A DNA stretch of 63,979 bases, the filler included, from Malassezia furfur (taxonomy: Eukaryota): the NCBI GenBank assembly GCA_052055015.1. It is 6 parts of 6 records of this genome, joined end to end, with 100 filler letters (N's around TTAATTAATTAA, not from the genome) between each part and the next. Parts side by side here need not be neighbours in the genome. Positions count along the whole stretch, not along the records: positions 1 to 11,048 come from JBQJIT010000373.1; positions 11,149 to 22,164 come from JBQJIT010000374.1; positions 22,265 to 33,279 come from JBQJIT010000375.1; positions 33,380 to 44,380 come from JBQJIT010000376.1; positions 44,481 to 55,469 come from JBQJIT010000377.1; positions 55,570 to 63,979 come from JBQJIT010000457.1. The stretch is one strand, 5' to 3'. Below, piece after piece: positions 1 to 63,979 of this stretch. The first letter of the stretch is position 1; each line of letters begins with the position of its first letter. The notes beneath the pieces were generated by a model. The model saw only the letters and a list, made by a program, of their open reading frames with translations. It had not been told where the DNA came from and ran no database searches. The position numbers were made by a program, and so were the translations under genes.

Positions 1-1
1 G

Positions 2-1777
2 GTGCAGCTGCATGCCCGCAATCCGCTGCGCACGCCGCTCGACGTGTCGGACCTTGTGCTCACATGGGAAGACGAGCACGGCACGCCGCTCGACGCGACG
101 CACGTCTCGCTCGAAGCGCCGCCGCTGCGCCTCGACGCAGAGGCGCAGCAGGTGTACTCCGTGCCGGTGCGCCTCGGTGCGTGCGGAACCTTCCGCCTCC
201 ACTCGGTGACATGCGTGCTGGCGGGCCGCCTGCCGGTGCGCCAGACCATGCACAAGCGCGGCGCACGTCTGCACGCGACCAAGGCGCAGCGCATCACGCC
301 GACGTACGCACCCGATACCAGTCTCCAGGTGCGCATCCGAGCGGCGTGTCCGTGCATCGACGTCGCAGTGCACGACGCGCCGGACGTTGCGTACGTCGGT
401 ATGGCGCTCCAGCTGCGCGTGACGCTGCACAATCGCGGCACGGCGGCTGCCCGCCTTGCGCGCGCCGTGTGCACCCCGTCATACTGCACGCTGGGGGCCG
501 CCGACGTGCCCGCCGTTGACGACGCGCTCGTGGTCGACGCCGACGCCCACCCCGCGCCCACACGCGCCCTGGACCAGACGCTCGAGCCGGGCGAGCGCAC
601 TGAGCTGGTGTGGACACTCCCCCTCGTGACGCCGGGGCCCCTCTGTGTGCAGTGGCTCGTTGTGTACCACGACGAGCACAACGACGCTTACTCTTCGTAC
701 GCACAGCACACGCTCGCTGCGCTTCCGCTGCTCGACGGCGCCGTCTCGTACAAACCGGCGCCAGGGCCGAGCTACTTGGCACTGCTTACGCTCGCAAACC
801 CAAGCGACAAGACGGTCGCGATCGACGGCGTGTCGATGCTCAGCATGCAGTGGCGCGGCACAGCGCAACATGGCCCCGCGACGCTCGCGCCAGGCGAGCA
901 GGCGACCGTCGCCGTGCGCGTTACGCGCGCTGCGACGCCGGCCGACCAGACGCTGCCGGTGGCGCTTGCGGCACTTGCTCCGCTCTTTGGTCAGCAGCGT
1001 ACGCGCCCGCACCTCGCGCCGCTGCACCTCGTCGCAAGCACACTGCAGGGCAGCGGCGCACGCTGGCCGCACGACAGCTACGTCGCGGCGCATGCGGCGC
1101 TGCGTGCGCAGTGGGTGGACGAAACGTACGCCTTCCTCCCGCAGGCCGTGCGCCGCGATGCGTTCCTGTTCACCGAAAGCAACGAGGTCGACTTCCTCGT
1201 CGCCTGGTCGCTACCCCACGGCGGCGGCCAGGGATGCACACTGCTGTACGGCTCGCACATAGGGCTGCGCACCGACGCGCCGAGCGACCTCGCGGCGCTC
1301 GACGACCTCGTACGGCAGCCGGGTGCGCAGCGCGCCATGTACGAGGCGACGGCGCGCGAGCAGGCATCCAGGGCGCACCAGCTGCTCGCCTCGCCGCTCG
1401 CACGCGTCCCGGAGCCGGTCGGCGTCGAGGTCGAGGTCGACGCGGCGCCGCACGACGCGCACGACGTGGCGCAGCTGCACGCACAGCCCGTGCCGCTGTG
1501 CGTGAGGAACGAGTCGGTGTGGCCGCTAGCGTACACGCTGCGCCTGTTGCCGGCGCGCGCGCGCGCCGCCGCGACGCAGTCGGTCGCACCGTGGATCGGG
1601 CGCACGGTGCTGCGCGGCGCCCTGGCCCCGTGGAGCGTGACCGAGATCCAGAGCGCTGTGGCGGCCTCGGCGCCGGGCGCATACCAGCTTGGGGACTGGG
1701 CGTGTGAGGCGACGCTCGACGAGGCGCGCCTCGCTTTTACCGTCGAGGGCTGGGTCCCTAGGGCGCTCGTAGTCTAG
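2..1777 (+). CDS. TRS85: TRAPP III subunit Trs85/TRAPPC8, C-terminal part (5'-truncated by window edge)
   Basis: Open 591-aa frame. The segment NPLRTPLDVSDLVL...RGARLHATKAQRITPTYAPD resembles the Ig-like C-terminal region of fungal Trs85. Confidence 0.7.
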   Translation: MQLHARNPLRTPLDVSDLVLTWEDEHGTPLDATHVSLEAPPLRLDAEAQQVYSVPVRLGACGTFRLHSVTCVLAGRLPVRQTMHKRGARLHATKAQRITPTYAPDTSLQVRIRAACPCIDVAVHDAPDVAYVGMALQLRVTLHNRGTAAARLARAVCTPSYCTLGAADVPAVDDALVVDADAHPAPTRALDQTLEPGERTELVWTLPLVTPGPLCVQWLVVYHDEHNDAYSSYAQHTLAALPLLDGAVSYKPAPGPSYLALLTLANPSDKTVAIDGVSMLSMQWRGTAQHGPATLAPGEQATVAVRVTRAATPADQTLPVALAALAPLFGQQRTRPHLAPLHLVASTLQGSGARWPHDSYVAAHAALRAQWVDETYAFLPQAVRRDAFLFTESNEVDFLVAWSLPHGGGQGCTLLYGSHIGLRTDAPSDLAALDDLVRQPGAQRAMYEATAREQASRAHQLLASPLARVPEPVGVEVEVDAAPHDAHDVAQLHAQPVPLCVRNESVWPLAYTLRLLPARARAAATQSVAPWIGRTVLRGALAPWSVTEIQSAVAASAPGAYQLGDWACEATLDEARLAFTVEGWVPRALVV

Positions 1778-2894
1778 GCATCACGTCGTCTCGCGTGAAC
1801 GGCACGTCCCACAGCGACACGCGCCCGTCCTTGGCGCCGGCCACAAGCAGGTGCCGCGGCACGGGGTGCGCCAGCTCCTCGTCGCTGTCCGCCTCGGGCA
1901 CGGCGAGCATGTGCACGCGGCCCTGCCGGATGTACGCCACGGCACTCACGCCTTCCTTGTGGTACACGAGCGTGGCCAGCAGCTGTGCGTCGCGTGAAAA
2001 CACTCGCACCGCACCGTCCCAGCCACCGACGGCCAGCACCCGCGCATCGTCGCGCATCGCGACGCTCGCATTACCGGGGCGCGGCAATGTCCACACCTCG
2101 GGCTGCGTGGACTCGGCCAATACACACTGTGCTAGGCGCGCATCTGCGCCGACCGACACGACGCGGTCGTGCGCGGGCGTGAGGGTTAGCGCCATGACCG
2201 ACTCTGTATGCGGCTGGTGCGACCAGCTCAGCTCAGCGTGCAGGCCCGTAGACGTCTCAGAGAGTACCCATGCCTGCACACTTCCATCCTCGTAGCCCGC
2301 CACGAGACGAAGCACTCCGTCCTCAAATGCGAGGCGCAGGCCCATTACGATCGGCGGGCGCTCCAACCCACGACCCAGTACGCCCTGGCGGCCTACGGCC
2401 TCGGCGACGCGCTTGCGTTCCGGCAACGCATACACGTCGATCCACGCCGACTCAAGAGTATTTGGGACTGCAAGCCAGCCACTGAGCTCGTCGGCGTCGC
2501 GAAGCGCCATGTCGCACGCACAGTAGTTGAGCGCATTCACGTCGAGACGGAGCAGCCGTTCGGGTGGATCAAGCTCACCACCCCATGCAGGCACCGTATC
2601 CGTCATCTTCCACACCTGCACCTGGTTATCCCGTCCATGCCTGTGTCAGCAAAGCGCACCGACGTACGTGACCAAGTAGCCGCCCCATGCGTCTGCGCGA
2701 AGCAGTGCATCTTCGTGTGCCTTCCAAAATACTCGCGGGCGGTAGTCCGACATGCTCGTTACCGAAACCCGCCCGGATGCATCGCCACATACTAGGTACG
2801 CCCCCTGGTTCACGAGTGCGACCGAATGGATCGCGGCAGGTACATGGTGTCGGACCACCCAGCTCGGTGCGGGGCTAGCTGCATGGTGCACCAT
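1758..2894 (-). CDS. ASA1: ASTRA-associated WD40 protein Asa1 (GNB1L family); intron 2641..2667 (27 nt)
   Basis: Splicing GTACGT...GCTGACACAG joins ...YLVT to HGRDNQVQVW. Motifs AGYEDG, AVGGWDG, LVYH and GAKDGRVSLW are typical of Asa1. Confidence 0.8.
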
Positions 2895-2919
2895 GATGTG
2901 GAGGTCAGCGCGAAATTTC

Positions 2920-3967
2920 ATGGCGTTTGCGTTTGGGTTCGAGGAGAGCGAAGAGGACGTCGTGCCCACCACGCAGTCCGAGGCTGCGCCGCTGCAGCCT
3001 GCGCGGTGCATCCCGGAGAGCGAACTTGTAAGCACAAAGACCCTCACACAGCGCGCTTTGCTCCCTGAGAAGCTGTCCTTCTCCCCGCTTTCGACCGCGC
3101 ACGGTCAGGAGCATGCACAACTCGCGCGGCGTGACCTATTCGACGTGCGCTTCCAGCTGCTCAATGAGGACAAGGATGTGGTCGATGCATCGACGGACCT
3201 CATTCCGGGTGTATACGAAGGTGCGTCGGCGTGCCTCTCACACAGGTGGGCTCAAGACCTGGGAGTGTGCACTGGACCTCATCACCGAGCTCGCCGAGCG
3301 CATCGCAGACTATCGTAAGCAGGACGCTTCGTGGCCTTCGGGGCGACACATTGCCGAAATCGGATGCGGAACGGCCGTGCCGACGTGCTACCTTCTGCAA
3401 ACCTTGTTGACTACCGAGTCGTCGGGCCCTACGGTAGTGGACTTGTGCGATTACAACGAACAGGTCCTGTCGCTGGTGGTGTATCCCAACCTGCTCCTCG
3501 CATGGTACTTCTCCGCCGGGCCTGGTGCCAACCGGCCCGTCGAGGCCGGCGAGCTCGAATTGGACGATGCGCTGCTTGCGCAGTTCGACGATGCGCTGCG
3601 TGCCAAACAAATTCAATTGCGATTCTTTTCGGGAGGGTGGGACACGCTCTCGATTACCGACGACCAAGTGCCGCGGGTCGACGTGCTCCTCACGAGCGAA
3701 ACAGTCTATGCAGTTCCGCGTCTCCCATCCTTATGCGACGTCTTGCAGCAGGCTTCGTGGCCGACGCTGCTCGACACGCCCAACGCTGGTCTCGCGCCGC
3801 GTACGACGCTTTGTCTCGTTGCCGCCAAAGTGCTCTACTTTGGCGTTGGGGGCGGGACGCAGGCGTTCCACATCCAGCTGGCCAGGCACCGCGGATGGAG
3901 CATCCCCTGCCGCCAGATCACCACAGGCGTTGGTCGTGTCGTGCTGCGAGTCGGGTTCGAGCCGTAA
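2920..3967 (+). CDS. HPM1: Histidine protein methyltransferase Hpm1/METTL18; intron 3221..3245 (25 nt)
   Basis: Starts MAFAFGF. Splicing restores DLIPGVYEGGLKTWECALDL. Also has EIGCGT, DYNEQVL, LTSETVY and AAKVLYFGVGGG. Confidence 0.9.
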
Positions 3968-3980
3968 ACCAGAGCCTGCT

Positions 3981-4613
3981 CTAGACGTCGGATATGCTCC
4001 CTACATCGCTCATCTCGTCGTCCTCGTCGTCCTCTTCCGCATCGTTTGCATCTGTCGCAGACGCGTTTTTGCTCGCGTAGTTCGTGACATATTCGCGCAC
4101 CCTGCGATTGTATGCATCTGGGTCGCGCATCAGTAGCGCGGCTGCCTCTCCATTTAGCGGATCGGTAGGATTGGGGTATCGCAACAGCTGGGGTAGGAAG
4201 GTCTCAAAGATATTGATGCAGTCAAACATGGGTGACCACGTCTGATTGATCACATCCAGGCACACCGACCCGGATCCTTCGTCGATGTTGGGGTGGAAGA
4301 TTTTGTTCACGAAGCCGATCGACGGCGATTTGTATGGGAATTGATCCGGCAGCTCGACATGGACTCGCCACACTCCGTTCTCATAGGGTGCTAGGTGAGT
4401 GCGGGGAGACGTACTTTCGGCGGGTCCATGGAATTGCACGTAGAAGTTTTGCATATTATCATCCACGAGCGAGATTTCATAGTCGGACATGAGGCTGGGT
4501 AAGAGTCACAGATACACACAGTTTCATGACGTCCGTCTCGATGCGGCGCTTGGGCGAAGTGTAGAGGGAGGTTAGTCGCTGCTCCTGTGAGTAGGCAATG
4601 AGATACGTATCAT
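3981..4613 (-). CDS. UBC8: Ubiquitin-conjugating enzyme Ubc8/UBE2H; introns 4561..4610 (50 nt, AT-AC), 4495..4519 (25 nt), 4391..4414 (24 nt)
   Basis: Spliced N-terminus [21 protein letters not shown]. Contains [32 protein letters not shown] and an acidic tail. Confidence 0.92.
4561..4610 (-). other. Putative U2-type AT-AC intron immediately after the UBC8 start codon
   Basis: Minus strand reads ATG|ATACGTATCT...GACTAAC CTCCCTCTAC|ACT TCG CCC AAG. Of the splices I tested, only this one puts an ATG in frame with the conserved [13 protein letters not shown]. Confidence 0.8.
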
Positions 4614-4977
4614 GGCAGGTTGTGCAACGAGATGGGAGCCTGTATGCTAGGTGGGGACGTTTCACGGCACGAGCAACACAGCCCAACCCGGGGAAACGGT
4701 GGCGAGCAATTGCACGACCCTACGCTTGGGCCCAGTGCGCTCCACCCCGCTTGCGTAATTGGCTTTATCAGCCTGTCATCTTAACGGGGAAGTATGTCCT
4801 CCACCACCGCGGCGGTCGCCGCGTTCGGTAAGCCATCACGCCGACGTCCACCGAGGCGCCTGGCCCTGGCGTATACTGGTAGGGTACTCTCCCGTAATAT
4901 CTAGTGGATCATAGCACTGCAGACTTGTTTCTGCCCCCCCGAACGACATCGTGTTGGGCACGGCCGGTCGCTTAGTA

Positions 4978-5513
4978 ATGGAGGTGGACTCTGTGGGATC
5001 GGCACAGCTTCGAACGACGATGGAGGCCAAAGAAATCCTGGCCAACATTGCGTTTACCACGTCGGGTGCGCTCGTGGACTGTGTCGACAGTATGTGTGGG
5101 CCTCTCTGACATGCAGAAAAAGTGTTGGTGATCCTCCGCGATGGGCGCAAACTGATTGGCATTCTTCGGGCCTACGATCAATTTGGTATGTGCTCTGGCC
5201 TAACGCAGCCAACTTGCTTCTTCACGAAACGATTGAGCGCGTATACCTCGGGAATCGGTACGGCGACATCTTTAAGGGTCTCTACATTATTCGCGGTGAG
5301 AACGTCGTCCTGTTGGGTGAAGTCGACCTGGAAAAAGAAGATGAGGTGCCGGCTTCGGTGGCCTCGGCAATCCCCTCGAGCGCGGTGCCCAAGCTGCTCG
5401 AAGCGTGTGCCGCCGAGAATGAGGCAAAGGAGAAGTGGGACAAGCAGCGTGCTGCAATTCTCCGGCGGGAATGCGGTTTCTCCGGTGAGGGTGCCGAAGG
5501 GGATAGTTACTAG
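4978..5513 (+). CDS. LSM1: Sm-like protein Lsm1; introns 5090..5116 (27 nt), 5186..5208 (23 nt)
   Basis: Spliced [46 protein letters not shown]...IRGENVVLLGEVD. Confidence 0.92.
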
Positions 5514-5532
5514 TGTAGTATGAGAAACGCAT

Positions 5533-6761
5533 CTATGATTTCTTCTCGCCCTCGTTGCGCTTCTCGCCCTCGTCGCGCTTCTCGCCCTCATCGCGCTTCT
5601 CACCCTCGTTGCGTTTCTCTTGCTCCACGAGCTCCTGAACGACGGTGCTAGTCTGCTCAGCGACGCTCTTTTCCTCCTCTTTGCGGATTTCGGCGGCAAG
5701 CTCGGCCTCCGACTGGCCAAGCTCCTTGATGCGTGTTGGCAGCAGCACCAACTCCACGTCGGGGATCGCCGTCTCGACCTGCGTCAGCTCGAGCCAGGCG
5801 CGCAGAGACGCAATCATCTCCTCCACAGAAATGTTGGCAGCGCGACTAAGGGTTAGTGATTCACGTACAGGCCACGCTCCGTGCATGCGTCGGCGAGGAA
5901 CTCGATCGCATCCTCGCCTGGGTCGTTGAGTAGCTTGGACGTCGCGAGACGCATGTCATCCGTACGCAAATGCGCAAGATGGCGTCCCAGACGGCGTGCG
6001 CGTAGCGCCGAACCCCCCCACGTCGAGAGGTTGTATGTCACGACAAGTTTCTGCAGCGCTTCCTTGGGAAGCGGCGCAAGAGTAGCACCGGCGGCTTGCT
6101 CCTCGTACGGCGGCTGCATGGAAGGCACGTTCTGTACCATGTCGCGAAGAGCATTGACACACTCCTCGCGCTTCAGCTCAAACCGTTTCCGGATCTTGAG
6201 GCGCTGCGACGGCAGAATGCACGTCGACGGAAGAAGGAAAGGGGTATAGATTACCATCAAGGGAAGCAATTCTTCGATGGTTATCAGGATCAGCAAAAAG
6301 AGCGGCAGCTTCAACATGTCCGAAGAGTGGGTGCGACTGAGTCAGTTACAATATACGTACAGCAGTGTAGCCTCCTCGTAGGTAAGGTCTCTCCCCGTCT
6401 CAGCCACGTTGACTTTGATTTGCTTGACCAGGTCCCTGTTCCGCCAGATCTGCTTGACACCGTTCAGGTAGAAGCGGAAGAGATACTTGACCGTCGACCA
6501 CATGTTGCTCGCACGCTCACGCAAGCTGAGCTTCTTCTTTGTCTCTGTGACCGGTTTGTTTTGCGACGACGGATCGACGTCCAGGCGCGGCACCGTCGTG
6601 TGGATCCATTGTTGCGGTGCCCACGAGCGAACAGGCGCTGCGCGCATCCCCTGCATGCCACAGAGCGCCGGACGCACTGCGATCGGCATCCCCTTGGCAT
6701 GTAGCAGCAAGGAATGCCGTATCCGCAGAGAGAGTCCCTGCGCACACATCCGGGAGCCCAT
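5533..6761 (-). CDS. Mitochondrial LETM1-like (ribosome-binding-domain) protein; introns 6337..6360 (24 nt), 5846..5868 (23 nt); start approximate
   Basis: Basic presequence-like N-terminus. Motifs FYLNGVKQIW, DMLKLPLF, EELLPL...LPSTCILPSQ, HLRTDD and ACTERGL match LETM1-domain proteins. Confidence 0.7.
5542..5620 (-). repeat. 18-bp tandem repeat (about 4 copies) encoding EKR[N/D]EG at the C-terminus of the LETM1-like protein
   Basis: Repeated cttctcgccctcgtcgcg-like units; protein EKRNEGEKRDEGEKRDEGEKRNEGEKKS. Confidence 0.85.
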
Positions 6762-6854
6762 GATGTGCACCGTAGCTCTTCGCAACGAAGCCGAGTTGTG
6801 TGCACGTGACCTATGTGCGAAGGCTGTGGACAGCGCCTACGGCCTACGAGTGCC

Positions 6855-9623
6855 TCAGTCAGTGTCGTTCGAGTCCTTGTTGCGGATTGGGACCACACGC
6901 TGGTCCTCGTCCTGCTCGCCAAAGAACACAGCAGCACCTTCGATCTGTCCCCGGGCGGTCTCGGTGTCCTCACGCTTCTGCGAGTGCGTCGAGAGCTTGG
7001 CGATGGCCTCGTCAAAGTCCATGTAGGACGTCAGCGGGCGGCTCGGCAGCGGGGTGAGCGCATGGCGTGCGTCAAGGTTGATAAATAGCACCTCGGAGCT
7101 GTGCGCACCCTCGGACACGGAAATGACGAGAGAGCGCTCCGGCTTGCCCGCCTGGGCCGACGTCATGCGGAGGTCACCGTTACTCTTGTCCTTCTCCTGC
7201 AAGGGCGACTCGCGCTCGTACACCTCGAACGTAATGCTCGAGAAGTAGTCAAGCGGCGGCAGCTGCGGCATAATCACATTCAGGTCGGACGAGAGGATGA
7301 GGTTCAGCAAGGTGTGCACGTGCGACTCCTTGGTGAAGTAAAGAGCACACAGTCCCTTCACGTCAGAGCTCTGCTTTAGGTTGCTGATGATGCTCTTGAG
7401 CAGCGGCTGTGAGGTGAGCAGACCAATCTGCTCCTTTTCATCGCGCGAAATACCATATTCGCGGGGGCATACATAGCCAAACAAAGCGAGGTTCATCCGG
7501 TACAGCTTGTGCAGCCGACCAAGACGCGGCTCTTCGTCCGGGTCAGAAAAGATGGTCTCGATGAAGGTGCGGTTGTGCAGTCCATCGTGCGAGAGCATGT
7601 CGGACAATTCGCTTGCCTGGCGTTAGTAGGTTACGTACGCGCGACGGCTCGTTAGGCTGCTCCTCAAAGTCCTGGATGAGTCTGTGTGAATAGTGTGCGT
7701 TGGGTCGACGTACTTCTCCCAGCGCTCGCGGAACAGAGCGGGCGTCTCGTGCGTGCACCATCGGTGCTGAATGCTGTCCACGTCGAGCTCGGCGTAGTTC
7801 TTGCGCATGGTCGCCTGCAGACTCAGAAGCAGCTTCTGGATTTCGGTGCCCATGTACGCGGGCGGGGGCAGATCCTCAGGCCACCCGTCAGGACGTTGGT
7901 CGGCAGTCGGCGAGTCGGGGCAGAGACTCGCCTTGAGCTCCTTTTTGACCGTGTCCATGAGGTCCTTGGCGGCATTGGAGTCGTCCAGCAAGTCTTTGCG
8001 CACGACCATTTCGCGCGGCTTGACCTCCTCGCCGTCACCAGGTGCATCGCCGTTGAGGAAGGCCGCAGCAAAGATTTCGGCGCTGGCAGAGACGCGGCGC
8101 TCTGAGGAAGTGTAGACAGTACAGTTGTTGAGTGCCTCCTTGTTCATGATGAGCATGTCGCGGCGCATGTTGGTGCCGTAGTCGCGCGCTTGGTGACGTG
8201 CGGCGTGGGAGAACTCGCCACCCCACTTGACGATGAGCTGCGTCTTTTCGAGCTCACCGGACTCCTTGCTGAAGCTGGGCTTGATCTGGATCTTGGTGCC
8301 CGGCATGTCCTTCTTGCGCCGGATGACGTCGATGAGGAAGTGCAGGTCGTCGACATTGGCGCCTGGCAGCTTAGCAGACGCCTCGAGTGCGTCAGAGACA
8401 AGCTCCAGCTGCTGACGTAGGATAATTTCCTCACGGCACCCGTGCAACAGGTTGACGATAGGCGCCGCCGCCGGGTCCTTGGCCTTGAACGAGCGCTTGA
8501 GCTTCTGCTTGGGGGTGCGATCGCCGTGGCGGAAGACGGTGACGTTCGCCTTGAGCACCCACGACGACGTTTCCTCGTGCATGCGGATGACCTGGCTCGC
8601 ACGACGCACGGGCCGAGCGATGGTGTTGGTGGTGCAGAACTGCGCGAGGATTTCGGCGCACTTGTCGTAGTATGCGTCGTTGCCCTTGACAAAACTCCAT
8701 CCGTTGACGTCGATCACGTAGCTCTTGTCCTTGACACGAAGCAAGTCAAAGCCACAGATAAACTGCTTGAACGCCAGGCTGATACTGCGCGCCATCTTGC
8801 GTTCGGACAGGGAGAGTTCGGTGATGTATCGAATTTCCTTGCCGTCCGGGTTGCGCTTCACGAGACCGTCGACGACGGGCGACTTGCGCGTCTCGGCGTG
8901 CGCAAACTCAGGACCAATGGTGTACACTTTGATGTCCTCTGCATTGTCGACGTCCATGAACTGCTCGTAGATGTACGACCCATCGGTGCGCGGCTCGACG
9001 AGGTCTGGGTCGAACTCGGACGATTTGTTGCCGACCTTGCGGAAGAGACGGCGTCCACCCCCGCCGCGGTCACGCGGGAAGTAGATGTGGATGTTGTGGT
9101 CCTCGCCGCTGACGGGTTTCTCGACAAACGGCTTGCGGATCTGCTGGCCATTGACGACGAGTGTGTCGTAGTCGAGCAGCCCAAACTCGACCGGCGTATT
9201 GCGCTCGCTCAGATTCACGCCGAGACGCAGCTCAATATCAGCAATGAGGCGCGGGTCGAGCGACGGCCCCGTGTCGCGGTCGACGTAAATGCTCGGCGGC
9301 GTGGGGACGTGAGTCGCGTGCAGGATGCGGAGCACGGCGCGGCGGTCCCAGAGCACGGTCTGCATGCTCAAGTCGTTCACGCACACGGGCTTGCGCAGCT
9401 CAACATACTGAATCGCCTTATCGAGAGGGAAGCCGGTGCTGAAGAAGGAGATGAGCACATCGACGATTGGCCAACGGTCGACGTCCTCATCGAGAATCAT
9501 CTTATCGCCGAAGTTGACGACCTCAAAGTGGCCCGTCGACAGGATGCGGTTCAGAATGTTCTGCATGGGCTTGGACCGCGCCTTGCGGTCCATCGCCGCG
9601 ACGCCGAGGCGGATCGGTTCCAT
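6855..9623 (-). CDS. VIP1: Diphosphoinositol-pentakisphosphate kinase/pyrophosphatase Vip1/Asp1 (PPIP5K); introns 7682..7713 (32 nt), 7617..7638 (22 nt)
   Basis: AMDRKARSKPM, FVEKPVSGEDHN, RRLFRKVGNKSS and IDVNGWSFVK in the kinase domain. RHGDRTPKQK, KWGGE and YFTKESH in the phosphatase-like domain. Confidence 0.95.
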
Positions 9624-9832
9624 GGCGCCGGGGTGAAGGCACGCAAGCGTGTGCGCTCGCCGGGGGTCCACGTGCTCGCAGCGCAGCGCAGCGCGTGGGT
9701 GGAGGCCGCAGGCCCGTGCGCTCTCGGCCGTGCGGGCGCGGCGCGACGCGGTGGCGGCGGCCGCGCGCCAGCTTCGCTGCGCGTCCAGCACGTAGGCGTC
9801 GCGTGCGTGTCTGGTGACCTGTTTTTGCGTGC

Positions 9833-11048
9833 ATGTCACGGTCCGGCGTTGCAAGCACGTCGGCCGCAGTGGCCACGGAGCATGGGGCACCACGTCGCGC
9901 CGCGGCGGTCCGTGCCGACGGAGCACCGCGCGGCGGTGCGCTCGACGACCTCGCGCCGGAGACGATCGCGCGCATCTTTGCGTTCCTGGACCCCCGCACG
10001 CTAGCGACATGTGCACATGTGTGCCGTACATGGCACACACTCGTGCAGCTCGATACGACGTGGCGGAGTGCATTTGCCGTCGCGTTTGGGCTCGACGAGC
10101 GCGAGGCGCACATGGCTGCGCATGTGCGTAGCGACGATGCGGCGGCTGCGGCGCTGCGCGTGGCGCCCGCTCTGCGCCGGCTCGATGCATTGTCGTGGCG
10201 CGCCGAGTACACGGCGCGCGCCGCGCTGCTCCGCCGCTGGCGCAAATCGCGGACGCCGACGATTCTGTCGGACCCCCGCATCGCGACGCTCGATGCGCTC
10301 GCGTTGTCGCAATCGCACACGTTTGTGCTCTCTTTGTCGCACGGTTTTAGCGTCGCGTCACGCTCCAACGCCTTCACGGGCAAGGTCGCGAAAGACTTTC
10401 TCGACGCCAATGGGTTTGCGTCGCTGGCGCCCAACGGCCAGCCGAACGTCGAATTCTCCCCGGCGACGACCGCGCTTGCGACCGATGCACATGCAAGCCG
10501 CATTGTGTGGGGCCAGCGCTCTGGCGACGTGAGCCTCACGACGATCGACTGGCGCGGACAGAGCGCACGCGGCACGGTGCGCAACCGTGCGCTGGTGCGC
10601 GGCGCTGGGCATACGGCGCCGATCACGGCGATTGCGTTCCCCTTCCCCGCGGACCAGGGCGGCGCGCACGGCGTGCAGCGCTCTGCAGAGCAACACCGAC
10701 AGCAGCTGTCGCTCGCGGGTGACGCTGCACCGACGTTTGCGACCGCGGCGGCCGACGGCTCTGTGGCGATCTGGCACCCCAAGTACGAACTGCCGCTGTG
10801 GCGTGGCACAGCGGCGCGCGACGCGCCCGAGCACGGCGTGCCTGTGCCCGACGATGGGCCGATCGAGCAACTCGTGTATAGTCCTGTGCACGGCATCGTG
10901 CTCGCCGCGCGGCGCTCCGGTGCGCTGTACGTCTGGGCGCATGTCGAGGCCAAGGCGCTTGCCGCACACCATGCGGCGCACGCGGCGCGGCACGAGCGCA
11001 TGTCGGACGCCGCACACGCACATGCTGCGGCACTCGAGCGTGCGGCCG
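9833..11048 (+). CDS. F-box protein with probable WD-like region (3'-truncated at contig end)
   Basis: F-box LDDLAPETIARIFAFLDPRTLATCAHVCRTW. WD-like GHTAPITAIAF...ATAAADGSVAIW. Confidence 0.7.
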
Positions 11049-11148
11049 NNNNNNNNNNNNNNNNNNNNNNNNNNNNNNNNNNNNNNNNNNNNTTAATTAA
11101 TTAANNNNNNNNNNNNNNNNNNNNNNNNNNNNNNNNNNNNNNNNNNNN
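11049..11148. other. Artificial contig linker N44-TTAATTAATTAA-N44
   Basis: Six-frame stop linker flanked by Ns. Confidence 0.99.
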
Positions 11149-12413
11149 AGTCGTCAATCAGGGGCATGTCGGGATGCGCAACACGGAGGTCGGGCATCTG
11201 CTCAACCTCTTTGTCGGAGTCGTCGCCGGCCACCGGCGGCGACGGCGCACGCGCTTTCGCCTTGGATGCAGCGCGCGCACGCACCGGTCGCGTAGGCTGT
11301 GCACGAAGCGAGGACGCCGGCTCGGGAGAAGCCTCAGATGCCGCAGACGCTGCTGCAGGTTCTGGTGCCGGGGGCGACGGCTCAGGGGCAGCCTCTACCG
11401 CCGCGGGTTCGTCCAGCTGCGTCTCGACGACAGATCCGCTCGCGGACGACACACGAGCGGATTTGGAGGTGTCCGCACCAGGCGGGCTATGTGCAGCATC
11501 CGCATGATCGTGCGTGGTCGGTGCATCAGACACGTCGCCGCCGTCGGCCTGCACCTCAGGACTTGGCTCGTGCGCTTCCAAGGCAGCCGGCGCTGCCTCG
11601 GCGGGTGCCTCACTCGCCGGCGCTGTATTTTCCTCGACTGTCTCGTGCTCAGGCACATACGCATCGTCGCTCGCGTCCTCTTCGTCGCCATCACCGCTCT
11701 CATCGCCGCTGGAGTGGTTGTGTGCATCTCGTTGACGACTGCCGACGCGGCTCTTGGCCTTTCGTCGACCGCCGGCCGCTGCGCGCTTGGGCCCGCGCGG
11801 CACCTCGTCGTCCTCAAACGAGTCTGTATCGTCAAGTGATCGCTTATGCGTGTCCGAGGTGCGTGATGCGGCGTCGGGCGTCGTTGAAGGGCTGCTGTCG
11901 TCGAGTGCATCGGCAAGGATGCAGTGGAAAAAGGGACACTGCGGGCGTCGCCGTTGGTGTTCATGGCTGTGTGAGACAGGTGACATACATTGGGTCGTCG
12001 CTGCGCTCCCACCCGCCGAGCTCGACGCCGCAGTAAATACAGGTGCATCCGTCGTCTTCGCCGCTCCCTGGTGTAAAGTGGAATCCAGCTTCGGCGAGCT
12101 GTGTCAGCGACCCACATACCTTGTTGCTCGTCGGCCGCCACCCGCGCCGACCCGTGTATGGCCAGCGTTCATCAAACGTTGCCTTGCGCGCCGAGATCAT
12201 CACGGCGCCGTTCGGAAGGAGGTCGGCGTCGTGCCAGACATAGAGGGTATCGTCTTCGTTCACGGCGCTGTCGCCGCTCCCCGTGCTGAGGCGCGCGACG
12301 CCGCCACGCATCACGCGCGGCTGTCCGGCCTGCTTGCTCTTCTCGAGGTGCGCAAGCACGTCGACGCCCTTCCAGCGCGACGCACTCGCTGCGCTCCGCC
12401 CACGTCCCCGCAT
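11149..12413 (-). CDS. BIR1: BIR-domain chromosomal passenger protein Bir1/survivin (3'-truncated); introns 12099..12119 (21 nt), 11967..11988 (22 nt)
   Basis: Spliced BIR domain ARKATF..WP...KLAEAGFHF...CIYC..ELGGWERSDDPIHEH.RRRPQCPF, followed by a low-complexity region. Confidence 0.85.
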
Positions 12414-12455
12414 GGTGGAGGAACACAACAACACGTGTCACGTGGGGGTATCAGG

Positions 12456-13328
12456 CTATGTGGCTTTGGCATGGCGCTCGGCCTCCTTCTCGGAGGCGAG
12501 TGGCGCGGGCTTGGCAGGGGTGGACCAGAGGTACGTGAACCACGAGGGCCGGGACCGTCGCTGCGCCTCGAGTTTTTCCTTGCGCTTGCGCTCGAACGCA
12601 TTCCGGTACCGCTCGTAGCCGTCGCGGAAGCTGGCATGCACGCGCGACGAGAATAGAATCTCGCCACGCTCGTTGTGGGTTGGGGGGACAGGCTGGATGG
12701 GTGTGCGCCGCTGGAATAGGCGACGGGGCCCGAGCGATGCGGTGTCATTTTCGTTGGGGATGTGCGAAGGCGTTGCACTGGGCGACGCCGCCGTCTTGCG
12801 CCAGAACAGCAGCGGCGCAAGCCAGCGTGGGGGCCGCGAGACGGTGCGCATGTTGAGGTACATATTAAACGTCCAGAGTGCGCGGTTCGCCTGCGGGACG
12901 AAACTGGGTCAGTTCAGCGACGCACTTCTTCGCGGCGGTGATGCGGTCTGCGTAGATGCCACTGGCAAAAAAGAGGAACAGCATCGTGCAGCAGACCATC
13001 AAAAGCCCAATGCGGAGGTAGTGTAGGAGCCAGTGCTAAGTGTGAGGGCATGTCGGGGATGCGTACGCACCTGGGACGGCTGGTACAGCACGTAGTACAC
13101 GAGCGTCATGATCACGGCACATAACAGAGCCAGAAACACTGTGTTAGGCATGCCCCACATACTCTGGTACTTGTTCTTGCGTGCCTTGAGCCGTGCCGAG
13201 TTCTGTTTGAGCCGCTCTTCGAATATGAGCAGGTCACGATAGACGGCCGCATTCGCCGGCGGCGGGAAGCTGGCCATTGATCCCTGCTGTGTCTGATGTG
13301 GGCGTGCAGAGGCATTCGCCATGGTCAT
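12456..13328 (-). CDS. SPO7: Spo7 regulatory subunit of the Nem1 phosphatase; introns 13139..13162 (24 nt), 13036..13070 (35 nt), 12904..12925 (22 nt)
   Basis: YRDLLIFEERLK, two hydrophobic segments, FFASG.Y..RI, FVPQANRAL..FNMYLN, and FRDGYERYR. Confidence 0.85.
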
Positions 13329-13455
13329 GCTTCACGCCGGCGCACACCCAACGCGTGCACACAACCACCCGCGGCGTGGAGACAAAACTCGCCCTGACCG
13401 CACCACCGTGCGCCGGGGCTGACTAAACTTCGACGCCGCGTGCAAGGGCACGGCG

Positions 13456-16229
13456 ATGGACCGCTGGACGCCGCTCGGACCGACGCGCGCGGAGCCGGAT
13501 ACAAGCGACCCGGTGCCACTCTTCCAGGCGGACGATGAAGAGGAGGCTACCGGGAATGTGCCACCAGCGGTCGTGCTCCGGATTCTGGACCATGTCCCGC
13601 TAACCTCGCTTCCCCATGTGGAGCAAGCATCCAAGTCGCTCCAGGCACGCGTGCGCGACGAGCGGCTCTGGAAGCAGCGCTGGGACCGGCTTGCATGGCG
13701 ACCGATTGATGGCATGCCAGATGCGTTGCTCGACAGCCCTGCGCCGCCGCTCCCTGCGCCGCACGCCCAGCCGAAGCCGCCGCCGACGCAGCGGCCGTCG
13801 ACGATCATCGACCTGCTGGGCGACTTGGACGAGGCGCCCACGCAGGCACGGCCGTACGCGGAGCGTATGCAGCGCGCGTACCGTGTGCTGCGCCCCTTTT
13901 TTGCATCCGTCGTCGAAGTGCCGAGCACGACGTCGTCGCTCATCTTTACGCACCCCCGCATTCAGACGCTCGACGGCCAGTGCGCGCTGATGCACAACCT
14001 CGCGCGCATGGCGTCGCGCCTCGTGCACGGCCTACCGGCGCACATGGTCGAAGGCATCGTGCACGCCAAGCTCGCGAGCGCCGCGGGCTACCTTGACATG
14101 GAGCTGCGCACCGCCTTTTTGGCCCAGGTCGCTGAGCATGCCAAAGGGCAGGAGGGCGCCGAGGCGCAAATGCGGCGGTATGCGCACCTCGCGTGGGACC
14201 TGCGTGAGCTCGGCATGCTGCTCGGTACCGAGTCGCGCGGTCCCAATGCGCCGCGCGCCGCGGCGATGCACGCGCTCGGCGGCAGCGGCGTCGCAGCGGC
14301 GTACCTGGCCGAGCACCCGCTGTTCCACGACCCGGTGCCGCACAATCCGAAAAAATGCATCCAGTTCTACGAGCGGAGTGACACGGCATTTACCGAGGCG
14401 CCCGTGCGTGCGTTTGAGGACCACCTCGAGGCGCGCGTCGTGGACGAAGTGGCGCTGATGCAGCGCGTCTTTCCGCACGCGCAAGGCATCGAGCTGGTGT
14501 TCTTCGAGAAGCTTGCATCGGATCTGGTGCGTGACAAGACTGACGCAGATCACCGACTACTTTGACGGCCTCCTGCAAAACGCCGAGGCGCACTCGCCGT
14601 ACGTCTACCTCGAGGCATATGCGCGGTCGTACGCGGCGCTCCTACCGCTGGCCGAAGCCGTAGTGCACGCGGCGCCGCACGTGGCGCTGCCGGATGCCCA
14701 GGCGGTGCTCGGCACCGTGTGGGCCGTGCACCTCGACGCGTACCTCGCGGCGGAGGCGACGTGGGTGCAGGGCATGCTCGACGACCTGTGCCAAAAGTGG
14801 CAGCGGAACGTACGTCGCCCCACTGACGCAGCTGGAGAGCGCCGTGCAGGCACACCGCGAGGCAAGCACACCGCTGGCGACGCAGCTCGCTGCCGAGAAG
14901 CGCTCGTTCTTGTCCAAGTTTAAGAGTGCGCTGCTGACCCCGGCGGTTTCGGTGCCGCACGCCGGCGACGAGAGCACGCCGCGTGCGAGTGTGGAGCGCG
15001 TCTCGAGCGAGCACGAGGGGTACGTAGGCCTCGGCGCGGTCCCCAGCGCGGACGACGACGAGGCGTGGGACGAGGAGGCGTCGCCGACCAAGTCGCCGGT
15101 GCGTCCGCGTGCAGGGTCGACGACGCTCACGGTGCCGTCGCAGCCTGCGTCGCCCGCGGCGGCACGCGTGGCGTCGCCCGGTGCGTCGCGGAGTGCGTCG
15201 CCGGCGCCGCACGTCATGTCGTCGATGCTCTCGCTCGACACGGCGATCGAGCTAGTGGACATTGTGCGCCTGGCGCTGCAGCGGCTCGAGGCGCTGCGCC
15301 CGCTGGACCCTGCGCGCATCCAGGCGGCGGCGGTGCGCGTGAATGTGGCGCTCTTTGCGACCATCAACCACGGCCACTTCCAGCCGGGCTTCAGCAAGGC
15401 GCGCGAGGAGATTGGCACGTACGACTTTGCCGCACACGACGCGGAGCTGCGTGGGACGCGCGATGCGGCGGAGCACGTCGGCCCGCTGCTGCTCTTCTTT
15501 GAGCTGGTGCAGATCGGCGACACGATCCAGCAAATGATGCAGGTCTTCTTTGACCGCGTCGCGGCGCCGACGCTCGGCAAGATCGACTTTACGAACGCGG
15601 CGGTGCGCGAGAAGAAGAAGATGGAGAACGACCTCGACGAGCACGTCGCGCAGGGGATGAGCGCGGGCGTCGAGCTGCTCGTGCAGCATGTCGAGTACAT
15701 TGTGTTGACGTACCAAGAGCCGCGCGACTTTTACCCCGAGGCGGGCGCGGCGATCGACGTGGCGCAGCCGACGCGCGCGTGCGTCCAGTGCTGTGCGACG
15801 CTGCGCACCTACTGCGACCTGCTTGCGTCGTGCACGGACAAGGCGCTGCTCGACGTGTTCTACCAAGAGATTGGGTTCCGGCTGTATGCGGTGCTGTGCA
15901 AGCACCTCAAGCGGCAGATCATTTCGCTCCCGGGCGGCTTCCAGGTGATCAGCGACCTGAATGCGTACTATGCGTTTATCGTGACGCTGCGGCAGCCCGC
16001 GCTCACGTCCGTGTTTGGCGCGCTGAAGCGCATCGGCAGCCTGTACATTGTCGAGGAGCCCAAGGAGCTTGCCAAGATGGTGCGCGACGCGACGCTCAGT
16101 GGCGGCACGATGCGCTCCGAGGACATGTACGAATTCCTGCGCTCGCGCAGCGACTTCAAGTCGATCGAGCGCAACGTCGACGGCGAGCTGTACGGCATCA
16201 AGGTGCGCGAGGATTGTAGCGTGATGTAG
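13456..16229 (+). CDS. RCY1: F-box/Sec10-like recycling protein Rcy1; introns 14527..14548 (22 nt), 14810..14831 (22 nt)
   Basis: N-terminal F-box (VPPAVVLRILDHVP). Also FFELVQIGDTIQQM, KHLKRQIIS..GG, and C-terminal YEFLRSRSDFK...EDCSVM CAAX. Confidence 0.88.
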
Positions 16230-16297
16230 ATACCCAGCCGGCCGCGCACGGCGCGCCCCACGGCACCGCTGCACGGCCGGGATGCTATGTATGACCT

Positions 16298-18851
16298 TTA
16301 TCCACCGCCCACGGCGCCGGTGACCTGGCGACGGCGCATGCGCAGCTGCGCCATCTCCTGCGGCGGCGGGCGGAAGTACATGTACGTCGTCGATGTGTCC
16401 TGCGGCGCGTCGGCCGCCAGCTTGCCTGCCGGCTGCGTGTCGAACGACGGGTCCGGCTCGGTGACGTTCCACGTCTTTTCCCAGTCGATGTGGCGCACGC
16501 CGGCATCTGCCCAGCGCGCCGCGTGCGCCTCGTTGGTGGCCATCTTGGCGGGCAGCGGCTCCTCGGGCAGCTGCGCGGCCTCGGCGGCGGCCGTCGACGT
16601 GTCGCCCGCCGCGACGCTTGCCTGCGCCGCCTCGCGCTTCTGCTCGTACTCGGCCTGCCAGTCCTGGTCCCAGGTGTGGGCGGACTGGAGGCCCTCTTCA
16701 AAGACGATGCCGTGCTTGCGCAGGTAGTAGAGCAGCGCGGCCATAAACGCCACCTTGCGGTGCAAGCGGTTGCCCCAGTCCTGCCAGTTGTGCGCGTGCG
16801 TCATGCCGACGGTGCACTCCATCACGCGCATGTAGTAGTACTTCTGCGGGCGGATGATGGAGGGGTACACGAAGCGGTGCTCGATGTCGTTCTCGATCCA
16901 GTGGTTCAGGTCGTTTTGCACCGCATCCAGCTTCTCCCAGGGGGTGTCAAACGCCACCTGGATCTTGGTCTCTTCGTATTGGTGCTTCGAGCGGCGGTAG
17001 TTGATGATGTTGCTCGCAGCCAGGACGGTGTTGGACATGTACAGGTCGAGCGCCTCGGTGGTGACGAGCTCGGTGGAGAGCAGTGAGAGCTTCTTGACCA
17101 CGTACACGCTGTCGCCTAGCTGGATCAAGTCGCCCGAGTCGAACGGGTGCGTGACAAACAGGAAGATGATCGAGTCGAACAAATTCTGGGCGCTCTCCTT
17201 GAACACAAAGGCAAACGCAATACCCATCGTGTAGAAGCTTGAGAGCGTCTTGTTCGCGTTCACCTTGAAGATGGCCAGCGCCTCGAACAGGACAAAAATG
17301 CACGCAATGATCACCAGGATCAGGTCGAGCTGACCCACGGCGTGGTTCAGGTCCTGCATCGCCTGCGCAAGGATGCGCCGCTCCTTGAACAGCTCAAGCA
17401 CCGTGTTCTTGATTTCGAGCTGCGAGATGTCGCCATTCCCGTCGCGGTCAAACACGGCAAATGCGCGCTCCGCCGCCGCAGGGTCGTTGGGGTACGCGGG
17501 CGCAAAGTCGCTCAGCAGCAAAAAGCGCCGCGACGGATCGCGCTGGTACGCCTTGTACAGCGAGCGCGCCACCTTCTTCGCCTGTGCGGGGCTGTTGATG
17601 TCCAGCTTGACGCCCATATCGATCGTCTTGAGCAGCTGCGCCGGATCACGCATGCCGATCGCCGCGAGGCGCGACGCCTTGGCCGACGACTTGTGCGCGC
17701 GGTCGACGAGCGCGGCGTGGAAGTCGAGTACGCGCTGCTTGGCACGCGAGCTCCGCGAGGCGGGCGCTTGCGTCCCCTCGGCGGGCTCATCAGGGCGCGT
17801 GCGCTCGCGCAGGAACGTCTTTCCGGCCTGGGCAAAGGCGCGCACATTCGGTGCGCCGGACGATGCGCCGGCCTTGGGGCGGTGGTTGTACAGGTGGTCG
17901 AGCACCTTGATGGCGTGCGTCATGTTCTGGATACGGTCCGCGTACGACGACTTGTGGAAGCGGATCGCAATAAATTTGACAATCACCTTTTCGGCACACA
18001 TCGTGACGGTGATGAAGAACTGGGTGAGTCGGGCGACGTACGATAAACTCCATCACCTGGTATATGCGGTATGTGTACGGTGCGCGGCTCGTCTCGCTTG
18101 GATTCGACGCCGAGTACAGCCCAAAGATGGAGTTAAAGATGATGGTCCAGCTGCCCCAGTTGAGCGCCGCATAGAAGAGCAGCTTGAGGTAGCGGTTCAG
18201 CGCGCGGTAGTACTCCAGGTAGTTCTGCAGCCGCTGCCCGGGCGCGCCCCAGACAAGCCGCAGCACGCCCGTGATGATCGCCGGCATGAGCTCCACCAAA
18301 AAGTGGATCCACCACTGCAGGTGCAAGTTGAACGCTGCCCAAATAAACCACGCCTCGACGTTGTCGGCGATGTACACCTTGTGGTCGTCGTCGCGCTTGC
18401 GGTACACGTAGTGTATCACCAAAATCGGCACAAGCATGATGCCCGTCAACACAAGGTTTCCAAGGAACGTCGTGCACAGAATCAGCACCAGTTTCGCCGG
18501 CGACATATTACGCAGGCTCAGCTTGCGTACAGCATCTGCCGAGTCGTCGCGCGCCGATTCGGTCACGTCCGTCTCGGTCGTCCAGTCAAAATAGTCCTGC
18601 ATATCTGCATAGTTCTGTGTCTCGGGCGTGGTCGTGCCCGAGCTTGGCTCCGGATGCACGCCGGGCTCCTTGTCAAAGGATTCCTTGGGCGGCTCCACGA
18701 CCGTGACGCGCGGCGCGGCGCCGGGCGCGCCGGGCGCCGTCTCGCTCGCATACTCCGGAGGGAGGTGCGCAGCCGGGGGCACGACCGGCGCCGAGAACGG
18801 CAGAGTACGTTCGGGGTCACGGCCGGGCGAAGGCACGGCCGGTCGCGACAT
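16298..18851 (-). CDS. MscS-like mechanosensitive channel with EF-hand (Msy1/Msy2 type); intron 18020..18041 (22 nt)
   Basis: Multiple TM segments, EKVIVKFIAIRFH, EF-hand FDRDGNGDIS, FLFVTHPFDSGD and NWQD. Confidence 0.88.
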
Positions 18852-18946
18852 GGTCGACTCCAACGAACCGCACCGCCCACGACCACCGCTTAGTCATCGT
18901 GCCTTTTTTTTTTTTCCGAGGTCCGTGCACGCCTAGGGCTCCACAA

Positions 18947-21900
18947 CTACGAAGGGGGTTCAAAGCGCGCCATGCGCCGGCGCAGCGACTCGCTCAGCGC
19001 CGACGGCTGGTACTGCGGCTTGCCTGGCGCCGCATTCTCGGCGCCGTCAGCATCGGATGTACGCGGTGCAGCGGCAGGCACATTCGCCTTGACGTCGGCG
19101 ACGCTCGCCGAGTTGCGCAAGTAGCGCTGCGCCCTGGCACGCAGCGCACTCGACGACGCGTGCGTGCTCAGCTTCGGCAACGACGAGGGGGGAAGCGAGG
19201 TGGACGACTGCACATTGCCGATGCTCGCCATCGGTGCGCGTGCCGGGGGCGCCTCGGGCGCTTCCTGCGGCGCTTCGGTAGGCGCTGCAGGTGCGTCCTT
19301 GGGCGCGTCGGGCGCTTCCTGCGGCGCTTCGGCCCGCGCCGCGGCCTTGTCCGACTCTTGGTCCATCGGCTCGGGCGCATCGTGCGCGCGCGGCGTCGAT
19401 GGCGGCGGCGGCGTATGAGCGCGCTCGTTGGCACGCATCAGCGCCTGGAGCAGGCCGCTTTCCGCCGCGCCGTCCGAGTACCGCGGCTTGGTGGCCACCG
19501 GCACCCGGAGCGGCGCTGAGCCTGCCGTGGCGGTGGGGGCGGCCTGGGGCTCGGCCTGGGACTCGGCCGGGGGCTTGTCCTGGGCCTCCTGGGCCTCCTT
19601 GGCCTCCTGCTTGTCGTCCGCTTTGGCGTCCTTGGCCTCGTCCGTGTCGCCCGTTGCGTGCGTCTCCGCGTAGCGCTCGCGAGCGAGCTCCTCGAGCAGC
19701 GTCGCGACCTTGGGCCGGTTCTCGGCGGCCGCCTGTGCCGCAGACGCCTCGAGCGCGGCCGCCTCCAACTCGGCGGCCTCGAGCGCCGCGCGCTGCATCG
19801 GCACCGGGGAGTAGGGCCGCGGGCCGAGCCCGGCCAGCGACGCGAGCGGCGACGTCGGCATGAGCGACGCTGGCTGTACGTTCGGCTGCTCGGCCGGCTT
19901 GGGCGTACGCAGTGTGCTGTCCGACGCACTGCCGCTGCCGGCGCTGCGGTTGCTGCCGGCGCTGTAGGCACTGCTGGCGCTGCTGCCCGACGCAGTGCGC
20001 ACGCTGTTCGACTCGGACGCCTGGCGCTTGTCTGGTGCGCGCATCGATGTCGGGCGCTTGCGCTTGTGCACGGGCTGCGTCTGCACATGCGTGAGCGACT
20101 GCAGCTCGAGGCGGCACTCGTGCAGCTCCTTGATGCCGGCCATGAGCCCGCGCATCTCGCGGCGTACCTCGCTCGTGATGCGCGCGACCGCCTCTTCGTT
20201 CCACGCCGGTGGCCGCGCCTCGAGCTGGCGGTCGAGCAGCGACCAGTGCTCGAGCGCAACGAGGCGCTTGTCGAGCTCCTTGAGGATCGGCACCGAATGT
20301 TTCTCGTACAGGTAGAAGCGCACCATCATCTCGTGCAGCGCCTGCTGCACGGGCATCTCGTTCACGTCGATGCCCGCGCCGGCTTCGAGCACCAAGTCCA
20401 CGCCACGCGCCTGCAGCTGCTCGACGACCGAGCGCGAGGGCGCCATGCCGGCGGGCACCGTCAGCTCGGTGGCCGGGCGCACCGCCGGCACGGGCGCCGC
20501 TTCGGCCGCGGCCGGCGTGGTGGACAGCGTCGAGGCGCTCGCGGTCATCGACTGGATGTACTTGGCCGCGGCCTCGGCCATCTCGGGCGTCCACGTCATG
20601 CGCCCGACGCTGCCCTGCAGGTTCGCCGGCGTGGTGTACACCTCGGCGGCGACCTGGAACGGCTCCGTGGCACCGGCGGTGGGCGCCTTGGGCGCACGCA
20701 GCGACGCGCGCGGGTCGAGCACCACCTCGGGCTCCGCACGGCGCACGGGCGACGGCGCACGGGGGCGCAGCACGGGCGCCGGACTGGGCGGCGGCAGCGG
20801 CGACGCATGCTTGGACGGCGAGGCGCCAGGCAGGTTGTGCTGGAAGTGCTGCGCGGGGCTCGGCACGCCCGCGGGTGGGCGGTCGTCCTTGCGCGTGAAG
20901 TCGTGCTGCATCGACTCGACGTGCGGCGCCTTGGGCGTCGTGGCGGATGCGCCGTCGTCGTCGTCCGCCACGTCGGTGTCGTCGGCCACGATGAACCCGC
21001 CGAAGCCGTCGGGCTTCATGCGCCGGCCCTGCTCGTCAATCACCGTCTCGGCAAGCGACATGGGCGTCGGCGGCTCGGGGATCGGCACAATCTTGGGCGC
21101 CGCGCCGGCCTTGTTCTCGACCAGGACCGACGGCACCGGCGCGACGGGCGCCGGCGCATCCGAGTGCACCGTTGAGCCCAGCGGCTGCGTCGAGGACGCG
21201 GGGATGGGCGTGGGCGCAGGCGCGGGCGCAGGCGCGGGTGGAGCCGGGCGCTGTGCGGCGCTCGGCGGCGCCTTGCGCTTGCCAAACAGGCGGAACCCAA
21301 ACGTCCCCCGCGGCGCAGGTGGAGGCGCCGCTTCGCGCGCGTCGGGCACAGGGGCAGGCGCCGCTTCGCGCGCGTCGGGCGCAGGGCCCATGTCGACGTA
21401 CGCGCCGTGCGCCGCCGCATCGGCGGGCGGCGCATCGTGCGGCCACGCAGCGGCCTCTTGCTGTGCGTGCCACGCCGCCTCTTGCTGCGCGTGCCATGCC
21501 GCCTCTTGCTGTGCATGCCACTCGGCCTCTTGCTGGGCATGCCATTCGGCCTCCTGCTGCGCATGCCACTCGGCCTCCTGCTGCGCGTACCACGCGGCCT
21601 CTTGCTGGGCATGCCACTCGGCTTCTTGCTGTGCGTGCCACTCGGCCTCCTGCTGTGCGTGCCATGCGGCGTCCGGGGCCGCCTCTTGCTGTGCGTACCA
21701 TGCGGCGTCCGGCTGTGCGTACGTAGCCGCATCGGCCTCGCCGTGCCACTCTCCGGCGCCGTGCTGCGCCTGCTGCGCCTGCCACTCGGCCTCGCGCTGC
21801 GCGTGCCACGCGGCCTCCTGCTCGGCGTGCCATGCGTCCTGCTGCGCGGCGCTGGGGCGCGGCGTGTCCTTGGACGGCACGGGCGGCGGCGCCTCGGCGG

Positions 21901-22164
21901 ACATCTTGCGGAAGTCGGCCGAGCCCTGGCGCTTCTCCTGCTCGAGGATGCGGCGCGCCTCGAGCATCGAGCGGCGCTTGCGCTCGAACGCCTCGCGCTC
22001 GTCGTCGCTCATGCGCGTCGACGCACGCGAGCTGGCGGTCGCGGTGCGCTCCATCGGCTGCACGGTGCTCGTGGAGCGCTGCGACGACGCCGACGCACGC
22101 CGCGTGCCGGGGTCGCTCGACCGGTCCATGCTCGACGAGCTGTACAGCGACGGGCTCGCGTCCG
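18947..22164 (-). CDS. Large low-complexity protein of unknown function with Trp/His octapeptide repeats and a short coiled-coil domain (probably 5'-truncated)
   Basis: Frame of at least 1060 aa, open to the contig end, with coding-type GC3 bias. Ordered segment VQQALHEMMVRFYLYEKHSVPILKELDKRLVALE. Confidence 0.65.
21449..21845 (-). repeat. 24-bp coding tandem repeat A[E/A]W[H/Y]AQQE (about 9 consecutive copies plus degenerate flanking copies)
   Basis: Repeated gccactcggcctc[ct]tgctg-like units with 24-nt period. Confidence 0.92.
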
Positions 22165-22264
22165 NNNNNNNNNNNNNNNNNNNNNNNNNNNNNNNNNNNN
22201 NNNNNNNNTTAATTAATTAANNNNNNNNNNNNNNNNNNNNNNNNNNNNNNNNNNNNNNNNNNNN
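22165..22264. other. Artificial contig linker
   Basis: N44-TTAATTAATTAA-N44. Confidence 0.99.
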
Positions 22265-25135
22265 ATGCTCGAGGCACGCGCCACGGCGCGTCGCCCGTCG
22301 CGGCCGACGCCATGACCGTGGCGAGCTCCGTGTTGTACTGCGCCTGGACACTGCGCTTGATGCGCACTGCGTCAGCCAAAAATACGTACACATCTCGCGG
22401 AAGGTATCCTCGGTGCCGCTCTCGATCTCGAACGCGTTCCACGCGTCCCAGAACGCGGGCTGCGTCTTGGGGTTGCACAGCTGGCTCGTGTGGGCATAGA
22501 TGGCACGTGCACGGTCCACCTCGCCGAGCTTGCGCTCCATCGCCGCAAAGCGCTGCCCGATGCGCGCCGCCTCGCGGTCGGGCAGCGACTCGAGCGCCGC
22601 CTCGTAGATCGGGCGCGTTGCTGCCAGGCCGTAGTGCGTCGCGGCCTTGGCGAGGTAGAAGAGGTACATCGTGTAGCGGTCGCCCGCAGCCACCGCGCGC
22701 GTCGCACGCTCGTAGATCGACATCGCCTTGCGCAGCAGGCCATGCTCCTCCTCGAACGCGCCGTACTGCATGTAGATCATCTTGGCAAACTTGGGCGGGC
22801 ACTTGTCGAGCGCCTGCTCAAACAGGTCGCGCGTGCGCTCCAGACGCGAGCCACCCTGGGTCAGTGTGCAGAGACGTACGTAGCGCTTGACAAACTTGCT
22901 CAGGTACACGTTCCACAGCTCGAACGCCACGGGGTAGGTGAACACCTCGACGCCGCGCTCGTACACCTTGAACGACTCTTCAAAGTAGTGCTGCTCCTCG
23001 AGGAACAGGGCATAGTTGAGGATCGTCTGTGCGTTGGCGATCTTCAGCTCCATGATCCGGTCAAACGCGTGCTTGGCACTGTCGAGCGACCCGAGCGACT
23101 CTTGCAGGTCGGTGTACAGGCCCCACACACGCAGGCTCTTGAACAGGCGGCTCTGCGGCGGAAGCGAGTCGTCGTAGTACGACACCGCCTTGATCTTGTG
23201 CTGCCCACTCGGGCCGCTCGTCGCGCGCGACAGGACGCGCAGCGCCTCGTCGTAGTGCCCGTGACGCACCTCCATCTCTGCCCAGCTGCACCACACCTCG
23301 GCCAAGTCGTCCACGCGCCGGAACGGCACCTTGACCGCTTTTTCGAGGATCTGCCGCGCGCCGGCCAAGTCGGCAACGGCGTGCGCGGGGTCGGTGCGGG
23401 CAGCCGCGCCGCCCTGCTCGTAGAAGCGCGCAAAGTGCAGGTACAACTGGTGCAGGTTGGGCGTTGCCTTGCGAGGGTTGATGGTGTCGATCGCCTGCTT
23501 GTAGGTCGCAACGACCTCGGCGTCGTTGTCGCCCCACAGCGCCACACGCTTCTCCCACTCTTGCACGTCGTCGGGGTTGCGCCGCAGCAGTACGTCGTTC
23601 ACCAAGAACGGGCGGCGCTCCATCAGCTCCTCAAACGCCTGCATCCGCCGGTCGACTTCGGCCTCGCGCTCGGCGAGCGACGCGCCTTCCTCCTCCTCCT
23701 CGTCGTCCTCAGGCTCCGCCAACTCATCCATGAGGAAGCGGATCACGTTCTCGCTCGTCTCGGCGTACGCATCAAAGATCTGCGTAAAGTCGCGCACGGT
23801 CAGCACCTGCTTCATGCCCTGCTCAAACGTGTCGTGTGCCGCGTCAAAGTCGCCGCGCTTGATGTAGTACGTCGCGAGGCCCGTCCAGAGCCGGCCCGCC
23901 TGGTCGGGGAAGCGTGCCAACCCATCGCGCTCCACGATCCGCCGCACGGGCAGGCGCGCCGGGTTTTCGGCATCGTCCTCGGCGCGCGCCAACGCCGCGT
24001 CGTCGTCGGCCAATGCCGCCTCTTCTTCACGCGACAGACCCGTCTCCTCGGGGAAGCGCTCGGTCAGGTCCAGCCACTCGAGCAGCAGCTGGTACGCGCT
24101 CTTCCCGTCGGGGCTCGTGTACGTTCCTTCGAGCGCCCGTCGCGCAAGGCGCAGCAGGATCTTGGCGGCCTCGAGGATACGCCGCTGGGCAACGTCGTCG
24201 ACCTCGTCCTCCTCCTCGGCAGGTGCCTCGGCCCGCGCAATGCTGTTCTGTGCGCCGTCCGCATAATGCAGCGCACCAGCATGCTCCACGAGCATCGTCA
24301 CGTACCGCTCCGACAGACTGGGGTCGACCGCGAGGTAACGGCGCCACACTTTTTGCGCAACGATGCCGCCGCACAGCTCGGCCCACCGCAAGTACACCTT
24401 CCACACGCGCAGGTGGAGCGATCCGGGCAGCGTGCGCAGCGCGCGGTCAAACGTGCGCCGCGCATGCGTCCGCGACAAAGCCGGCGAGCACTTGGGGTGC
24501 ACAAACAGCGCAAGGTAGTCGAGCCACAGCCGCGGCATCGTCGGGAGCCACATGAGCGCACGCTCATACGCGGCCGCAAGGCTGCGCCACTCTTGCCAGC
24601 CAAGCACGCCGTCGAGGCCAAACTCGTACACATTCGCCTCCTCTTCGGCCTTGCGCGCGTCGAGGAGCGTCGGGCCCATCTCGGACACGTGGTTCGTCTG
24701 CAGCATGCGCTTGCGCGCCGCCGCGGCGCCACCGCGCATCTCGCCCAGCACAAAGCGCGAGCGCGCATCCAGGTAGCGGTGCCAGAGGCGGTACGAGCGG
24801 GGGAACTGCGCCAGCGCACGTTCGTACACACTCACGATGCGCTGCAGCGCGAGGCGCTGCGACGCGTCCGAGAGCAGCCCCAAAAGCTGTACGCCCTCGG
24901 ACGACATGCCCGCGTCGGGCAGTGGGCGCTTGCGATAGTTGGTCTCCTCGACATGCGCAATGTACGAGTTCCACGTGCGGAAGTTGTCCGGGTTGCGCAG
25001 CAGCTCCTGCTCGAGCACGAGGTCGTCCGTGGGCACGAGCCCGTCGTGCGTCGCCGGCGACGGCACGGGGAACGTCAGGGGAAAGAGCGACTCGTACCGC
25101 GCATACTCGGACGCGCCCTCCGCCGCGGTCGCCAT
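22265..25135 (-). CDS. SYF1: NTC splicing factor Syf1/XAB2 (HAT repeats; 3'-truncated); introns 22856..22879 (24 nt), 22367..22389 (23 nt)
   Basis: EQELLRNP, RRTFDRALRTLP, LMERRPFLVNDVLLRRNPDDVQEW, QSRLFKS, and spliced EDTFREMLRIKRSVQAQYNT. Confidence 0.95.
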
Positions 25136-25199
25136 CGCGTCGTCGTCGTCGTCGAAGCGAATCTCGGCCGATGCGAAGTGGAGGCGCCCGCTTCGCGAC

Positions 25200-25808
25200 A
25201 TGCCGCGCGGTGCGCCGCAGCGTGTGGGGTCGCGCGTGTCGATCCCGGTGAACGTGCCGGACGACGAGCTGGATGCGTACATCACCGAGATGATCCTTGC
25301 AGAGGCCCAAGCAAGCGAGGCGGCATACGCGCGCCGCGGGCCAGCCGCCGAGGCGTTCGCGAGCACGTCGGCGCGGTCGGCGCCGCCGGCGCGCACCAAC
25401 AAGCGCTTCCTCGCGACGATGATCCGCAGCGTCGACGCCCATAATCAGCGCCAGGAGGCAAACGAGGCACAGGCATCGCAGCGGCGCGCACACGCGCGCA
25501 CCGCTGACCACCGCGCAGGGGTCCGGCACGCGCGCGCAGGGCTCGACCGCTTCGTCCAGCGCGCCTTGGCCGACCGCTCCGGCACCCGTGCGGGCCGCGA
25601 GGCAAGCCCGGAGCGGCCCACACGCGCTCCCACCGAGCGCACGCGCTCCACCAGTCGGTGGGACCAGGGGCCCGACGATACCGCCACCGACGTCGCTCGG
25701 CGGCGCAACGCACCGCCGCCATCGCGCCGGTCGCCTTCCTCGGAGCCCGAGATCGGGCCGCAGCCCGCACCGCCCGTACGTCTATGGGACCTAGGAAAAG
25801 GAGCGTGA
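25200..25808 (+). CDS. Conserved fungal hypothetical nuclear protein
   Basis: Motifs DDELDAYITEMIL, TNKRFLATMIRSVDAHN and terminal VRLWDLGK resemble a small fungal family often linked to splicing. Divergent from SYF1. Confidence 0.6.
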   Translation: MPRGAPQRVGSRVSIPVNVPDDELDAYITEMILAEAQASEAAYARRGPAAEAFASTSARSAPPARTNKRFLATMIRSVDAHNQRQEANEAQASQRRAHARTADHRAGVRHARAGLDRFVQRALADRSGTRAGREASPERPTRAPTERTRSTSRWDQGPDDTATDVARRRNAPPPSRRSPSSEPEIGPQPAPPVRLWDLGKGA

Positions 25809-25809
25809 T

Positions 25810-28066
25810 TTAGGAGCTACGGGCGCGGTAGGCCAGCACGGCGACCAGAAGAGCACATAGCGCCGCTAGCAGCAAGATACCCTGCATCGAGTCGCGCGCG
25901 CCCGCGCCTTGGAGCGTCATATGGTGCACGGCACCGGGCGTGTGCACCGCGTGGTAGATGTACAGCGTCTGCTCCTCGGGCACGTACTTGTATATCCCGT
26001 CGCTCACCTGTACCTGCGGCACATGGTCGCGGAAGAGGTAGTCGGGCACGTACACCTCGGTCGGTGCACGGCAAGCCTCGGGCCCATTGCGCCAGGAAAA
26101 GTGCAGGGTGCACCGCTGCGCATTCCACGCAGTCAACACCGGGATGCCCGCCACCTTGCATGCGTACGGACGCAGGACGGCGTCGAGCGCGCGGCCGCCT
26201 CGGTACAGGGCCTCGTGCGCACGCGCATTTTGGCGGTCGGCGGCGTTCGCCTCAAAGTTGACCAATGAAAAGTCTTCCTGGTTCCAGCCGTCACCGAGCT
26301 CGACCGTATTGGCAGGGTTGTAGTTCCACAGCGTAAACGAAATCAGGTTGCGTTCGAGGCCAGAGACAAGCGCAGAGAGCAGCGTACGCTGCACACTGTA
26401 GTCGCCCGGCGTGCGCCGCAGCGTATCGTTCACGTCGAACGGAATGCCGACCTCGCCAACGACGATCGGCACCTCGCCCAGCGCCGCATACCCACGTTGC
26501 GTAAGCTGCCGCAGCTGGTAGTAGTAGTTGCGCGCAAGACCGCGGGCGCCAAAGTAAAGCGCACACAGGATAAACATGCCGCGGCTCAGGCCCTGCACAT
26601 TGACGCTCATCCCGCGATACGCCTTGAAGAAGAGGACATTCAAGTCGTAAAAGTGGGGCCCGTACACAAGGTTGGCAGGCTGGGCCTCAGGGATCACGGG
26701 GGCGGACGCCGCGCCCTGCGGCTGGGCGCTCGGCCCCCAGCGCGGCATAAACTCGTTGGGGATCGGCTCGACGAGCAGGAGCGCCGTGGGGGCAACGCGA
26801 TGCAAGCTGTGTGAGTCATGGCACCTACCGCTCGGCAAATGCCTGGATGAATGGCGCATAAAAGTCGCGGTAAAACTCGACGCGGCGCCGTCCGTGTCCG
26901 GGGCGCGGGTCGACGGAAAAGTAGTCGGCCTGCAGCACCACCGGCTTTTGGTTCTTCTCGTTCCATGCCCACACGCCATGCTCGCGCCAGATACATCCGT
27001 CGCTCCGCCGCGTGCTGGGGAAGGGGGCAGTGGCCCGGTCAATCCACACACGCGACCTCGGCGCGATGTGGGTGCGGTGCGACATGCGGGAGGGGAACGG
27101 CCAGGACTTAACGTAGAACGGAATGTCCTGCGCATACCCATCCCCTAGCGCAAAGCTCTCAAGGGCCGAGGGGTAGTGGCCGATGTGCAGGTCTGTTTCG
27201 TAGCACCACTGGTCAAAGGAGTACAGATTGATGTAGCCACGGTGCGGCTCGTTCATCAGGTCAAAGCCAGCAAGTGCGCGGCACGAGCGGAGCGCCTCGG
27301 CAAGCTGCGCAAACGCCTCGATGTACGATGCCTGCAGAAAGTCTTGGATGTTTTCCGGCTGCGCACGGCCCGCATGGTCGGTGGTGATGCACAAATTCGG
27401 CGCAAATGTCTTGCCGCCCCAGAAAAGCGTCGCCATGGTCGCAGGCGCCATCTTTTGGTAGCCTGACGGCCAGTTGAACGGGCCGGTGGGCTCCTCCTTG
27501 CCCGCCGGCGGCACACTGGTCAGGGCTTCGCCGCCCGCGTCGGGGACCAGCGCCGTGGCCGTCGCGTTCAGCCGGCGTGGGTCCAGGCCAGCGGCAACCA
27601 GCGTCCATCCTGGTGCACCGCTGCCACCGCACAACCGGCTCCATACATCCTGGTGCGCGCATACGATGCATTTCAGCCCAAACTCGTCCATGATCGCAAA
27701 GAGGGCTTGGAGGTAGGCGACGTAGTCGGCATCAATGTCATATGCAGGACACGGTCCCGCATGCGACAGCGCCTCCCATGTCACCAAGAGGCGAACGAGG
27801 GTCAGTCCCCACTGCTTCAAGCGTGCAAAATGCTCGCGCGCCTCGGCGAGCGGGAAAGGGCGGTCCACAAACGACACCTGCGTATGGTCCACGTAGGCGT
27901 CGCCGGCAGAACTCGGGCTGCGTCAGCGATACACGCACAGCTTGCTCACGCCGGCGAGGTTTACGCCGCGCAACAATAGCGTGCGCCCGAGCTCGTCGGC
28001 AAGGTGCCGTCCACGGCGCCTCAGGCGGCCGCCCAGGGCCGCGAAGCTTAGATCGGCAGCTGGCAT
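25810..28066 (-). CDS. GH5 endoglycoceramidase-related steryl-/ceramide-beta-glucosidase (Egh1/EGCrP family) with C-terminal TM; introns 27918..27938 (21 nt), 26807..26828 (22 nt)
   Basis: GRTLLLRGVNL, SFVDRPFPL, VTWEAL.H.GP, HQDVWSR..GGSGAP, acid/base MNEPH, nucleophile GEVGIP, WNY and WNQEDFS. Confidence 0.88.
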
Positions 28067-28090
28067 GATGTGTGGAGAAGCGGCGCATTT

Positions 28091-29386
28091 TTACAAACGG
28101 TCTACGGAATCGGTGTCCGTCGACGACGTCTGGGGCGGAGGTGCGAGGCGGCCTGCGCGCGCACTCCGCCATGCCGGCGACGTGAGGGGAAGGGGTGTCA
28201 TGGGCGACTTGGTCGATAACGCATCGTGCTGCGACACAGAACGGCGAACACGGGATAGACTCGGTGTAGACAAAGGAGTGGGACGCGCGGCATAGAATGG
28301 CGTGGACCGCATTGGAGGCTCGGGGCGCGAGTACATGGCGCCATCGCCCATCTGAGACAGAGCGGCCGCTGAAGACTGCCGTGGGCTCGGCGAAGGGTGC
28401 ACGGAGGAGGCGTACCGTGGTGAGCCGGCCGGCAGCATATCGCGCGCGTTCACCGTCGCGCGCGGAGGGCTCATCATCCGCGCGGCTTCCTGACGTCGTA
28501 GTGCGCGTTCTTCCTTGCCGAGTGCAATGAGCGTGTCGGTGAGGCTGCGCACATGGTCGTCGCTGTACTTCAGCAGGTCGCTCAGGTTGGTGTCCAAGGT
28601 ATCCACGAGCCCTTCCATCGGCTCGTATGCCGGCTGCAAGGCCAGCGACATGCGTACTTCGAGCGATGCGCGGATGGTCTGTCGCAGTCCGTTGTTGACC
28701 TCCTCGGCGAGACATACCGCCGTGCCGAGCTGTTGAGCCAATTCCGAGGTAGGATCGGTTGTGCGTTCCAGCTGCTCGAGTGCCAACCGCAGATTCCGCG
28801 TGTGCGGCTCGACGGGGGCAGGTGTAGGGCTGCTGCGATGCGACGTCGAGCGTCGTAGCTGCGCGGGCGCCGTCGCGCTCCGAGGGGCTTGAGGAGGCCG
28901 TGCAATGCTCTGCATCGACGTGGATAGAAGGCGGTGCGAGAGGTCCGCGTGCAGGTACTCGTCACCAAAGTCGGGCTGCCCATCCGTACTCCGACGCGAC
29001 TCGATCGAGGCCCGGGGTAGGTGACCGGGGGTGGTTCGTGTGTCTGGCGCGATGCGCTGCGCATACGAGCTTGTGCGCCGGCGTGCCTGTGTGCTAGAAG
29101 GCGGTGAGACTGCCTCGCGAAGCACAGGCGCAGTGTACGTGGGCTCGGCGGCCGACGCCGGTGGGACGCGCGGGGCTGGAATGTCGCCCCCCGCGTCCAT
29201 ACTACGGCGTGCGCGGCGGTACTTGGCGGCGACCGAGGGAGATTCACTGCCATCCTTGTGCTCCAGCGCACGGGACGTGTCGGCGTCGATTGCGCGCGTG
29301 ATTTTGTCCGCGAGGCGCGCGATCTCCGACTCGTGCTGCTCGCTTCGGCGCATGGAGGATGGAGGCGTGTATGGCACAGCGTGCAT
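28091..29386 (-). CDS. Hypothetical Ser/Pro/Arg-rich protein with central helical segment; start uncertain
   Basis: Long open frame with helical block LDTNLSDLLKYSDDHVRSLTDTLIAL. Confidence 0.5.
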   Translation of the reverse strand: MHAVPYTPPSSMRRSEQHESEIARLADKITRAIDADTSRALEHKDGSESPSVAAKYRRARRSMDAGGDIPAPRVPPASAAEPTYTAPVLREAVSPPSSTQARRRTSSYAQRIAPDTRTTPGHLPRASIESRRSTDGQPDFGDEYLHADLSHRLLSTSMQSIARPPQAPRSATAPAQLRRSTSHRSSPTPAPVEPHTRNLRLALEQLERTTDPTSELAQQLGTAVCLAEEVNNGLRQTIRASLEVRMSLALQPAYEPMEGLVDTLDTNLSDLLKYSDDHVRSLTDTLIALGKEERALRRQEAARMMSPPRATVNARDMLPAGSPRYASSVHPSPSPRQSSAAALSQMGDGAMYSRPEPPMRSTPFYAARPTPLSTPSLSRVRRSVSQHDALSTKSPMTPLPLTSPAWRSARAGRLAPPPQTSSTDTDSVDRL

Positions 29387-29662
29387 GGACCTCCACTGCC
29401 ACCGGCGCCACGCGCGGAGGGCCGTGCGAATCCATACAAGTGGGGTGCCGAAAGCAAGTCGGAGACATCGTTGTGTTGGATATGATATAGCTCTATCACA
29501 CTGACTGCAAAAAGCACTACAGGAAGCGAACAAAATCATCTGCAATAGTCTTTAATGAATGCAAAGCACGCCGGGTATCTACGGCTGGGAACAACAAGGA
29601 AGGTCCAGTCAACTTCATCAGGAGCGGCAAAGCATCAACATTATCCGACAAATGATCACAGA

Positions 29663-31834
29663 TCAGTTGTTGACGATCTGCTGCACTTGCTTGACAATGT
29701 CTTGCTCCAGACTCTGCAATCCGTTGTTGAACTTCTTCTTGTACGAGCTCCGGGTGTGGGAGCTCAGCACCTTGTTGCTGGTGTAGTAGCTCAGAGTGTC
29801 GGACAAGTACTGTTCAATGAACCCAACGCGGGAAAGCGTCAGTTGTGCTGCCATAGTTTGGGCCGTAATGAACCCGTCAGCGTACCCGAGATCTCCTGCG
29901 TTCCTTTCCGAGACGGCGCGCTTGTTCACCAAGTGCGCCGCGCGCGCCGCCGGACCACCGCCGACCAGCGTGGTCTCGGTGCGGCGCGAGTGGCTGTGGC
30001 TCGACGAACCCGAGTGCTTCGAGTGCTTCGAGTGGCTCGAGTGGCTCGAGTGGCTCGAGTGGTGACCCGAGTGACCCGAGTGGCTCGAGTGGCTGTTGCC
30101 ATGGCTGCTGCTCGTTGTCGACTTACCGTGCTTGCTCTTCGAGTGTCCATGGTGCGAGTGCGAGCTGGGGTGGCTGCTCGAGTGGCTCGAGGTGCGCACC
30201 TCAGCAACGCGCGCGTTGGCGTTGCGCGCCGAGCTCGAGGTCGGGCCCGACTGCGCCGTGCACGCGCTCGACTTGCTGCTCGTCGCGATGTTCATGCTGG
30301 TGCGCGCGTCGCGGTACGACGTGGGCATCTGCACGCTGCTGATCGAGTCCGAGACCGAGTCGATCGTCTTGTTGGACACCTTGTCCGAGAAGCCCCAGAC
30401 GTTGTACGAGTTGTCCATGTAGCCCGGGAGCGCCGCCTTGAAGCACCAGCCGGCATTGTCCTTGCAGTTCTCCATCGTCCAGCTCCAGAACAGCGCACCC
30501 GCCGTGGCGTTGCGGTAGGTGTCCGTCTGGGCCTGGCAAAAGTCGGAATAGGCCGTCTTGTGGTGCTTCGAGCTGCGCAGCGAGTTGGGGTTCAGAGCGC
30601 ACGACCATTCACCGACCACCATGTTGCCACGCGCGGTCTTGGCCATACCCTGCATCGAGGTGAGGATCTGGCCCTTGATCTGCGACGTGTGCTGGTTGGC
30701 AGTCATGCTCTGGTCCTGCTTGGTGTACACGTAGTAGCTGTGCGTGTCCTGCACGACAAAGTCGGTGCGTTTCGAGGCAAACTCGGCGCCCTGGCTCGGG
30801 CTGAAGGCGTCGTGGAAGTACAGCGGCACCTCCTTGCCATAGCTGTTTACCTTGCGCATCTGGTTCATCGTGCTGTTGTACCACGTCCACAGCTTGTCGT
30901 TGTTCTGCGGCTCGTTGAGCAGCTCAATGCCGACCACGTTGGTGACGTTGGCAAACTGCTTCGTGAGGTACAGCAGGAACTCGGTGGTGCGCTCCATGTT
31001 GTTGCCCGAGTAGAAGCCCACCTTGCCCGTCGAAAAGCCCGAGTGCGCCTGGTCGTTCTGCGCGCCGTAGGCGGCGTGCAGGTCGATCAGAACACCGATG
31101 TTGTACTTGTTCGCCCAGTGGATGGCACGCTTGACGTACTTGAAGGCGTTCTGGTAGACGCTCGCGTACGGCTCGAATGCGGTGTCCTTGACCCAGTCCG
31201 GACCAGCCGACCAGTAGCCAATGGGCATACGAACCGTGTTAACGCCAACCGACTTCATCGCCTTGAAGTCGTCCTCCGTGATCCACGTGTCCCAGTGCTT
31301 CTCCATCGTGGCACGCGCCGACTGCAGACCGTCGCTCGAGGTGCCGTAGCCGTTCACAACGTCGTACTCTGCCGACTTGCCACCCGAGGCACAGGTGAAC
31401 ATCGAGGGCGCCATCCAGCTCTCGAGCACGAACCACGAGCCGACGTTGACGCCCATCTGCTCGCGGTAGCGCAGCATGTTGGCGCGGCTCTTGTTGAAGC
31501 TGGGGAACTCGACGTTCAAGCTGTCCGACGGGGTGTACTCGTCCACCAGCGTGCAACCGTTGCTGCCGACCGTACGACCGCTCGAGCTGTTGTTGTTGCG
31601 GAAGTTGTGGCCGTTCTGCGACGACTGCGGCAGGTGCAGAATGGACGGCAGACCCCACGAGCTCTCGGGGTGGCTGCCCGAGCTAGTCTGCACCGAGGCG
31701 ACACGCCCGCCACTCGAAGTGGACTCGGTCGACATCGAGTTCTGCGTCACCGGCACGGGCTTGTAGTTGGCCGTCGCCAGCGAGAGCGACGAGGCCACGC
31801 GGGAGAAGTCGAATCCGGGAGAGAGGATTTGCAT
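29663..31834 (-). CDS. GH5 exo-beta-1,3-glucanase-like protein with His/Ser-rich insert
   Basis: GVNVGSWFVLESW, HWDTWITEDDF, VRMPIGYW, IDLH, IELLNEP (acid/base), VVGEWS (nucleophile) and FWSW. Strong codon bias. Confidence 0.9.
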   Translation of the reverse strand: MQILSPGFDFSRVASSLSLATANYKPVPVTQNSMSTESTSSGGRVASVQTSSGSHPESSWGLPSILHLPQSSQNGHNFRNNNSSSGRTVGSNGCTLVDEYTPSDSLNVEFPSFNKSRANMLRYREQMGVNVGSWFVLESWMAPSMFTCASGGKSAEYDVVNGYGTSSDGLQSARATMEKHWDTWITEDDFKAMKSVGVNTVRMPIGYWSAGPDWVKDTAFEPYASVYQNAFKYVKRAIHWANKYNIGVLIDLHAAYGAQNDQAHSGFSTGKVGFYSGNNMERTTEFLLYLTKQFANVTNVVGIELLNEPQNNDKLWTWYNSTMNQMRKVNSYGKEVPLYFHDAFSPSQGAEFASKRTDFVVQDTHSYYVYTKQDQSMTANQHTSQIKGQILTSMQGMAKTARGNMVVGEWSCALNPNSLRSSKHHKTAYSDFCQAQTDTYRNATAGALFWSWTMENCKDNAGWCFKAALPGYMDNSYNVWGFSDKVSNKTIDSVSDSISSVQMPTSYRDARTSMNIATSSKSSACTAQSGPTSSSARNANARVAEVRTSSHSSSHPSSHSHHGHSKSKHGKSTTSSSHGNSHSSHSGHSGHHSSHSSHSSHSKHSKHSGSSSHSHSRRTETTLVGGGPAARAAHLVNKRAVSERNAGDLGYADGFITAQTMAAQLTLSRVGFIEQYLSDTLSYYTSNKVLSSHTRSSYKKKFNNGLQSLEQDIVKQVQQIVNN
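29987..30190 (-). repeat. 9-bp degenerate repeats encoding SSH/SGH/SKH (His-rich tract)
   Basis: Arrays of gtggctcga, gtgcttcga and gtgacccga on the plus strand. Confidence 0.85.
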
Positions 31835-32089
31835 GATGTGGGATATTATAGGTGCCGACCAGCGGACCTAGAGATGCCGAAACAATGAAAGAGGAGATGG
31901 GTAAGAACGCTTCGCCCAGCGAATGCAGTTCGTGTGCCTAGGAACACCAGGTCGCCTAGACAAAGGGAATCGGATGGGTGGAGAAAGGAGCACGAGGTCA
32001 GTGCTTACGCTCGCTCCGAGGCAAAACCACGCCGCAAAGGGGGAAGGGAGGGGAGGAAGGATGGGGTTCGGCCGCGGCGCGCTCCATCG

Positions 32090-32096
32090 TTATATA
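32090..32096 (-). promoter_or_regulatory. Candidate TATA box (TATATAA) about 260 nt upstream of the glucanase ATG
   Basis: Only AT-rich element in a GC-rich intergenic region; followed by a pyrimidine-rich tract. Confidence 0.4.
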
Positions 32097-32276
32097 GCGC
32101 CTGCCTGCACCAAGCTTCGTTGAGCATCTACGGCGTGCGGTGCCGGTGTCGCGGCGGCGTCCTCGTGCATGAACTCCACACAACATCTACACGGCACCCC
32201 CTCCACTGGGAAGGTGGAGGCATCCGCCGGCCTACAAACTCTACGCCGCGTGTCACGAGGGTGCACGGGCGCTCGC

Positions 32277-33279
32277 TCATGCAGTGCCGTGCGTGCCAAG
32301 CGTTGGGAAAATGTGGCGGTGCATCACCACGAGGATCTTGACAAGGTGTGCGGCCTTGCCAAGACTGTGGAAGCCCTCGGCGACACTGCCCGACCCCGGC
32401 GGGGGGGACAGCAACGTGGAGCCAAACACGAGGCCGAGGTTGTGGGGCGCCATCAAGTTCACTTTGGAACTGCGCGCGACCGTGGCGAGGTGCGTCGCGA
32501 TGCGCTCGAGTGCGTGGTAGTGGCTGCGTGGGAATGCACGGACCAGATGACTCATGGCACGCACGCGGCGCGCCTGGTCGCCGATCTCTTCCGTTTCGAG
32601 TAGGCGATGGTAGAATGCGTACGGTACCACGGGCTCGGGCAGCTCGCGCAGCCACAGCTTGATGGTGCTTGCGATGACGTGCACGTCGATGCGCGCCAGC
32701 GCCGAGGCGCTCACCGGGCGCGTGCACAGCGCCTTGCGCAGCGCGTCGACCGACTGCTTCGCGCCCGAGATGCGGTAGATGCCCTGCTCGGTTATTCCGC
32801 GCGCCTCGACCTCGCGCAGCAGGCTCTCGATCGCAGGCGGCAGTGCGCTGCCCGTGCGTACGTGCAGCTCGCGCAGCGACACTTGGAAGAGCGCCGCGAC
32901 GTTCGCACGCCCCTGGTGCTCGGCGACCTGCGCCGCGTACTCGCCAGCGTCAAAGGACGCATCGACGCGTACATGCGGCACGGCCTGCAGCCGCGCAAGC
33001 CACTGGCAAAAGGCCCCGTAGTCGGGCACCTTGAGCGTGCACCGCGTGGAACTGGGCAGCACCAGCTCAAACACGTACGGGTGCCGCTCAAACGGCCACA
33101 CCCGGATCAGTGCGCCGGCGCACGCAAACGTGCTCGCGACGCGCGTGGTGGGCACCGCGGCAAGCAGCGCCTCGGACGGCGATGGCGCCGCAGGCTCCGG
33201 CTCCGGCGTCGGTGTGCGCAGCACGGGCGTGTCCAAAGCGCCGTCGAGCGGCGGCGGACGCGGCGCAGCGGGCGCCACC
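32277..33279 (-). CDS. RhoGAP protein, C-terminal PH-like plus GAP domains (5'-truncated)
   Basis: EVEARGITEQGIYRISG (arginine finger), TIKLWLRELPEP and NLMAPHNLGLVFGSTL. Confidence 0.88.
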
Positions 33280-33379
33280 NNNNNNNNNNNNNNNNNNNNN
33301 NNNNNNNNNNNNNNNNNNNNNNNTTAATTAATTAANNNNNNNNNNNNNNNNNNNNNNNNNNNNNNNNNNNNNNNNNNNN
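33280..33379. other. Artificial contig linker
   Basis: N44-TTAATTAATTAA-N44. Confidence 0.99.
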
Positions 33380-33996
33380 TGGCCCGTGGGCGAGACCGGC
33401 GCGGGGGCGGGCGGCGTGGGCGCCTCGGCCTGCTGCGGCGGCTTGTAGAGCCGCGCGGGTGAGGACGAATTCGCGAGCGCGCTGCGCCCTGCGGCGTAGG
33501 CGTTGGGCGACTGGAAGCGCAGCGAGTGCAGGTCGACGCCAGGCGACGTGGCCTGCGGGCCTCCCTGCTCTACGAGTGCGTCCTGGCCCTGTTTGGGCGT
33601 CTGCGGCAGCTCGGGCGTGCTGCCGAGGCGGTGCTGCGGCGGGAGGCGCATGCCGAGCCCCGCAATGCGTGCCTCGGAAAAGAAGGCGGCGTCGTTCAGC
33701 GGCTGCGCTGCCGGCCCGCCCGGCAGCGACGTGTCGCCGGGATGCAAGATGCCGAGTCCCGCGTTGGGTCGCTCGCCCTGGGGCATGGGCGAGAGGTCGG
33801 GGGCGCTCGCCAGCGAGGTATCTGCACTGCTCGTCGGCATCGGCTCGTGCTCCGACCGGCGCCCACGCAAGAAGCGCAGCGACCGCTTCGGCAACAGGCT
33901 GCGTGCACTCTTCTTGCTCGTCACCGACACTGCATCGTCGTCCTTGCGGGCCTTGGCATGCAGTGCCTCGATCGAGCGCGACTTGCGGAGAAACAT
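33380..33996 (-). CDS. Hypothetical protein, N-terminal part (3'-truncated)
   Basis: MFLRKSRSIEALH... open to the contig end; divergent from POP3. Confidence 0.55.
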
Positions 33997-34047
33997 GCCG
34001 ACGTCGCCGGTGCGCGGCAAGAAAGGGGCACACCTCCACAACCACAA

Positions 34048-34901
34048 ATGCGCCGCGCCCCGACGCAGACGCACGCGCACGCACACACGCAGCGGCACCG
34101 CGCCAAGGCCGCAGGCAAGGACGCGCGCATCGCGGCGCGCGCAACCGACCCTGGCGCGCCGCCAGGCCGCGCGCGCCGCGCCGTGTTCCGCCCGGTGCTC
34201 ACCTCGCCGTTCGCCGTGCACTGGTACGCCGCGCGCACTGACCCAGGCCCCGCCTGCCCAAGGCCGACGCGGACATGCTCCTCCATACGCTCGTCGAGGC
34301 GCTCGCCGACGTCCCCGACTCACAGGATGCGGTGCCGGGCGCGACCGTCGGCCTGAACGTCGTCACGCGGCTCCTTGAGTCGCGCATCGACGCGGCTCGG
34401 CGCGGCTCGGCGGCCCAGCCGGATGCCCCGCCTCGCTTCCTCCTCGTGTGCGAGGGCGACGTCGACGCGCCCGCACTGCTCGCACACCTGCCGCTGCTCG
34501 CCACAAGCTACAATGCGGTGTGTGCGCCCGCGGCCTCCGATACCCCCCTGCTGCTCGTCCCCCTCGCGGCCGGTTCCGAGCTGGTGCTGTCGACGGCCTT
34601 CCACGTGCGGCGTGCGGCGGCGGTGCTGCTGGACGCGCGCACGCCGGGCGTTGCGGCGCTCGAGGCGCGCGCGCGCACGGCGCTCGGCGCGGAGCACTAT
34701 GCGCGCGGCTTCCGAGTGCCGTGGCTCGAGCAGTGCCGCGGACAGGCGCCGTGGGCGCTGGCGGCGCCGCACCTCAAGCACGTCGTGACGAGTGCGCCCG
34801 TGCAGCTGAACGAGGCCAAGGCCGCGAAGAAGGCGAGCCGGCAGGCGCACCGCGCGGCGCGCAAGGCGCGCGCGCAAGCGGGCGGCAGTGCGGATGCGTA
34901 G
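34048..34901 (+). CDS. POP3: RNase P/MRP subunit Pop3/Rpp38-like (L7Ae fold); intron 34224..34246 (23 nt)
   Basis: Spliced VFRPVLTSPFAVHWPRL, then VGLNVVTRLLE, FLLVCEGDVDAPALLAHLP, LVPL..GSE and VPWL. Confidence 0.7.
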
Positions 34902-34928
34902 TGTGGATCGTCCCTATATACCCTAGCA

Positions 34929-37028
34929 TTAGTTGGACTGGCCAAGTGACGAGGGAGGCACGCCGGCGCCCGGCGGTACCTGCATCGTGGACAGCAGATT
35001 GTTTTCGTAGCGGATCGTAGGATGTGTGTCGGGGCCCATGGGCATGAACGAGATGGGCTGCTGCGGCGGCTGGTACGACAGTTCGAGCTCGGTGGTGATG
35101 TTTTTGAGCACGCGCATAAACTCGGTGCGGTTGTTCCAGCGCGCGAGCCAGTCCTGCCAGTTGTTTTTGTGCTGCACGGCGATGATCAGCCCGATGCTGT
35201 TCATGTTGCGCACGCCGTCGTAGAGCAGCTCGAGGCCGCCGCCCCACACCTTGTCGTTCGCCAGGCAGTACTCGGTGAGGCGCTGGCGGAGCAGGTCGAT
35301 CTTGCTCACGGGCGTGTCGAAGCCGACCTGCAGCGTGAGCACCTCCCACTGCGCCGCGGAGCGGCGTGCGTTGAAGATGGGCTTGCTCGAGGCGAGCTCG
35401 GCATTCGGCGCGATCATCACCTGGTTGAACACGGTGACAAACTCGGTCGAGATCATGCCAAACGCCGTGACAAACATCCACGTGTCGCCGATGCACACCA
35501 GGTCGCCGACGTCGTACGGGTGCGTGGAGAAGATGAAGATCATGCTCTCAAAGATGTTCTTCGCCGAGTTGCCAAACACGAACGAGAAGCCGACAATGAT
35601 CGTCGAGAGCGGCAGCAGGTTGGACACGCCCTCGCTCCCGGTGAAGATGATGAGCCAGATAAAGATGATGATGATCAGCGCGAGGAAGAGCAGCACCATG
35701 TCGAGGTTGCGGAAGGCGGTGCGCATGTCCTGGATGCTGTTGTTGAGCATCGTGCGCTCCTCAAAGATGCGCTGCAGCGTGCCGCGCATCTCCTCGCGGC
35801 TGATCTCGCCGCTCTGGTCCTCGTCAAAGATGGAAAAGGCGTAGTGCGCGTCCCGCTCCGTCTTGAAGAACGGCACAAAGTCGTCCGGCGAGATGGTGCG
35901 CCCGTTCTTGGAGATCGCCAAAAAGAGGTCCTTGGCGAGGCGGCGCGCCGCGAGCGACGACTCGGGCATGTTGATGTCCGACAGCTGCGCCTTCTTTGCG
36001 GCCGACGCGAGCGCCGTCTGCAGGTGCGTTGCAAACGTCTGCTTCCGCGAGCGCATCGCCGCCGCGGCGCTCTCGGCCGCGGGCGTCGGCGTGACGGAGC
36101 CCGAGGTGTCGGCCGTGCGCAGGCCGCCGCCCGTCGCAAACGTGCGGCGTGCGTCGTTGCCAAAGCGTGCGACGCGCGAGCGCAGCTGGCTGGCGCTCGG
36201 CATCGTCGAGCTCTTGCGGCTGCTCTGCAGCTTGTAGAGGATCTTGAACGCCTCGCGGCTGCGGTCGAGGCGCTCGCGCAGTGACGCCTTGTGGAAGTGC
36301 AGGATGGTGAGCTGCAGCACAATCTTTTCCGCTAGCACAATCACCGACGACGCAAACAGCGACTTGATGATGTGGTCGATCGTCGTGAAGTAGTCGGGGC
36401 GCGTGTTAATCGTGCGGCCATCCTGCTCGTACTTGGTGTACTGGATCGCGAGCGTCCCGCCAAAGCTCGCCCACGCCCACACCATGCAAAAGAGCAGCTT
36501 GGTGTAGAGCATCGAGCCCTCAATCACCCGCACCGCGTCGCTATACCAGTCCGGCGTGCGGTTGAACAGCACCTCGGCGAGCTTGCGCAGCGCCGGCGGG
36601 ATCCACGAGAATACCAAGAACGTCATCACCGACGTCACCCAGATGATGGTGATCCACACGCTCCACACCTCGACTTGCGCGCGCGCCGAGTTGGACTCAA
36701 AGGCGGTCACCACGACGATCAACGGCACGAGACACACGCCGCCGCCGAGCACCGCGATCAGCACCATGCGTAACCAGCGCGGCCACCGGACAATCGCCGA
36801 CACGATGCGGCGCAGCGGCTTCTGGCGGCGCCGTGGCTGGGCGGCGCCGGCGCCGGCGCCGGTGGGCTCGTCGGTCTGCCAGTCGAACAGGTCTTCCTCA
36901 TCGGTCTCGTACGGGGGGAACCCGCTCGTGTCGAGCGCTTCCGTGCCGTCGTCTTCGTACGAGTTCTTCTCGGCGTACGTCTCCGACATGCCTGGCGGAG
37001 GAGGGGCCGAGGCCTGCACCGCCGCCAT
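34929..37028 (-). CDS. Second MscS-like mechanosensitive channel with EF-hand (intronless)
   Basis: EKIVLQLTILHFH, EF-hand FDEDQSGEISREE, FIFSTHPYDVGD and HKNNWQD. Confidence 0.9.
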   Translation of the reverse strand: MAAVQASAPPPPGMSETYAEKNSYEDDGTEALDTSGFPPYETDEEDLFDWQTDEPTGAGAGAAQPRRRQKPLRRIVSAIVRWPRWLRMVLIAVLGGGVCLVPLIVVVTAFESNSARAQVEVWSVWITIIWVTSVMTFLVFSWIPPALRKLAEVLFNRTPDWYSDAVRVIEGSMLYTKLLFCMVWAWASFGGTLAIQYTKYEQDGRTINTRPDYFTTIDHIIKSLFASSVIVLAEKIVLQLTILHFHKASLRERLDRSREAFKILYKLQSSRKSSTMPSASQLRSRVARFGNDARRTFATGGGLRTADTSGSVTPTPAAESAAAAMRSRKQTFATHLQTALASAAKKAQLSDINMPESSLAARRLAKDLFLAISKNGRTISPDDFVPFFKTERDAHYAFSIFDEDQSGEISREEMRGTLQRIFEERTMLNNSIQDMRTAFRNLDMVLLFLALIIIIFIWLIIFTGSEGVSNLLPLSTIIVGFSFVFGNSAKNIFESMIFIFSTHPYDVGDLVCIGDTWMFVTAFGMISTEFVTVFNQVMIAPNAELASSKPIFNARRSAAQWEVLTLQVGFDTPVSKIDLLRQRLTEYCLANDKVWGGGLELLYDGVRNMNSIGLIIAVQHKNNWQDWLARWNNRTEFMRVLKNITTELELSYQPPQQPISFMPMGPDTHPTIRYENNLLSTMQVPPGAGVPPSSLGQSN

Positions 37029-37160
37029 CGTCGCGTCGTCCAGCTTTTTTTCCACGCGCTTGGACCAGTCGACACCGCCGGCTGAGTCAGCAACGCGAGA
37101 CGGGCTTGATCTAGGGCCAATCGATGCGTGCTGCGCAAACCCCCTCCCACACCATCGCGG

Positions 37161-38627
37161 ATGGGACGCAAAAAGATTAAGATTGAGCCCATCGAGGGCG
37201 ACCGCAACCGCTCGGCAACATACCTCAAGCGCAAATATGGGCTTTTCAAGAAGGCCTACGAACTTTCTGTGCTGACCGACTCCGACATCGCGGTGATCGT
37301 CTTTGGCCGGAACGGCAAGCTTGCCGAGTTCTGTTCGGGCGACATGAACGACTTCCTCGTGCGCTACACGGAGTACTCGGGCGCCGTCGAGCGGCGCAGG
37401 CCAGAGCACTTTGCCTGCGACGCGTCGCAGGGCGCAGGTGACGTACAAGACGAGCCGCATTTGCCACCATCTACCGGCACCGCCCACGAACACACCCATT
37501 CCCACGTCCACGCGGAACTTCGCGCGCGTATCGAGCGCCGACGACGCTCGAGTGACACCACGACAGACAATGAAAATGCGCCGCCCTACACGCTCGCGTC
37601 GCATGCTGCACGCGCCGCGCAAGCGTCCGAGGCGTACGCACAGGCGCCACTCGGCAAACGCAAAGAGATGGGTGTGGATCTGTCGCCGTCCGTGCCGTCG
37701 AGCTTTGTCGGCGCCAAGGATGTCGCAATGCGCATGGCCAACAGCTGGGATGGTGCCCGTGCACGCGGGGCCAATGTCGCCGGCACCGAGGCGCCACTGC
37801 ACCCCGACGCGAACAACGCGCGGCGATGGAGCAGCGGGCGCGACGACTTTACCACCGCGCCCTACGCGCAACAGCAGCAGCCCAATGCACGGCGGCTCTC
37901 GGGCACGCCCATGACCGCGCCCGAGGTCGCGGTACACGATGCGCCGGGGCGCCTGCTGCAGCCCCCGGCGTTGCCACAGCACGCGCCCGGTCCGCAGGCG
38001 CCCAACGCGCGCCACGGTGCGGCTCAGTCGGTGCATGGGATGGATGCATCGCAGCCGACAAACTTTTCAACGCTGGCGATGCCGCCCAATCCCTCGTTTG
38101 CGCTCCCCATGAATGTGAATTTCTTGGACCCTGCCCCTTCTCCCACACGGCCCGACACACCGAACACGAATGCCACCACGCCCAAGCCATCGAATCTGCT
38201 CGTCTTGCCCTCTACCGTATCGTCGCCGCACGAGCACATCGATGCGGGGGGCGTCCTCGCGTCGCCCCTGACGCCCGTCCATCCTTCGTTCCCCACGTCG
38301 ATCGCGCAACCGATCGATGCGCCATACCAACCGCCCCCCCGACCCATGAAAGTCTCGCCGGTGATGGGATCCCAGGCAGCACACGGACTGTCGAGTCCGC
38401 TGCCGCCCGAAATGAAACGGTACATGCCCGGCCCAGGCGCCGACATGTACTTTGCCCCCTACGAAAAAGCCCCGGCACCTGCCGCGCCGCGTGCAATGCA
38501 TGAGCAAGGCATGCAGGCGTCCGCCGGGTCCAACCCCGGCTTTGCGCTCCCGCCCGAGGCCCCGCTGTCCCCCACGGATGGCTCCAATGCACGCGCTGCC
38601 CCGTCCCTGTTTGTCTCTCCCTCGTAA
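37161..38627 (+). CDS. MEF2-type MADS-box transcription factor (Rlm1-like)
   Basis: MGRKKIKIEPIEGDRNRSATYLKRKYGLFKKAYELSVLTDSDIAVIVF followed by a long disordered tail. Confidence 0.9.
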   Translation: MGRKKIKIEPIEGDRNRSATYLKRKYGLFKKAYELSVLTDSDIAVIVFGRNGKLAEFCSGDMNDFLVRYTEYSGAVERRRPEHFACDASQGAGDVQDEPHLPPSTGTAHEHTHSHVHAELRARIERRRRSSDTTTDNENAPPYTLASHAARAAQASEAYAQAPLGKRKEMGVDLSPSVPSSFVGAKDVAMRMANSWDGARARGANVAGTEAPLHPDANNARRWSSGRDDFTTAPYAQQQQPNARRLSGTPMTAPEVAVHDAPGRLLQPPALPQHAPGPQAPNARHGAAQSVHGMDASQPTNFSTLAMPPNPSFALPMNVNFLDPAPSPTRPDTPNTNATTPKPSNLLVLPSTVSSPHEHIDAGGVLASPLTPVHPSFPTSIAQPIDAPYQPPPRPMKVSPVMGSQAAHGLSSPLPPEMKRYMPGPGADMYFAPYEKAPAPAAPRAMHEQGMQASAGSNPGFALPPEAPLSPTDGSNARAAPSLFVSPS

Positions 38628-38691
38628 TTGTGCGTAGTTCGATACCCTGCCATGTCACGTGCTCCTTACCGCCTTCCGACGACCGTGCGCC

Positions 38692-41600
38692 ATGACGCGG
38701 AGCTGGACGACGCACGGCGCTGCGCGGCGCCCGCACGCGCTGCTGCTCGTGTGCATCGTGCTCGCGGCACTCGCGTGCGTGGGCGGCGTGAGTGCGCGGG
38801 AGCCCAAGGTGACCACCTCGAGCTTCGCGAACCTGCCTGCGAAAGTGAGCTACTTTGACGACAGCAGCGTCGTCCTCTGGCACGACGCGGACGCGGGCAC
38901 CGTGTACCGCAGCGACAACGAGGGCAAGACGTGGGAGGCGGTCAAGGGCCCGCGTGCGGGCGCCGCCTACCTGCTGATCGAGCACCCGTACGACACCAAG
39001 CAGGCGTTCATCTTGTCCAACGCCCAGGAGCACTGGCGCACGCGCGACCGCGGCGCGACCTGGCAGCATTTCCGCACGCCCGACCCGCCGGCGATCCGCG
39101 GGGGCCTGCCGCTCGACTTCCATGCGGACGCACAGCACCGCGAGTACATCCTATACACCGGACGGCGGTGCGTGGCCGGCCTGCCGTGGCAGCGGAGCGT
39201 GTGCCACGACGTGGTGTACTACACCACGGACGCGTTCGCGAGCGTGCACCTCGCCATGGAGGTGGTGCTGCACTGCAGCTGGGCGAAGACGACGCCCGAG
39301 GTGAATGTGCCGAACGCGGCGATGCAGCGCGTCTTCTGCATTGCGTGGGACGAGTCGACGGACAACCGCGCAGCGAACACCGGGACCTCCAAGACACGGC
39401 TGTACGAGAGCGACGACTTCTTCAAGACGAAGCAGGTCGTGGACCTCGGGCTCGGGCGCGACGCGCGCGGGTTCATGGGACTCGGCGCGTCGCGGCGCTA
39501 CCTGATTGCGGCGCTGCAGGCGCCCGGGGCGACGCGCGAGCTGGCGCTGTACGTGACGCTAGATGCGGTGCACTGGCTCCGTGCGCACTTCCCGCACGGC
39601 CAGCTGCTGCACGAGAACGCGTACACCGTGCTGGATGGCCCGCGCTTCCACCTGCTCGTCGACGTGCTGGACGCCGCGAGCCAGACCGGCTCGCTGTTCC
39701 TCAGCGACGGCTCCGGCACCAACTTTACGCTCGGGCTGCACGGCACGCAGCGCAATGCACAGGGCGTCGTGGACTACGAGCACCTCGCGAACATGGACGG
39801 CATCGCGATCGCCAACGTGCGCAGCGAGCCTGGCGCGCATGTGCGCGTCAAGACGATGATCACGCACGACGAGGGGAGCCACTGGGCGTACTTGCGTGCG
39901 CCTGCGCGCGACGTCGACGGGCACAAGGTGGGGTGCGACGTCGCGGACACGGCGCAGTGCTCGCTGCACCTGCACGCGCTCGTGCGCCCGCACAACGCCG
40001 GGCGCGTGTTTAGCTCTGCGGCGCCCGGCCTCGTGATGGGCGTCGGGTCGATTGGCGCGGCGCTCCGCCCGTACGCGGACTGCGACACCTTCCTGAGCAC
40101 GGACGCGGGTGCGACGTGGCGCATGGTCGCGCGGCACCCGCACAAGTACGAGTTTGGCGACCAGGGCGGCGTGCTGGTGCTGGTGCCCGACACGGGGGCG
40201 ACCGATGTGATGCGCTACTCGTTCGACTATGGCGCGTCGTGGCGCACGCTGCGGCTCGGCGCCTCTGTGACGCCGTTCGTGCTGACCACCATCCCGGACA
40301 GCACCGCGCTCAAGTTCCTGCTGATCGGCTCACGCGCCCGCGGCACGGCGCACGACGCACAGCGCCACGTCGCACTGTTTGTCGACTTTGCGCCGGTGCA
40401 GAAGCGCAAGTGCGGCGCGCGCGACCTCGAGAAGTGGTACCCCAGCGGCCCCAACGGCCCGTGCATCCTCGGGCACCGCCAGTGGTACATGCGCCGCCGC
40501 GCGGACGCCGACTGCGTTGTCCTCGAAAAGTTCCGCGACCCCGTCGGGCACGAGGATGCGTGTGCGTGCACGCCCGCGGACTACGAGTGCGACATGCACT
40601 TTGTGGCGCGCAACGGCGCGTGTGTGCCGGACGGCGCGCTGCCCGTGCCGGAGGGCGCGTGCCAGCGCAAGGGCGACACCTTCCTCGGCCCGTCCGGCTA
40701 CCGCAAGGTGCCCGGCAACACGTGCACGGTGCCTGCCGGGCAGCGCGCGCTCGATGCACCCGTGACCCGCGCGTGTACGGACGCGGCGCCGGGCGGCGCG
40801 CCGGGTGGCGCGCCGGGCGCCGTGCAGCAGCGACGCTTTGCGTTCCCTGCGCCGATCGCCGACGTGCTCCACTTCCGGCGGTCGCCGCACGTCGTGGTGC
40901 GTCTGCAGGATGGCCAGGTGTTCCAGTCGTCCGACGACGGCGGCACGTGGCATGCGCTGCACCTGCTCGTCGCGCACTTTGCCGAGAAGCGTGCGCTGGC
41001 CCTGGTGCCGCACGCGCACGACCGGCAGCGCGCCTACATCGTGTCGGACAGCCAGGCGGTGTTCTACACGCTCGACGGCGGCGTGCACTGGGCGTGGTTC
41101 ACGGCGCCGCTGCCGCCCAACACGTTTGCGTTGGACGTGCTCGACTTCCACCCCACGCGCCCCGACTACCTGCTTTGGACCGGGAGCCGCGACTGTGGCG
41201 CGGACGCGCGCGGCGCGCCGTGCCACGCCGAGGTCTCCTACTCGCTGGACAACGGCGCGCACTGGAAGCGTGTCGAGACGTGGGCGCGCAAGTGCGCCTG
41301 GCTGCTCGACACGCGCTTCCACGCGGCGGACGCGCGCGCGATCCTCTGCGAGCGCTACCGCGACAAGCGCGGCGCGCAGCCGGTGCAGCACACGGGCGAG
41401 CGCGCCCTGCAGCTCGTGCTCGGCAACGACTTGTACCGCAAGCAACGCGTGCTGTTCGACAACGTGCTTGGCTTCTCCGTGTTTGAGGAGTACCTGCTCG
41501 TGGCCGAGGTGGTCGGTGCCCCGGCGGTGCTGCAGATGCACGTCTCGCTCGACGCCGAGCACTACGCGGCCGTGCAGCTCCCGCCGCAGCTCGAGCTTGC

Positions 41601-43211
41601 GCACCACGCCTTTACCGTGCTGGATTCGGTGACGCGCGCCGTGTTTCTGCACGTCTCGACGCAGACGGCGCAGCGGCGCGAGTGGGGCGACTTGGTGAAG
41701 AGCAACTCGAACGGCACCTATTACGCGCTGTCGCTCCAGCGTGTGAACCGCGACGCGCATGGGTACGTCGACTTTGAAAAGATGCAGGGCATCGACGGCA
41801 TCGCACTCGCCAACATCGTGGCGAACCCCGACGAGGCGGCGGTGTCCGGCCAAAAGGCGCTCCAGACGCGCATCACGCACAACGACGGCGGGCGCTGGGC
41901 GGAGCTGGTGCCGCCCGCGCGCGACGCGCTCGGCGCGCCGTACGCGTGCGACGCCGTGGGGTGCAGCCTGCACCTGCACGGCGTGCTGGAGCGTCCCGAC
42001 GTGCAGATGACCACCAGCACGCCCGCCGCCGCGGGCTTCATGCTTGGTGTCGGCAACGTCGGGCGTGCGCTTGTTCCGTACCGCGACGGCGACACCTTCT
42101 TGACCCGCGACGCGGGCTTCACCTGGGAAGAGGTCCACAAGGACGCGCACAAGTGGGCGTTTGGCGACCACGGCGCACTGCTCCTCCTCGTCGACGATGA
42201 GCGCCCCACGGACGAGGTGCTCTACTCGCTCGACCAGGGGCGCACCTGGACCGCGTTCAAGCTGGGGGAGCGCATGCGCGTGCTCACCATCGACGCGGTG
42301 CCCGAAGAGAGCAAGCGCCGCTTTGTCCTCTTTGGCCACACGACGCACGCCCAGCCGCGCGCGCTCAGCGTGTTCCTCGACTTTGCCGCGGTGCTGCCGC
42401 GCAAGTGCGTGTTTGACAACAACGCGGACAAGAGCGACTTTGAGCGCTGGAGCCCAAGCGAGCAGCGCGAAGAGACGTGCCTGTTTGGCGCACGCCGCTG
42501 GTACTGGCGCCGCAAGCGCGAGCGCACGTGCTTTGTCGGCGACGACGTCCCGGCGCTCCCGGTGACGTACGAGACGTGTGCGTGCACGGACGCCGACTTT
42601 GAATGGTACGTTTTCCTCCCTACTCACCCAGCGCCTTCAACCACTACCGCGACCCCACGACGCACGCGTGCGTGCCGTATGCCAACACGCCGCGCCTGCC
42701 CGCGGACGTCGACGCGCAGTGTGCGCGCGACGCACCTGACTACGACGGCTACTGGTACGAGGCGACCAACGTGCGCAAGGTGCCGCTCTCTCGGTGCCGC
42801 GGCGGCGCGCGCCCCGACCGCGGCGCGCAGCACCGGTGCCCCCACACGCCCATCCGCCACGGCGCGGGATGGTGGATCGGCGTCGTGCTGGTGGCGGGTG
42901 TGCTCGGCACCGCGTGTGCGTTCTGGTACACGCACTTCAACGACGTGCCCGCGTTTGGCACGCTGCGTCTCGACGAGCACGCGGCGTACCGCGACGCACG
43001 CGAGCAGCTTGGCCTGCTGCGGCACTTTGTCCTCGGCCTCGCGAGCCTGGCGTGGGCGCGCATCCTCGAGGCTGCCGAGCGCATCCCTGCGGTACGCAGC
43101 TGGCGCACGCGGCACACCGAGCGCCCCTTCTCGAGCTACCACATGCTCTCCACCGACGAGGACGCCGAGATGCTGCACGACTACGACTCGGACGAGCTGC
43201 CGCCCCCATAG
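38692..43211 (+). CDS. VPS10: Vacuolar sorting receptor Vps10/Pep1; intron 42606..42631 (26 nt)
   Basis: Signal peptide, two Vps10 propeller + 10CC halves with Asp-box motifs, KSNSNGTYY, VDFEKMQGIDG, a TM segment and a cytosolic Y-based tail (SYHML..DEDAEML). Confidence 0.93.
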
Positions 43212-43297
43212 GAATCACGTGCCTGACCACGCCCACGACGCCTCGACGCGACCGGCGCGTCGACCCATCCGCTGCTTGCCTCCTCTGTGTCTAGCGT

Positions 43298-44380
43298 ATG
43301 CCGGCCCCGTGGCCCGCGCACCTATGCCGCGCCACGACTGCTGCGCTTGTTGTACTCGCGCTCGGCGCCGTAGCCCATGCGCGGCCGCTGAGCGAGACAG
43401 GCGCCGCCGCGCCGGCCGCCGCGGCGTCGCTCGTGCCGAGCCACAGCACCGACGCGTCTGCCATGCCGACGGCACCCTCGTCGTCGATCGCATGGTGCTA
43501 TGATGTGCAGGCGCTCCGCTCGCTCGAGGGACACAACCCCTCGAGCCCCAATGCTCTCGTCGATTACGAAGGCGTTCTTCAAAACTACTACGTGTACATC
43601 AGCTCCTCGATCGCGCTCGCGTTCCTGATCATCATCGTCATGATCGTCGCAGTGTGCCTCCGCGACCATCACGCGGGGAAAAAGAAACCCGAGGACGACG
43701 AGGTGCCGCTCGCGCACCTCTCGGCCACCTCGCCCGAGCTGCGTGGCAGCGCGTCGCGCGACGCTCCGCCACGCGACTCCCCGCGGCACCGGTTCGTCCG
43801 TGTGCCGCGCCGCATCCCGCTTGCTCTGCGCAAGCGGCGAACCTCTCGCATGCATGCTGCCAGCCGGGCGTCGTCGAACGACAACACGTCGCAGCCGGCT
43901 GCAGGCCCCTCTTCCGCGCCGCCGTCCACGGCGCCCTCGCCGCCGCAAACCACATCCATGCACGCCCCCGCCGCGCCCCTCGATACCCCGCTTGCCGAAC
44001 TGGGGCCGCGCGAGGACGAGCCATCTACGCCGCCGCCGCCGCCGCCGCCGCCGCCGCTCGCAACAGTGCCGTCGCGGCACCTTGCCCCGCTGGCGCCGGC
44101 TGCGCCTGCGGCGGTGCATCCCCTGCGCGACCCGCTCCGTACACCGCTCAACCAGAGCGATGTCGAGGCCGTGGACGCGCTCCCGATCGAGCCCGCGCAG
44201 CCCCCGGCGTACATTGCGCCGCCCCCGGCGGACGCGGAGCCCGCCGCCTCGCCCCGCATCGACCGCGGCAAGGGCCCTGCTCCGCCTCTCGAAGAGGCCG
44301 GCGGCACCGACGAACTGTTTGCGCACCTCGCGACCGACGACAAGGCGGTGCTCACCGCACTGCACTCGGCCGCCAGTGCG
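43298..44380 (+). CDS. Type I membrane protein: signal peptide, single TM, Pro-rich cytosolic tail with PPAY (3'-truncated)
   Basis: Hydrophobic N-terminus, TM YISSSIALAFLIIIVMIVAVCL, PPAY and HLATDDKAVL. Confidence 0.6.
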
Positions 44381-44480
44381 NNNNNNNNNNNNNNNNNNNN
44401 NNNNNNNNNNNNNNNNNNNNNNNNTTAATTAATTAANNNNNNNNNNNNNNNNNNNNNNNNNNNNNNNNNNNNNNNNNNNN
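44381..44480. other. Artificial contig linker
   Basis: N44-TTAATTAATTAA-N44. Confidence 0.99.
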
Positions 44481-44484
44481 TCGC

Positions 44485-45435
44485 CTAGATGCGCCGATAG
44501 AGATGGAGGTCTGGGTCAGTAGGATACCACGCGCTGCGTACCTGTGCGATAGGGATACGCAAACACGCCCGCGGATGCGTCGAGCCACTCGCGGCCTGTC
44601 GTGCCGTCGGGCGCGTCGAACACTGCGCGCGCGTCAGCCGCGAGGCGCGCACGCTCCTCCTCGGGAAGTACCGAGATGTACGACTTGGACAGCATGCGGT
44701 CCACGGCGCCGTCCAGCGTCGTTGGCAGCACGCGCCGCTGTTGTATGGGCGGCAGCGCCTCAAACGAGCGCGCGAAGCTCGGCGTGTCGAGCATCTGCTT
44801 CCACGCCATGTGCCGGTACTGCGGGACGCCGTCCTCGTACGGCTCGTACAGATCACGCAGCTGCGCCACCCACGGTGCCGCCTCGCGGTCCTCCAAATTC
44901 CACAGCAGCGCCAGTACCCCGCCGGGGCGTAGCACCTGTGCAATGTGTGCGAGTGCCCGGTCAAAATCGGGGCACCAGTGCCACGCCTGCGCAATTACTA
45001 CCAAGTCATTGTCATGGCCCGCGTCAAATGTGTCGAATGCACCCTCAGCCACATGCACCTGAGCATCGGCCGCCAGCTCGCCGCGCGCCTGCAGCGCCGC
45101 CACGATGCCAGGCGCGTCCGGCGTGCCAAACAGCGAACGGCGTAGGTGCTGTAGCATGCCCTCCGATGGGTCAAACGCGTCGAGCCGCGCGATACCTCCA
45201 TGCCTCGCGCCAGCAGCGAGTAGCTCGCGCGTCGCGATGCCCGTTCCCGCGCCGACCTCGGCGATGCGCAGCGGATGCGTCGCGTGCGGCGCTGCTAGAA
45301 TCGCATCGATCGCCTCTGCGGGGTCTGCATGAGCATCGATCACGTACACGACGGACGCGCGCGGTCATACAGCCCGTTGGCTCCGGTCGAGTCAAATCCA
45401 CGTCGCGCAACGTTGTGCACCATACGTCGCGCCAT
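44485..45435 (-). CDS. Class I SAM-dependent small-molecule methyltransferase; introns 45325..45347 (23 nt), 44511..44541 (31 nt)
   Basis: Spliced YDRARPSYP, EVGAGTG, AQAWHW, LRPGGVLALLWN and SKSYI. Confidence 0.85.
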
Positions 45436-45563
45436 CCTGGGGATATACAATGTCCGCCCACCCCCCCCGCACACTCGCACGTGAGGTGGACCGAGCGCAG
45501 CCGCTGGACGTCCACGCGGGAATTCGGGCAAATTTCGCCTCCACGCTACTGCATCCTACCTCC

Positions 45564-46408
45564 ATGCCCGCAACCGAGATCGAAATCGACACGGTCCTGT
45601 TCGACATGGACGGGGTACGTCGACAGCACTCACACAGACCCTTTTAGACTCCACGCCCGCTGTCAACAGCACCTGGAAGGAGTACGCGGATCTTTACCAC
45701 CTAGACATGGAGGAGCTCGTAAGGTGCACGTCGGCTTACCACAGCTGCACAACGCGCACGGACACCGCACCGTCGAGAACCTCGCACGCTACATCCCGGG
45801 TCTTCAGGGTAGCAAGCTCGAGGAGGAGGTGAAACGCTTCGAGTCGCGCATTCTCGAAATTGCCGAGGCTAAGATCAACCAGAGCGAGACCCTCGCTCAG
45901 GAAAAAGCGATCAGCGAGGGCCGCATCGTCGCCCTGCCGGGCGCCAAGCAGCTCATCGATCAGATCAGTGCTGGCAAGCAAGCCAACCCTGCGCGCCGCG
46001 CCGGCTGGGCCATCGTGACGAGTGGTATGTGCGCATACCTTAACCCCAGCTACGTCTGCCTACGCGCAACGCGCCTACGAGCTCGCCGGACTCGGCACGC
46101 CCCCCACCGTGTTTGTCACTGGCGACATGGTCAAAAATGGCAAGCCTGCGCCAGAGCCCTACGAACGCGCCGCGGCACTCTCCCAGGTCGCCGACATCCA
46201 CCGCTGCCTCGTGGTGGAAGATGCGCCGCCGGGCGTAACCAGCGGTAAGGCCGCAGGCGCCTACGTGCTCGGCCTCGAGACCACGCACGACGGCCGCCGC
46301 ATGTGGGCCAATGGCGCAAACTGGGTCGTCAAGGACCTGTCCAAGGTCCAGGCGCGTTGGGAAGGCGACAAGCTGCTCCTGACCATCGACTCCGAACCGA
46401 AGCCATAA
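45564..46408 (+). CDS. HAD-family sugar/glycerol-3-phosphate phosphatase (Gpp/Dog-like), paralog 1; introns 45615..45637, 45719..45744, 46025..46049
   Basis: Spliced LFDMDGTLLDS, HGHRT, LPGAK, WAIVTSAT, GKPAPEPY and VVEDAPPG. Confidence 0.88.
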
Positions 46409-46982
46409 GGTGTGCCAAGTAGTACCTTGCCTAGGCACACGTCCGTGCACGTCCACACCTTGCTGCTGCGGTAACTGTCTTTAGCGTCACGCACGCATCC
46501 ATCATTGGACCGCTCCACCGAGATCCGCCGACAGAGGAGCAGTCCACCCCGCTTGAAACGCCTAGGTGCGTGAAAGTCCGCACATCGATGTACAAAGCTC
46601 TTTGCGCTGCGCTGTAATTTGCTCGCTCGTCTTTCGTCGCACGGCGCTACCGCAGTTTTGCCCGAATGCAACCTACTTTCGCCGCTGTTTGAAGCGTGGA
46701 GCGCCTATTCTCACCAATCAGTGCGCGGGAATTCGACTATGCATTCCACGTGCTTCTATATGCGCGCTTCGTCACGATGACAAACGAATTAAACAATGTG
46801 CCGAATCTCAGCGACACATGCAGTGCAGATACTGGAGCGAGGTGCCTCGGAGCGCCGCAAGTGGTGCACCGGCGATGTCACAATTCGGAACCGGTAGTGG
46901 TACACGAATAGAAACTGCAAACGTTTAAAAGAACCGGTCCTGCGCATCGTAGCTTTCTTCCATACTCTAGCACCTTTACATC

Positions 46983-47834
46983 ATGCCTGTCGAAAAAGTT
47001 GAAGCCAAAGGTCTGCTGTTTGACATGGATGGCGTACGTACTGGGCACTCGTGGATCCGAGGCTAACCTGTTCAGACCCTGATCAGCTCTACCGCCGCGC
47101 TTAGCGCTGTGTGGGTTGAGTTCTGCCAGCAATACGACATGGACCTTGAGGACCTCGTACGTATCCTAGTCCGTGCATGGGCCCACTAACCTTAGCTCAA
47201 AAACTCGCACGGCAAGCGTACCGTCGAGAACCTGAAGGAGCGCCTTCCGGAGCTTTCGGATGAAAAGGCGAACGCCGAGGCGGTGCGCTTCGAGGAGCGC
47301 ATCATTGAAATCTCCGACGAGAACCGCGCCAAGGCCAACGAGGAGCCCACCTCGGAGGACCCCAAGGGCACCATTGTGGGCCTGCCCGGCGTCAAGGAGC
47401 TCCTTACCCAAATCAACGCGGGCGCCAACCAGGGCGAACGCGGCTCTGGCTGGGCGATTGTGACGAGCGCCACGGGTGACTATGCGCGCCGCGCCTTCCT
47501 GTCCACCGGTGTCGCGCCGGAGCCCAAGGTGTTTATCTCGTCGGACGACGTAACTGCCGGCAAGCCCCACCCGCAGCCGTACCAGACGGGTGCGAAGGTG
47601 AGCGACTTCGATATCAAGGATACCATTGTCGTCGAAGATGCACCTGCCGGTGTGCTGAGCGGCAAGCGCGCTGGCGCGCGTGTCCTCGGCCTCCAGACGA
47701 CCCACGACGGCCGCCGTATGTGGGAGAACGGCGCGGACTGGGTGGTCCAAGACCTGTCCAAGGTCTCGGCGGCCTGGGAGGGTGACAAGCTGATCCTCAC
47801 GATTGATTCGGAGGAGAAGCCCAAGGATCTGTAA
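46983..47834 (+). CDS. HAD-family phosphatase, paralog 2; introns 47034..47075 (42 nt), 47157..47195 (39 nt)
   Basis: Spliced LFDMDGTLISS, HGKRT, LPGVK, WAIVTSAT, GKPHPQPY and VVEDAPAG. Confidence 0.88.
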
Positions 47835-47940
47835 TTCCGAGTCCCTCATTTGTGATGTCCTTTGGCGTGCCTCTTGCACGCCGTTACATTATTCACGTAC
47901 CATGTCATGCTAGAACAGTAGCGTTTTCCGCCTACGGATT

Positions 47941-49251
47941 CTAATTCCCGAGCAGTACACCCACGGCACCTTCGACGCTGCCGCCGCTCAAGAGCAGCGC
48001 ACGGATGTTCGCGTTGGCGTCATAAAATCCCATCCCCTGAAGCTGCTCCAGCTGCGTAGCGAAGCGCTCCTCGGGCGGACGGTTGTCGGCGGGCGCAGCG
48101 CTGCCGCCCAGGCCGCCCAGGCCCGCCAGGGGATTGCCACCGGCCTGTCCCAAGAGCTGCTGCAGTCTGACGGGTAAGTGACGCATCAACGTACTGGGCC
48201 AAGTTCTGCAGCGGGTTGCCGCCCTCGGCGCCGGCGCCCCCGCCGAGCGCGCCGAGGCCACCGAGGCCACCCAGACCGCCGAGGCCACCCAAGCCGCCAA
48301 GGCCGCCGAGGCCCGCGAGGGGGTTGGCGCCGGCCCCAGAGCGTGCGTCACCGGTGTTCTGCGTATTCTGATTGCCCTCGGTGTTGTTGTTCTGGCCAAA
48401 GGCGCCGGGCGGAGGCCATGCAGCGCCCGGTGCGCCGAGGCCGCCAAGGGTCTGCGACAGCTGCGCCATGCGCTGGATCGATTCAGGGTTCGTGAGCATC
48501 TCGCGGAAATGTTCCGAGCGCACTGTGTGAGTGTGGCAACGTACACATTTCTCGCATCTGGGGCGCCATTGCCTGCATCTGCGGGTTGCTCGCAATGATC
48601 TGGTCGACCACCTCGGGCTGCGCAAGCATTTCCCGCATGTGCCGCAGGAACTCGGGGTTCTGCATCATGCCCAGCATCACGTTTGGATCGCGCGGGTTCA
48701 TTCCGCCAAAGTTGCCAAACATGCCGCCCGCGTCGTTCATAAGGCTGGCCATGTGGGGCCCGGCGTAGTCGGCCCGGTTGAGAGCCGAGAGAGGGTTGTT
48801 GGTGAACTGCTGGCCCGCCGAAAAGCTCGACGGGATCCCCTGCGACTCAGCCGCACGCGACGCCGACTCGGTCGAGGGTGGGTTCGGTGCCGCACTTGTT
48901 GCCCCGCCGCTGCCACTGTTCGACTCAGCCGGCCGCGCTGCCGAGCGCACCATGTGGACGGTGTCTGCGTGAGTGGCGCGTGCAACGTACGTCCATTCTG
49001 CACCTTGTATGACTCGAGCGTCTCTGGGTCCTTGAGCACCTTGCCACTGTAGATGAGGCGCTGGCTGTGCGTTAGCGCATTGCCGCCTCCCTAGCTTACC
49101 TGGCCACCGGGAAATTCTTATCGGCTTCCTCGATTTTTTGCTTTAGCTGCAGCACAGTCATGTCGAGACTGACATGTACCGTGAGTTTGAGCGCGTTCGG
49201 TCCCTTGACCGTCAGCGAGACGTCCGCGTCGCCCATTTCCGCGCTTGACAT
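47941..49251 (-). CDS. DSK2: Ubiquilin Dsk2 (UBL-STI1-UBA); introns 49065..49099, 48965..48990, 48523..48544, 48167..48194
   Basis: UBL QRLIYSGKVLKD...GHTVHMV, STI1 MMQNP/IIASNP, UBA PPEERFATQLEQLQGMGF. Confidence 0.92.
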
Positions 49252-49470
49252 CGTCAATGGAATGCGGAGACCAGCGCATGGACGGTGCACCCTCGGCCGA
49301 GGGACGTGCCGGCACCCCCGCGCACCACCCTGCACGGACGCCTGCGACACGCGCCGGGTCGAGGCGCGTACGCCACTCGCTGCGCACAGCGAACCACCCG
49401 CACGCGCACGCGCGCGCACACACACGACGCATCCGTCGGATGTAAGACAATTTCGCTCATCACCGTCTAT

Positions 49471-50278
49471 CTAGTCCCGCTTGAGCGGGCGGTGGATGAC
49501 CATACATGCGCCCGACGTGTACGAGTCCTCCCCACCAACGGCTTCGACCGCACCCATCGCGGCAAGGTCAATGTCCGCAGCACGCGGACCACTTGCGTCT
49601 CCGTCGCTTTTTGGTGCCAGCGAGCGCACGACAAAAATGTCAAGGCCATCGCCGACTTCGATATGGCGCTCGGTCGCGGAGGTGAAGGAGTCCAGGGTGA
49701 TTTTCAGCGTTTCTTCGAGCGGCAAGTGCCCCGGTGCAGGGATTTCACGGCCAGGAGTCGCGTTCTGGTTCTTGAACAACACCTGGTTGTCCAAGAACGG
49801 CTGGATCAGCCCCTCGGCTGCCCCCGCCGCATTGCACACGAGGCGCTCGACGGTGCCGACGGGGTCGTAGCTGAACACCGCGCCGCGGCCTTGCTCATCG
49901 ATCCCTCCCAGGATGTTGTGAACATAGTAGGGGAAGAACCGCTTGCTGTACAGAATCGTCGAAAGCATGCGTGCGATGGAATGCAGGGGCATCGAGCGAT
50001 TGTGCTGGTATTGGTACAGTTCCAGACGCTGCCGAACACGAGACACCAAAGCCTCGGCATCAGCTGCGAACCCGTCCGTGGCAAGCGTCGCCTTGTCGGT
50101 TCTGTGGTGAGCGGCTTTGTACGTACAGACGAAACACTTTGGGCTTGTGCCGGGTTTGGATATTGTATCCCTCGCTCTGGCGCGTGTCACCGGCAATCAC
50201 GCAGTAGTCCTCGCCGTGAATGGCAAGGATGGAGCCGCCATTCGATGTATATGGGTTGAATTGGTGACCGACGGGCAT
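49471..50278 (-). CDS. PRE7: 20S proteasome beta6 subunit; intron 50102..50126 (25 nt)
   Basis: FNPYTSNGGSILAI, AGDTRQSEGY, LYSKRFFPYY, QPFLDNQV, SATERHIEVGDG and terminal LKRD. Confidence 0.95.
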
Positions 50279-50641
50279 GGCAGCTGCTTGGCTTCCGAGC
50301 ACACTGGCCGACGTGAGCTACGACGCGCGGCGCCCGCGTGGCCCAGATCACCAAGCACGTGACCTACAACTGGTGCCCTGTGCGTCGCCGGCACCTAGAG
50401 GACAGTGGGGGTGGTGGCACCAGGCGGCGGGCGCCGTCGGACCGCGAGCGCGGGCGAAACCAAGTCAGGGCATCATGGGTCGATGAATTTATACGGCATG
50501 TATGAGGGGGGGTACAAACAGGCCTCCTCGGTACGCGCGTCGTAGGCGGCCCTTGCGGATCCACATGGGGGCCTCACCACGTCCTGGCCGGAGGGAGGGG
50601 GGAGCTGCCGTACCATCTGTACACATCGGATGTCATGCCAC

Positions 50642-52530
50642 TTAACGCGGATCGGGCGAAGGTTGATGGTGGTTTTCGCCGTTATGCTCGAGCGCCTCCT
50701 TGATCATGCTCACCGTCGATTCGATAGATCGCCGGCGGTTCGAGGGCGACGACATGGTCGTTCCCAGGGAGCTCGTCCGCGAATGGCCACGGCGGTGCGA
50801 AGAGGGCATGCGTGGCTCCAGCACGGGCGTTGACCTCCCCGACGAGCTGGGAGAGGCGAGCTCGACGCGCGAGCCCACCGGCATGTTGGACATCGATCCG
50901 GAGATGTTGGCGTCGATGAGCTGCGGCGGCAGGCGCTCGTTTTCAATGTCCACCTTACGTGCCTCGTCAAAGGTCTGAATGGCGTTTTTGATGCCCTCCG
51001 AGCCGAGAGCCAGCGTCCCATAGGGTAACTTTCCGGTGCCCGAAGCCACCTTGAGCTCTGACACACGCTCTGCCTCCTCACGGAGTACGGAGAAGACGCG
51101 CGACATGCGTCCCACTGCGAGGATCTTGTTTTTGATGACCGAACGGCGCTCGAGGAAGTCGTCGCTCTGATCGGCATAACCGGCCCCCGTGATTGCCGGT
51201 ACGGGACTGGGCCTCGACGGCGTTTCTTGCTCCAACAGGAGAGAGTTGTCCTCTTCCTCAGCCTCCTCGAGCTCCTCTTTGCTGCAGATGTTCAGGATGG
51301 CCATCAGCATGTCGGTCACCTTTTCACCCACAAAGGGCAGACTCCATGTGAACACGTCCATGAAGTTGGGCAGCCAGTAGGGGTGCGGTGTACAGTTGAA
51401 CTGGCGGATGTTCATCACATTGTTTTCGTATTTGAGCACGGCGGCCTTGTTGTTGTACACATCAAGGTAGTTAGGAGCCGAGAAAATGGTCATCACCGAC
51501 GGGAATCCGGTCACTTTTGTCTTGCGGTACATGCGGTAGCCTGCGTCTTGCGCCTCATGCGCGCGGATGATGGAGAGCAGATTGTTTCGCTCCAGGAACT
51601 GGCAGGCGGCGTTGTACGTGAAGAAGTAAGAGCAGCCACGCACATGGTTGTGCATAAAGCTCTCGTTTGTCTTTTCCTGGCCAAACTCTTCCAGCGGGTC
51701 GGCCCAGAGCAAGTCGCAGATGAGCCCATGCGTCGGCGGCTCACGGAAGCGATTGACCGCGCGCAGGTCGTCAAGCGTCTGCAGCTCAGGCGAGAGACCG
51801 CCGTGGATGCACAGGAACTGCTTGTTCATCACCGCACCGAGCGGTAGTGCGCAGAACGACTCCATGCACAGGTCGTAAATCTCTTCCGAGTACTTGTGCT
51901 TGCACTCCAGCTTGAACGTGAAGTAGTCGGTCAAATGCCGACACTCGTGGTTGCCGCGCAGCAAGAACAGCGAGTTGGGGTACCACAGCTTCAACGTCCA
52001 CAAATACAATACGCACTGGGTTAGCCACCGTCGCAACGTACCTCGATGGAGAAGTAGCCACGATCGACATAGTCGCCGAGGAACAGGTAGCGTGTATCCG
52101 CCGGGTTCCCGCCCACCTCAAACAACTTCATCAGGTCATAGTACTGCCCATGAATGTCGCCACACACAGTGATGGGCGCATCGAGTTCAAGAAGGTTGGG
52201 CTCTGCACGCAGCAATTCGGTGGCTTTGGTGAGGATATACTTGGCCTGGTCATCGGTCAGTCGACCCTCACGGTAGAAATGGTTCTTGAGGAACTGTGCA
52301 TCGGGCTTGGTCGGGTCCTTCTTGCTCCAGAACTGCTCAGGCGTGGGTTTATGGAAGGCGGGCGCTTGCACGTCGCGAATCACGCGCTCGCGGGTCGAGA
52401 CTTGTTCGCCATCTTCAGTCGTGTGTATGGTGAAGTCAATGTCTGGAACAGGTCCCTTGTGGGTGATCTGTCCCAGCGCATTGTGTATGCGCTGACGCCT
52501 TTGCATCGTCTCCGCGTGCGCGTCGCTCAT
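50642..52530 (-). CDS. CNA1: Calcineurin catalytic A subunit; intron 52016..52041 (26 nt)
   Basis: [40 protein letters not shown], calmodulin-binding [15 protein letters not shown] and autoinhibitory [16 protein letters not shown]. Confidence 0.96.
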
Positions 52531-52606
52531 CGGAAGCTGCACTGCGCACTGCTAGACGCAAAGTAAAGCCCGTGGGCCACGGCCTTACGTAATCTATGGG
52601 ACGACC

Positions 52607-53245
52607 CTAAAGTTCCATCATGTCCTCGTCGTGGCGCTCGTCCCCAGAAGCCGTGCGCTCAGCTGTCTCTTGCGCCTGCTGCCATGCAGGAGGACGCCAG
52701 GGTACAAGCGACTGGACCTGCGTTGCATTTTCTGCCAGCGACTTGTCCTGCGCGGAGGCGAGCCATTTCGGTACCGCCTCTTTTCTGGGCCTAGACGCCT
52801 TGCTCAGTCGCTCGGCGACATAGGGGTTGATGTCATAATATACATAGCTCTCCTCCGGATCCAACTCTTCCTCAGAGTCGTCCAGCGAATGCACGTACAC
52901 GCGGTCCGGTGAAATCTCGTAAGAGCTTCCTGCCGCCATGTCTGTATCTGGCTCCTCCACCGTGCACACAGGCTCGTTCAGGCTCATCTCATGCAGCGGC
53001 CTACCAAGCTCGCCTTCAATGTGCCGCCGCTTGTGCTGTGGCGGTCGCGTTTCGGGTGCAGGGCTCGTCACCCGCACGCGGGGAAGTGCGGGGTTCTGTG
53101 CGTTCCACAGCGATGGATCGATAAGCTCCGCATCCTCATCGTCGTCTTCACTATCTTCCGCCTCATCTGGACCCCACCAGTCGACGTTTCGGCGCTTGCC
53201 CAGCGCCGCGTCATGCTTGCGCTTCCGCGAGCCGCCCTCGCTCAT
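52607..53245 (-). CDS. Hypothetical acidic protein with NLS-like motifs
   Basis: 212-aa frame (MSEGGSRKRKH...LVPWRPP...DMMEL) filling the gap between CNA1 and MTC1. Confidence 0.55.
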   Translation of the reverse strand: MSEGGSRKRKHDAALGKRRNVDWWGPDEAEDSEDDDEDAELIDPSLWNAQNPALPRVRVTSPAPETRPPQHKRRHIEGELGRPLHEMSLNEPVCTVEEPDTDMAAGSSYEISPDRVYVHSLDDSEEELDPEESYVYYDINPYVAERLSKASRPRKEAVPKWLASAQDKSLAENATQVQSLVPWRPPAWQQAQETAERTASGDERHDEDMMEL

Positions 53246-53295
53246 CGAGGCATGTTCCTTGCTGCTTTCAGGCACGTGACCGCGGTCAGACCACC

Positions 53296-54872
53296 ATGGC
53301 CTCCCAGCGCAAACAGGACGTGGACGCGTTGCTCGCGGACCTATCGTTCGAATCAAAGCCCCGTACGGCCAGCGTATCGCCTAGGTCAACGCAACCGCGT
53401 GCACAGGCAAAGGGCGAGGATGTTCAAAGCTTGCTGGATGACCTCGAGGGGCTCGTGCAGCGTCGTCGCTCTCACGGTGAAGCGCGCGAAGCTTCGGCCG
53501 CTGTATCCGCGCAGGCCAACGCAGAACGCCCCTTGTCAGGGAAGCAGACGCCCAATGTCTCCGGTGTACGCACGCCAAGCATGACTGGCCCGCGCACGCC
53601 CAGCCTCTCGAGCACGCGTGTACCAAGCCGGTTCGCGAGCCCCACACCGGCCTCGAGTGACCGCGCATCCCAGGACTCCTTCCAGCCTCCTGCAGCGCAG
53701 GTGGCTTCGACAGTGCCACAGGCCACGCCTGTGGCCACTGCTCAAGAATCCAGTACAGAATCGGCGCCGTCGTCAAGTGCAGCGAGGCCCACCGAAAGCA
53801 TGCCGGCGGACTCGACGCTGTCATCGTGGGGCCAATGGGGCGGCAGTTGGTTCTCGAATGCGACACGCATTGCTGACCAGGCACGGCATGAACTAGAGCG
53901 ACGCGCCGCAGCTGTTGTGCAAAAAGCCCCTCCTATGGAGTCGGGCGTGCAACAACCCATTCAGGATATCGGGAACCGATTTGCAGAGCGCTTCCGTGGG
54001 CTAGTCAAGGATGCCGGCTTGGACTCGCTCGGCCAAAACCTCACTGCGGCAGGGCGTCGTGGGTGGTCGGACATTGTGAATGCAGTGGCCCCCCCTATGG
54101 AGGCGCACGAGTCGGTGGATGTGACTCTCAGTCATGGTACGTTGTGCATACTCCATCTCATCCAGACATGCTCGGCTACGACGGCATCGAGTCGCTTGCC
54201 TTCAAGGTGCTTTCCCGCATCCTGCAACAGGCCGATATCACACAGGTGGACGTACACACCGTGTCTTCTGAAAAGGCGGCGGCGCAGGATGATCAGCCGG
54301 CGCAGGCATTGCACGTCGCTGCCAGCCGGAGCGAGGGCATTGCACAGGCCAAGGTTCGTTGCGCTTCGACTGACACACAGGCGGCGATTGTGCCCTTGTC
54401 CAGCAACGTTCCCGCTCGATCTTCGACACAACAGGAAAACACACTGACCGTGCCTGACTCGACATGCCCAATTGTGCTGCGCCTGCAGCCATTCTATGAG
54501 TCGGCAGTGCCGCACGATGCGGACCTCTTTGGCGAGGCGCCGACGTCCACCACGGGCGCACCTGTCGATACCAACCGGGGCGTATCCTTCCTGGTGTGGT
54601 GGGTGGACCCCACGTACCGCCTAAGCCATGCAACGATCAGCCAGGCGATTCCGGCATGGTGGTGTACGTGTCACTATGCTGACCCAGTGACAGTGCCGTT
54701 GGAACACAACGTGTGGGTGGAGCAGGCCATGTGTGATGCCATTGAAGGCGCATTTGCCGTTGTCGCACAAGTAAGTTGGGACCGTCGCGGTGTACTGACG
54801 GTACAGGATTACGTGCAGAGCCGACTGGCTACATTCAAGCAAGCTATCTCAGCAGCTCAGAATAGCGGGTGA
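53296..54872 (+). CDS. MTC1: Maintenance of telomere capping protein Mtc1; introns 54137..54165, 54354..54380, 54664..54687, 54771..54806
   Basis: N-terminal LLDDL motifs, WGGSWFS, spliced IVNAVAPPMEAHE...LSHDMLGYDGIE, LRLQPF, SQAIP.WW and AQDYV..R. Confidence 0.8.
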
Positions 54873-54924
54873 ATCTGCCTCGGCAGCGGCTACACAGCAT
54901 ATTGACTGTAGTGCACGTTCTTGT

Positions 54925-55164
54925 TTACTTCACCTTGTCGTAAAGCTCGCAAGAGAGGAACTTCTCGCCGTTGATATAGTAGAAGACCTCGACCTGGCGT
55001 TAGTATGGCGAATCTGCTTTCCGGTACGTACGCCGCCGCCGATCTTGGGCTCGATCTTCTCAATCTTGCCCTCCTTCAGGTCGCCGCCGAAGGGGCGGTC
55101 TGTTGTTAGTATGTCGTGTATCGTCCAACGTACACTGCACAACATCACCCTCCTGGTAGAACAT
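54925..55164 (-). CDS. 55-aa Tudor/SH3-like microprotein (possibly Hva1-TUDOR related); introns 55100..55133 (34 nt), 54994..55031 (38 nt)
   Basis: Both introns are GTACGT...TACTAAC...CAG. Exons of 31+68+69 nt give MFYQEGDVVQYRPFGGDLKEGKIEKIEPKIGGGVEVFYYINGEKFLSCELYDKVK*, with strongly C/G-ending codons. Confidence 0.8.
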
Positions 55165-55469
55165 CGTTGTCAAGTCAAAGTTGGAAGCAAGACGCACGGG
55201 CGGGGATGTTCGGGCCAGTCGACACGTGGGCAAATCCGTAATTATTTTGAACCCGCGCCCGCAGCTACGCCCTGATCTCACAGTCTAGCCCTGACCTCGC
55301 ATGAATGGAAGCGGCAGAGATTTAAACTATAGCTTCATGCTATGCACATAGTTATACAACCAGTAGGTAGAACAAGCAGTGAGGGCACCAGGCATCCAGG
55401 CGGCGGGAAATGCAAAGGACGGGTGAATACACCTGAATGGTATAAGCACACGGCCACCTGGACCGTCAC

Positions 55470-55569
55470 NNNNNNNNNNNNNNNNNNNNNNNNNNNNNNN
55501 NNNNNNNNNNNNNTTAATTAATTAANNNNNNNNNNNNNNNNNNNNNNNNNNNNNNNNNNNNNNNNNNNN
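55470..55569. other. Artificial contig linker
   Basis: N44-TTAATTAATTAA-N44. Confidence 0.99.
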
Positions 55570-56149
55570 TCGAGCGGCTCGACAAGGAAAACCCGCTGCT
55601 GGGCTCGACCCAGGAGAGGCGCGCACGCTTCTTCAAGGTACGCGGCGCATGACTGACGCAGCAACCACAGACGGAGCAGGAGTAGAGCAATTCTCTTCGT
55701 TATCAATGGACTAACGCAACGTGTGTGAAGGTCGAGTGCGCCAAGCCGTCAGATGCAGGACCCTGTCACTCGGTATGGGTGGGGGCATGACTCAGGCCAC
55801 GCACGACCGTCTTGGCGTGTGCCGTACGCTGGTCAGACGCCGATGCGGTCAAGGCAAAACATGGTCAGGTAGGCCGGCAGGGTCAGACGAGCTGCATGGT
55901 CCGAGTGCCCAGACGACATGGACGGGCAGCTGCCTCCTTCGTAGGACGCAGTCTACGTAGTTGTACCTGTCAGGTTCACGAGAGAGTGCTACGGCGTGTC
56001 ATTGTCGGCCACGACCATGCCCACGGATGGCCAATGGGCGTCCTGCAATTTCCAAAATTCGCCCAATTTCGCTAAGCTGTCCAGCTGTTGCCCGGGGGGT
56101 GCGAGGGGGTCTTTGCACTGGACAAGTCCAGATGCCACTGCCTACCTAT

Positions 56150-58996
56150 TTACGCAAGAAACTGGTTCTCCTTGAGCCAGGCCGCAACGTCCTCCTTGTC
56201 GGCCTCAAGCCACTTGGCCTGCGCACGGATCGAGTCGAGGCTCTGCGCAAGGCTCATGCTGAACTTGGACGTGTCATGCTTCGCAAAGAAGGCCTCGATC
56301 TCGTCCGCATCGCGCGTGCTCGAGAACACGCTCACCGAGTAACGGATCAGGTTGGCCAGCGAGAAGTTGCCTTCGAAGCGGTTCACGAGGTGGTCAAAGT
56401 CCTTCTGGAAGCGCTCCAGCAGCGCACGGCGCGCATCGACGTTCGAGGAGAGCGCCACGAAGAAGTACATGATGTCCTGCGTCTTGACCTTGCCGCCAAA
56501 CACGAAGTCGAGCGTGCGCTGGATCAGCTTGGGGTCGCGCGCACAGCCCAGCGCGTACATGGCCGAGGTCTTGTGCGCGGGCGTGTCGGGGTGGTCGTAC
56601 ACCTTGAACGCCGTCTCGTACTCGGCCTCTCCGCCGTGGCGCACACCTTGCGAGAGCACCGTGCGGAGCAGGTCGGGGTGGATCTGGCTGTCGTCGCTGC
56701 TGTCCCGCAGCGGCGCAAAGCGCAGCATGATCTGCTCGAGCGTCCACGCGTCGCCGGCGGCGGCCGCGGCGCTGATCACCGTCGTGCGCAGCTCACGCAG
56801 GTCCGTCGAGTCGTTCTCGCCGAACTCGAACGAGAGCTCGCGTGCGAGCGGGCCAAAGATGGACGCGCGGAACGCGTTGATCGCGTTGCGCACCTCCTTC
56901 GGCTGCTCCCACCAGACGCTCGAGAGCGACGCCAGGTTCTGCGAGAAGGCCTGGTTCACCAGCGAGCTGAGGTCGTGGCCGCCGAGCAGCTTGGTGAGCG
57001 TCAGCGCGCTCGACGTGCGCGTGTAGTTCGCCTGCGCAAGCTTCCACGCATCGCTCACAAGCCCGACGCGGTCCTCAATGGTGAGCGGCGAGTCCTTCTG
57101 GGCGGCGACCTTGCCGAGGAGTGCCAGGCGCTCAGGGGTGTAGGCCACGCGGTAGACGCCGATCGTGTCGGCGTTCAGCTTCCACACGGCGTCCTTGGCG
57201 TTGGCCAGGGGGATGCGCTTCTCGCGCTCGCCCTCCAGCGCGAGGTCGTAGTCGACCTCGACGCCGCCCTTGCCGGCCTGCTTCAAGGCGAGCGGCACAT
57301 ACCACAGCGTGGCGTCCTCCTCGGCCGAAGGGTCGTCCGTCGAGAGGAAGCGGTTCTGGCGCACCACGAGGCCGTCGTTGTCCTCGGTGACCGTCAGCAC
57401 AGGGAAGCCCTGCTTCAGGATCCAGTTCGACATGATCGCATCGACGTCGCGGCCGGACGCCTTGCTGATGCCATCCCAGAGGTCACGCGTCACGGTGTTG
57501 CCGTAGAGGTGCTTCTTCAGGTAGAGGCTCACGCCCTTCAAAAAGGTCTCCTCGCCGATCACCTGCGACAGCATGCGGAGCACACTGGCACCCTTGGAGT
57601 ACGAGATGGCGTCAAACACCTGGTTGATCGCGTGCTCCACGTCGTCGCCCTTCAGCGGGATCTCGACGGGGTGCGACGAGCGCTTCGCGTCCAGCTCCAG
57701 CGCACGGTTCAGGTGATCGTTGATAAACTGGCTCGCGCTCTTCCACTCGGGGAAAACGCGGTCGAGGATGATCACCTCGCCCATGAGCGTCGCAAACGCC
57801 TCGTTGAGCCACAGGTTGTCCCACCACGCGAGCGTCGCAATGTCGCCGAACCACATGTGGGCCACCTCGTGGCTCTGGACGCCGGCGGTGAGCTTCTTGC
57901 CGGCCAGGCCGCTCTTCTTGTCGTACAAGAAGATGCTCGTGCGACCCGTAATCAGGCCCCAGTTCTCCATCGCGCCCGCGTCAAAGTCGGCCGCGACGAG
58001 CGTGTCAAGCTTCGGCAGGGGGTACTCCACATCAAACACCTTTTCGTACACCGGCAGGATGCGCTCCTTGACCTCGAGCGCAAACTGCGCCTGGTGGATG
58101 TACTCGGGCGTGGTGTAGACACGCATCGGCACCTTGCGGCCCGTCAGCGGCGAGGTGTAGGAGCCCTCGATGTACTTAAACTCACCGTTGCCCCAGGCGA
58201 CCAGGTAGGTCGACACCTTGGGCGTCGTCGCAAACTCGGTCACCTTCCACGACCCCTGGCCGAGTTCGGGCGCCGCAAAGTGCAGCGCGTCGACGAGCAG
58301 CGCGTCGTGGACGCCCTGCGTGTCGAGCGCACGCTCCTTCTCGGCAGGCATGTTGGCGAGCGCCGTCGTGTCCTGGCGGTGGATCATGCGCATCGTGTAC
58401 GTCGCCTTCAGCTCTGGCTCGTCCCACGACGGGAACGCACGGCGCGCCGACGTCGGCTCGAACTGCGTCAACGCATAGTTCGCCTTGCGGCCCTCGTGCT
58501 CCCACGAGGAGCGGTAGTAGCCCATCATGCTGTCGTCGATCTCGCCACGGAACGCGGCCGTGAGCGTGACCTTGGCGCCCTTGGGCAGCTCCTTCTTCAA
58601 CGACACGGTGGCCCGCTCGTGCTGGGCGTCGTGCGCGGGCGACACCTGCTCGCGGTGTCCGTCGTACGAGACGACGACGTCGCTCAGCTCGAGCGCCTTG
58701 CCGGCGTTGAAGACGATCTTGTTCGTGGCGTGCTGCACCTCGAGCGAGATGTCCGCGGCGCCCTGGAAGCGCAGGCGCTCCAGGTCAGAGAGGATGGTGA
58801 GGTCGTAGTGCGTCGGACGCACGTCCGTCGGCAGACGGAACCATTGGGATTCGTCAGTCGTGCTCATTTGGGCGATACGAGCAGGGGTAGAGAAGCCGAG
58901 AGGGGTAAGAATTCGCTGCACAAGGAACGAAGCAAAGAGAAGGATCACGGAAAGCAAAGACGTGGATTCGGTTTCAGCACCTGTCGGCAATCGCAT
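56150..58996 (-). CDS. M1 zinc aminopeptidase (Ape2/puromycin-sensitive type), paralog 1; alternative start 58867
   Basis: FRLP..V.P.HYDL, TQFEP, GAMEN, HEVAH-x18-E, ISYSKG and an ERAP1-like C-terminal domain. Confidence 0.95.
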   Translation of the reverse strand: MRLPTGAETESTSLLSVILLFASFLVQRILTPLGFSTPARIAQMSTTDESQWFRLPTDVRPTHYDLTILSDLERLRFQGAADISLEVQHATNKIVFNAGKALELSDVVVSYDGHREQVSPAHDAQHERATVSLKKELPKGAKVTLTAAFRGEIDDSMMGYYRSSWEHEGRKANYALTQFEPTSARRAFPSWDEPELKATYTMRMIHRQDTTALANMPAEKERALDTQGVHDALLVDALHFAAPELGQGSWKVTEFATTPKVSTYLVAWGNGEFKYIEGSYTSPLTGRKVPMRVYTTPEYIHQAQFALEVKERILPVYEKVFDVEYPLPKLDTLVAADFDAGAMENWGLITGRTSIFLYDKKSGLAGKKLTAGVQSHEVAHMWFGDIATLAWWDNLWLNEAFATLMGEVIILDRVFPEWKSASQFINDHLNRALELDAKRSSHPVEIPLKGDDVEHAINQVFDAISYSKGASVLRMLSQVIGEETFLKGVSLYLKKHLYGNTVTRDLWDGISKASGRDVDAIMSNWILKQGFPVLTVTEDNDGLVVRQNRFLSTDDPSAEEDATLWYVPLALKQAGKGGVEVDYDLALEGEREKRIPLANAKDAVWKLNADTIGVYRVAYTPERLALLGKVAAQKDSPLTIEDRVGLVSDAWKLAQANYTRTSSALTLTKLLGGHDLSSLVNQAFSQNLASLSSVWWEQPKEVRNAINAFRASIFGPLARELSFEFGENDSTDLRELRTTVISAAAAAGDAWTLEQIMLRFAPLRDSSDDSQIHPDLLRTVLSQGVRHGGEAEYETAFKVYDHPDTPAHKTSAMYALGCARDPKLIQRTLDFVFGGKVKTQDIMYFFVALSSNVDARRALLERFQKDFDHLVNRFEGNFSLANLIRYSVSVFSSTRDADEIEAFFAKHDTSKFSMSLAQSLDSIRAQAKWLEADKEDVAAWLKENQFLA

Positions 58997-59330
58997 TTCG
59001 AAGTTTGCGCACCTTGGGGAAGAGCTCGCGGCGCAGGGGGGAGACAGTTGTCAACTGCTTGCTGCGTAGAAGAACGCTGTTCGAGATACGGGCGGAGAGC
59101 AAGCGTACGGATGCTCCACGCCAGCCGATCATACACAGATTAGTCAGGCCGACGATACGTACCCACGGGGCGGAAGATAGGCAATCGCGAGGATCGCGCC
59201 CACCGGGCTGCGCCTTACGTCATGCGTATGATTGGTGGGCAAAACCCCCGCATTCGCGTGGCCTCCGCATGAGGTCCACGACATGGCAACGTGGCGCACG
59301 TCAAGCCGAGGCCCTGCCCCATGCGCAGCA

Positions 59331-59387
59331 CGCCGGCGAGTGCCGCCCGAGCGCCGGCGAGTGCCGCCGGAGTGCCGCCGGAACGCC
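59331..59387. repeat. Short GC-rich direct repeats (cgccggcgagtgccgcc x2 plus partial copies) in the aminopeptidase promoter region
   Basis: 21-nt period, directly visible. Confidence 0.7.
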
Positions 59388-59456
59388 GCAGCCGGTCATG
59401 ACATTCGTACGCTTTGAACACGTAGGTCGCTGTACAACTACATGGTCTGCCCATAG

Positions 59457-60143
59457 CTACGAGGTCCTTTGCAATGGGCGGCCGTCGATCATCTCGTCGA
59501 TCACTTGGATCATGCGCCGCTGCTTTGCCAACGCTTCGGGGTCATTCGTCTCGTAAAACAGGGGGAGCCCCAGCTGGATGAGCACCGCACGTACCTCCTC
59601 CATTGTGATCTGCTGCGCCCGCTGAAGATCGTCCCAGCGCCGAAGCACCTCCCATAGCCAGCGAGCATGCCTTGCTTGGTTGCGTCCGCCCCTGCGTGAG
59701 TGCCTGAAGACGTACTCAGGGCCGCGCAGGTTCTCGCCGTCTCTCCCTATAATCTCTGTGCGCTCCTTGGCCAAGGTACGTTCGAGCTCATGCTGGGCCT
59801 GGCGCATCTGGGTAAGGCATACACGTACGTCACGTAGCTGGGCGGCCACACCTGCGTCCTTCATCCTCTCCTTGAGTTTGGGCAGCGCATCCACAAACGT
59901 CATTTTCCGTGGATCGTCTTTGGGTTTCGCCGGCGCCATGGGATGGCCATGCAGCGTAGGCTGCCATGGGTCGTAGGCCTCTTCGATGGTATCCCGCAGA
60001 AACGCAGGTCGTTTGGGCGCCGCAGCCCAGGGACGATGGGCTCGCTGCGACTCCTGCGGCGGTTGTGCGGCCGCCTTCTCCGCGGCGTCGTCCTGCTCCC
60101 GCAACTTGGTGAGCAATGCCCGCACGCCGCAGGGGTCGTCCAT
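59457..60143 (-). CDS. DUF2458-like conserved fungal protein; introns 59808..59828 (21 nt), 59692..59715 (24 nt), 59574..59594 (21 nt)
   Basis: DPRKMTF.DALP, M...QHELE..L..ER, W..L...QQ..ME.LGLP.F..T.D...L.KQRR. Three GTACGT...CAG inserts with branch sites. Confidence 0.7.
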   Translation of the reverse strand: MDDPCGVRALLTKLREQDDAAEKAAAQPPQESQRAHRPWAAAPKRPAFLRDTIEEAYDPWQPTLHGHPMAPAKPKDDPRKMTFVDALPKLKERMKDAGVAAQLRDVRVCLTQMRQAQHELERTLAKERTEIIGRDGENLRGPEYVFRHSRRGGRNQARHARWLWEVLRRWDDLQRAQQITMEEVRAVLIQLGLPLFYETNDPEALAKQRRMIQVIDEMIDGRPLQRTS

Positions 60144-60241
60144 TGGGAGGAGCCTGGGCTGCAGTCTTTGGTGGAGGCCGCCTCCACACGAGGAGCTTGG
60201 GCCTACCTTGATACTGCCTCCAGCTTCGGTGGCTCGCACGG

Positions 60242-63067
60242 ATGGTGTTGCCGAGCGACATGTCGCTCTCCGGAGTAGTCACCTGGGTGCTTCTTACGGC
60301 CACCGCATGCTGGCAGTACTTCTTTGGTGCGCTCGGCCTCCGTCCCTATACTATGGATGTCGCTAGCACGTCGCCGTCTTTCCGGCTGCCGGCTACAGTG
60401 CAACCGACGCACTACGACCTTACCATCTTTTCGGACCTGGAATCTCTGCACTTCCAGGGCACTGTGAATGTGTCGCTGGACGTCTTGCATACCACACGGC
60501 ACCTTGAATTCAACGCAGGCTCCAACCTCGAACTAAGCCGCGCCTGTGTCTATTGGGAGGGCACGCAGCATTGCGCTGCACCGGTGGTCGACGTGCGTCA
60601 GGAACGCGCGCGTGTCTCCGTCGGTACCCGACTGCCCAAAGGCGCACAAGTGTACATGGCCATCGGTTTCCGCGGCGCTATCGACGATAGCATGAAAGGG
60701 TACTATCGGTCGACGTGGGAGCACAACGGACGCAAGGCGAACTACGCCTTGACGCAGTTTGCACCGATTGCCGCAAGGCGCGCCTTCCCCTCGTGGGACG
60801 AGCCGGACCTCAAAGCGACGTACCAGATGCGCCTTCTTCATCGCCAAGGCACCACGGCGCTGGCCAACATGCCCGTCGTCCGCGAAGCCCCCGTGAACCG
60901 GCACGGTGTGCGCCAGGCTCTGGGCGTGGACGCGCTGCACTTTTCCGCGCCACACCTCGGTGATGCGGTGTGGGTCGAGACCGAGTTTGACGTCACGCCG
61001 AAGATGTCGACCTACCTCGTCGCCTGGGCTGACGGCGAATTCCGCCAGATCCATGGGTCGTATACATCGCCGCTCACGGGCCGCGTCGTTCCTCTGCGGG
61101 TGTACACCACGCCGGAGTACATCCACCAGGCGCAGTATGCCCTCGAGGTGAAGCAAAAGATCCTGCCGGTGTACGAGCGCGTGTTTTCCATTGCGTACCC
61201 CCTGCCGAAACTCGACACGCTCGTTGTGGCCGACTTTGACGCGAACGCGATGGAGAACTGGGGCTTGATCATCGGCCGCACCGCCGGATTCCTGTACGAT
61301 ACCAAGAGCGGCCTGGCTGGGAAAAAGTCCACGGCGAGCCTCGCAAGCCATGAGGTAGCGCACATGTGGTTCGGCGACATTGCTACCATGGCGTGGTGGG
61401 ACGGCCTGTGGCTTAACGAGGCGTTTGCGACTTTTATGGGGGAGGTGATCATCATGGGGCGCGTGTTCCCCGAGTGGAACAGCGCGCGCGGCTTTGTGGC
61501 CGGCCATCTGCGCGGGGCCATGGAGCTGGATGCAAAGCGCTCGTCGCACCCCATCGAAATGCCGATGGAGGGCGACGATCTCGAGAACGCCATCTACCAG
61601 GTGTTTGACGAGATTTCCTACTCCAAAGGTGCGAGCGTCCTCCGCATGCTGTCGCAGATGCTCGGCGAAGAGACCTTCCTGGAGGGCGTCAGCCGCTACC
61701 TCCAAAAGCACCTCTACGGCAACACGGTGACGCGCGATCTCTGGGACGGCATCAGCGAGGCGTCCGGCCGCGACATTGACACCATCATGTCCAGCTGGGT
61801 GCAGCAGCCCGGCTTCCCGGTGCTCACGGTGCGCGAGACGGACGAGGGCCTCTATGTGCGCCAGAACCGCTTCCTCTCCACCGGCGATGTGCACCCAGAG
61901 GAGGATCAGACGCTCTGGCACGTCCCGCTCGCGCTCCGGACGTTCAAGGCGCACAACAGCACCACGCACTACGAGCTGATGCTCAGCGGCGAGCGCGAGA
62001 CGTTTGTGCCTCTGCCGCACGCCACGCGCACGGCATGGAAGCTGAACGCCGATGCCCTGGGCGTCTACCGCGTGGCGTACACCCAGGCGCATCTGCGCCG
62101 GCTGGGCGAGGCTGCGGCCCAGCCGCGCACGCTGCTCTCTCACGAAGACCGCGCAGGGCTGCTCGGCGATGCGTGGGAGCTTGCGCAGGCGCACTACAAT
62201 CGCACGTCGAGTGCACTGTCGCTGTCTATGGCCCTGCGCGGACAGCGCAGTGCGCTCATCAACCAGGTGCTCGACGCCAACGTCGCCAAGCTCGCGAGCG
62301 TCTGGTGGGAGCAGCCCGACGACGTGCGTCAGGCGATCGATGCATTCGCCCGGGCCCTCTTCGGCCCCATGGCCCGTGCGCTGTCGTTCGACGTCGACGA
62401 CGACGACAGCATCGACGTACGGAACGAGCGTGTGACGGCGCTGCGTGCAGCGGCGGCCGCGGGCGATGCATGGGCGCTGCGCGAGATCGATGCGCGGTTT
62501 GCTGCCCTGCGCGACGCCAGCGACGACCGGCAGATCCATCCCGACCTCTTTGGCCTCGTGCTGAGCGAGGCGGTGCGCCGCGGCGGTGCGTCGGCGTACG
62601 ACGTCGCGATGCGTATTTATGAGCACCCTGCGACGCCCGACCACAAGGAGGCCGCGATGGCCGCGCTCAGCAATGCGCGCGAGGCGCGTCTCGTGCAGCG
62701 CACGCTCGATCTCGTGTTCAGCAGCCGGGTCAAGACGCAGGACCTCGGCAGTTTCTTCCGTGCGCTCTCCGAGAACCCCGCGGCGCGGCGGCTGTTCTGG
62801 GCGCGGTTCCAAGCGGAGTTTGCCAACGTGTCCCGGCGCCTGGGCGGCAGCTTTTCGCTTGCGAAACTCGTCCGCGCGTCGGCCAGCTCGTTCACGAGCG
62901 AAGCGGATGCACGGGCGATCGAGCGGTTCTTTGCGACGCAGGATACCGCCGTGTTCAGCATGAGCCTGGCGCAGACGCTCGAGTCGGTGCGCGCGCGTGC
63001 ACGGTGGATCGCGCACGATGCGGACGATGTCGCACACTGGCTCACGGACCACGGCTTCCTAGACTAG
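60242..63067 (+). CDS. M1 zinc aminopeptidase, divergent paralog 2 (TQFAP, NAMEN); alternative start 60353
   Basis: Colinear with paralog 1; HEVAH-x18-E and ISYSKG intact. Confidence 0.93.
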   Translation: MVLPSDMSLSGVVTWVLLTATACWQYFFGALGLRPYTMDVASTSPSFRLPATVQPTHYDLTIFSDLESLHFQGTVNVSLDVLHTTRHLEFNAGSNLELSRACVYWEGTQHCAAPVVDVRQERARVSVGTRLPKGAQVYMAIGFRGAIDDSMKGYYRSTWEHNGRKANYALTQFAPIAARRAFPSWDEPDLKATYQMRLLHRQGTTALANMPVVREAPVNRHGVRQALGVDALHFSAPHLGDAVWVETEFDVTPKMSTYLVAWADGEFRQIHGSYTSPLTGRVVPLRVYTTPEYIHQAQYALEVKQKILPVYERVFSIAYPLPKLDTLVVADFDANAMENWGLIIGRTAGFLYDTKSGLAGKKSTASLASHEVAHMWFGDIATMAWWDGLWLNEAFATFMGEVIIMGRVFPEWNSARGFVAGHLRGAMELDAKRSSHPIEMPMEGDDLENAIYQVFDEISYSKGASVLRMLSQMLGEETFLEGVSRYLQKHLYGNTVTRDLWDGISEASGRDIDTIMSSWVQQPGFPVLTVRETDEGLYVRQNRFLSTGDVHPEEDQTLWHVPLALRTFKAHNSTTHYELMLSGERETFVPLPHATRTAWKLNADALGVYRVAYTQAHLRRLGEAAAQPRTLLSHEDRAGLLGDAWELAQAHYNRTSSALSLSMALRGQRSALINQVLDANVAKLASVWWEQPDDVRQAIDAFARALFGPMARALSFDVDDDDSIDVRNERVTALRAAAAAGDAWALREIDARFAALRDASDDRQIHPDLFGLVLSEAVRRGGASAYDVAMRIYEHPATPDHKEAAMAALSNAREARLVQRTLDLVFSSRVKTQDLGSFFRALSENPAARRLFWARFQAEFANVSRRLGGSFSLAKLVRASASSFTSEADARAIERFFATQDTAVFSMSLAQTLESVRARARWIAHDADDVAHWLTDHGFLD

Positions 63068-63155
63068 GGCGAGGCGCCCGGCCATAGACGTTGAGGCTCC
63101 CCCCGCGCGCGTTTCCGTACGCGTGTGGAGGTCGACTTCCTGCGAAGATTGTGCC

Positions 63156-63979
63156 ATGCCGCCGGAGCGCTCTGGCCGCGCGAACAAGCGCCGACGCGTC
63201 GAAGGCGGCGAGCACCAGCGGCACCGCACGCGCCTTGCGACCGTTCTGAATGTGCCTGAGGCGAGCGGCGTGTTCATGTCGTGTGCGCGTGGCAAGGAAC
63301 GCAAGGCCGCGATGGATCTCGTCGAGGTCCTGAGCGAGGTACGGCGCGCGACTCACGCAGCACTCGGCCGCGCTGTATGGCGATGAAGACGCAGCACCCA
63401 AAGAGGCCGACGGCAAGGCTGGCGAGCCGGCGCCGTCCGCCTCGGACGACATCGAGGCACAGATCCGCGGCGAGCTCGCCGCGTTGCGGGCGCCGCGCAA
63501 GCAGTCGACGCGCGTCACGGCGCTCGACACCGATACGGAGTGCATGTGCTTTGTGCAGTGCACGCCGCCCGTGGACGCCGCGCGCGTCGTGGGGCGCGTC
63601 CTGGAAGACGTGATCAGGACGGGCGAGTCGCGCTCGCGCTTTGTGCAGCGTCTCGCGCCGGTCGACGCGCTGTGCCGCGCCGAGGTCGATGCGATCCGCG
63701 CGACGGCGACGCAGGTGCTGCCGCGCTACTTCCCCGCGGACCGGCCGCGCACGGTACGTGCCTGGGTGCTGACGCAGTACCGCATCGAGCCGCGCATCCG
63801 GTCGCACACGTCGCTCTCGCGCGACGTCCTCATCCCGCTCGTGGCCTCGTGCATCCCGGATTCGGCGGCGCACCGCGCCGACTTGGCGCACCCCGAGGTC
63901 GTGATCCTCGTCGAGGTGCTCAAAAACGTGTGTGGCATCGGCGCCGTGGAGGACTACGAGCGGCTCGGCAAGCTCAATG
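63156..63979 (+). CDS. TAN1: THUMP-domain tRNA acetylation adaptor Tan1 (3'-truncated by window); introns 63339..63360 (22 nt), 63754..63777 (24 nt)
   Basis: GVFMSCARGKERKA, DIEAQIRGEL, RFVQRLAP, YRIEPRIR and H.ADL.HP..VILVEVLKNVCGI. Confidence 0.88.

Follow-up and report, generated by a model that had tools for sequence, protein, structure and literature searches.

The coding regions of the Malassezia furfur window (the whole stretch of DNA analysed, 63,979 nucleotides) are interrupted by segments of little more than 20 nt, which raises the question of whether these are introns removed by the spliceosome and, if so, whether their size has a lower limit. The window is composed of six genome pieces of about 11 kb, with N-linkers between them, rather than of a single locus, and it therefore samples the genome. 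Candidates were collected with a motif search, in which the distance from the 5' end to the branch A (d1) was permitted down to 10 nt and GT, AG and a G at +5 were required, and with a gene finder that had a minimum intron of 12 nt and required GT and AG. Each branch A is a prediction assigned by motif, and d2 denotes its distance to the 3' end. Five related loci (L001 to L005) were used for comparison, with about 15 distinct introns beyond the 49 of the window; self-trained gene finding predicted few introns in these loci.

Candidate introns in the six genome pieces

We found 49 intron candidates in an independent census, with a median of 24 nt and a shortest length of 21 nt, reproducing the number and approximate median of the initial annotation, which had placed 26 of them at 24 nt or shorter where our recount gave 28. 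The lengths were 21 nt (four), 22 nt (nine), 23 nt (six), 24 nt (nine), 25 nt (four), 26 nt (four), 27 nt (three) and 28-42 nt (ten). Forty-one of the 49 were 30 nt or shorter, distributed across the six separate pieces, and the median of 24 nt places the set within an ultra-short system (median below 30 nt, narrow distribution). The predicted introns and candidates are given below with coordinates, strand and the evidence for each.

2641..2667, minus: 27-nt intron, WD40 gene; in-frame stop if retained; 26-nt intron at the same place in the L001 orthologue
3028..3051, plus: 24-nt in-frame candidate, gene 2920-3967; motif, weaker; the orthologous L002 site has a longer insert with an in-frame stop
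3221..3245, plus: 25-nt intron, gene 2920-3967; frame-shifting join, spliced protein colinear with L002
4391..4414, minus: 24-nt in-frame intron, E2 ubiquitin-conjugating enzyme gene; exact 8-residue gap against solved E2 8pmq_E and 2onu_A (both of the two alignments displayed)
4495..4519, minus: 25-nt intron, same E2 gene; frame-shifting join to an 8-nt first exon
5090..5116, plus: 27-nt intron, LSM gene; in-frame stop if retained
5186..5208, plus: 23-nt intron, LSM gene; Pfam LSM profile 9-31 and 32-65 across two ORFs
5846..5868, minus: 23-nt intron, LETM1-like gene, branch A at 16; frame-shifting join, L002 intron at the same junction
6337..6360, minus: 24-nt intron, LETM1-like gene; in-frame stop if retained
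7617..7638, minus: 22-nt intron, VIP1 gene, branch A at 16; His_Phos_2 2-207 and 237-345, colinear with intronless orthologues
7682..7713, minus: 32-nt intron, VIP1 gene, precedes a 43-nt micro-exon; colinear with uninterrupted orthologous ORFs
11967..11988, minus: 22-nt intron, BIR-domain gene; frame-shifting join
12099..12119, minus: 21-nt in-frame intron, BIR domain, branch A at 16; exact homologue gap
12904..12925, minus: 22-nt intron, Spo7 gene; frame-shifting join, Spo7 profile 102-207 downstream
13036..13070, minus: 35-nt intron, Spo7 gene; frame-shifting join between Spo7 profile parts
13139..13162, minus: 24-nt in-frame candidate, Spo7 gene; Spo7 match of 64 residues over 56 profile positions (surplus 8), weaker
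14527..14548, plus: 22-nt intron, Sec10 gene; frame-shifting join of 368- and 124-codon frames
14810..14831, plus: 22-nt intron, Sec10 gene; frame-shifting join, Sec10_HB domain downstream
18020..18041, minus: 22-nt intron, MscS-like channel gene; frame-shifting join between a 284-codon and a 573-codon frame
22367..22389, minus: 23-nt intron, SYF1 gene; frame-shifting join
22856..22879, minus: 24-nt in-frame intron, SYF1 gene; exactly 8 residues missing in human SYF1 5mqf_M (10 in 9l5r_I)
26807..26828, minus: 22-nt intron, GH5 gene; frame-shifting join, Cellulase and GH5_C parts
27918..27938, minus: 21-nt intron, GH5 gene, branch A at 16; in-frame TGA
34224..34246, plus: 23-nt intron, gene 34048-34901 (no family matched); frame-shifting join
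42606..42631, plus: 26-nt intron, sortilin/VPS10 gene; frame-shifting join, Sortilin_C runs on into the following ORF
45325..45347, minus: 23-nt intron, methyltransferase gene; frame-shifting join; a donor 9 nt upstream gives 32 nt in the same frame, and either donor is possible
45615..45637, plus: 23-nt intron, HAD hydrolase gene 1; best, gapless paralogue alignment
45719..45744, plus: 26-nt intron, HAD hydrolase gene 1; alignment with the adjacent HAD paralogue
46025..46049, plus: 25-nt intron, HAD hydrolase gene 1; frame-shifting join
47034..47075, plus: 42-nt intron, HAD hydrolase gene 2; in-frame stop, position common to paralogue 1
47157..47195, plus: 39-nt intron, HAD hydrolase gene 2; in-frame stop, position common to paralogue 1
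48167..48194, minus: 28-nt intron, ubiquilin-like gene; frame-shifting join
48523..48544, minus: 22-nt intron, ubiquilin-like gene; frame-shifting join
48965..48990, minus: 26-nt intron, ubiquilin-like gene; frame-shifting join
49065..49099, minus: 35-nt intron, ubiquilin-like gene; ubiquitin profile 1-35 and 36-71
50102..50126, minus: 25-nt intron, proteasome subunit gene; Proteasome profile 2-42 and 41-154
52016..52041, minus: 26-nt intron, metallophosphoesterase gene; Metallophos profile 2-47 and 49-189
54137..54165, plus: 29-nt intron, DUF5427 gene; DUF5427 profile divided between two frames
54354..54380, plus: 27-nt in-frame candidate, DUF5427 gene; found by the gene finder only, donor T at +3; motif only
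54664..54687, plus: 24-nt in-frame candidate, DUF5427 gene; motif only
54771..54806, plus: 36-nt candidate; motif only
54994..55031, minus: 38-nt intron, small putative gene; frame-shifting join giving an open 56-residue product
55100..55133, minus: 34-nt intron, same small putative gene; frame-shifting join, open 56-residue product
55638..55661, plus: 24-nt candidate outside modelled genes; motif only
59574..59594, minus: 21-nt in-frame intron, gene 59457-60143, branch A at 16; exactly 7 residues missing in the M. brasiliensis orthologue
59692..59715, minus: 24-nt in-frame intron, gene 59457-60143; exactly 8 residues missing in M. brasiliensis and M. furfur models
59808..59828, minus: 21-nt in-frame intron, gene 59457-60143, branch A at 16; exactly 7 residues missing in the M. 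brasiliensis orthologue
63339..63360, plus: 22-nt intron, THUMP-domain gene; frame-shifting join
63754..63777, plus: 24-nt in-frame candidate, THUMP domain; THUMP match of 88 residues over 81 profile positions, weaker; a solved-structure search with the THUMP ORF gave no match

Evidence beyond the motif was observed for 42 of the 49, and in these removal restores a conserved open frame; the remaining seven were weaker (three) or motif matches alone (four). Thirty-six were obligatory, with a frame shift or an in-frame stop between coding exons if retained, in line with the initial description of several as obligatory and of an in-frame TGA in the GH5 21-mer, while six in-frame candidates coincided with exact homologue gaps. 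All four 21-mers passed either the frame or the homologue-gap test. Pfam domains were divided exactly at candidates (Metallophos 47/49, LSM 31/32, ubiquitin 35/36, Proteasome and His_Phos_2), and the spliced VIP1 protein was colinear with intronless orthologous ORFs in all four loci checked (L001, L002, L003 and L005). The model of HAD gene 1 containing 45615..45637 scored 687 against its adjacent paralogue, compared with 638 and 582. Across the GH5 21-mer, 14 of 14 full-length orthologues were contiguous over the junction and none carried a 7-residue insert; the two GH5 paralogues aligned only weakly with each other.

The strict motif at 30 nt or shorter was matched 52 times. Third-order Markov simulations (30 runs) gave 12.2 +/- 4.2 matches, and the reversed sequence gave 21. 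Within 35 gene spans, 43 matches were in the sense and 3 in the antisense orientation. Six of the 43 proved to be coding sequence, and about 3-6 chance matches were expected on the sense strand. As read from sequence, the window is peppered with predicted working introns of 21-27 nt on one fixed plan, and conserved proteins are restored only when these elements are taken out.

Several calls were rejected. Five gene-finder "introns" of 129-182 nt were treated as mis-joins, two of them within continuous ORFs and one replaced by two short introns in the paralogue test. The 18-nt match at 23780..23797 was coding sequence conserved in human SYF1, the Metallophos match over 52144..52167 (24 nt) contained no surplus residues, and removal of 38845..38864 or 56519..56544 would disrupt a long frame. 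The in-frame match at 44623..44652 was taken as coding, and nested short variants sharing an acceptor with a longer intron were also rejected.

Branch geometry and the lower edge

The plan described initially, GTRYGT, a spacer, CTNAY and a very short tail ending in YAG, was borne out across the census. All 49 began with GT and ended with AG, partly by construction because both searches demanded them. The donor was GTACGT in 28 introns, with A at +3 in 42, T at +6 in 43 and G at +5 in all 49 (the last demanded by the pattern), an extended consensus able to pair with U1/U6. A YTNAY branch box was present in every intron, most often as CTGAC (16), CTCAC (14) or CTAAC (10), including the three introns found without the strict pattern. 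The d2 was 5 nt in 34 of the 49, ranged from 5 to 9 and was never below 5, consistent with the constrained 3' architecture of Irimia and Roy (2008). This 5-nt distance is the more constant feature, and was underplayed initially. With at most 9 nt after the branch A, no polypyrimidine tract was found between branch and acceptor, and the spacer was 50% pyrimidine with no pyrimidine-rich stretch. Such tracts are also weak or absent in many fungi, so the missing tract does not exclude U2-type membership. Intron GC was 57%, and that of the species is 64%.

The initial annotation had placed the branch A at position 16 in the four 21-mers and the VIP1 22-mer; all five, on the minus strand, read as stated, and its remark that none of those checked lies closer extends to all 49. 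The d1 values were 16 nt (six introns), 17 nt (eight), 18 nt (five) and 19 nt (eleven), with none below 16, and d1 was still at least 16 in the 15 introns whose d2 exceeded 5. The shortest combination was 16 nt plus 5 nt, or 21 nt. The 23-nt match at 45682..45704, with an A at 15, was an apparent exception that the paralogue test assigned to coding sequence. In L001 to L005 the minimum d1 was 17 after two apparent exceptions were resolved.

We suggest that the elements are very probably U2-type GT-AG spliceosomal introns of the ordinary kind, reduced to three modules that almost touch: the six-base donor, the branch box and the acceptor. The acceptor would be placed such that the branch A usually falls exactly 5 nt from the 3' end, and only the spacer between donor and branch box would vary, setting intron length. 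The abrupt edge at d1 = 16 may then represent the least spacing tolerated by the spliceosome of this lineage. Alternatively, the introns are real and the 16/21-nt floor is the tail of a smooth distribution, with rarer introns of 17-20 nt or with closer branches elsewhere in the genome. Such introns could exist because the floor rests on six introns of 49; introns of 15-21 nt are spliced in other eukaryotes, and aligner default minimum introns, which lie near 20-21 nt, could conceal shorter ones in published annotations. The observed counts were not tail-like (0, 6, 8, 5 and 11 at d1 = 15 to 19), however, and none of the 41 gene-finder calls, with their 12-nt minimum, was shorter than 21 nt. 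Each testable shorter candidate also failed, being nested in a longer candidate, frame-breaking, antisense or conserved coding sequence, except for two motif matches below 21 nt in L002 that remain as candidates. We regard a smooth tail as possible but on the unlikely side.

Readings of the spliceosome and of in-frame elements

For shrunken U2-type introns, a d1 of 16 would leave about four free bases between the donor hexamer and the 7-base branch box. The 3' site may be chosen by distance from the branch and not by U2AF binding, because there is no room for a polypyrimidine tract. A stronger reading is that the spliceosome cannot work below a lariat loop of 16 nt and a tail of 5 nt, with 3' sites defined purely by distance and a sequential or reduced assembly, since about four unpaired bases between donor and branch box would make standard co-occupancy by U1 and U2/SF3 impossible; we consider this rather doubtful. 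If true, it would make Malassezia the first genetically tractable yeast model for ultra-short intron recognition, because the genus is culturable and transformable.

A related proposal, foreshadowed by the initial suggestion of a spliceosome adapted to about 16-nt lariats to which U1 and U2 probably could not bind together, is that early assembly itself is non-canonical, U1 snRNP and U2/SF3 being unable to sit together, with sequential recognition or reduced factors lacking U2AF-type 3' recognition. The geometry alone points this way (d1 down to 16, d2 of 5 and no pyrimidine-rich stretch), whereas the splice signals are strong and conventional and SYF1, the one splicing factor in the window, aligns along its length with human and fungal SYF1. 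We judge this proposal unlikely. An Rfam scan of the window gave no match, and hence no snRNA was located there.

Nineteen of the 49 introns were multiples of three, so that the depletion of such lengths typical of most ciliates was not observed, and 11 of these had no in-frame stop. That these stop-free elements are short coding insertions resembling splice signals is very improbable: the M. furfur model GLX27_001628 and one ORF-type database entry do translate two 21-mers (59808..59828 and 59574..59594 in the former), and chance matches within coding sequence do occur, but the element borders equal distant-homologue gaps to the residue (E2, SYF1 and BIR), the M. brasiliensis orthologue is without all three segments of gene 59457-60143, and the identically built GH5 21-mer carries a stop. 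At the BIR element, 116 of 145 site-spanning homologue representatives were without exactly 7 residues, mostly 107-113, which correspond to its translation. Some public gene models translate in-frame, stop-free introns of 21 and 24 nt as 7-8 additional residues, and for this reason minimum-intron settings well below 21 nt are needed when Malassezia genomes are annotated.

Comparison with known ultra-short introns

The finding sharpens a trait already reported for Malassezia and is not a new kind of system. The initial annotation was correct that Malassezia introns are short, and underplayed that very short ones had already been published (PMC5389616). The curated M. sympodialis set comprises 5350 introns that average 30 bp, and 99% of them are supported by RNA-seq (Zhu et al. 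2017, PMC5389616, Table 2). M. restricta introns have a median of 30 bp and were annotated with a minimum intron length of 15-20 (PMC6473144, PMC9241646), and a review refers to "very short introns" in Malassezia. The genus and trait are the same here, in a GC-richer species (64%) and with a median of 24 nt. The available portions of the three papers (PMC5389616, PMC6473144, PMC9241646) give means and a cumulative intron-length plot (Fig. S8 of Zhu et al. 2017), with no branch geometry, fixed branch-acceptor distance or floor, and our literature search found no account of Malassezia branch geometry or of a lower intron limit. Malassezia is not among the cases of a 2026 survey of ultra-short introns, and thus seems under-noticed beyond fungal genomics.

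In heterotrich ciliates (Blepharisma, Stentor), introns of 15 bp carry a conserved A at position 10 (PMC13685798). Like those of the window, these are ultra-short GT-AG introns of narrow length range with the A 5 nt from the 3' end. Their 5' arm is 10 nt, compared with at least 16 here, and 16 is therefore no general limit; a floor there would be particular to this lineage. They are also AT-rich with a short GTAA donor, whereas the window introns are GC-rich, have a donor of six bases and show an explicit CTNAY box. The nucleomorph of Bigelowiella natans has 18-21-bp introns with no discernible branch adenosine or other motif, for which a "caliper" model was proposed (PMC6009652). The absolute lengths are similar and the length range is sharp in both, but the branch box is explicit in all 49 introns of the window. 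In intron-poor eukaryotes the branch consensus is strong (WCTRAYN-type) and lies at a fixed distance from the 3' splice site (Irimia and Roy 2008, PMC2483917), and the window introns match both features; unlike in that set, from which Malassezia was absent, both intron arms are minimal here. In Ustilago maydis, by comparison, the median intron length is 95 nt and the branch consensus is weak (29.5%) (PMC2483917).

Work on how spliceosomes handle introns smaller than the early-complex footprint has so far drawn on ciliates, nucleomorphs, microsporidia and a few parasites. Malassezia reaches the same extreme with explicit donor, branch and acceptor signals, and both arm lengths can therefore be read from sequence and altered base by base in a culturable, transformable yeast.

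Window composition and intron identity

The window consists of six pieces of approximately 11 kb separated by five N44-TTAATTAATTAA-N44 linkers and represents several genome places, not one locus. Because it is composite, genes on either side of a linker are not genomic neighbours.

Linkers between the pieces, in window positions
11049-11148
22165-22264
33280-33379
44381-44480
55470-55569

The initial annotation called the short introns genome-wide, which is fair wording since six separate places were sampled. Window GC content is approximately 64%, and named database relatives of the window proteins were from Malassezia only, e.g. one small protein matching M. furfur at 83% and M. brasiliensis at 79%, and a GH5 enzyme matching M. 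vespertilionis, M. cuniculi and Malassezia sp. CBS 17886 at 64-69%. A second GH5 gene (29663-31834), near the intron-bearing one, is intronless. Long antisense shadow ORFs are common in this GC-rich DNA, and a long MscS-like channel frame (34929-38066, minus strand) overlaps an antisense MADS-box (SRF-TF) gene (37110-38627, plus strand).

The proposed elements were borne out as genuine introns by split Pfam domains, VIP1 colinearity, homologue gaps and an in-frame TGA inside the 21-nt GH5 intron. Pfam domains were broken across neighbouring ORFs with breakpoints exactly at intron candidates, and the Spo7, Sortilin_C, GH5 and DUF5427 domains were likewise split.

Pfam profile positions on either side of the breakpoint
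Metallophos: 2-47 and 49-189
His_Phos_2: 2-207 and 237-345
LSM: 9-31 and 32-65
Ubiquitin: 1-35 and 36-71
Proteasome: 2-42 and 41-154

With its 32-nt and 22-nt introns removed and the 43-nt micro-exon between them (7639-7681, minus strand) included, VIP1 was colinear with uninterrupted orthologous ORFs in all four loci checked (L001, L002, L003 and L005, among related Malassezia metagenome loci; syntenic, 71-76% identical, 50-55% GC), and this colinearity with intronless orthologues confirmed the micro-exon. Intron removal was shown to be required, with the signals of U2-type introns.

For in-frame, stop-free candidates, the read-through translation served as reference and gaps were sought in relatives. 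The E2 enzyme showed an 8-residue gap in both printed alignments, and SYF1 showed one of 8 residues against human SYF1. The site of the 21-mer in the BIR domain was spanned by 145 of the 150 homologue representatives examined, and relative to 116 of these the query was longer by exactly 7 residues net (by 8 in 12, 6 in 8, 0 in 6, 5 in 2 and 11 in 1); most gaps fell at residues 107-113, which the 21-mer encodes. The exon upstream of the GH5 21-mer was homologous to the N-termini of all 14 full-length orthologues, a set drawn from basidiomycetes and ascomycetes, and the junction was contiguous in each (a fifteenth sequence was truncated). The last two 21-mers and one 24-mer lie in a small gene (59457-60143, minus strand), from whose M. 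brasiliensis model exactly all three segments are absent. The M. furfur model omits the 24-nt segment only and translates both 21-mers, adding 7 residues each; an ORF-type entry retains all three, and a fourth entry is out of frame past the second. This disagreement among public models probably stems from the minimum intron length set in annotation pipelines. The gene is flanked by intronless M1 aminopeptidase paralogues that face apart (56150-58996, minus strand; 60242-63067, plus strand).

Intron length and branch geometry

An independent census returned 49 introns with a median of 24 nt, the same number as in the initial annotation, where the median was about 24 nt. Lengths were 21 nt (4 introns), 22 (9), 23 (6), 24 (9), 25 (4), 26 (4), 27 (3) and 28-42 (10). 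Thirty-six introns are obligatory, six correspond to exact homologue gaps, three have weak support and four are motif-only. Multiple-of-three introns are not depleted (19 of 49, 11 of them without an in-frame stop), in contrast to what is reported for most ciliates. The main donors were GTACGT (28), GTATGT (6) and GTGCGT (5), and the main branch boxes CTGAC (16), CTCAC (14) and CTAAC (10). The tail past the branch A measured 5 nt in 34 introns, 6 in seven, 7 in five, 8 in two and 9 in one. Given these tail and branch-box counts, the strongest regularity is a fused 3' module, CTNAC-N-CAG, and length variation is confined almost entirely to the 5' arm. A phase-0 copy, if retained, would have L-T-Q as its last residues, the reading of the 3' module CTGAC-N-CAG.

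The branch A was never below position 16 (16 in 6 introns, 17 in 8, 18 in 5, 19 in 11, 20 in 6, with a thin tail up to 33), in agreement with the proposed floor. All six introns at 16 were independently supported, and the four 21-mers and the VIP1 22-mer, on the minus strand, were as described, each with its branch A at 16. The 5' arm is weakly favoured over total length as the limited quantity, since the branch A stays at 16 or beyond even in the 15 introns with tails longer than 5 nt.

The strict pattern, GT[AG]NG[TC], a spacer of unrestricted length (0 or more), YTNAY, 0-9 nt and YAG, matched 80 times, 52 at 30 nt or less. The reversed sequence gave 21 such short matches, and third-order Markov simulations (n = 30) gave 12.2 +/- 4.2. 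With matches sharing an acceptor collapsed and mapped to 35 gene spans (55,577 nt), 43 short matches were sense, 3 antisense and 1 outside genes. A gene finder whose codon model was trained on ORFs with Pfam support, allowing introns of at least 12 nt and without length preference below 100 nt, predicted 41 introns, the shortest at least 21 nt; among its predictions, five of 129-182 nt appear to be mis-joins.

Six sense-strand matches were not introns, a number that fits the chance level. The residues encoded by an 18-nt match in SYF1 are the same in the human protein, a 24-nt match inside the Metallophos domain adds no excess residues relative to the profile, removal of two others would break long frames, and one 30-nt in-frame match was kept as presumed coding. 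The sole apparent breach of the floor in the window, a 23-nt match in a HAD gene with a branch A at 15, was coding by paralogue alignment: the model retaining it as exon aligned without gaps to the neighbouring paralogue (score 687, versus 638 and 582 for alternatives).

A branch A at 16 would leave only about 4 bases between the donor hexamer and the seven-base branch box, plausibly the minimum at which both could pair with snRNAs. The further step in the initial annotation, that U1 and U2 would be unable to bind together, seems reasonable geometry. A tail of 5 nt past the branch A is too short to hold a pyrimidine tract, so the first YAG a fixed distance beyond the branch is likely used as the 3' site.

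Possible intron turnover in related loci

None of the five related loci (L001-L005, 10001-12670; a single continuous match) has either intron of VIP1 (6855-9623), and the micro-introns of LETM1-like, LSM, WD40 and gene 2920 differ in part in their positions between related loci, suggesting that introns are gained or lost rapidly in the genus. Tandem HAD-hydrolase paralogues (45564-46408 and 46983-47834, plus strand) have their first two introns at matching positions on either side of a second exon of 81 nt, with intron lengths of 23 and 26 nt versus 42 and 39 nt.

Ten strict matches in the five loci were shorter than 21 nt: six nested in longer candidates, one antisense to a 1091-codon ORF, one conserved coding and two, in L002, unclassified. 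Of 31 frame-restoring strict matches, which include many nested variants and orthologous copies, two seemed to fall below the floor. The first is a nested variant, and the 23-nt form has the better conserved upstream frame; the second has its box at position 19 in orthologous copies.

Comparison with known introns

The micro-intron trait is already known for Malassezia. M. sympodialis has 5350 introns with a mean of 30 bp, 99% RNA-seq supported, according to Table 2 of Zhu et al. 2017 (PMC5389616), and is treated as intron-poor in a fungal intron survey. Two M. restricta papers (PMC6473144, PMC9241646) give a median of 30 bp and a minimum intron length of 15-20 in annotation, and a review calls Malassezia introns "very short". 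In the accessible text of a 2026 paper, the organisms listed for ultra-short introns are ciliates, microsporidia, dicyemids and myxozoans; Malassezia is not among them. Our literature search, with subscription papers and picture supplements outside it, found no paper on Malassezia branch geometry, length floor or splicing machinery; the fixed 5-nt tail and apparent 16-nt limit, from a small sample of sequence, would be a sharper description than we found in print.

In heterotrich ciliates, introns of 15 bp carry a conserved A at position 10, which leaves 5 nt to the end (PMC13685798). These resemble the window introns in the 5 nt from A to end and differ in the position of the A, 10 versus at least 16. 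Because the heterotrich A lies at 10 and is also 5 nt from the end, the 5-nt tail may be a general minimum, and position 16 would be specific to this lineage.

Follow-up and report, generated by a model that had tools for sequence, protein, structure and literature searches.

In Malassezia furfur, the coding sequence of UBC8 very probably starts with an exon of three coding nucleotides, the ATG itself, followed at once by a U2-type AT-AC intron (4610-4561, minus strand) that the major spliceosome would excise. The gene lies in a 63,979-nt (64-kb) stretch of M. furfur DNA, which we refer to as the window. A first-pass annotation had proposed such an intron behind a 3-nt coding exon, and had further suggested that it forms a regulatory bottleneck on this E2 of the GID complex. 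The first part of that proposal stood, supported by an enumeration of possible splice sites, by the colinearity of the predicted protein with a relative (P0004) and by inserts of the same kind in two metagenomic contigs (L072 and L003); nothing was found to speak for the regulatory role. We infer the splicing event in M. furfur, the type of spliceosome and the branch point from sequence.

The gene occupies 4613-3981 on the minus strand and encodes a ubiquitin-conjugating enzyme of the UBC8/UBE2H type. With three introns taken out, a four-exon model gives a coding sequence of 531 nt plus stop codon, and a 177-aa product that begins MTSPKRR. Exon 1 has no coding bases other than the start codon (4611..4613). 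Going upstream from the conserved N-terminus, this is the first ATG reached, and the next one on the minus strand stands at 4779. The proposed AT-AC intron of 50 nt (4561..4610), placed by sequence reading and the in-frame join, is followed by exon 2 (4520..4560), which starts ACT TCG CCC AAG and ends in phase 2. Intron 2 (4495..4519, 25 nt, GTGTGT...CCCAG) yields on removal the MKLLMSDYE found in relatives. Exon 3 (4415..4494), intron 3 (4391..4414, 24 nt, GTACGT...CACTCACCTAG, ending CCTAG) and exon 4 (3981..4390, with the stop codon TAG at 3983-3981) complete the minus-strand model. Exon 4 carries the HPN motif, the catalytic Cys and the acidic tail, and its product matches Pfam UQ_con (E=3.8e-32), which together with the HPN motif and catalytic Cys identifies a UBC fold; in the protein search it was 97% identical to an annotated E2 of Malassezia brasiliensis, a likeness that most probably puts the source of the window near M. 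brasiliensis within Malassezia. Matches to proteins named E2 H or UBC8, together with the conserved N-terminus and the acidic tail, place the product in the Ubc8/UBE2H class, and as judged by these likenesses the gene is the UBC8/UBE2H orthologue. At its C-terminus the window protein reads ...SISDV (3984-3986), compared with ...SISDD or ...SISD in its closest relatives.

Within the proposed first intron, the 5' splice site is ATACGT (4610-4605), so that the terminal dinucleotides are AT (4610-4609) and AC (4562-4561), as expected of an AT-AC intron. A branch-like GACTAAC at 4577-4571 would put the branch A at 4572, at a distance of 11 nt from the end of the intron, compared with 5-10 nt in local CTAAC introns, and is followed by a pyrimidine run and then CTCTAC, the 3' end being TAC at 4563-4561. 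Excising exactly 4610-4561 joins the ATG in frame to ACT (4560), giving MTSPKRR..., and boundaries shifted by one base (TA..CA) would give the identical mRNA. The frame of the conserved N-terminus is open back to about 4719 without any ATG. Left unspliced, the ATG at 4613 opens an upstream frame of 13 codons that ends at the TAA at 4574-4572. Re-reading 4613-4560 confirmed the layout given in the first-pass annotation exactly (ATG, 50 nt, then the codons of exon 2), together with its statements that the Ubc8 N-terminus has no in-frame ATG, that removal of the 50 nt restores that N-terminus, and that GACTAAC and TAC stand where a branch site and acceptor would be expected. PMC1557818 takes as the mark of a U2-type AT-AC intron a 5' site that is U2-like but has A at +1; ATACGT is such a site, being GTACGT except at +1.

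This comparison rests on the splice code of the window. GTACGT is its dominant donor-like hexamer, with 77 sites as against 7 for ATACGT on both strands, which bears out the description of the UBC8 donor as the dominant one with its first G changed to A. Units led by GTACGT are mostly 18-42 nt long and have a common form, in which GTACGT is followed by about 10 nt, then ACTCAC, CTAAC or CTGAC, then 2-5 nt and YAG. The median length of the 30 candidate introns defined by the pattern GTRNGT..CTRAY..YAG is 25 nt, and by this pattern-based measure the 50-nt intron is about twice the local median, as had been claimed. A search for further introns of the composite form ATACGT..CTAAC..YAC, which had been proposed, found the UBC8 site alone in the 64-kb window, where two matches overlap; the expectation from dinucleotide shuffles was 0.05, and 0 of 100 shuffles reached two matches.

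Another way to view the predicted N-terminus is through its protein relatives. A protein search retained 6213 of 6278 candidates at E<=0.001, and the best 120 of these 6213 were compared. The motif KRRIETD stands near the N-terminus in 84 of the best 120, and 68 of these 84 have a Met and exactly three residues before KRR, matching the AT-AC model; the others have a Met and 4-5 residues (7/84), longer odd prefixes (6/84) or no Met (3/84). P0004, a Malassezia-like protein from a Logan assembly with all introns removed, starts MAAPKRR, and the 177-aa model is colinear with it from residue 1 (157/176 identical, 89%). The best match of P0004 is in turn yeast Ubc8 (8pmq_E, 5.7e-70), again from residue 1, and it also matches human UBE2H. 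A protein from Kalmanozyma (P0013) begins with the same 22 residues as the 177-aa model.

The same set of relatives contains gene models whose beginnings are in disorder. The annotated starts are internal in M. brasiliensis (MSNY) and M. pachydermatis (MKLL), and models from Tilletiopsis and Cristinia are labelled 'partial' and begin SSPKRR and SSPGKRR, one residue past the missing Met; gene finders had been predicted to mis-start this gene, and these four models are what that prediction describes. The UBC8 models of Coprinopsis, Panus and Schizophyllum carry aberrant prefixes. Odd N-termini of this kind among basidiomycete UBC8 proteins are consistent with a non-canonical intron behind the ATG that is widespread and has gone unrecognised. 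An annotated protein from a Malassezia species (P0012) reads MHTTPKRR, possibly from an ordinary in-frame start, and for this reason the AT-AC intron may not be universal in Malassezia. N-termini that are truncated, 'partial' or otherwise odd were noted in P0003, P0029, P0041, P0048, P0058, P0016 and P0119. The read-through open frames at 4480-4665 (minus) and 4598-4828 (plus) had no homologues in the protein search.

Metagenomic contigs extend the comparison to genomic DNA. A scan gave 582 pattern matches, of which 338 were confirmed as relatives, and the best 80 of the 338 were kept (49-83% identity); a close Malassezia relative was not found among these 80, the maximum identity being 83%. 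In 68 of the 80 kept loci, the KRR motif has an in-frame Met no more than 12 codons away; most of these loci are on ascomycete genomic contigs, or on cDNA-like ones, that read MSSPKRR. The remaining 12 comprise nine without the motif on the contig, one at a contig end (L027), one spurious match (L063) and L003. In none of the 80 kept loci does a GT-AG intron directly follow the ATG.

AT..AC inserts were found at this position in L072 and L003, as the comparison of UBC8 5' ends suggested in the first-pass annotation had sought. The genomic contig L072 reads AACATG/ATAAGT...(60 nt)...CAGACAC/ACC TCA ACA AAG CGC CGT, and the cDNA-like contig L021 reads AACATG ACC TCA ACA AAG, with exactly the 60 nt of L072 missing. 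L021 and L072 come from different species, related at roughly 88% identity; their exons are 86-95% identical, they have the 5'UTR in common, and the only gap in their alignment, 60 nt long, has AT at its start and AC at its end. The genomic contig L003 reads CATATG/ATGAGT...(55 nt)...ATATAC/GCC TCC CCG GGT AAA CGC, and offers no in-frame GT-AG option within 84 nt upstream. Intron 2 of the window likewise has a counterpart in both genomic contigs, with position and phase unchanged. Among named proteins, that of Coprinopsis cinerea comes nearest to each (L021 being 82.7% identical to it over 173 aa), with an unnamed protein, P0020, slightly higher for L003 (76% vs 74.9% for Coprinopsis), which suggests that L072/L021 and L003 belong to Agaricomycetes. 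The three 5' sites, ATACGT in the window, ATAAGT in L072 and ATGAGT in L003, each correspond to the expected local U2-type consensus, altered to A at +1. Between exon 2 of the window and L072 there are three differences, every one a synonymous change of a third base, so exon 2 is translated and initiation must lie upstream of it. The L072 insert contains an in-frame ATG (MFPSRH-TSTKRR), and an unspliced start is formally possible there. An internal in-frame AG is present in all three inserts, delimiting AT..AG units of 26 nt in the window (4585-4610), 36 nt in L072 (about 1212-1247) and 34 nt in L003 (20-53); these AGs may be due to chance or may be alternative 3' sites.

Removal by the minor spliceosome is unlikely, judging by the motifs. 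The branch box motif of U12-type introns is TCCTTAAC, and the proposed intron has none; its 5' site, ATACGTAT, departs from the U12 consensus ATATCCTT, just as the first-pass annotation had stated. A U12-type intron was rejected on these two failures, at the 5' site and at the branch box, and U12 motifs are likewise absent from L072 (ATAAGTCC) and L003 (ATGAGTAT). Rfam returned 0 families, with the 64-kb window as the whole of the sequence searched. The U12 consensus is taken here as quoted in PMC5029451, and minor introns and most minor snRNAs are reported in PMC10639083 to be absent from Dikarya, including Basidiomycota.

We propose instead that the first coding exon ends with the ATG and that the ordinary major spliceosome would remove 4610-4561. 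AUACGU would be recognised like GUACGU and would pair with U1 and U6 as usual, because it is the consensus GUACGU with A at +1, and GACUAAC would act as the branch site, with its A at 4572. The first and last bases of an intron interact, A pairing with C as G pairs with G. The second step would accordingly pick the 3' AC over the nearer AG, because a first-base A is compatible with a last-base C and not with a G. AUG would then be joined to ACU and a 177-aa protein starting MTSPKRR translated; in the unspliced transcript, the AUG would open the 13-codon frame and leave the conserved N-terminal helix without a start. An engineered AT-AC intron does splice in yeast, and ATAAGT, the 5' site of L072, has been published as the consensus for U2-type AT-AC introns in metazoans (both PMC5029451).

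To see which other arrangements the DNA would allow, we enumerated all upstream ATGs with GT, GC or AT donors and AG or AC acceptors that restore the frame. From the ATG at 4613 this exhaustive enumeration found no in-frame GT-AG or GC-AG intron, and the 50-nt AT-AC intron is the only short one that gives a Met and three residues before KRR. A donor at ATGATAC/GTATCT was rejected, since none of the three nearby AGs is in frame with it.

The enumeration did bring out an internal AG at 4586-4585, overlooked in the first-pass annotation, which ends an in-frame AT..AG unit of 26 nt (ATACGT...TACTCACAG, 4585..4610, minus strand) nested in the 5' half of the proposed intron. Were this unit the true intron, the protein would have an N-terminus eight residues longer. 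It keeps the frame, its length fits the local median of 25, and its TACTCAC is similar to ACTCAC, a branch motif that recurs among introns of the window; but its CTCAC abuts the AG with 0 nt between them, compared with 2-5 nt in local introns, and an eight-residue extension is not seen in relatives, where long prefixes occur in 6 of the 84 motif carriers and are apparently mis-annotations. An A at +1 combined with a G as the last intron base blocks the second step of splicing, which counts against any AT..AG unit, and in L072, where an AG stands 4 nt ahead of the AC, comparison with the cDNA-like L021 does not place the site at that AG. We therefore consider it very improbable that the intron is this 26-nt unit, although the AG at 4586-4585 could serve as a minor alternative 3' site.

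Equally to be weighed is a gene that is not spliced here at all, in which the ATG at 4613 would merely start an upstream frame, and Ubc8 would be translated from the Met of DVMKL or from a non-AUG codon such as the ACG at 4607-4605. The unspliced transcript does have the 13-codon upstream frame this would require, and annotators have chosen internal Mets of just this sort in M. pachydermatis and M. brasiliensis. Exon 2, however, is conserved at the protein level with synonymous changes only, the spliced relative P0004 starts MAAPKRR and aligns from residue 1 with the solved yeast Ubc8 8pmq_E, and a near-cognate start would sit just past an out-of-frame AUG. Taken together, these points make translation without splicing highly unlikely.

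A first exon farther upstream, at the ATG at 4779 or 4836 or beyond and joined by a long GT-AG or GC-AG intron, is scarcely credible. In-frame combinations of this kind exist, for example from the ATG at 4836 with the donor GTTAAG and 66 nt to the AG at 4720, but the introns needed are 60-198 nt long (up to about 460 nt if length is not capped), the donors all differ from the local GTACGT consensus, and by read-through the models acquire from 8 to over 70 additional residues that are not conserved; the region of the upstream ATGs is, moreover, a divergent promoter common to UBC8 and the neighbouring gene. Long upstream GT-AG and GC-AG introns were rejected for their poor donors, atypical length and non-conserved extensions. 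That the true ends are GT..AG and the sequence or assembly is in error, or that the gene is decaying or dead, is extremely unlikely, as an error would have to strike twice, exactly at both terminal bases, the same AT..AC arrangement occurs in two unrelated contigs, and the remainder of the UBC8 gene is intact and highly conserved.

If the AT-AC intron is accepted, then it is probably old in Basidiomycota. AT..AC ends at the same phase-0 site in Malassezia and in two contigs nearest to Agaricomycetes, three sequences in all, point to common descent from before the divergence of Ustilaginomycotina and Agaricomycotina. What would have kept it there is a separate question. For the suggested regulatory bottleneck on the GID-complex E2 we found no evidence, and a frozen state guarded by a double-mutation barrier explains retention equally well. 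The neutral account fits the expectation that the single changes, to GT..AC or to AT..AG, should each impair the second step; the AT..AC state would be frozen because either change alone is harmful to splicing and because 5'-terminal introns are rarely lost. We also entertain, as an unlikely extension, the idea that the intron both predates the split of Ustilaginomycotina and Agaricomycotina and is a molecular fossil: an ancestral AT-AC intron of the U12 type, converted to use by the major spliceosome as the minor one was lost from Dikarya, and frozen since. The sole lead for this idea is that human UBE2H is among the 18 genes with a U12/U2 twintron, its U12-type intron being ancestral in vertebrates (PMC3564746, Table 1; the position of that intron is not given in the article's text). 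Neither UBE2H nor UBC8 is listed in the supplement of PMC10639083.

The surroundings of the gene are compact. A 311-codon open frame at 3032-3967 (+), for which Pfam gave no family, stops 14 nt short of the UBC8 stop codon (3981-3983, minus strand), and at this distance between convergent frames the 3' ends must overlap or abut. A divergent neighbour at about 4915-5510 (+) has short introns and frames that read ...KVLVILRDGRKLIGILRAYDQF... and ...LLLHETIERVYLGNRYGDIFKGLYIIRGENVVLLGE...; it presumably resembles an LSM/Sm-fold protein, and a Pfam search with its last exon alone gave no match. The open frame at 5856-6341 (-) contains a LETM1-like ribosome-binding domain (PF07766, E=2.1e-09). Beyond the window, a scan of GTDB genomes gave a single match, L081, a 254-nt contig in a Brenneria assembly that encodes part of a UBC-like protein (52 residues aligned at 42% identity), probably a eukaryotic contamination of the bacterial assembly.

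The significance of the UBC8 intron, if it is real, is that it would be constitutive and needed for the full-length form of a conserved enzyme, and that it has apparently been kept at the same position across two basidiomycete subphyla. It would offer a clean natural system for the first-base/last-base interaction in organisms with the major spliceosome only, and a test case for how a non-canonical intron persists, whether through a frozen barrier, through selection or as a U12 relic. It would also explain the truncated, partial or odd N-termini of UBC8 models in many basidiomycete genomes, and annotation pipelines would go on repeating the mis-start wherever they disallow AT-AC ends or coding exons of 3 nt.

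Natural U2-type AT-AC introns are extremely rare, numbering 24 among the 608,562 U2-type introns of the five model species in SpliceRack, and the same article mentions fungal xylanase genes hypothesised to have them (PMC1557818). The UBC8 intron resembles the 'AT-AC II' introns, such as those of human SCN4A and SCN5A, in its AT..AC ends, its U2-type 5' site with A at +1 and its lack of U12 motifs, and the 5' site of L072 is identical to the metazoan 'AT-AC II' consensus. Unlike those cases, its host is a basidiomycete yeast with 25-nt introns, it adjoins the start codon, and the predicted intron appears conserved from Ustilaginomycotina to contigs near Agaricomycetes. With the U12-type AT-AC introns it has the terminal dinucleotides in common, as well as the spacing of 11 nt between the branch A and the 3' end; they differ in their 5' site and branch box (ATATCCTT and TCCTTAAC) and in a machinery that is absent from Dikarya according to PMC10639083.

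Closer parallels come from other fungi. In S. cerevisiae, an engineered actin intron with A as its first and C as its last base and an AT-AC isoform of RPL30 show that AT-AC ends can be spliced in a fungus without a minor spliceosome (PMC5029451). The RPL30 isoform is natural and made at a low level, 1-2% of transcripts, from a 5' site that is not U2-like (PMC5029451); by contrast, the UBC8 intron is consensus-like, and its removal would be constitutive and indispensable for the full-length protein. RNA-seq of Trichoderma longibrachiatum, also a member of Dikarya, counted 69 AT-AC junctions among 14,305, and PMC4324775 presents these as bulk counts without gene-level or conservation analysis. 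A proteogenomics paper on M. sympodialis admitted AT-AC junctions in its filter and gives a mean intron of 30 bp, the available portion of its text holding no AT-AC count. A full-text literature search turned up no description of such an intron either in UBC8 or in Malassezia. New here are the AT..AC inserts directly after the UBC8 ATG in two metagenomic contigs near Coprinopsis. Set beside these known systems, the UBC8 case apparently adds adjacency to the start codon, constitutive use and antiquity to a known but rare class of introns.
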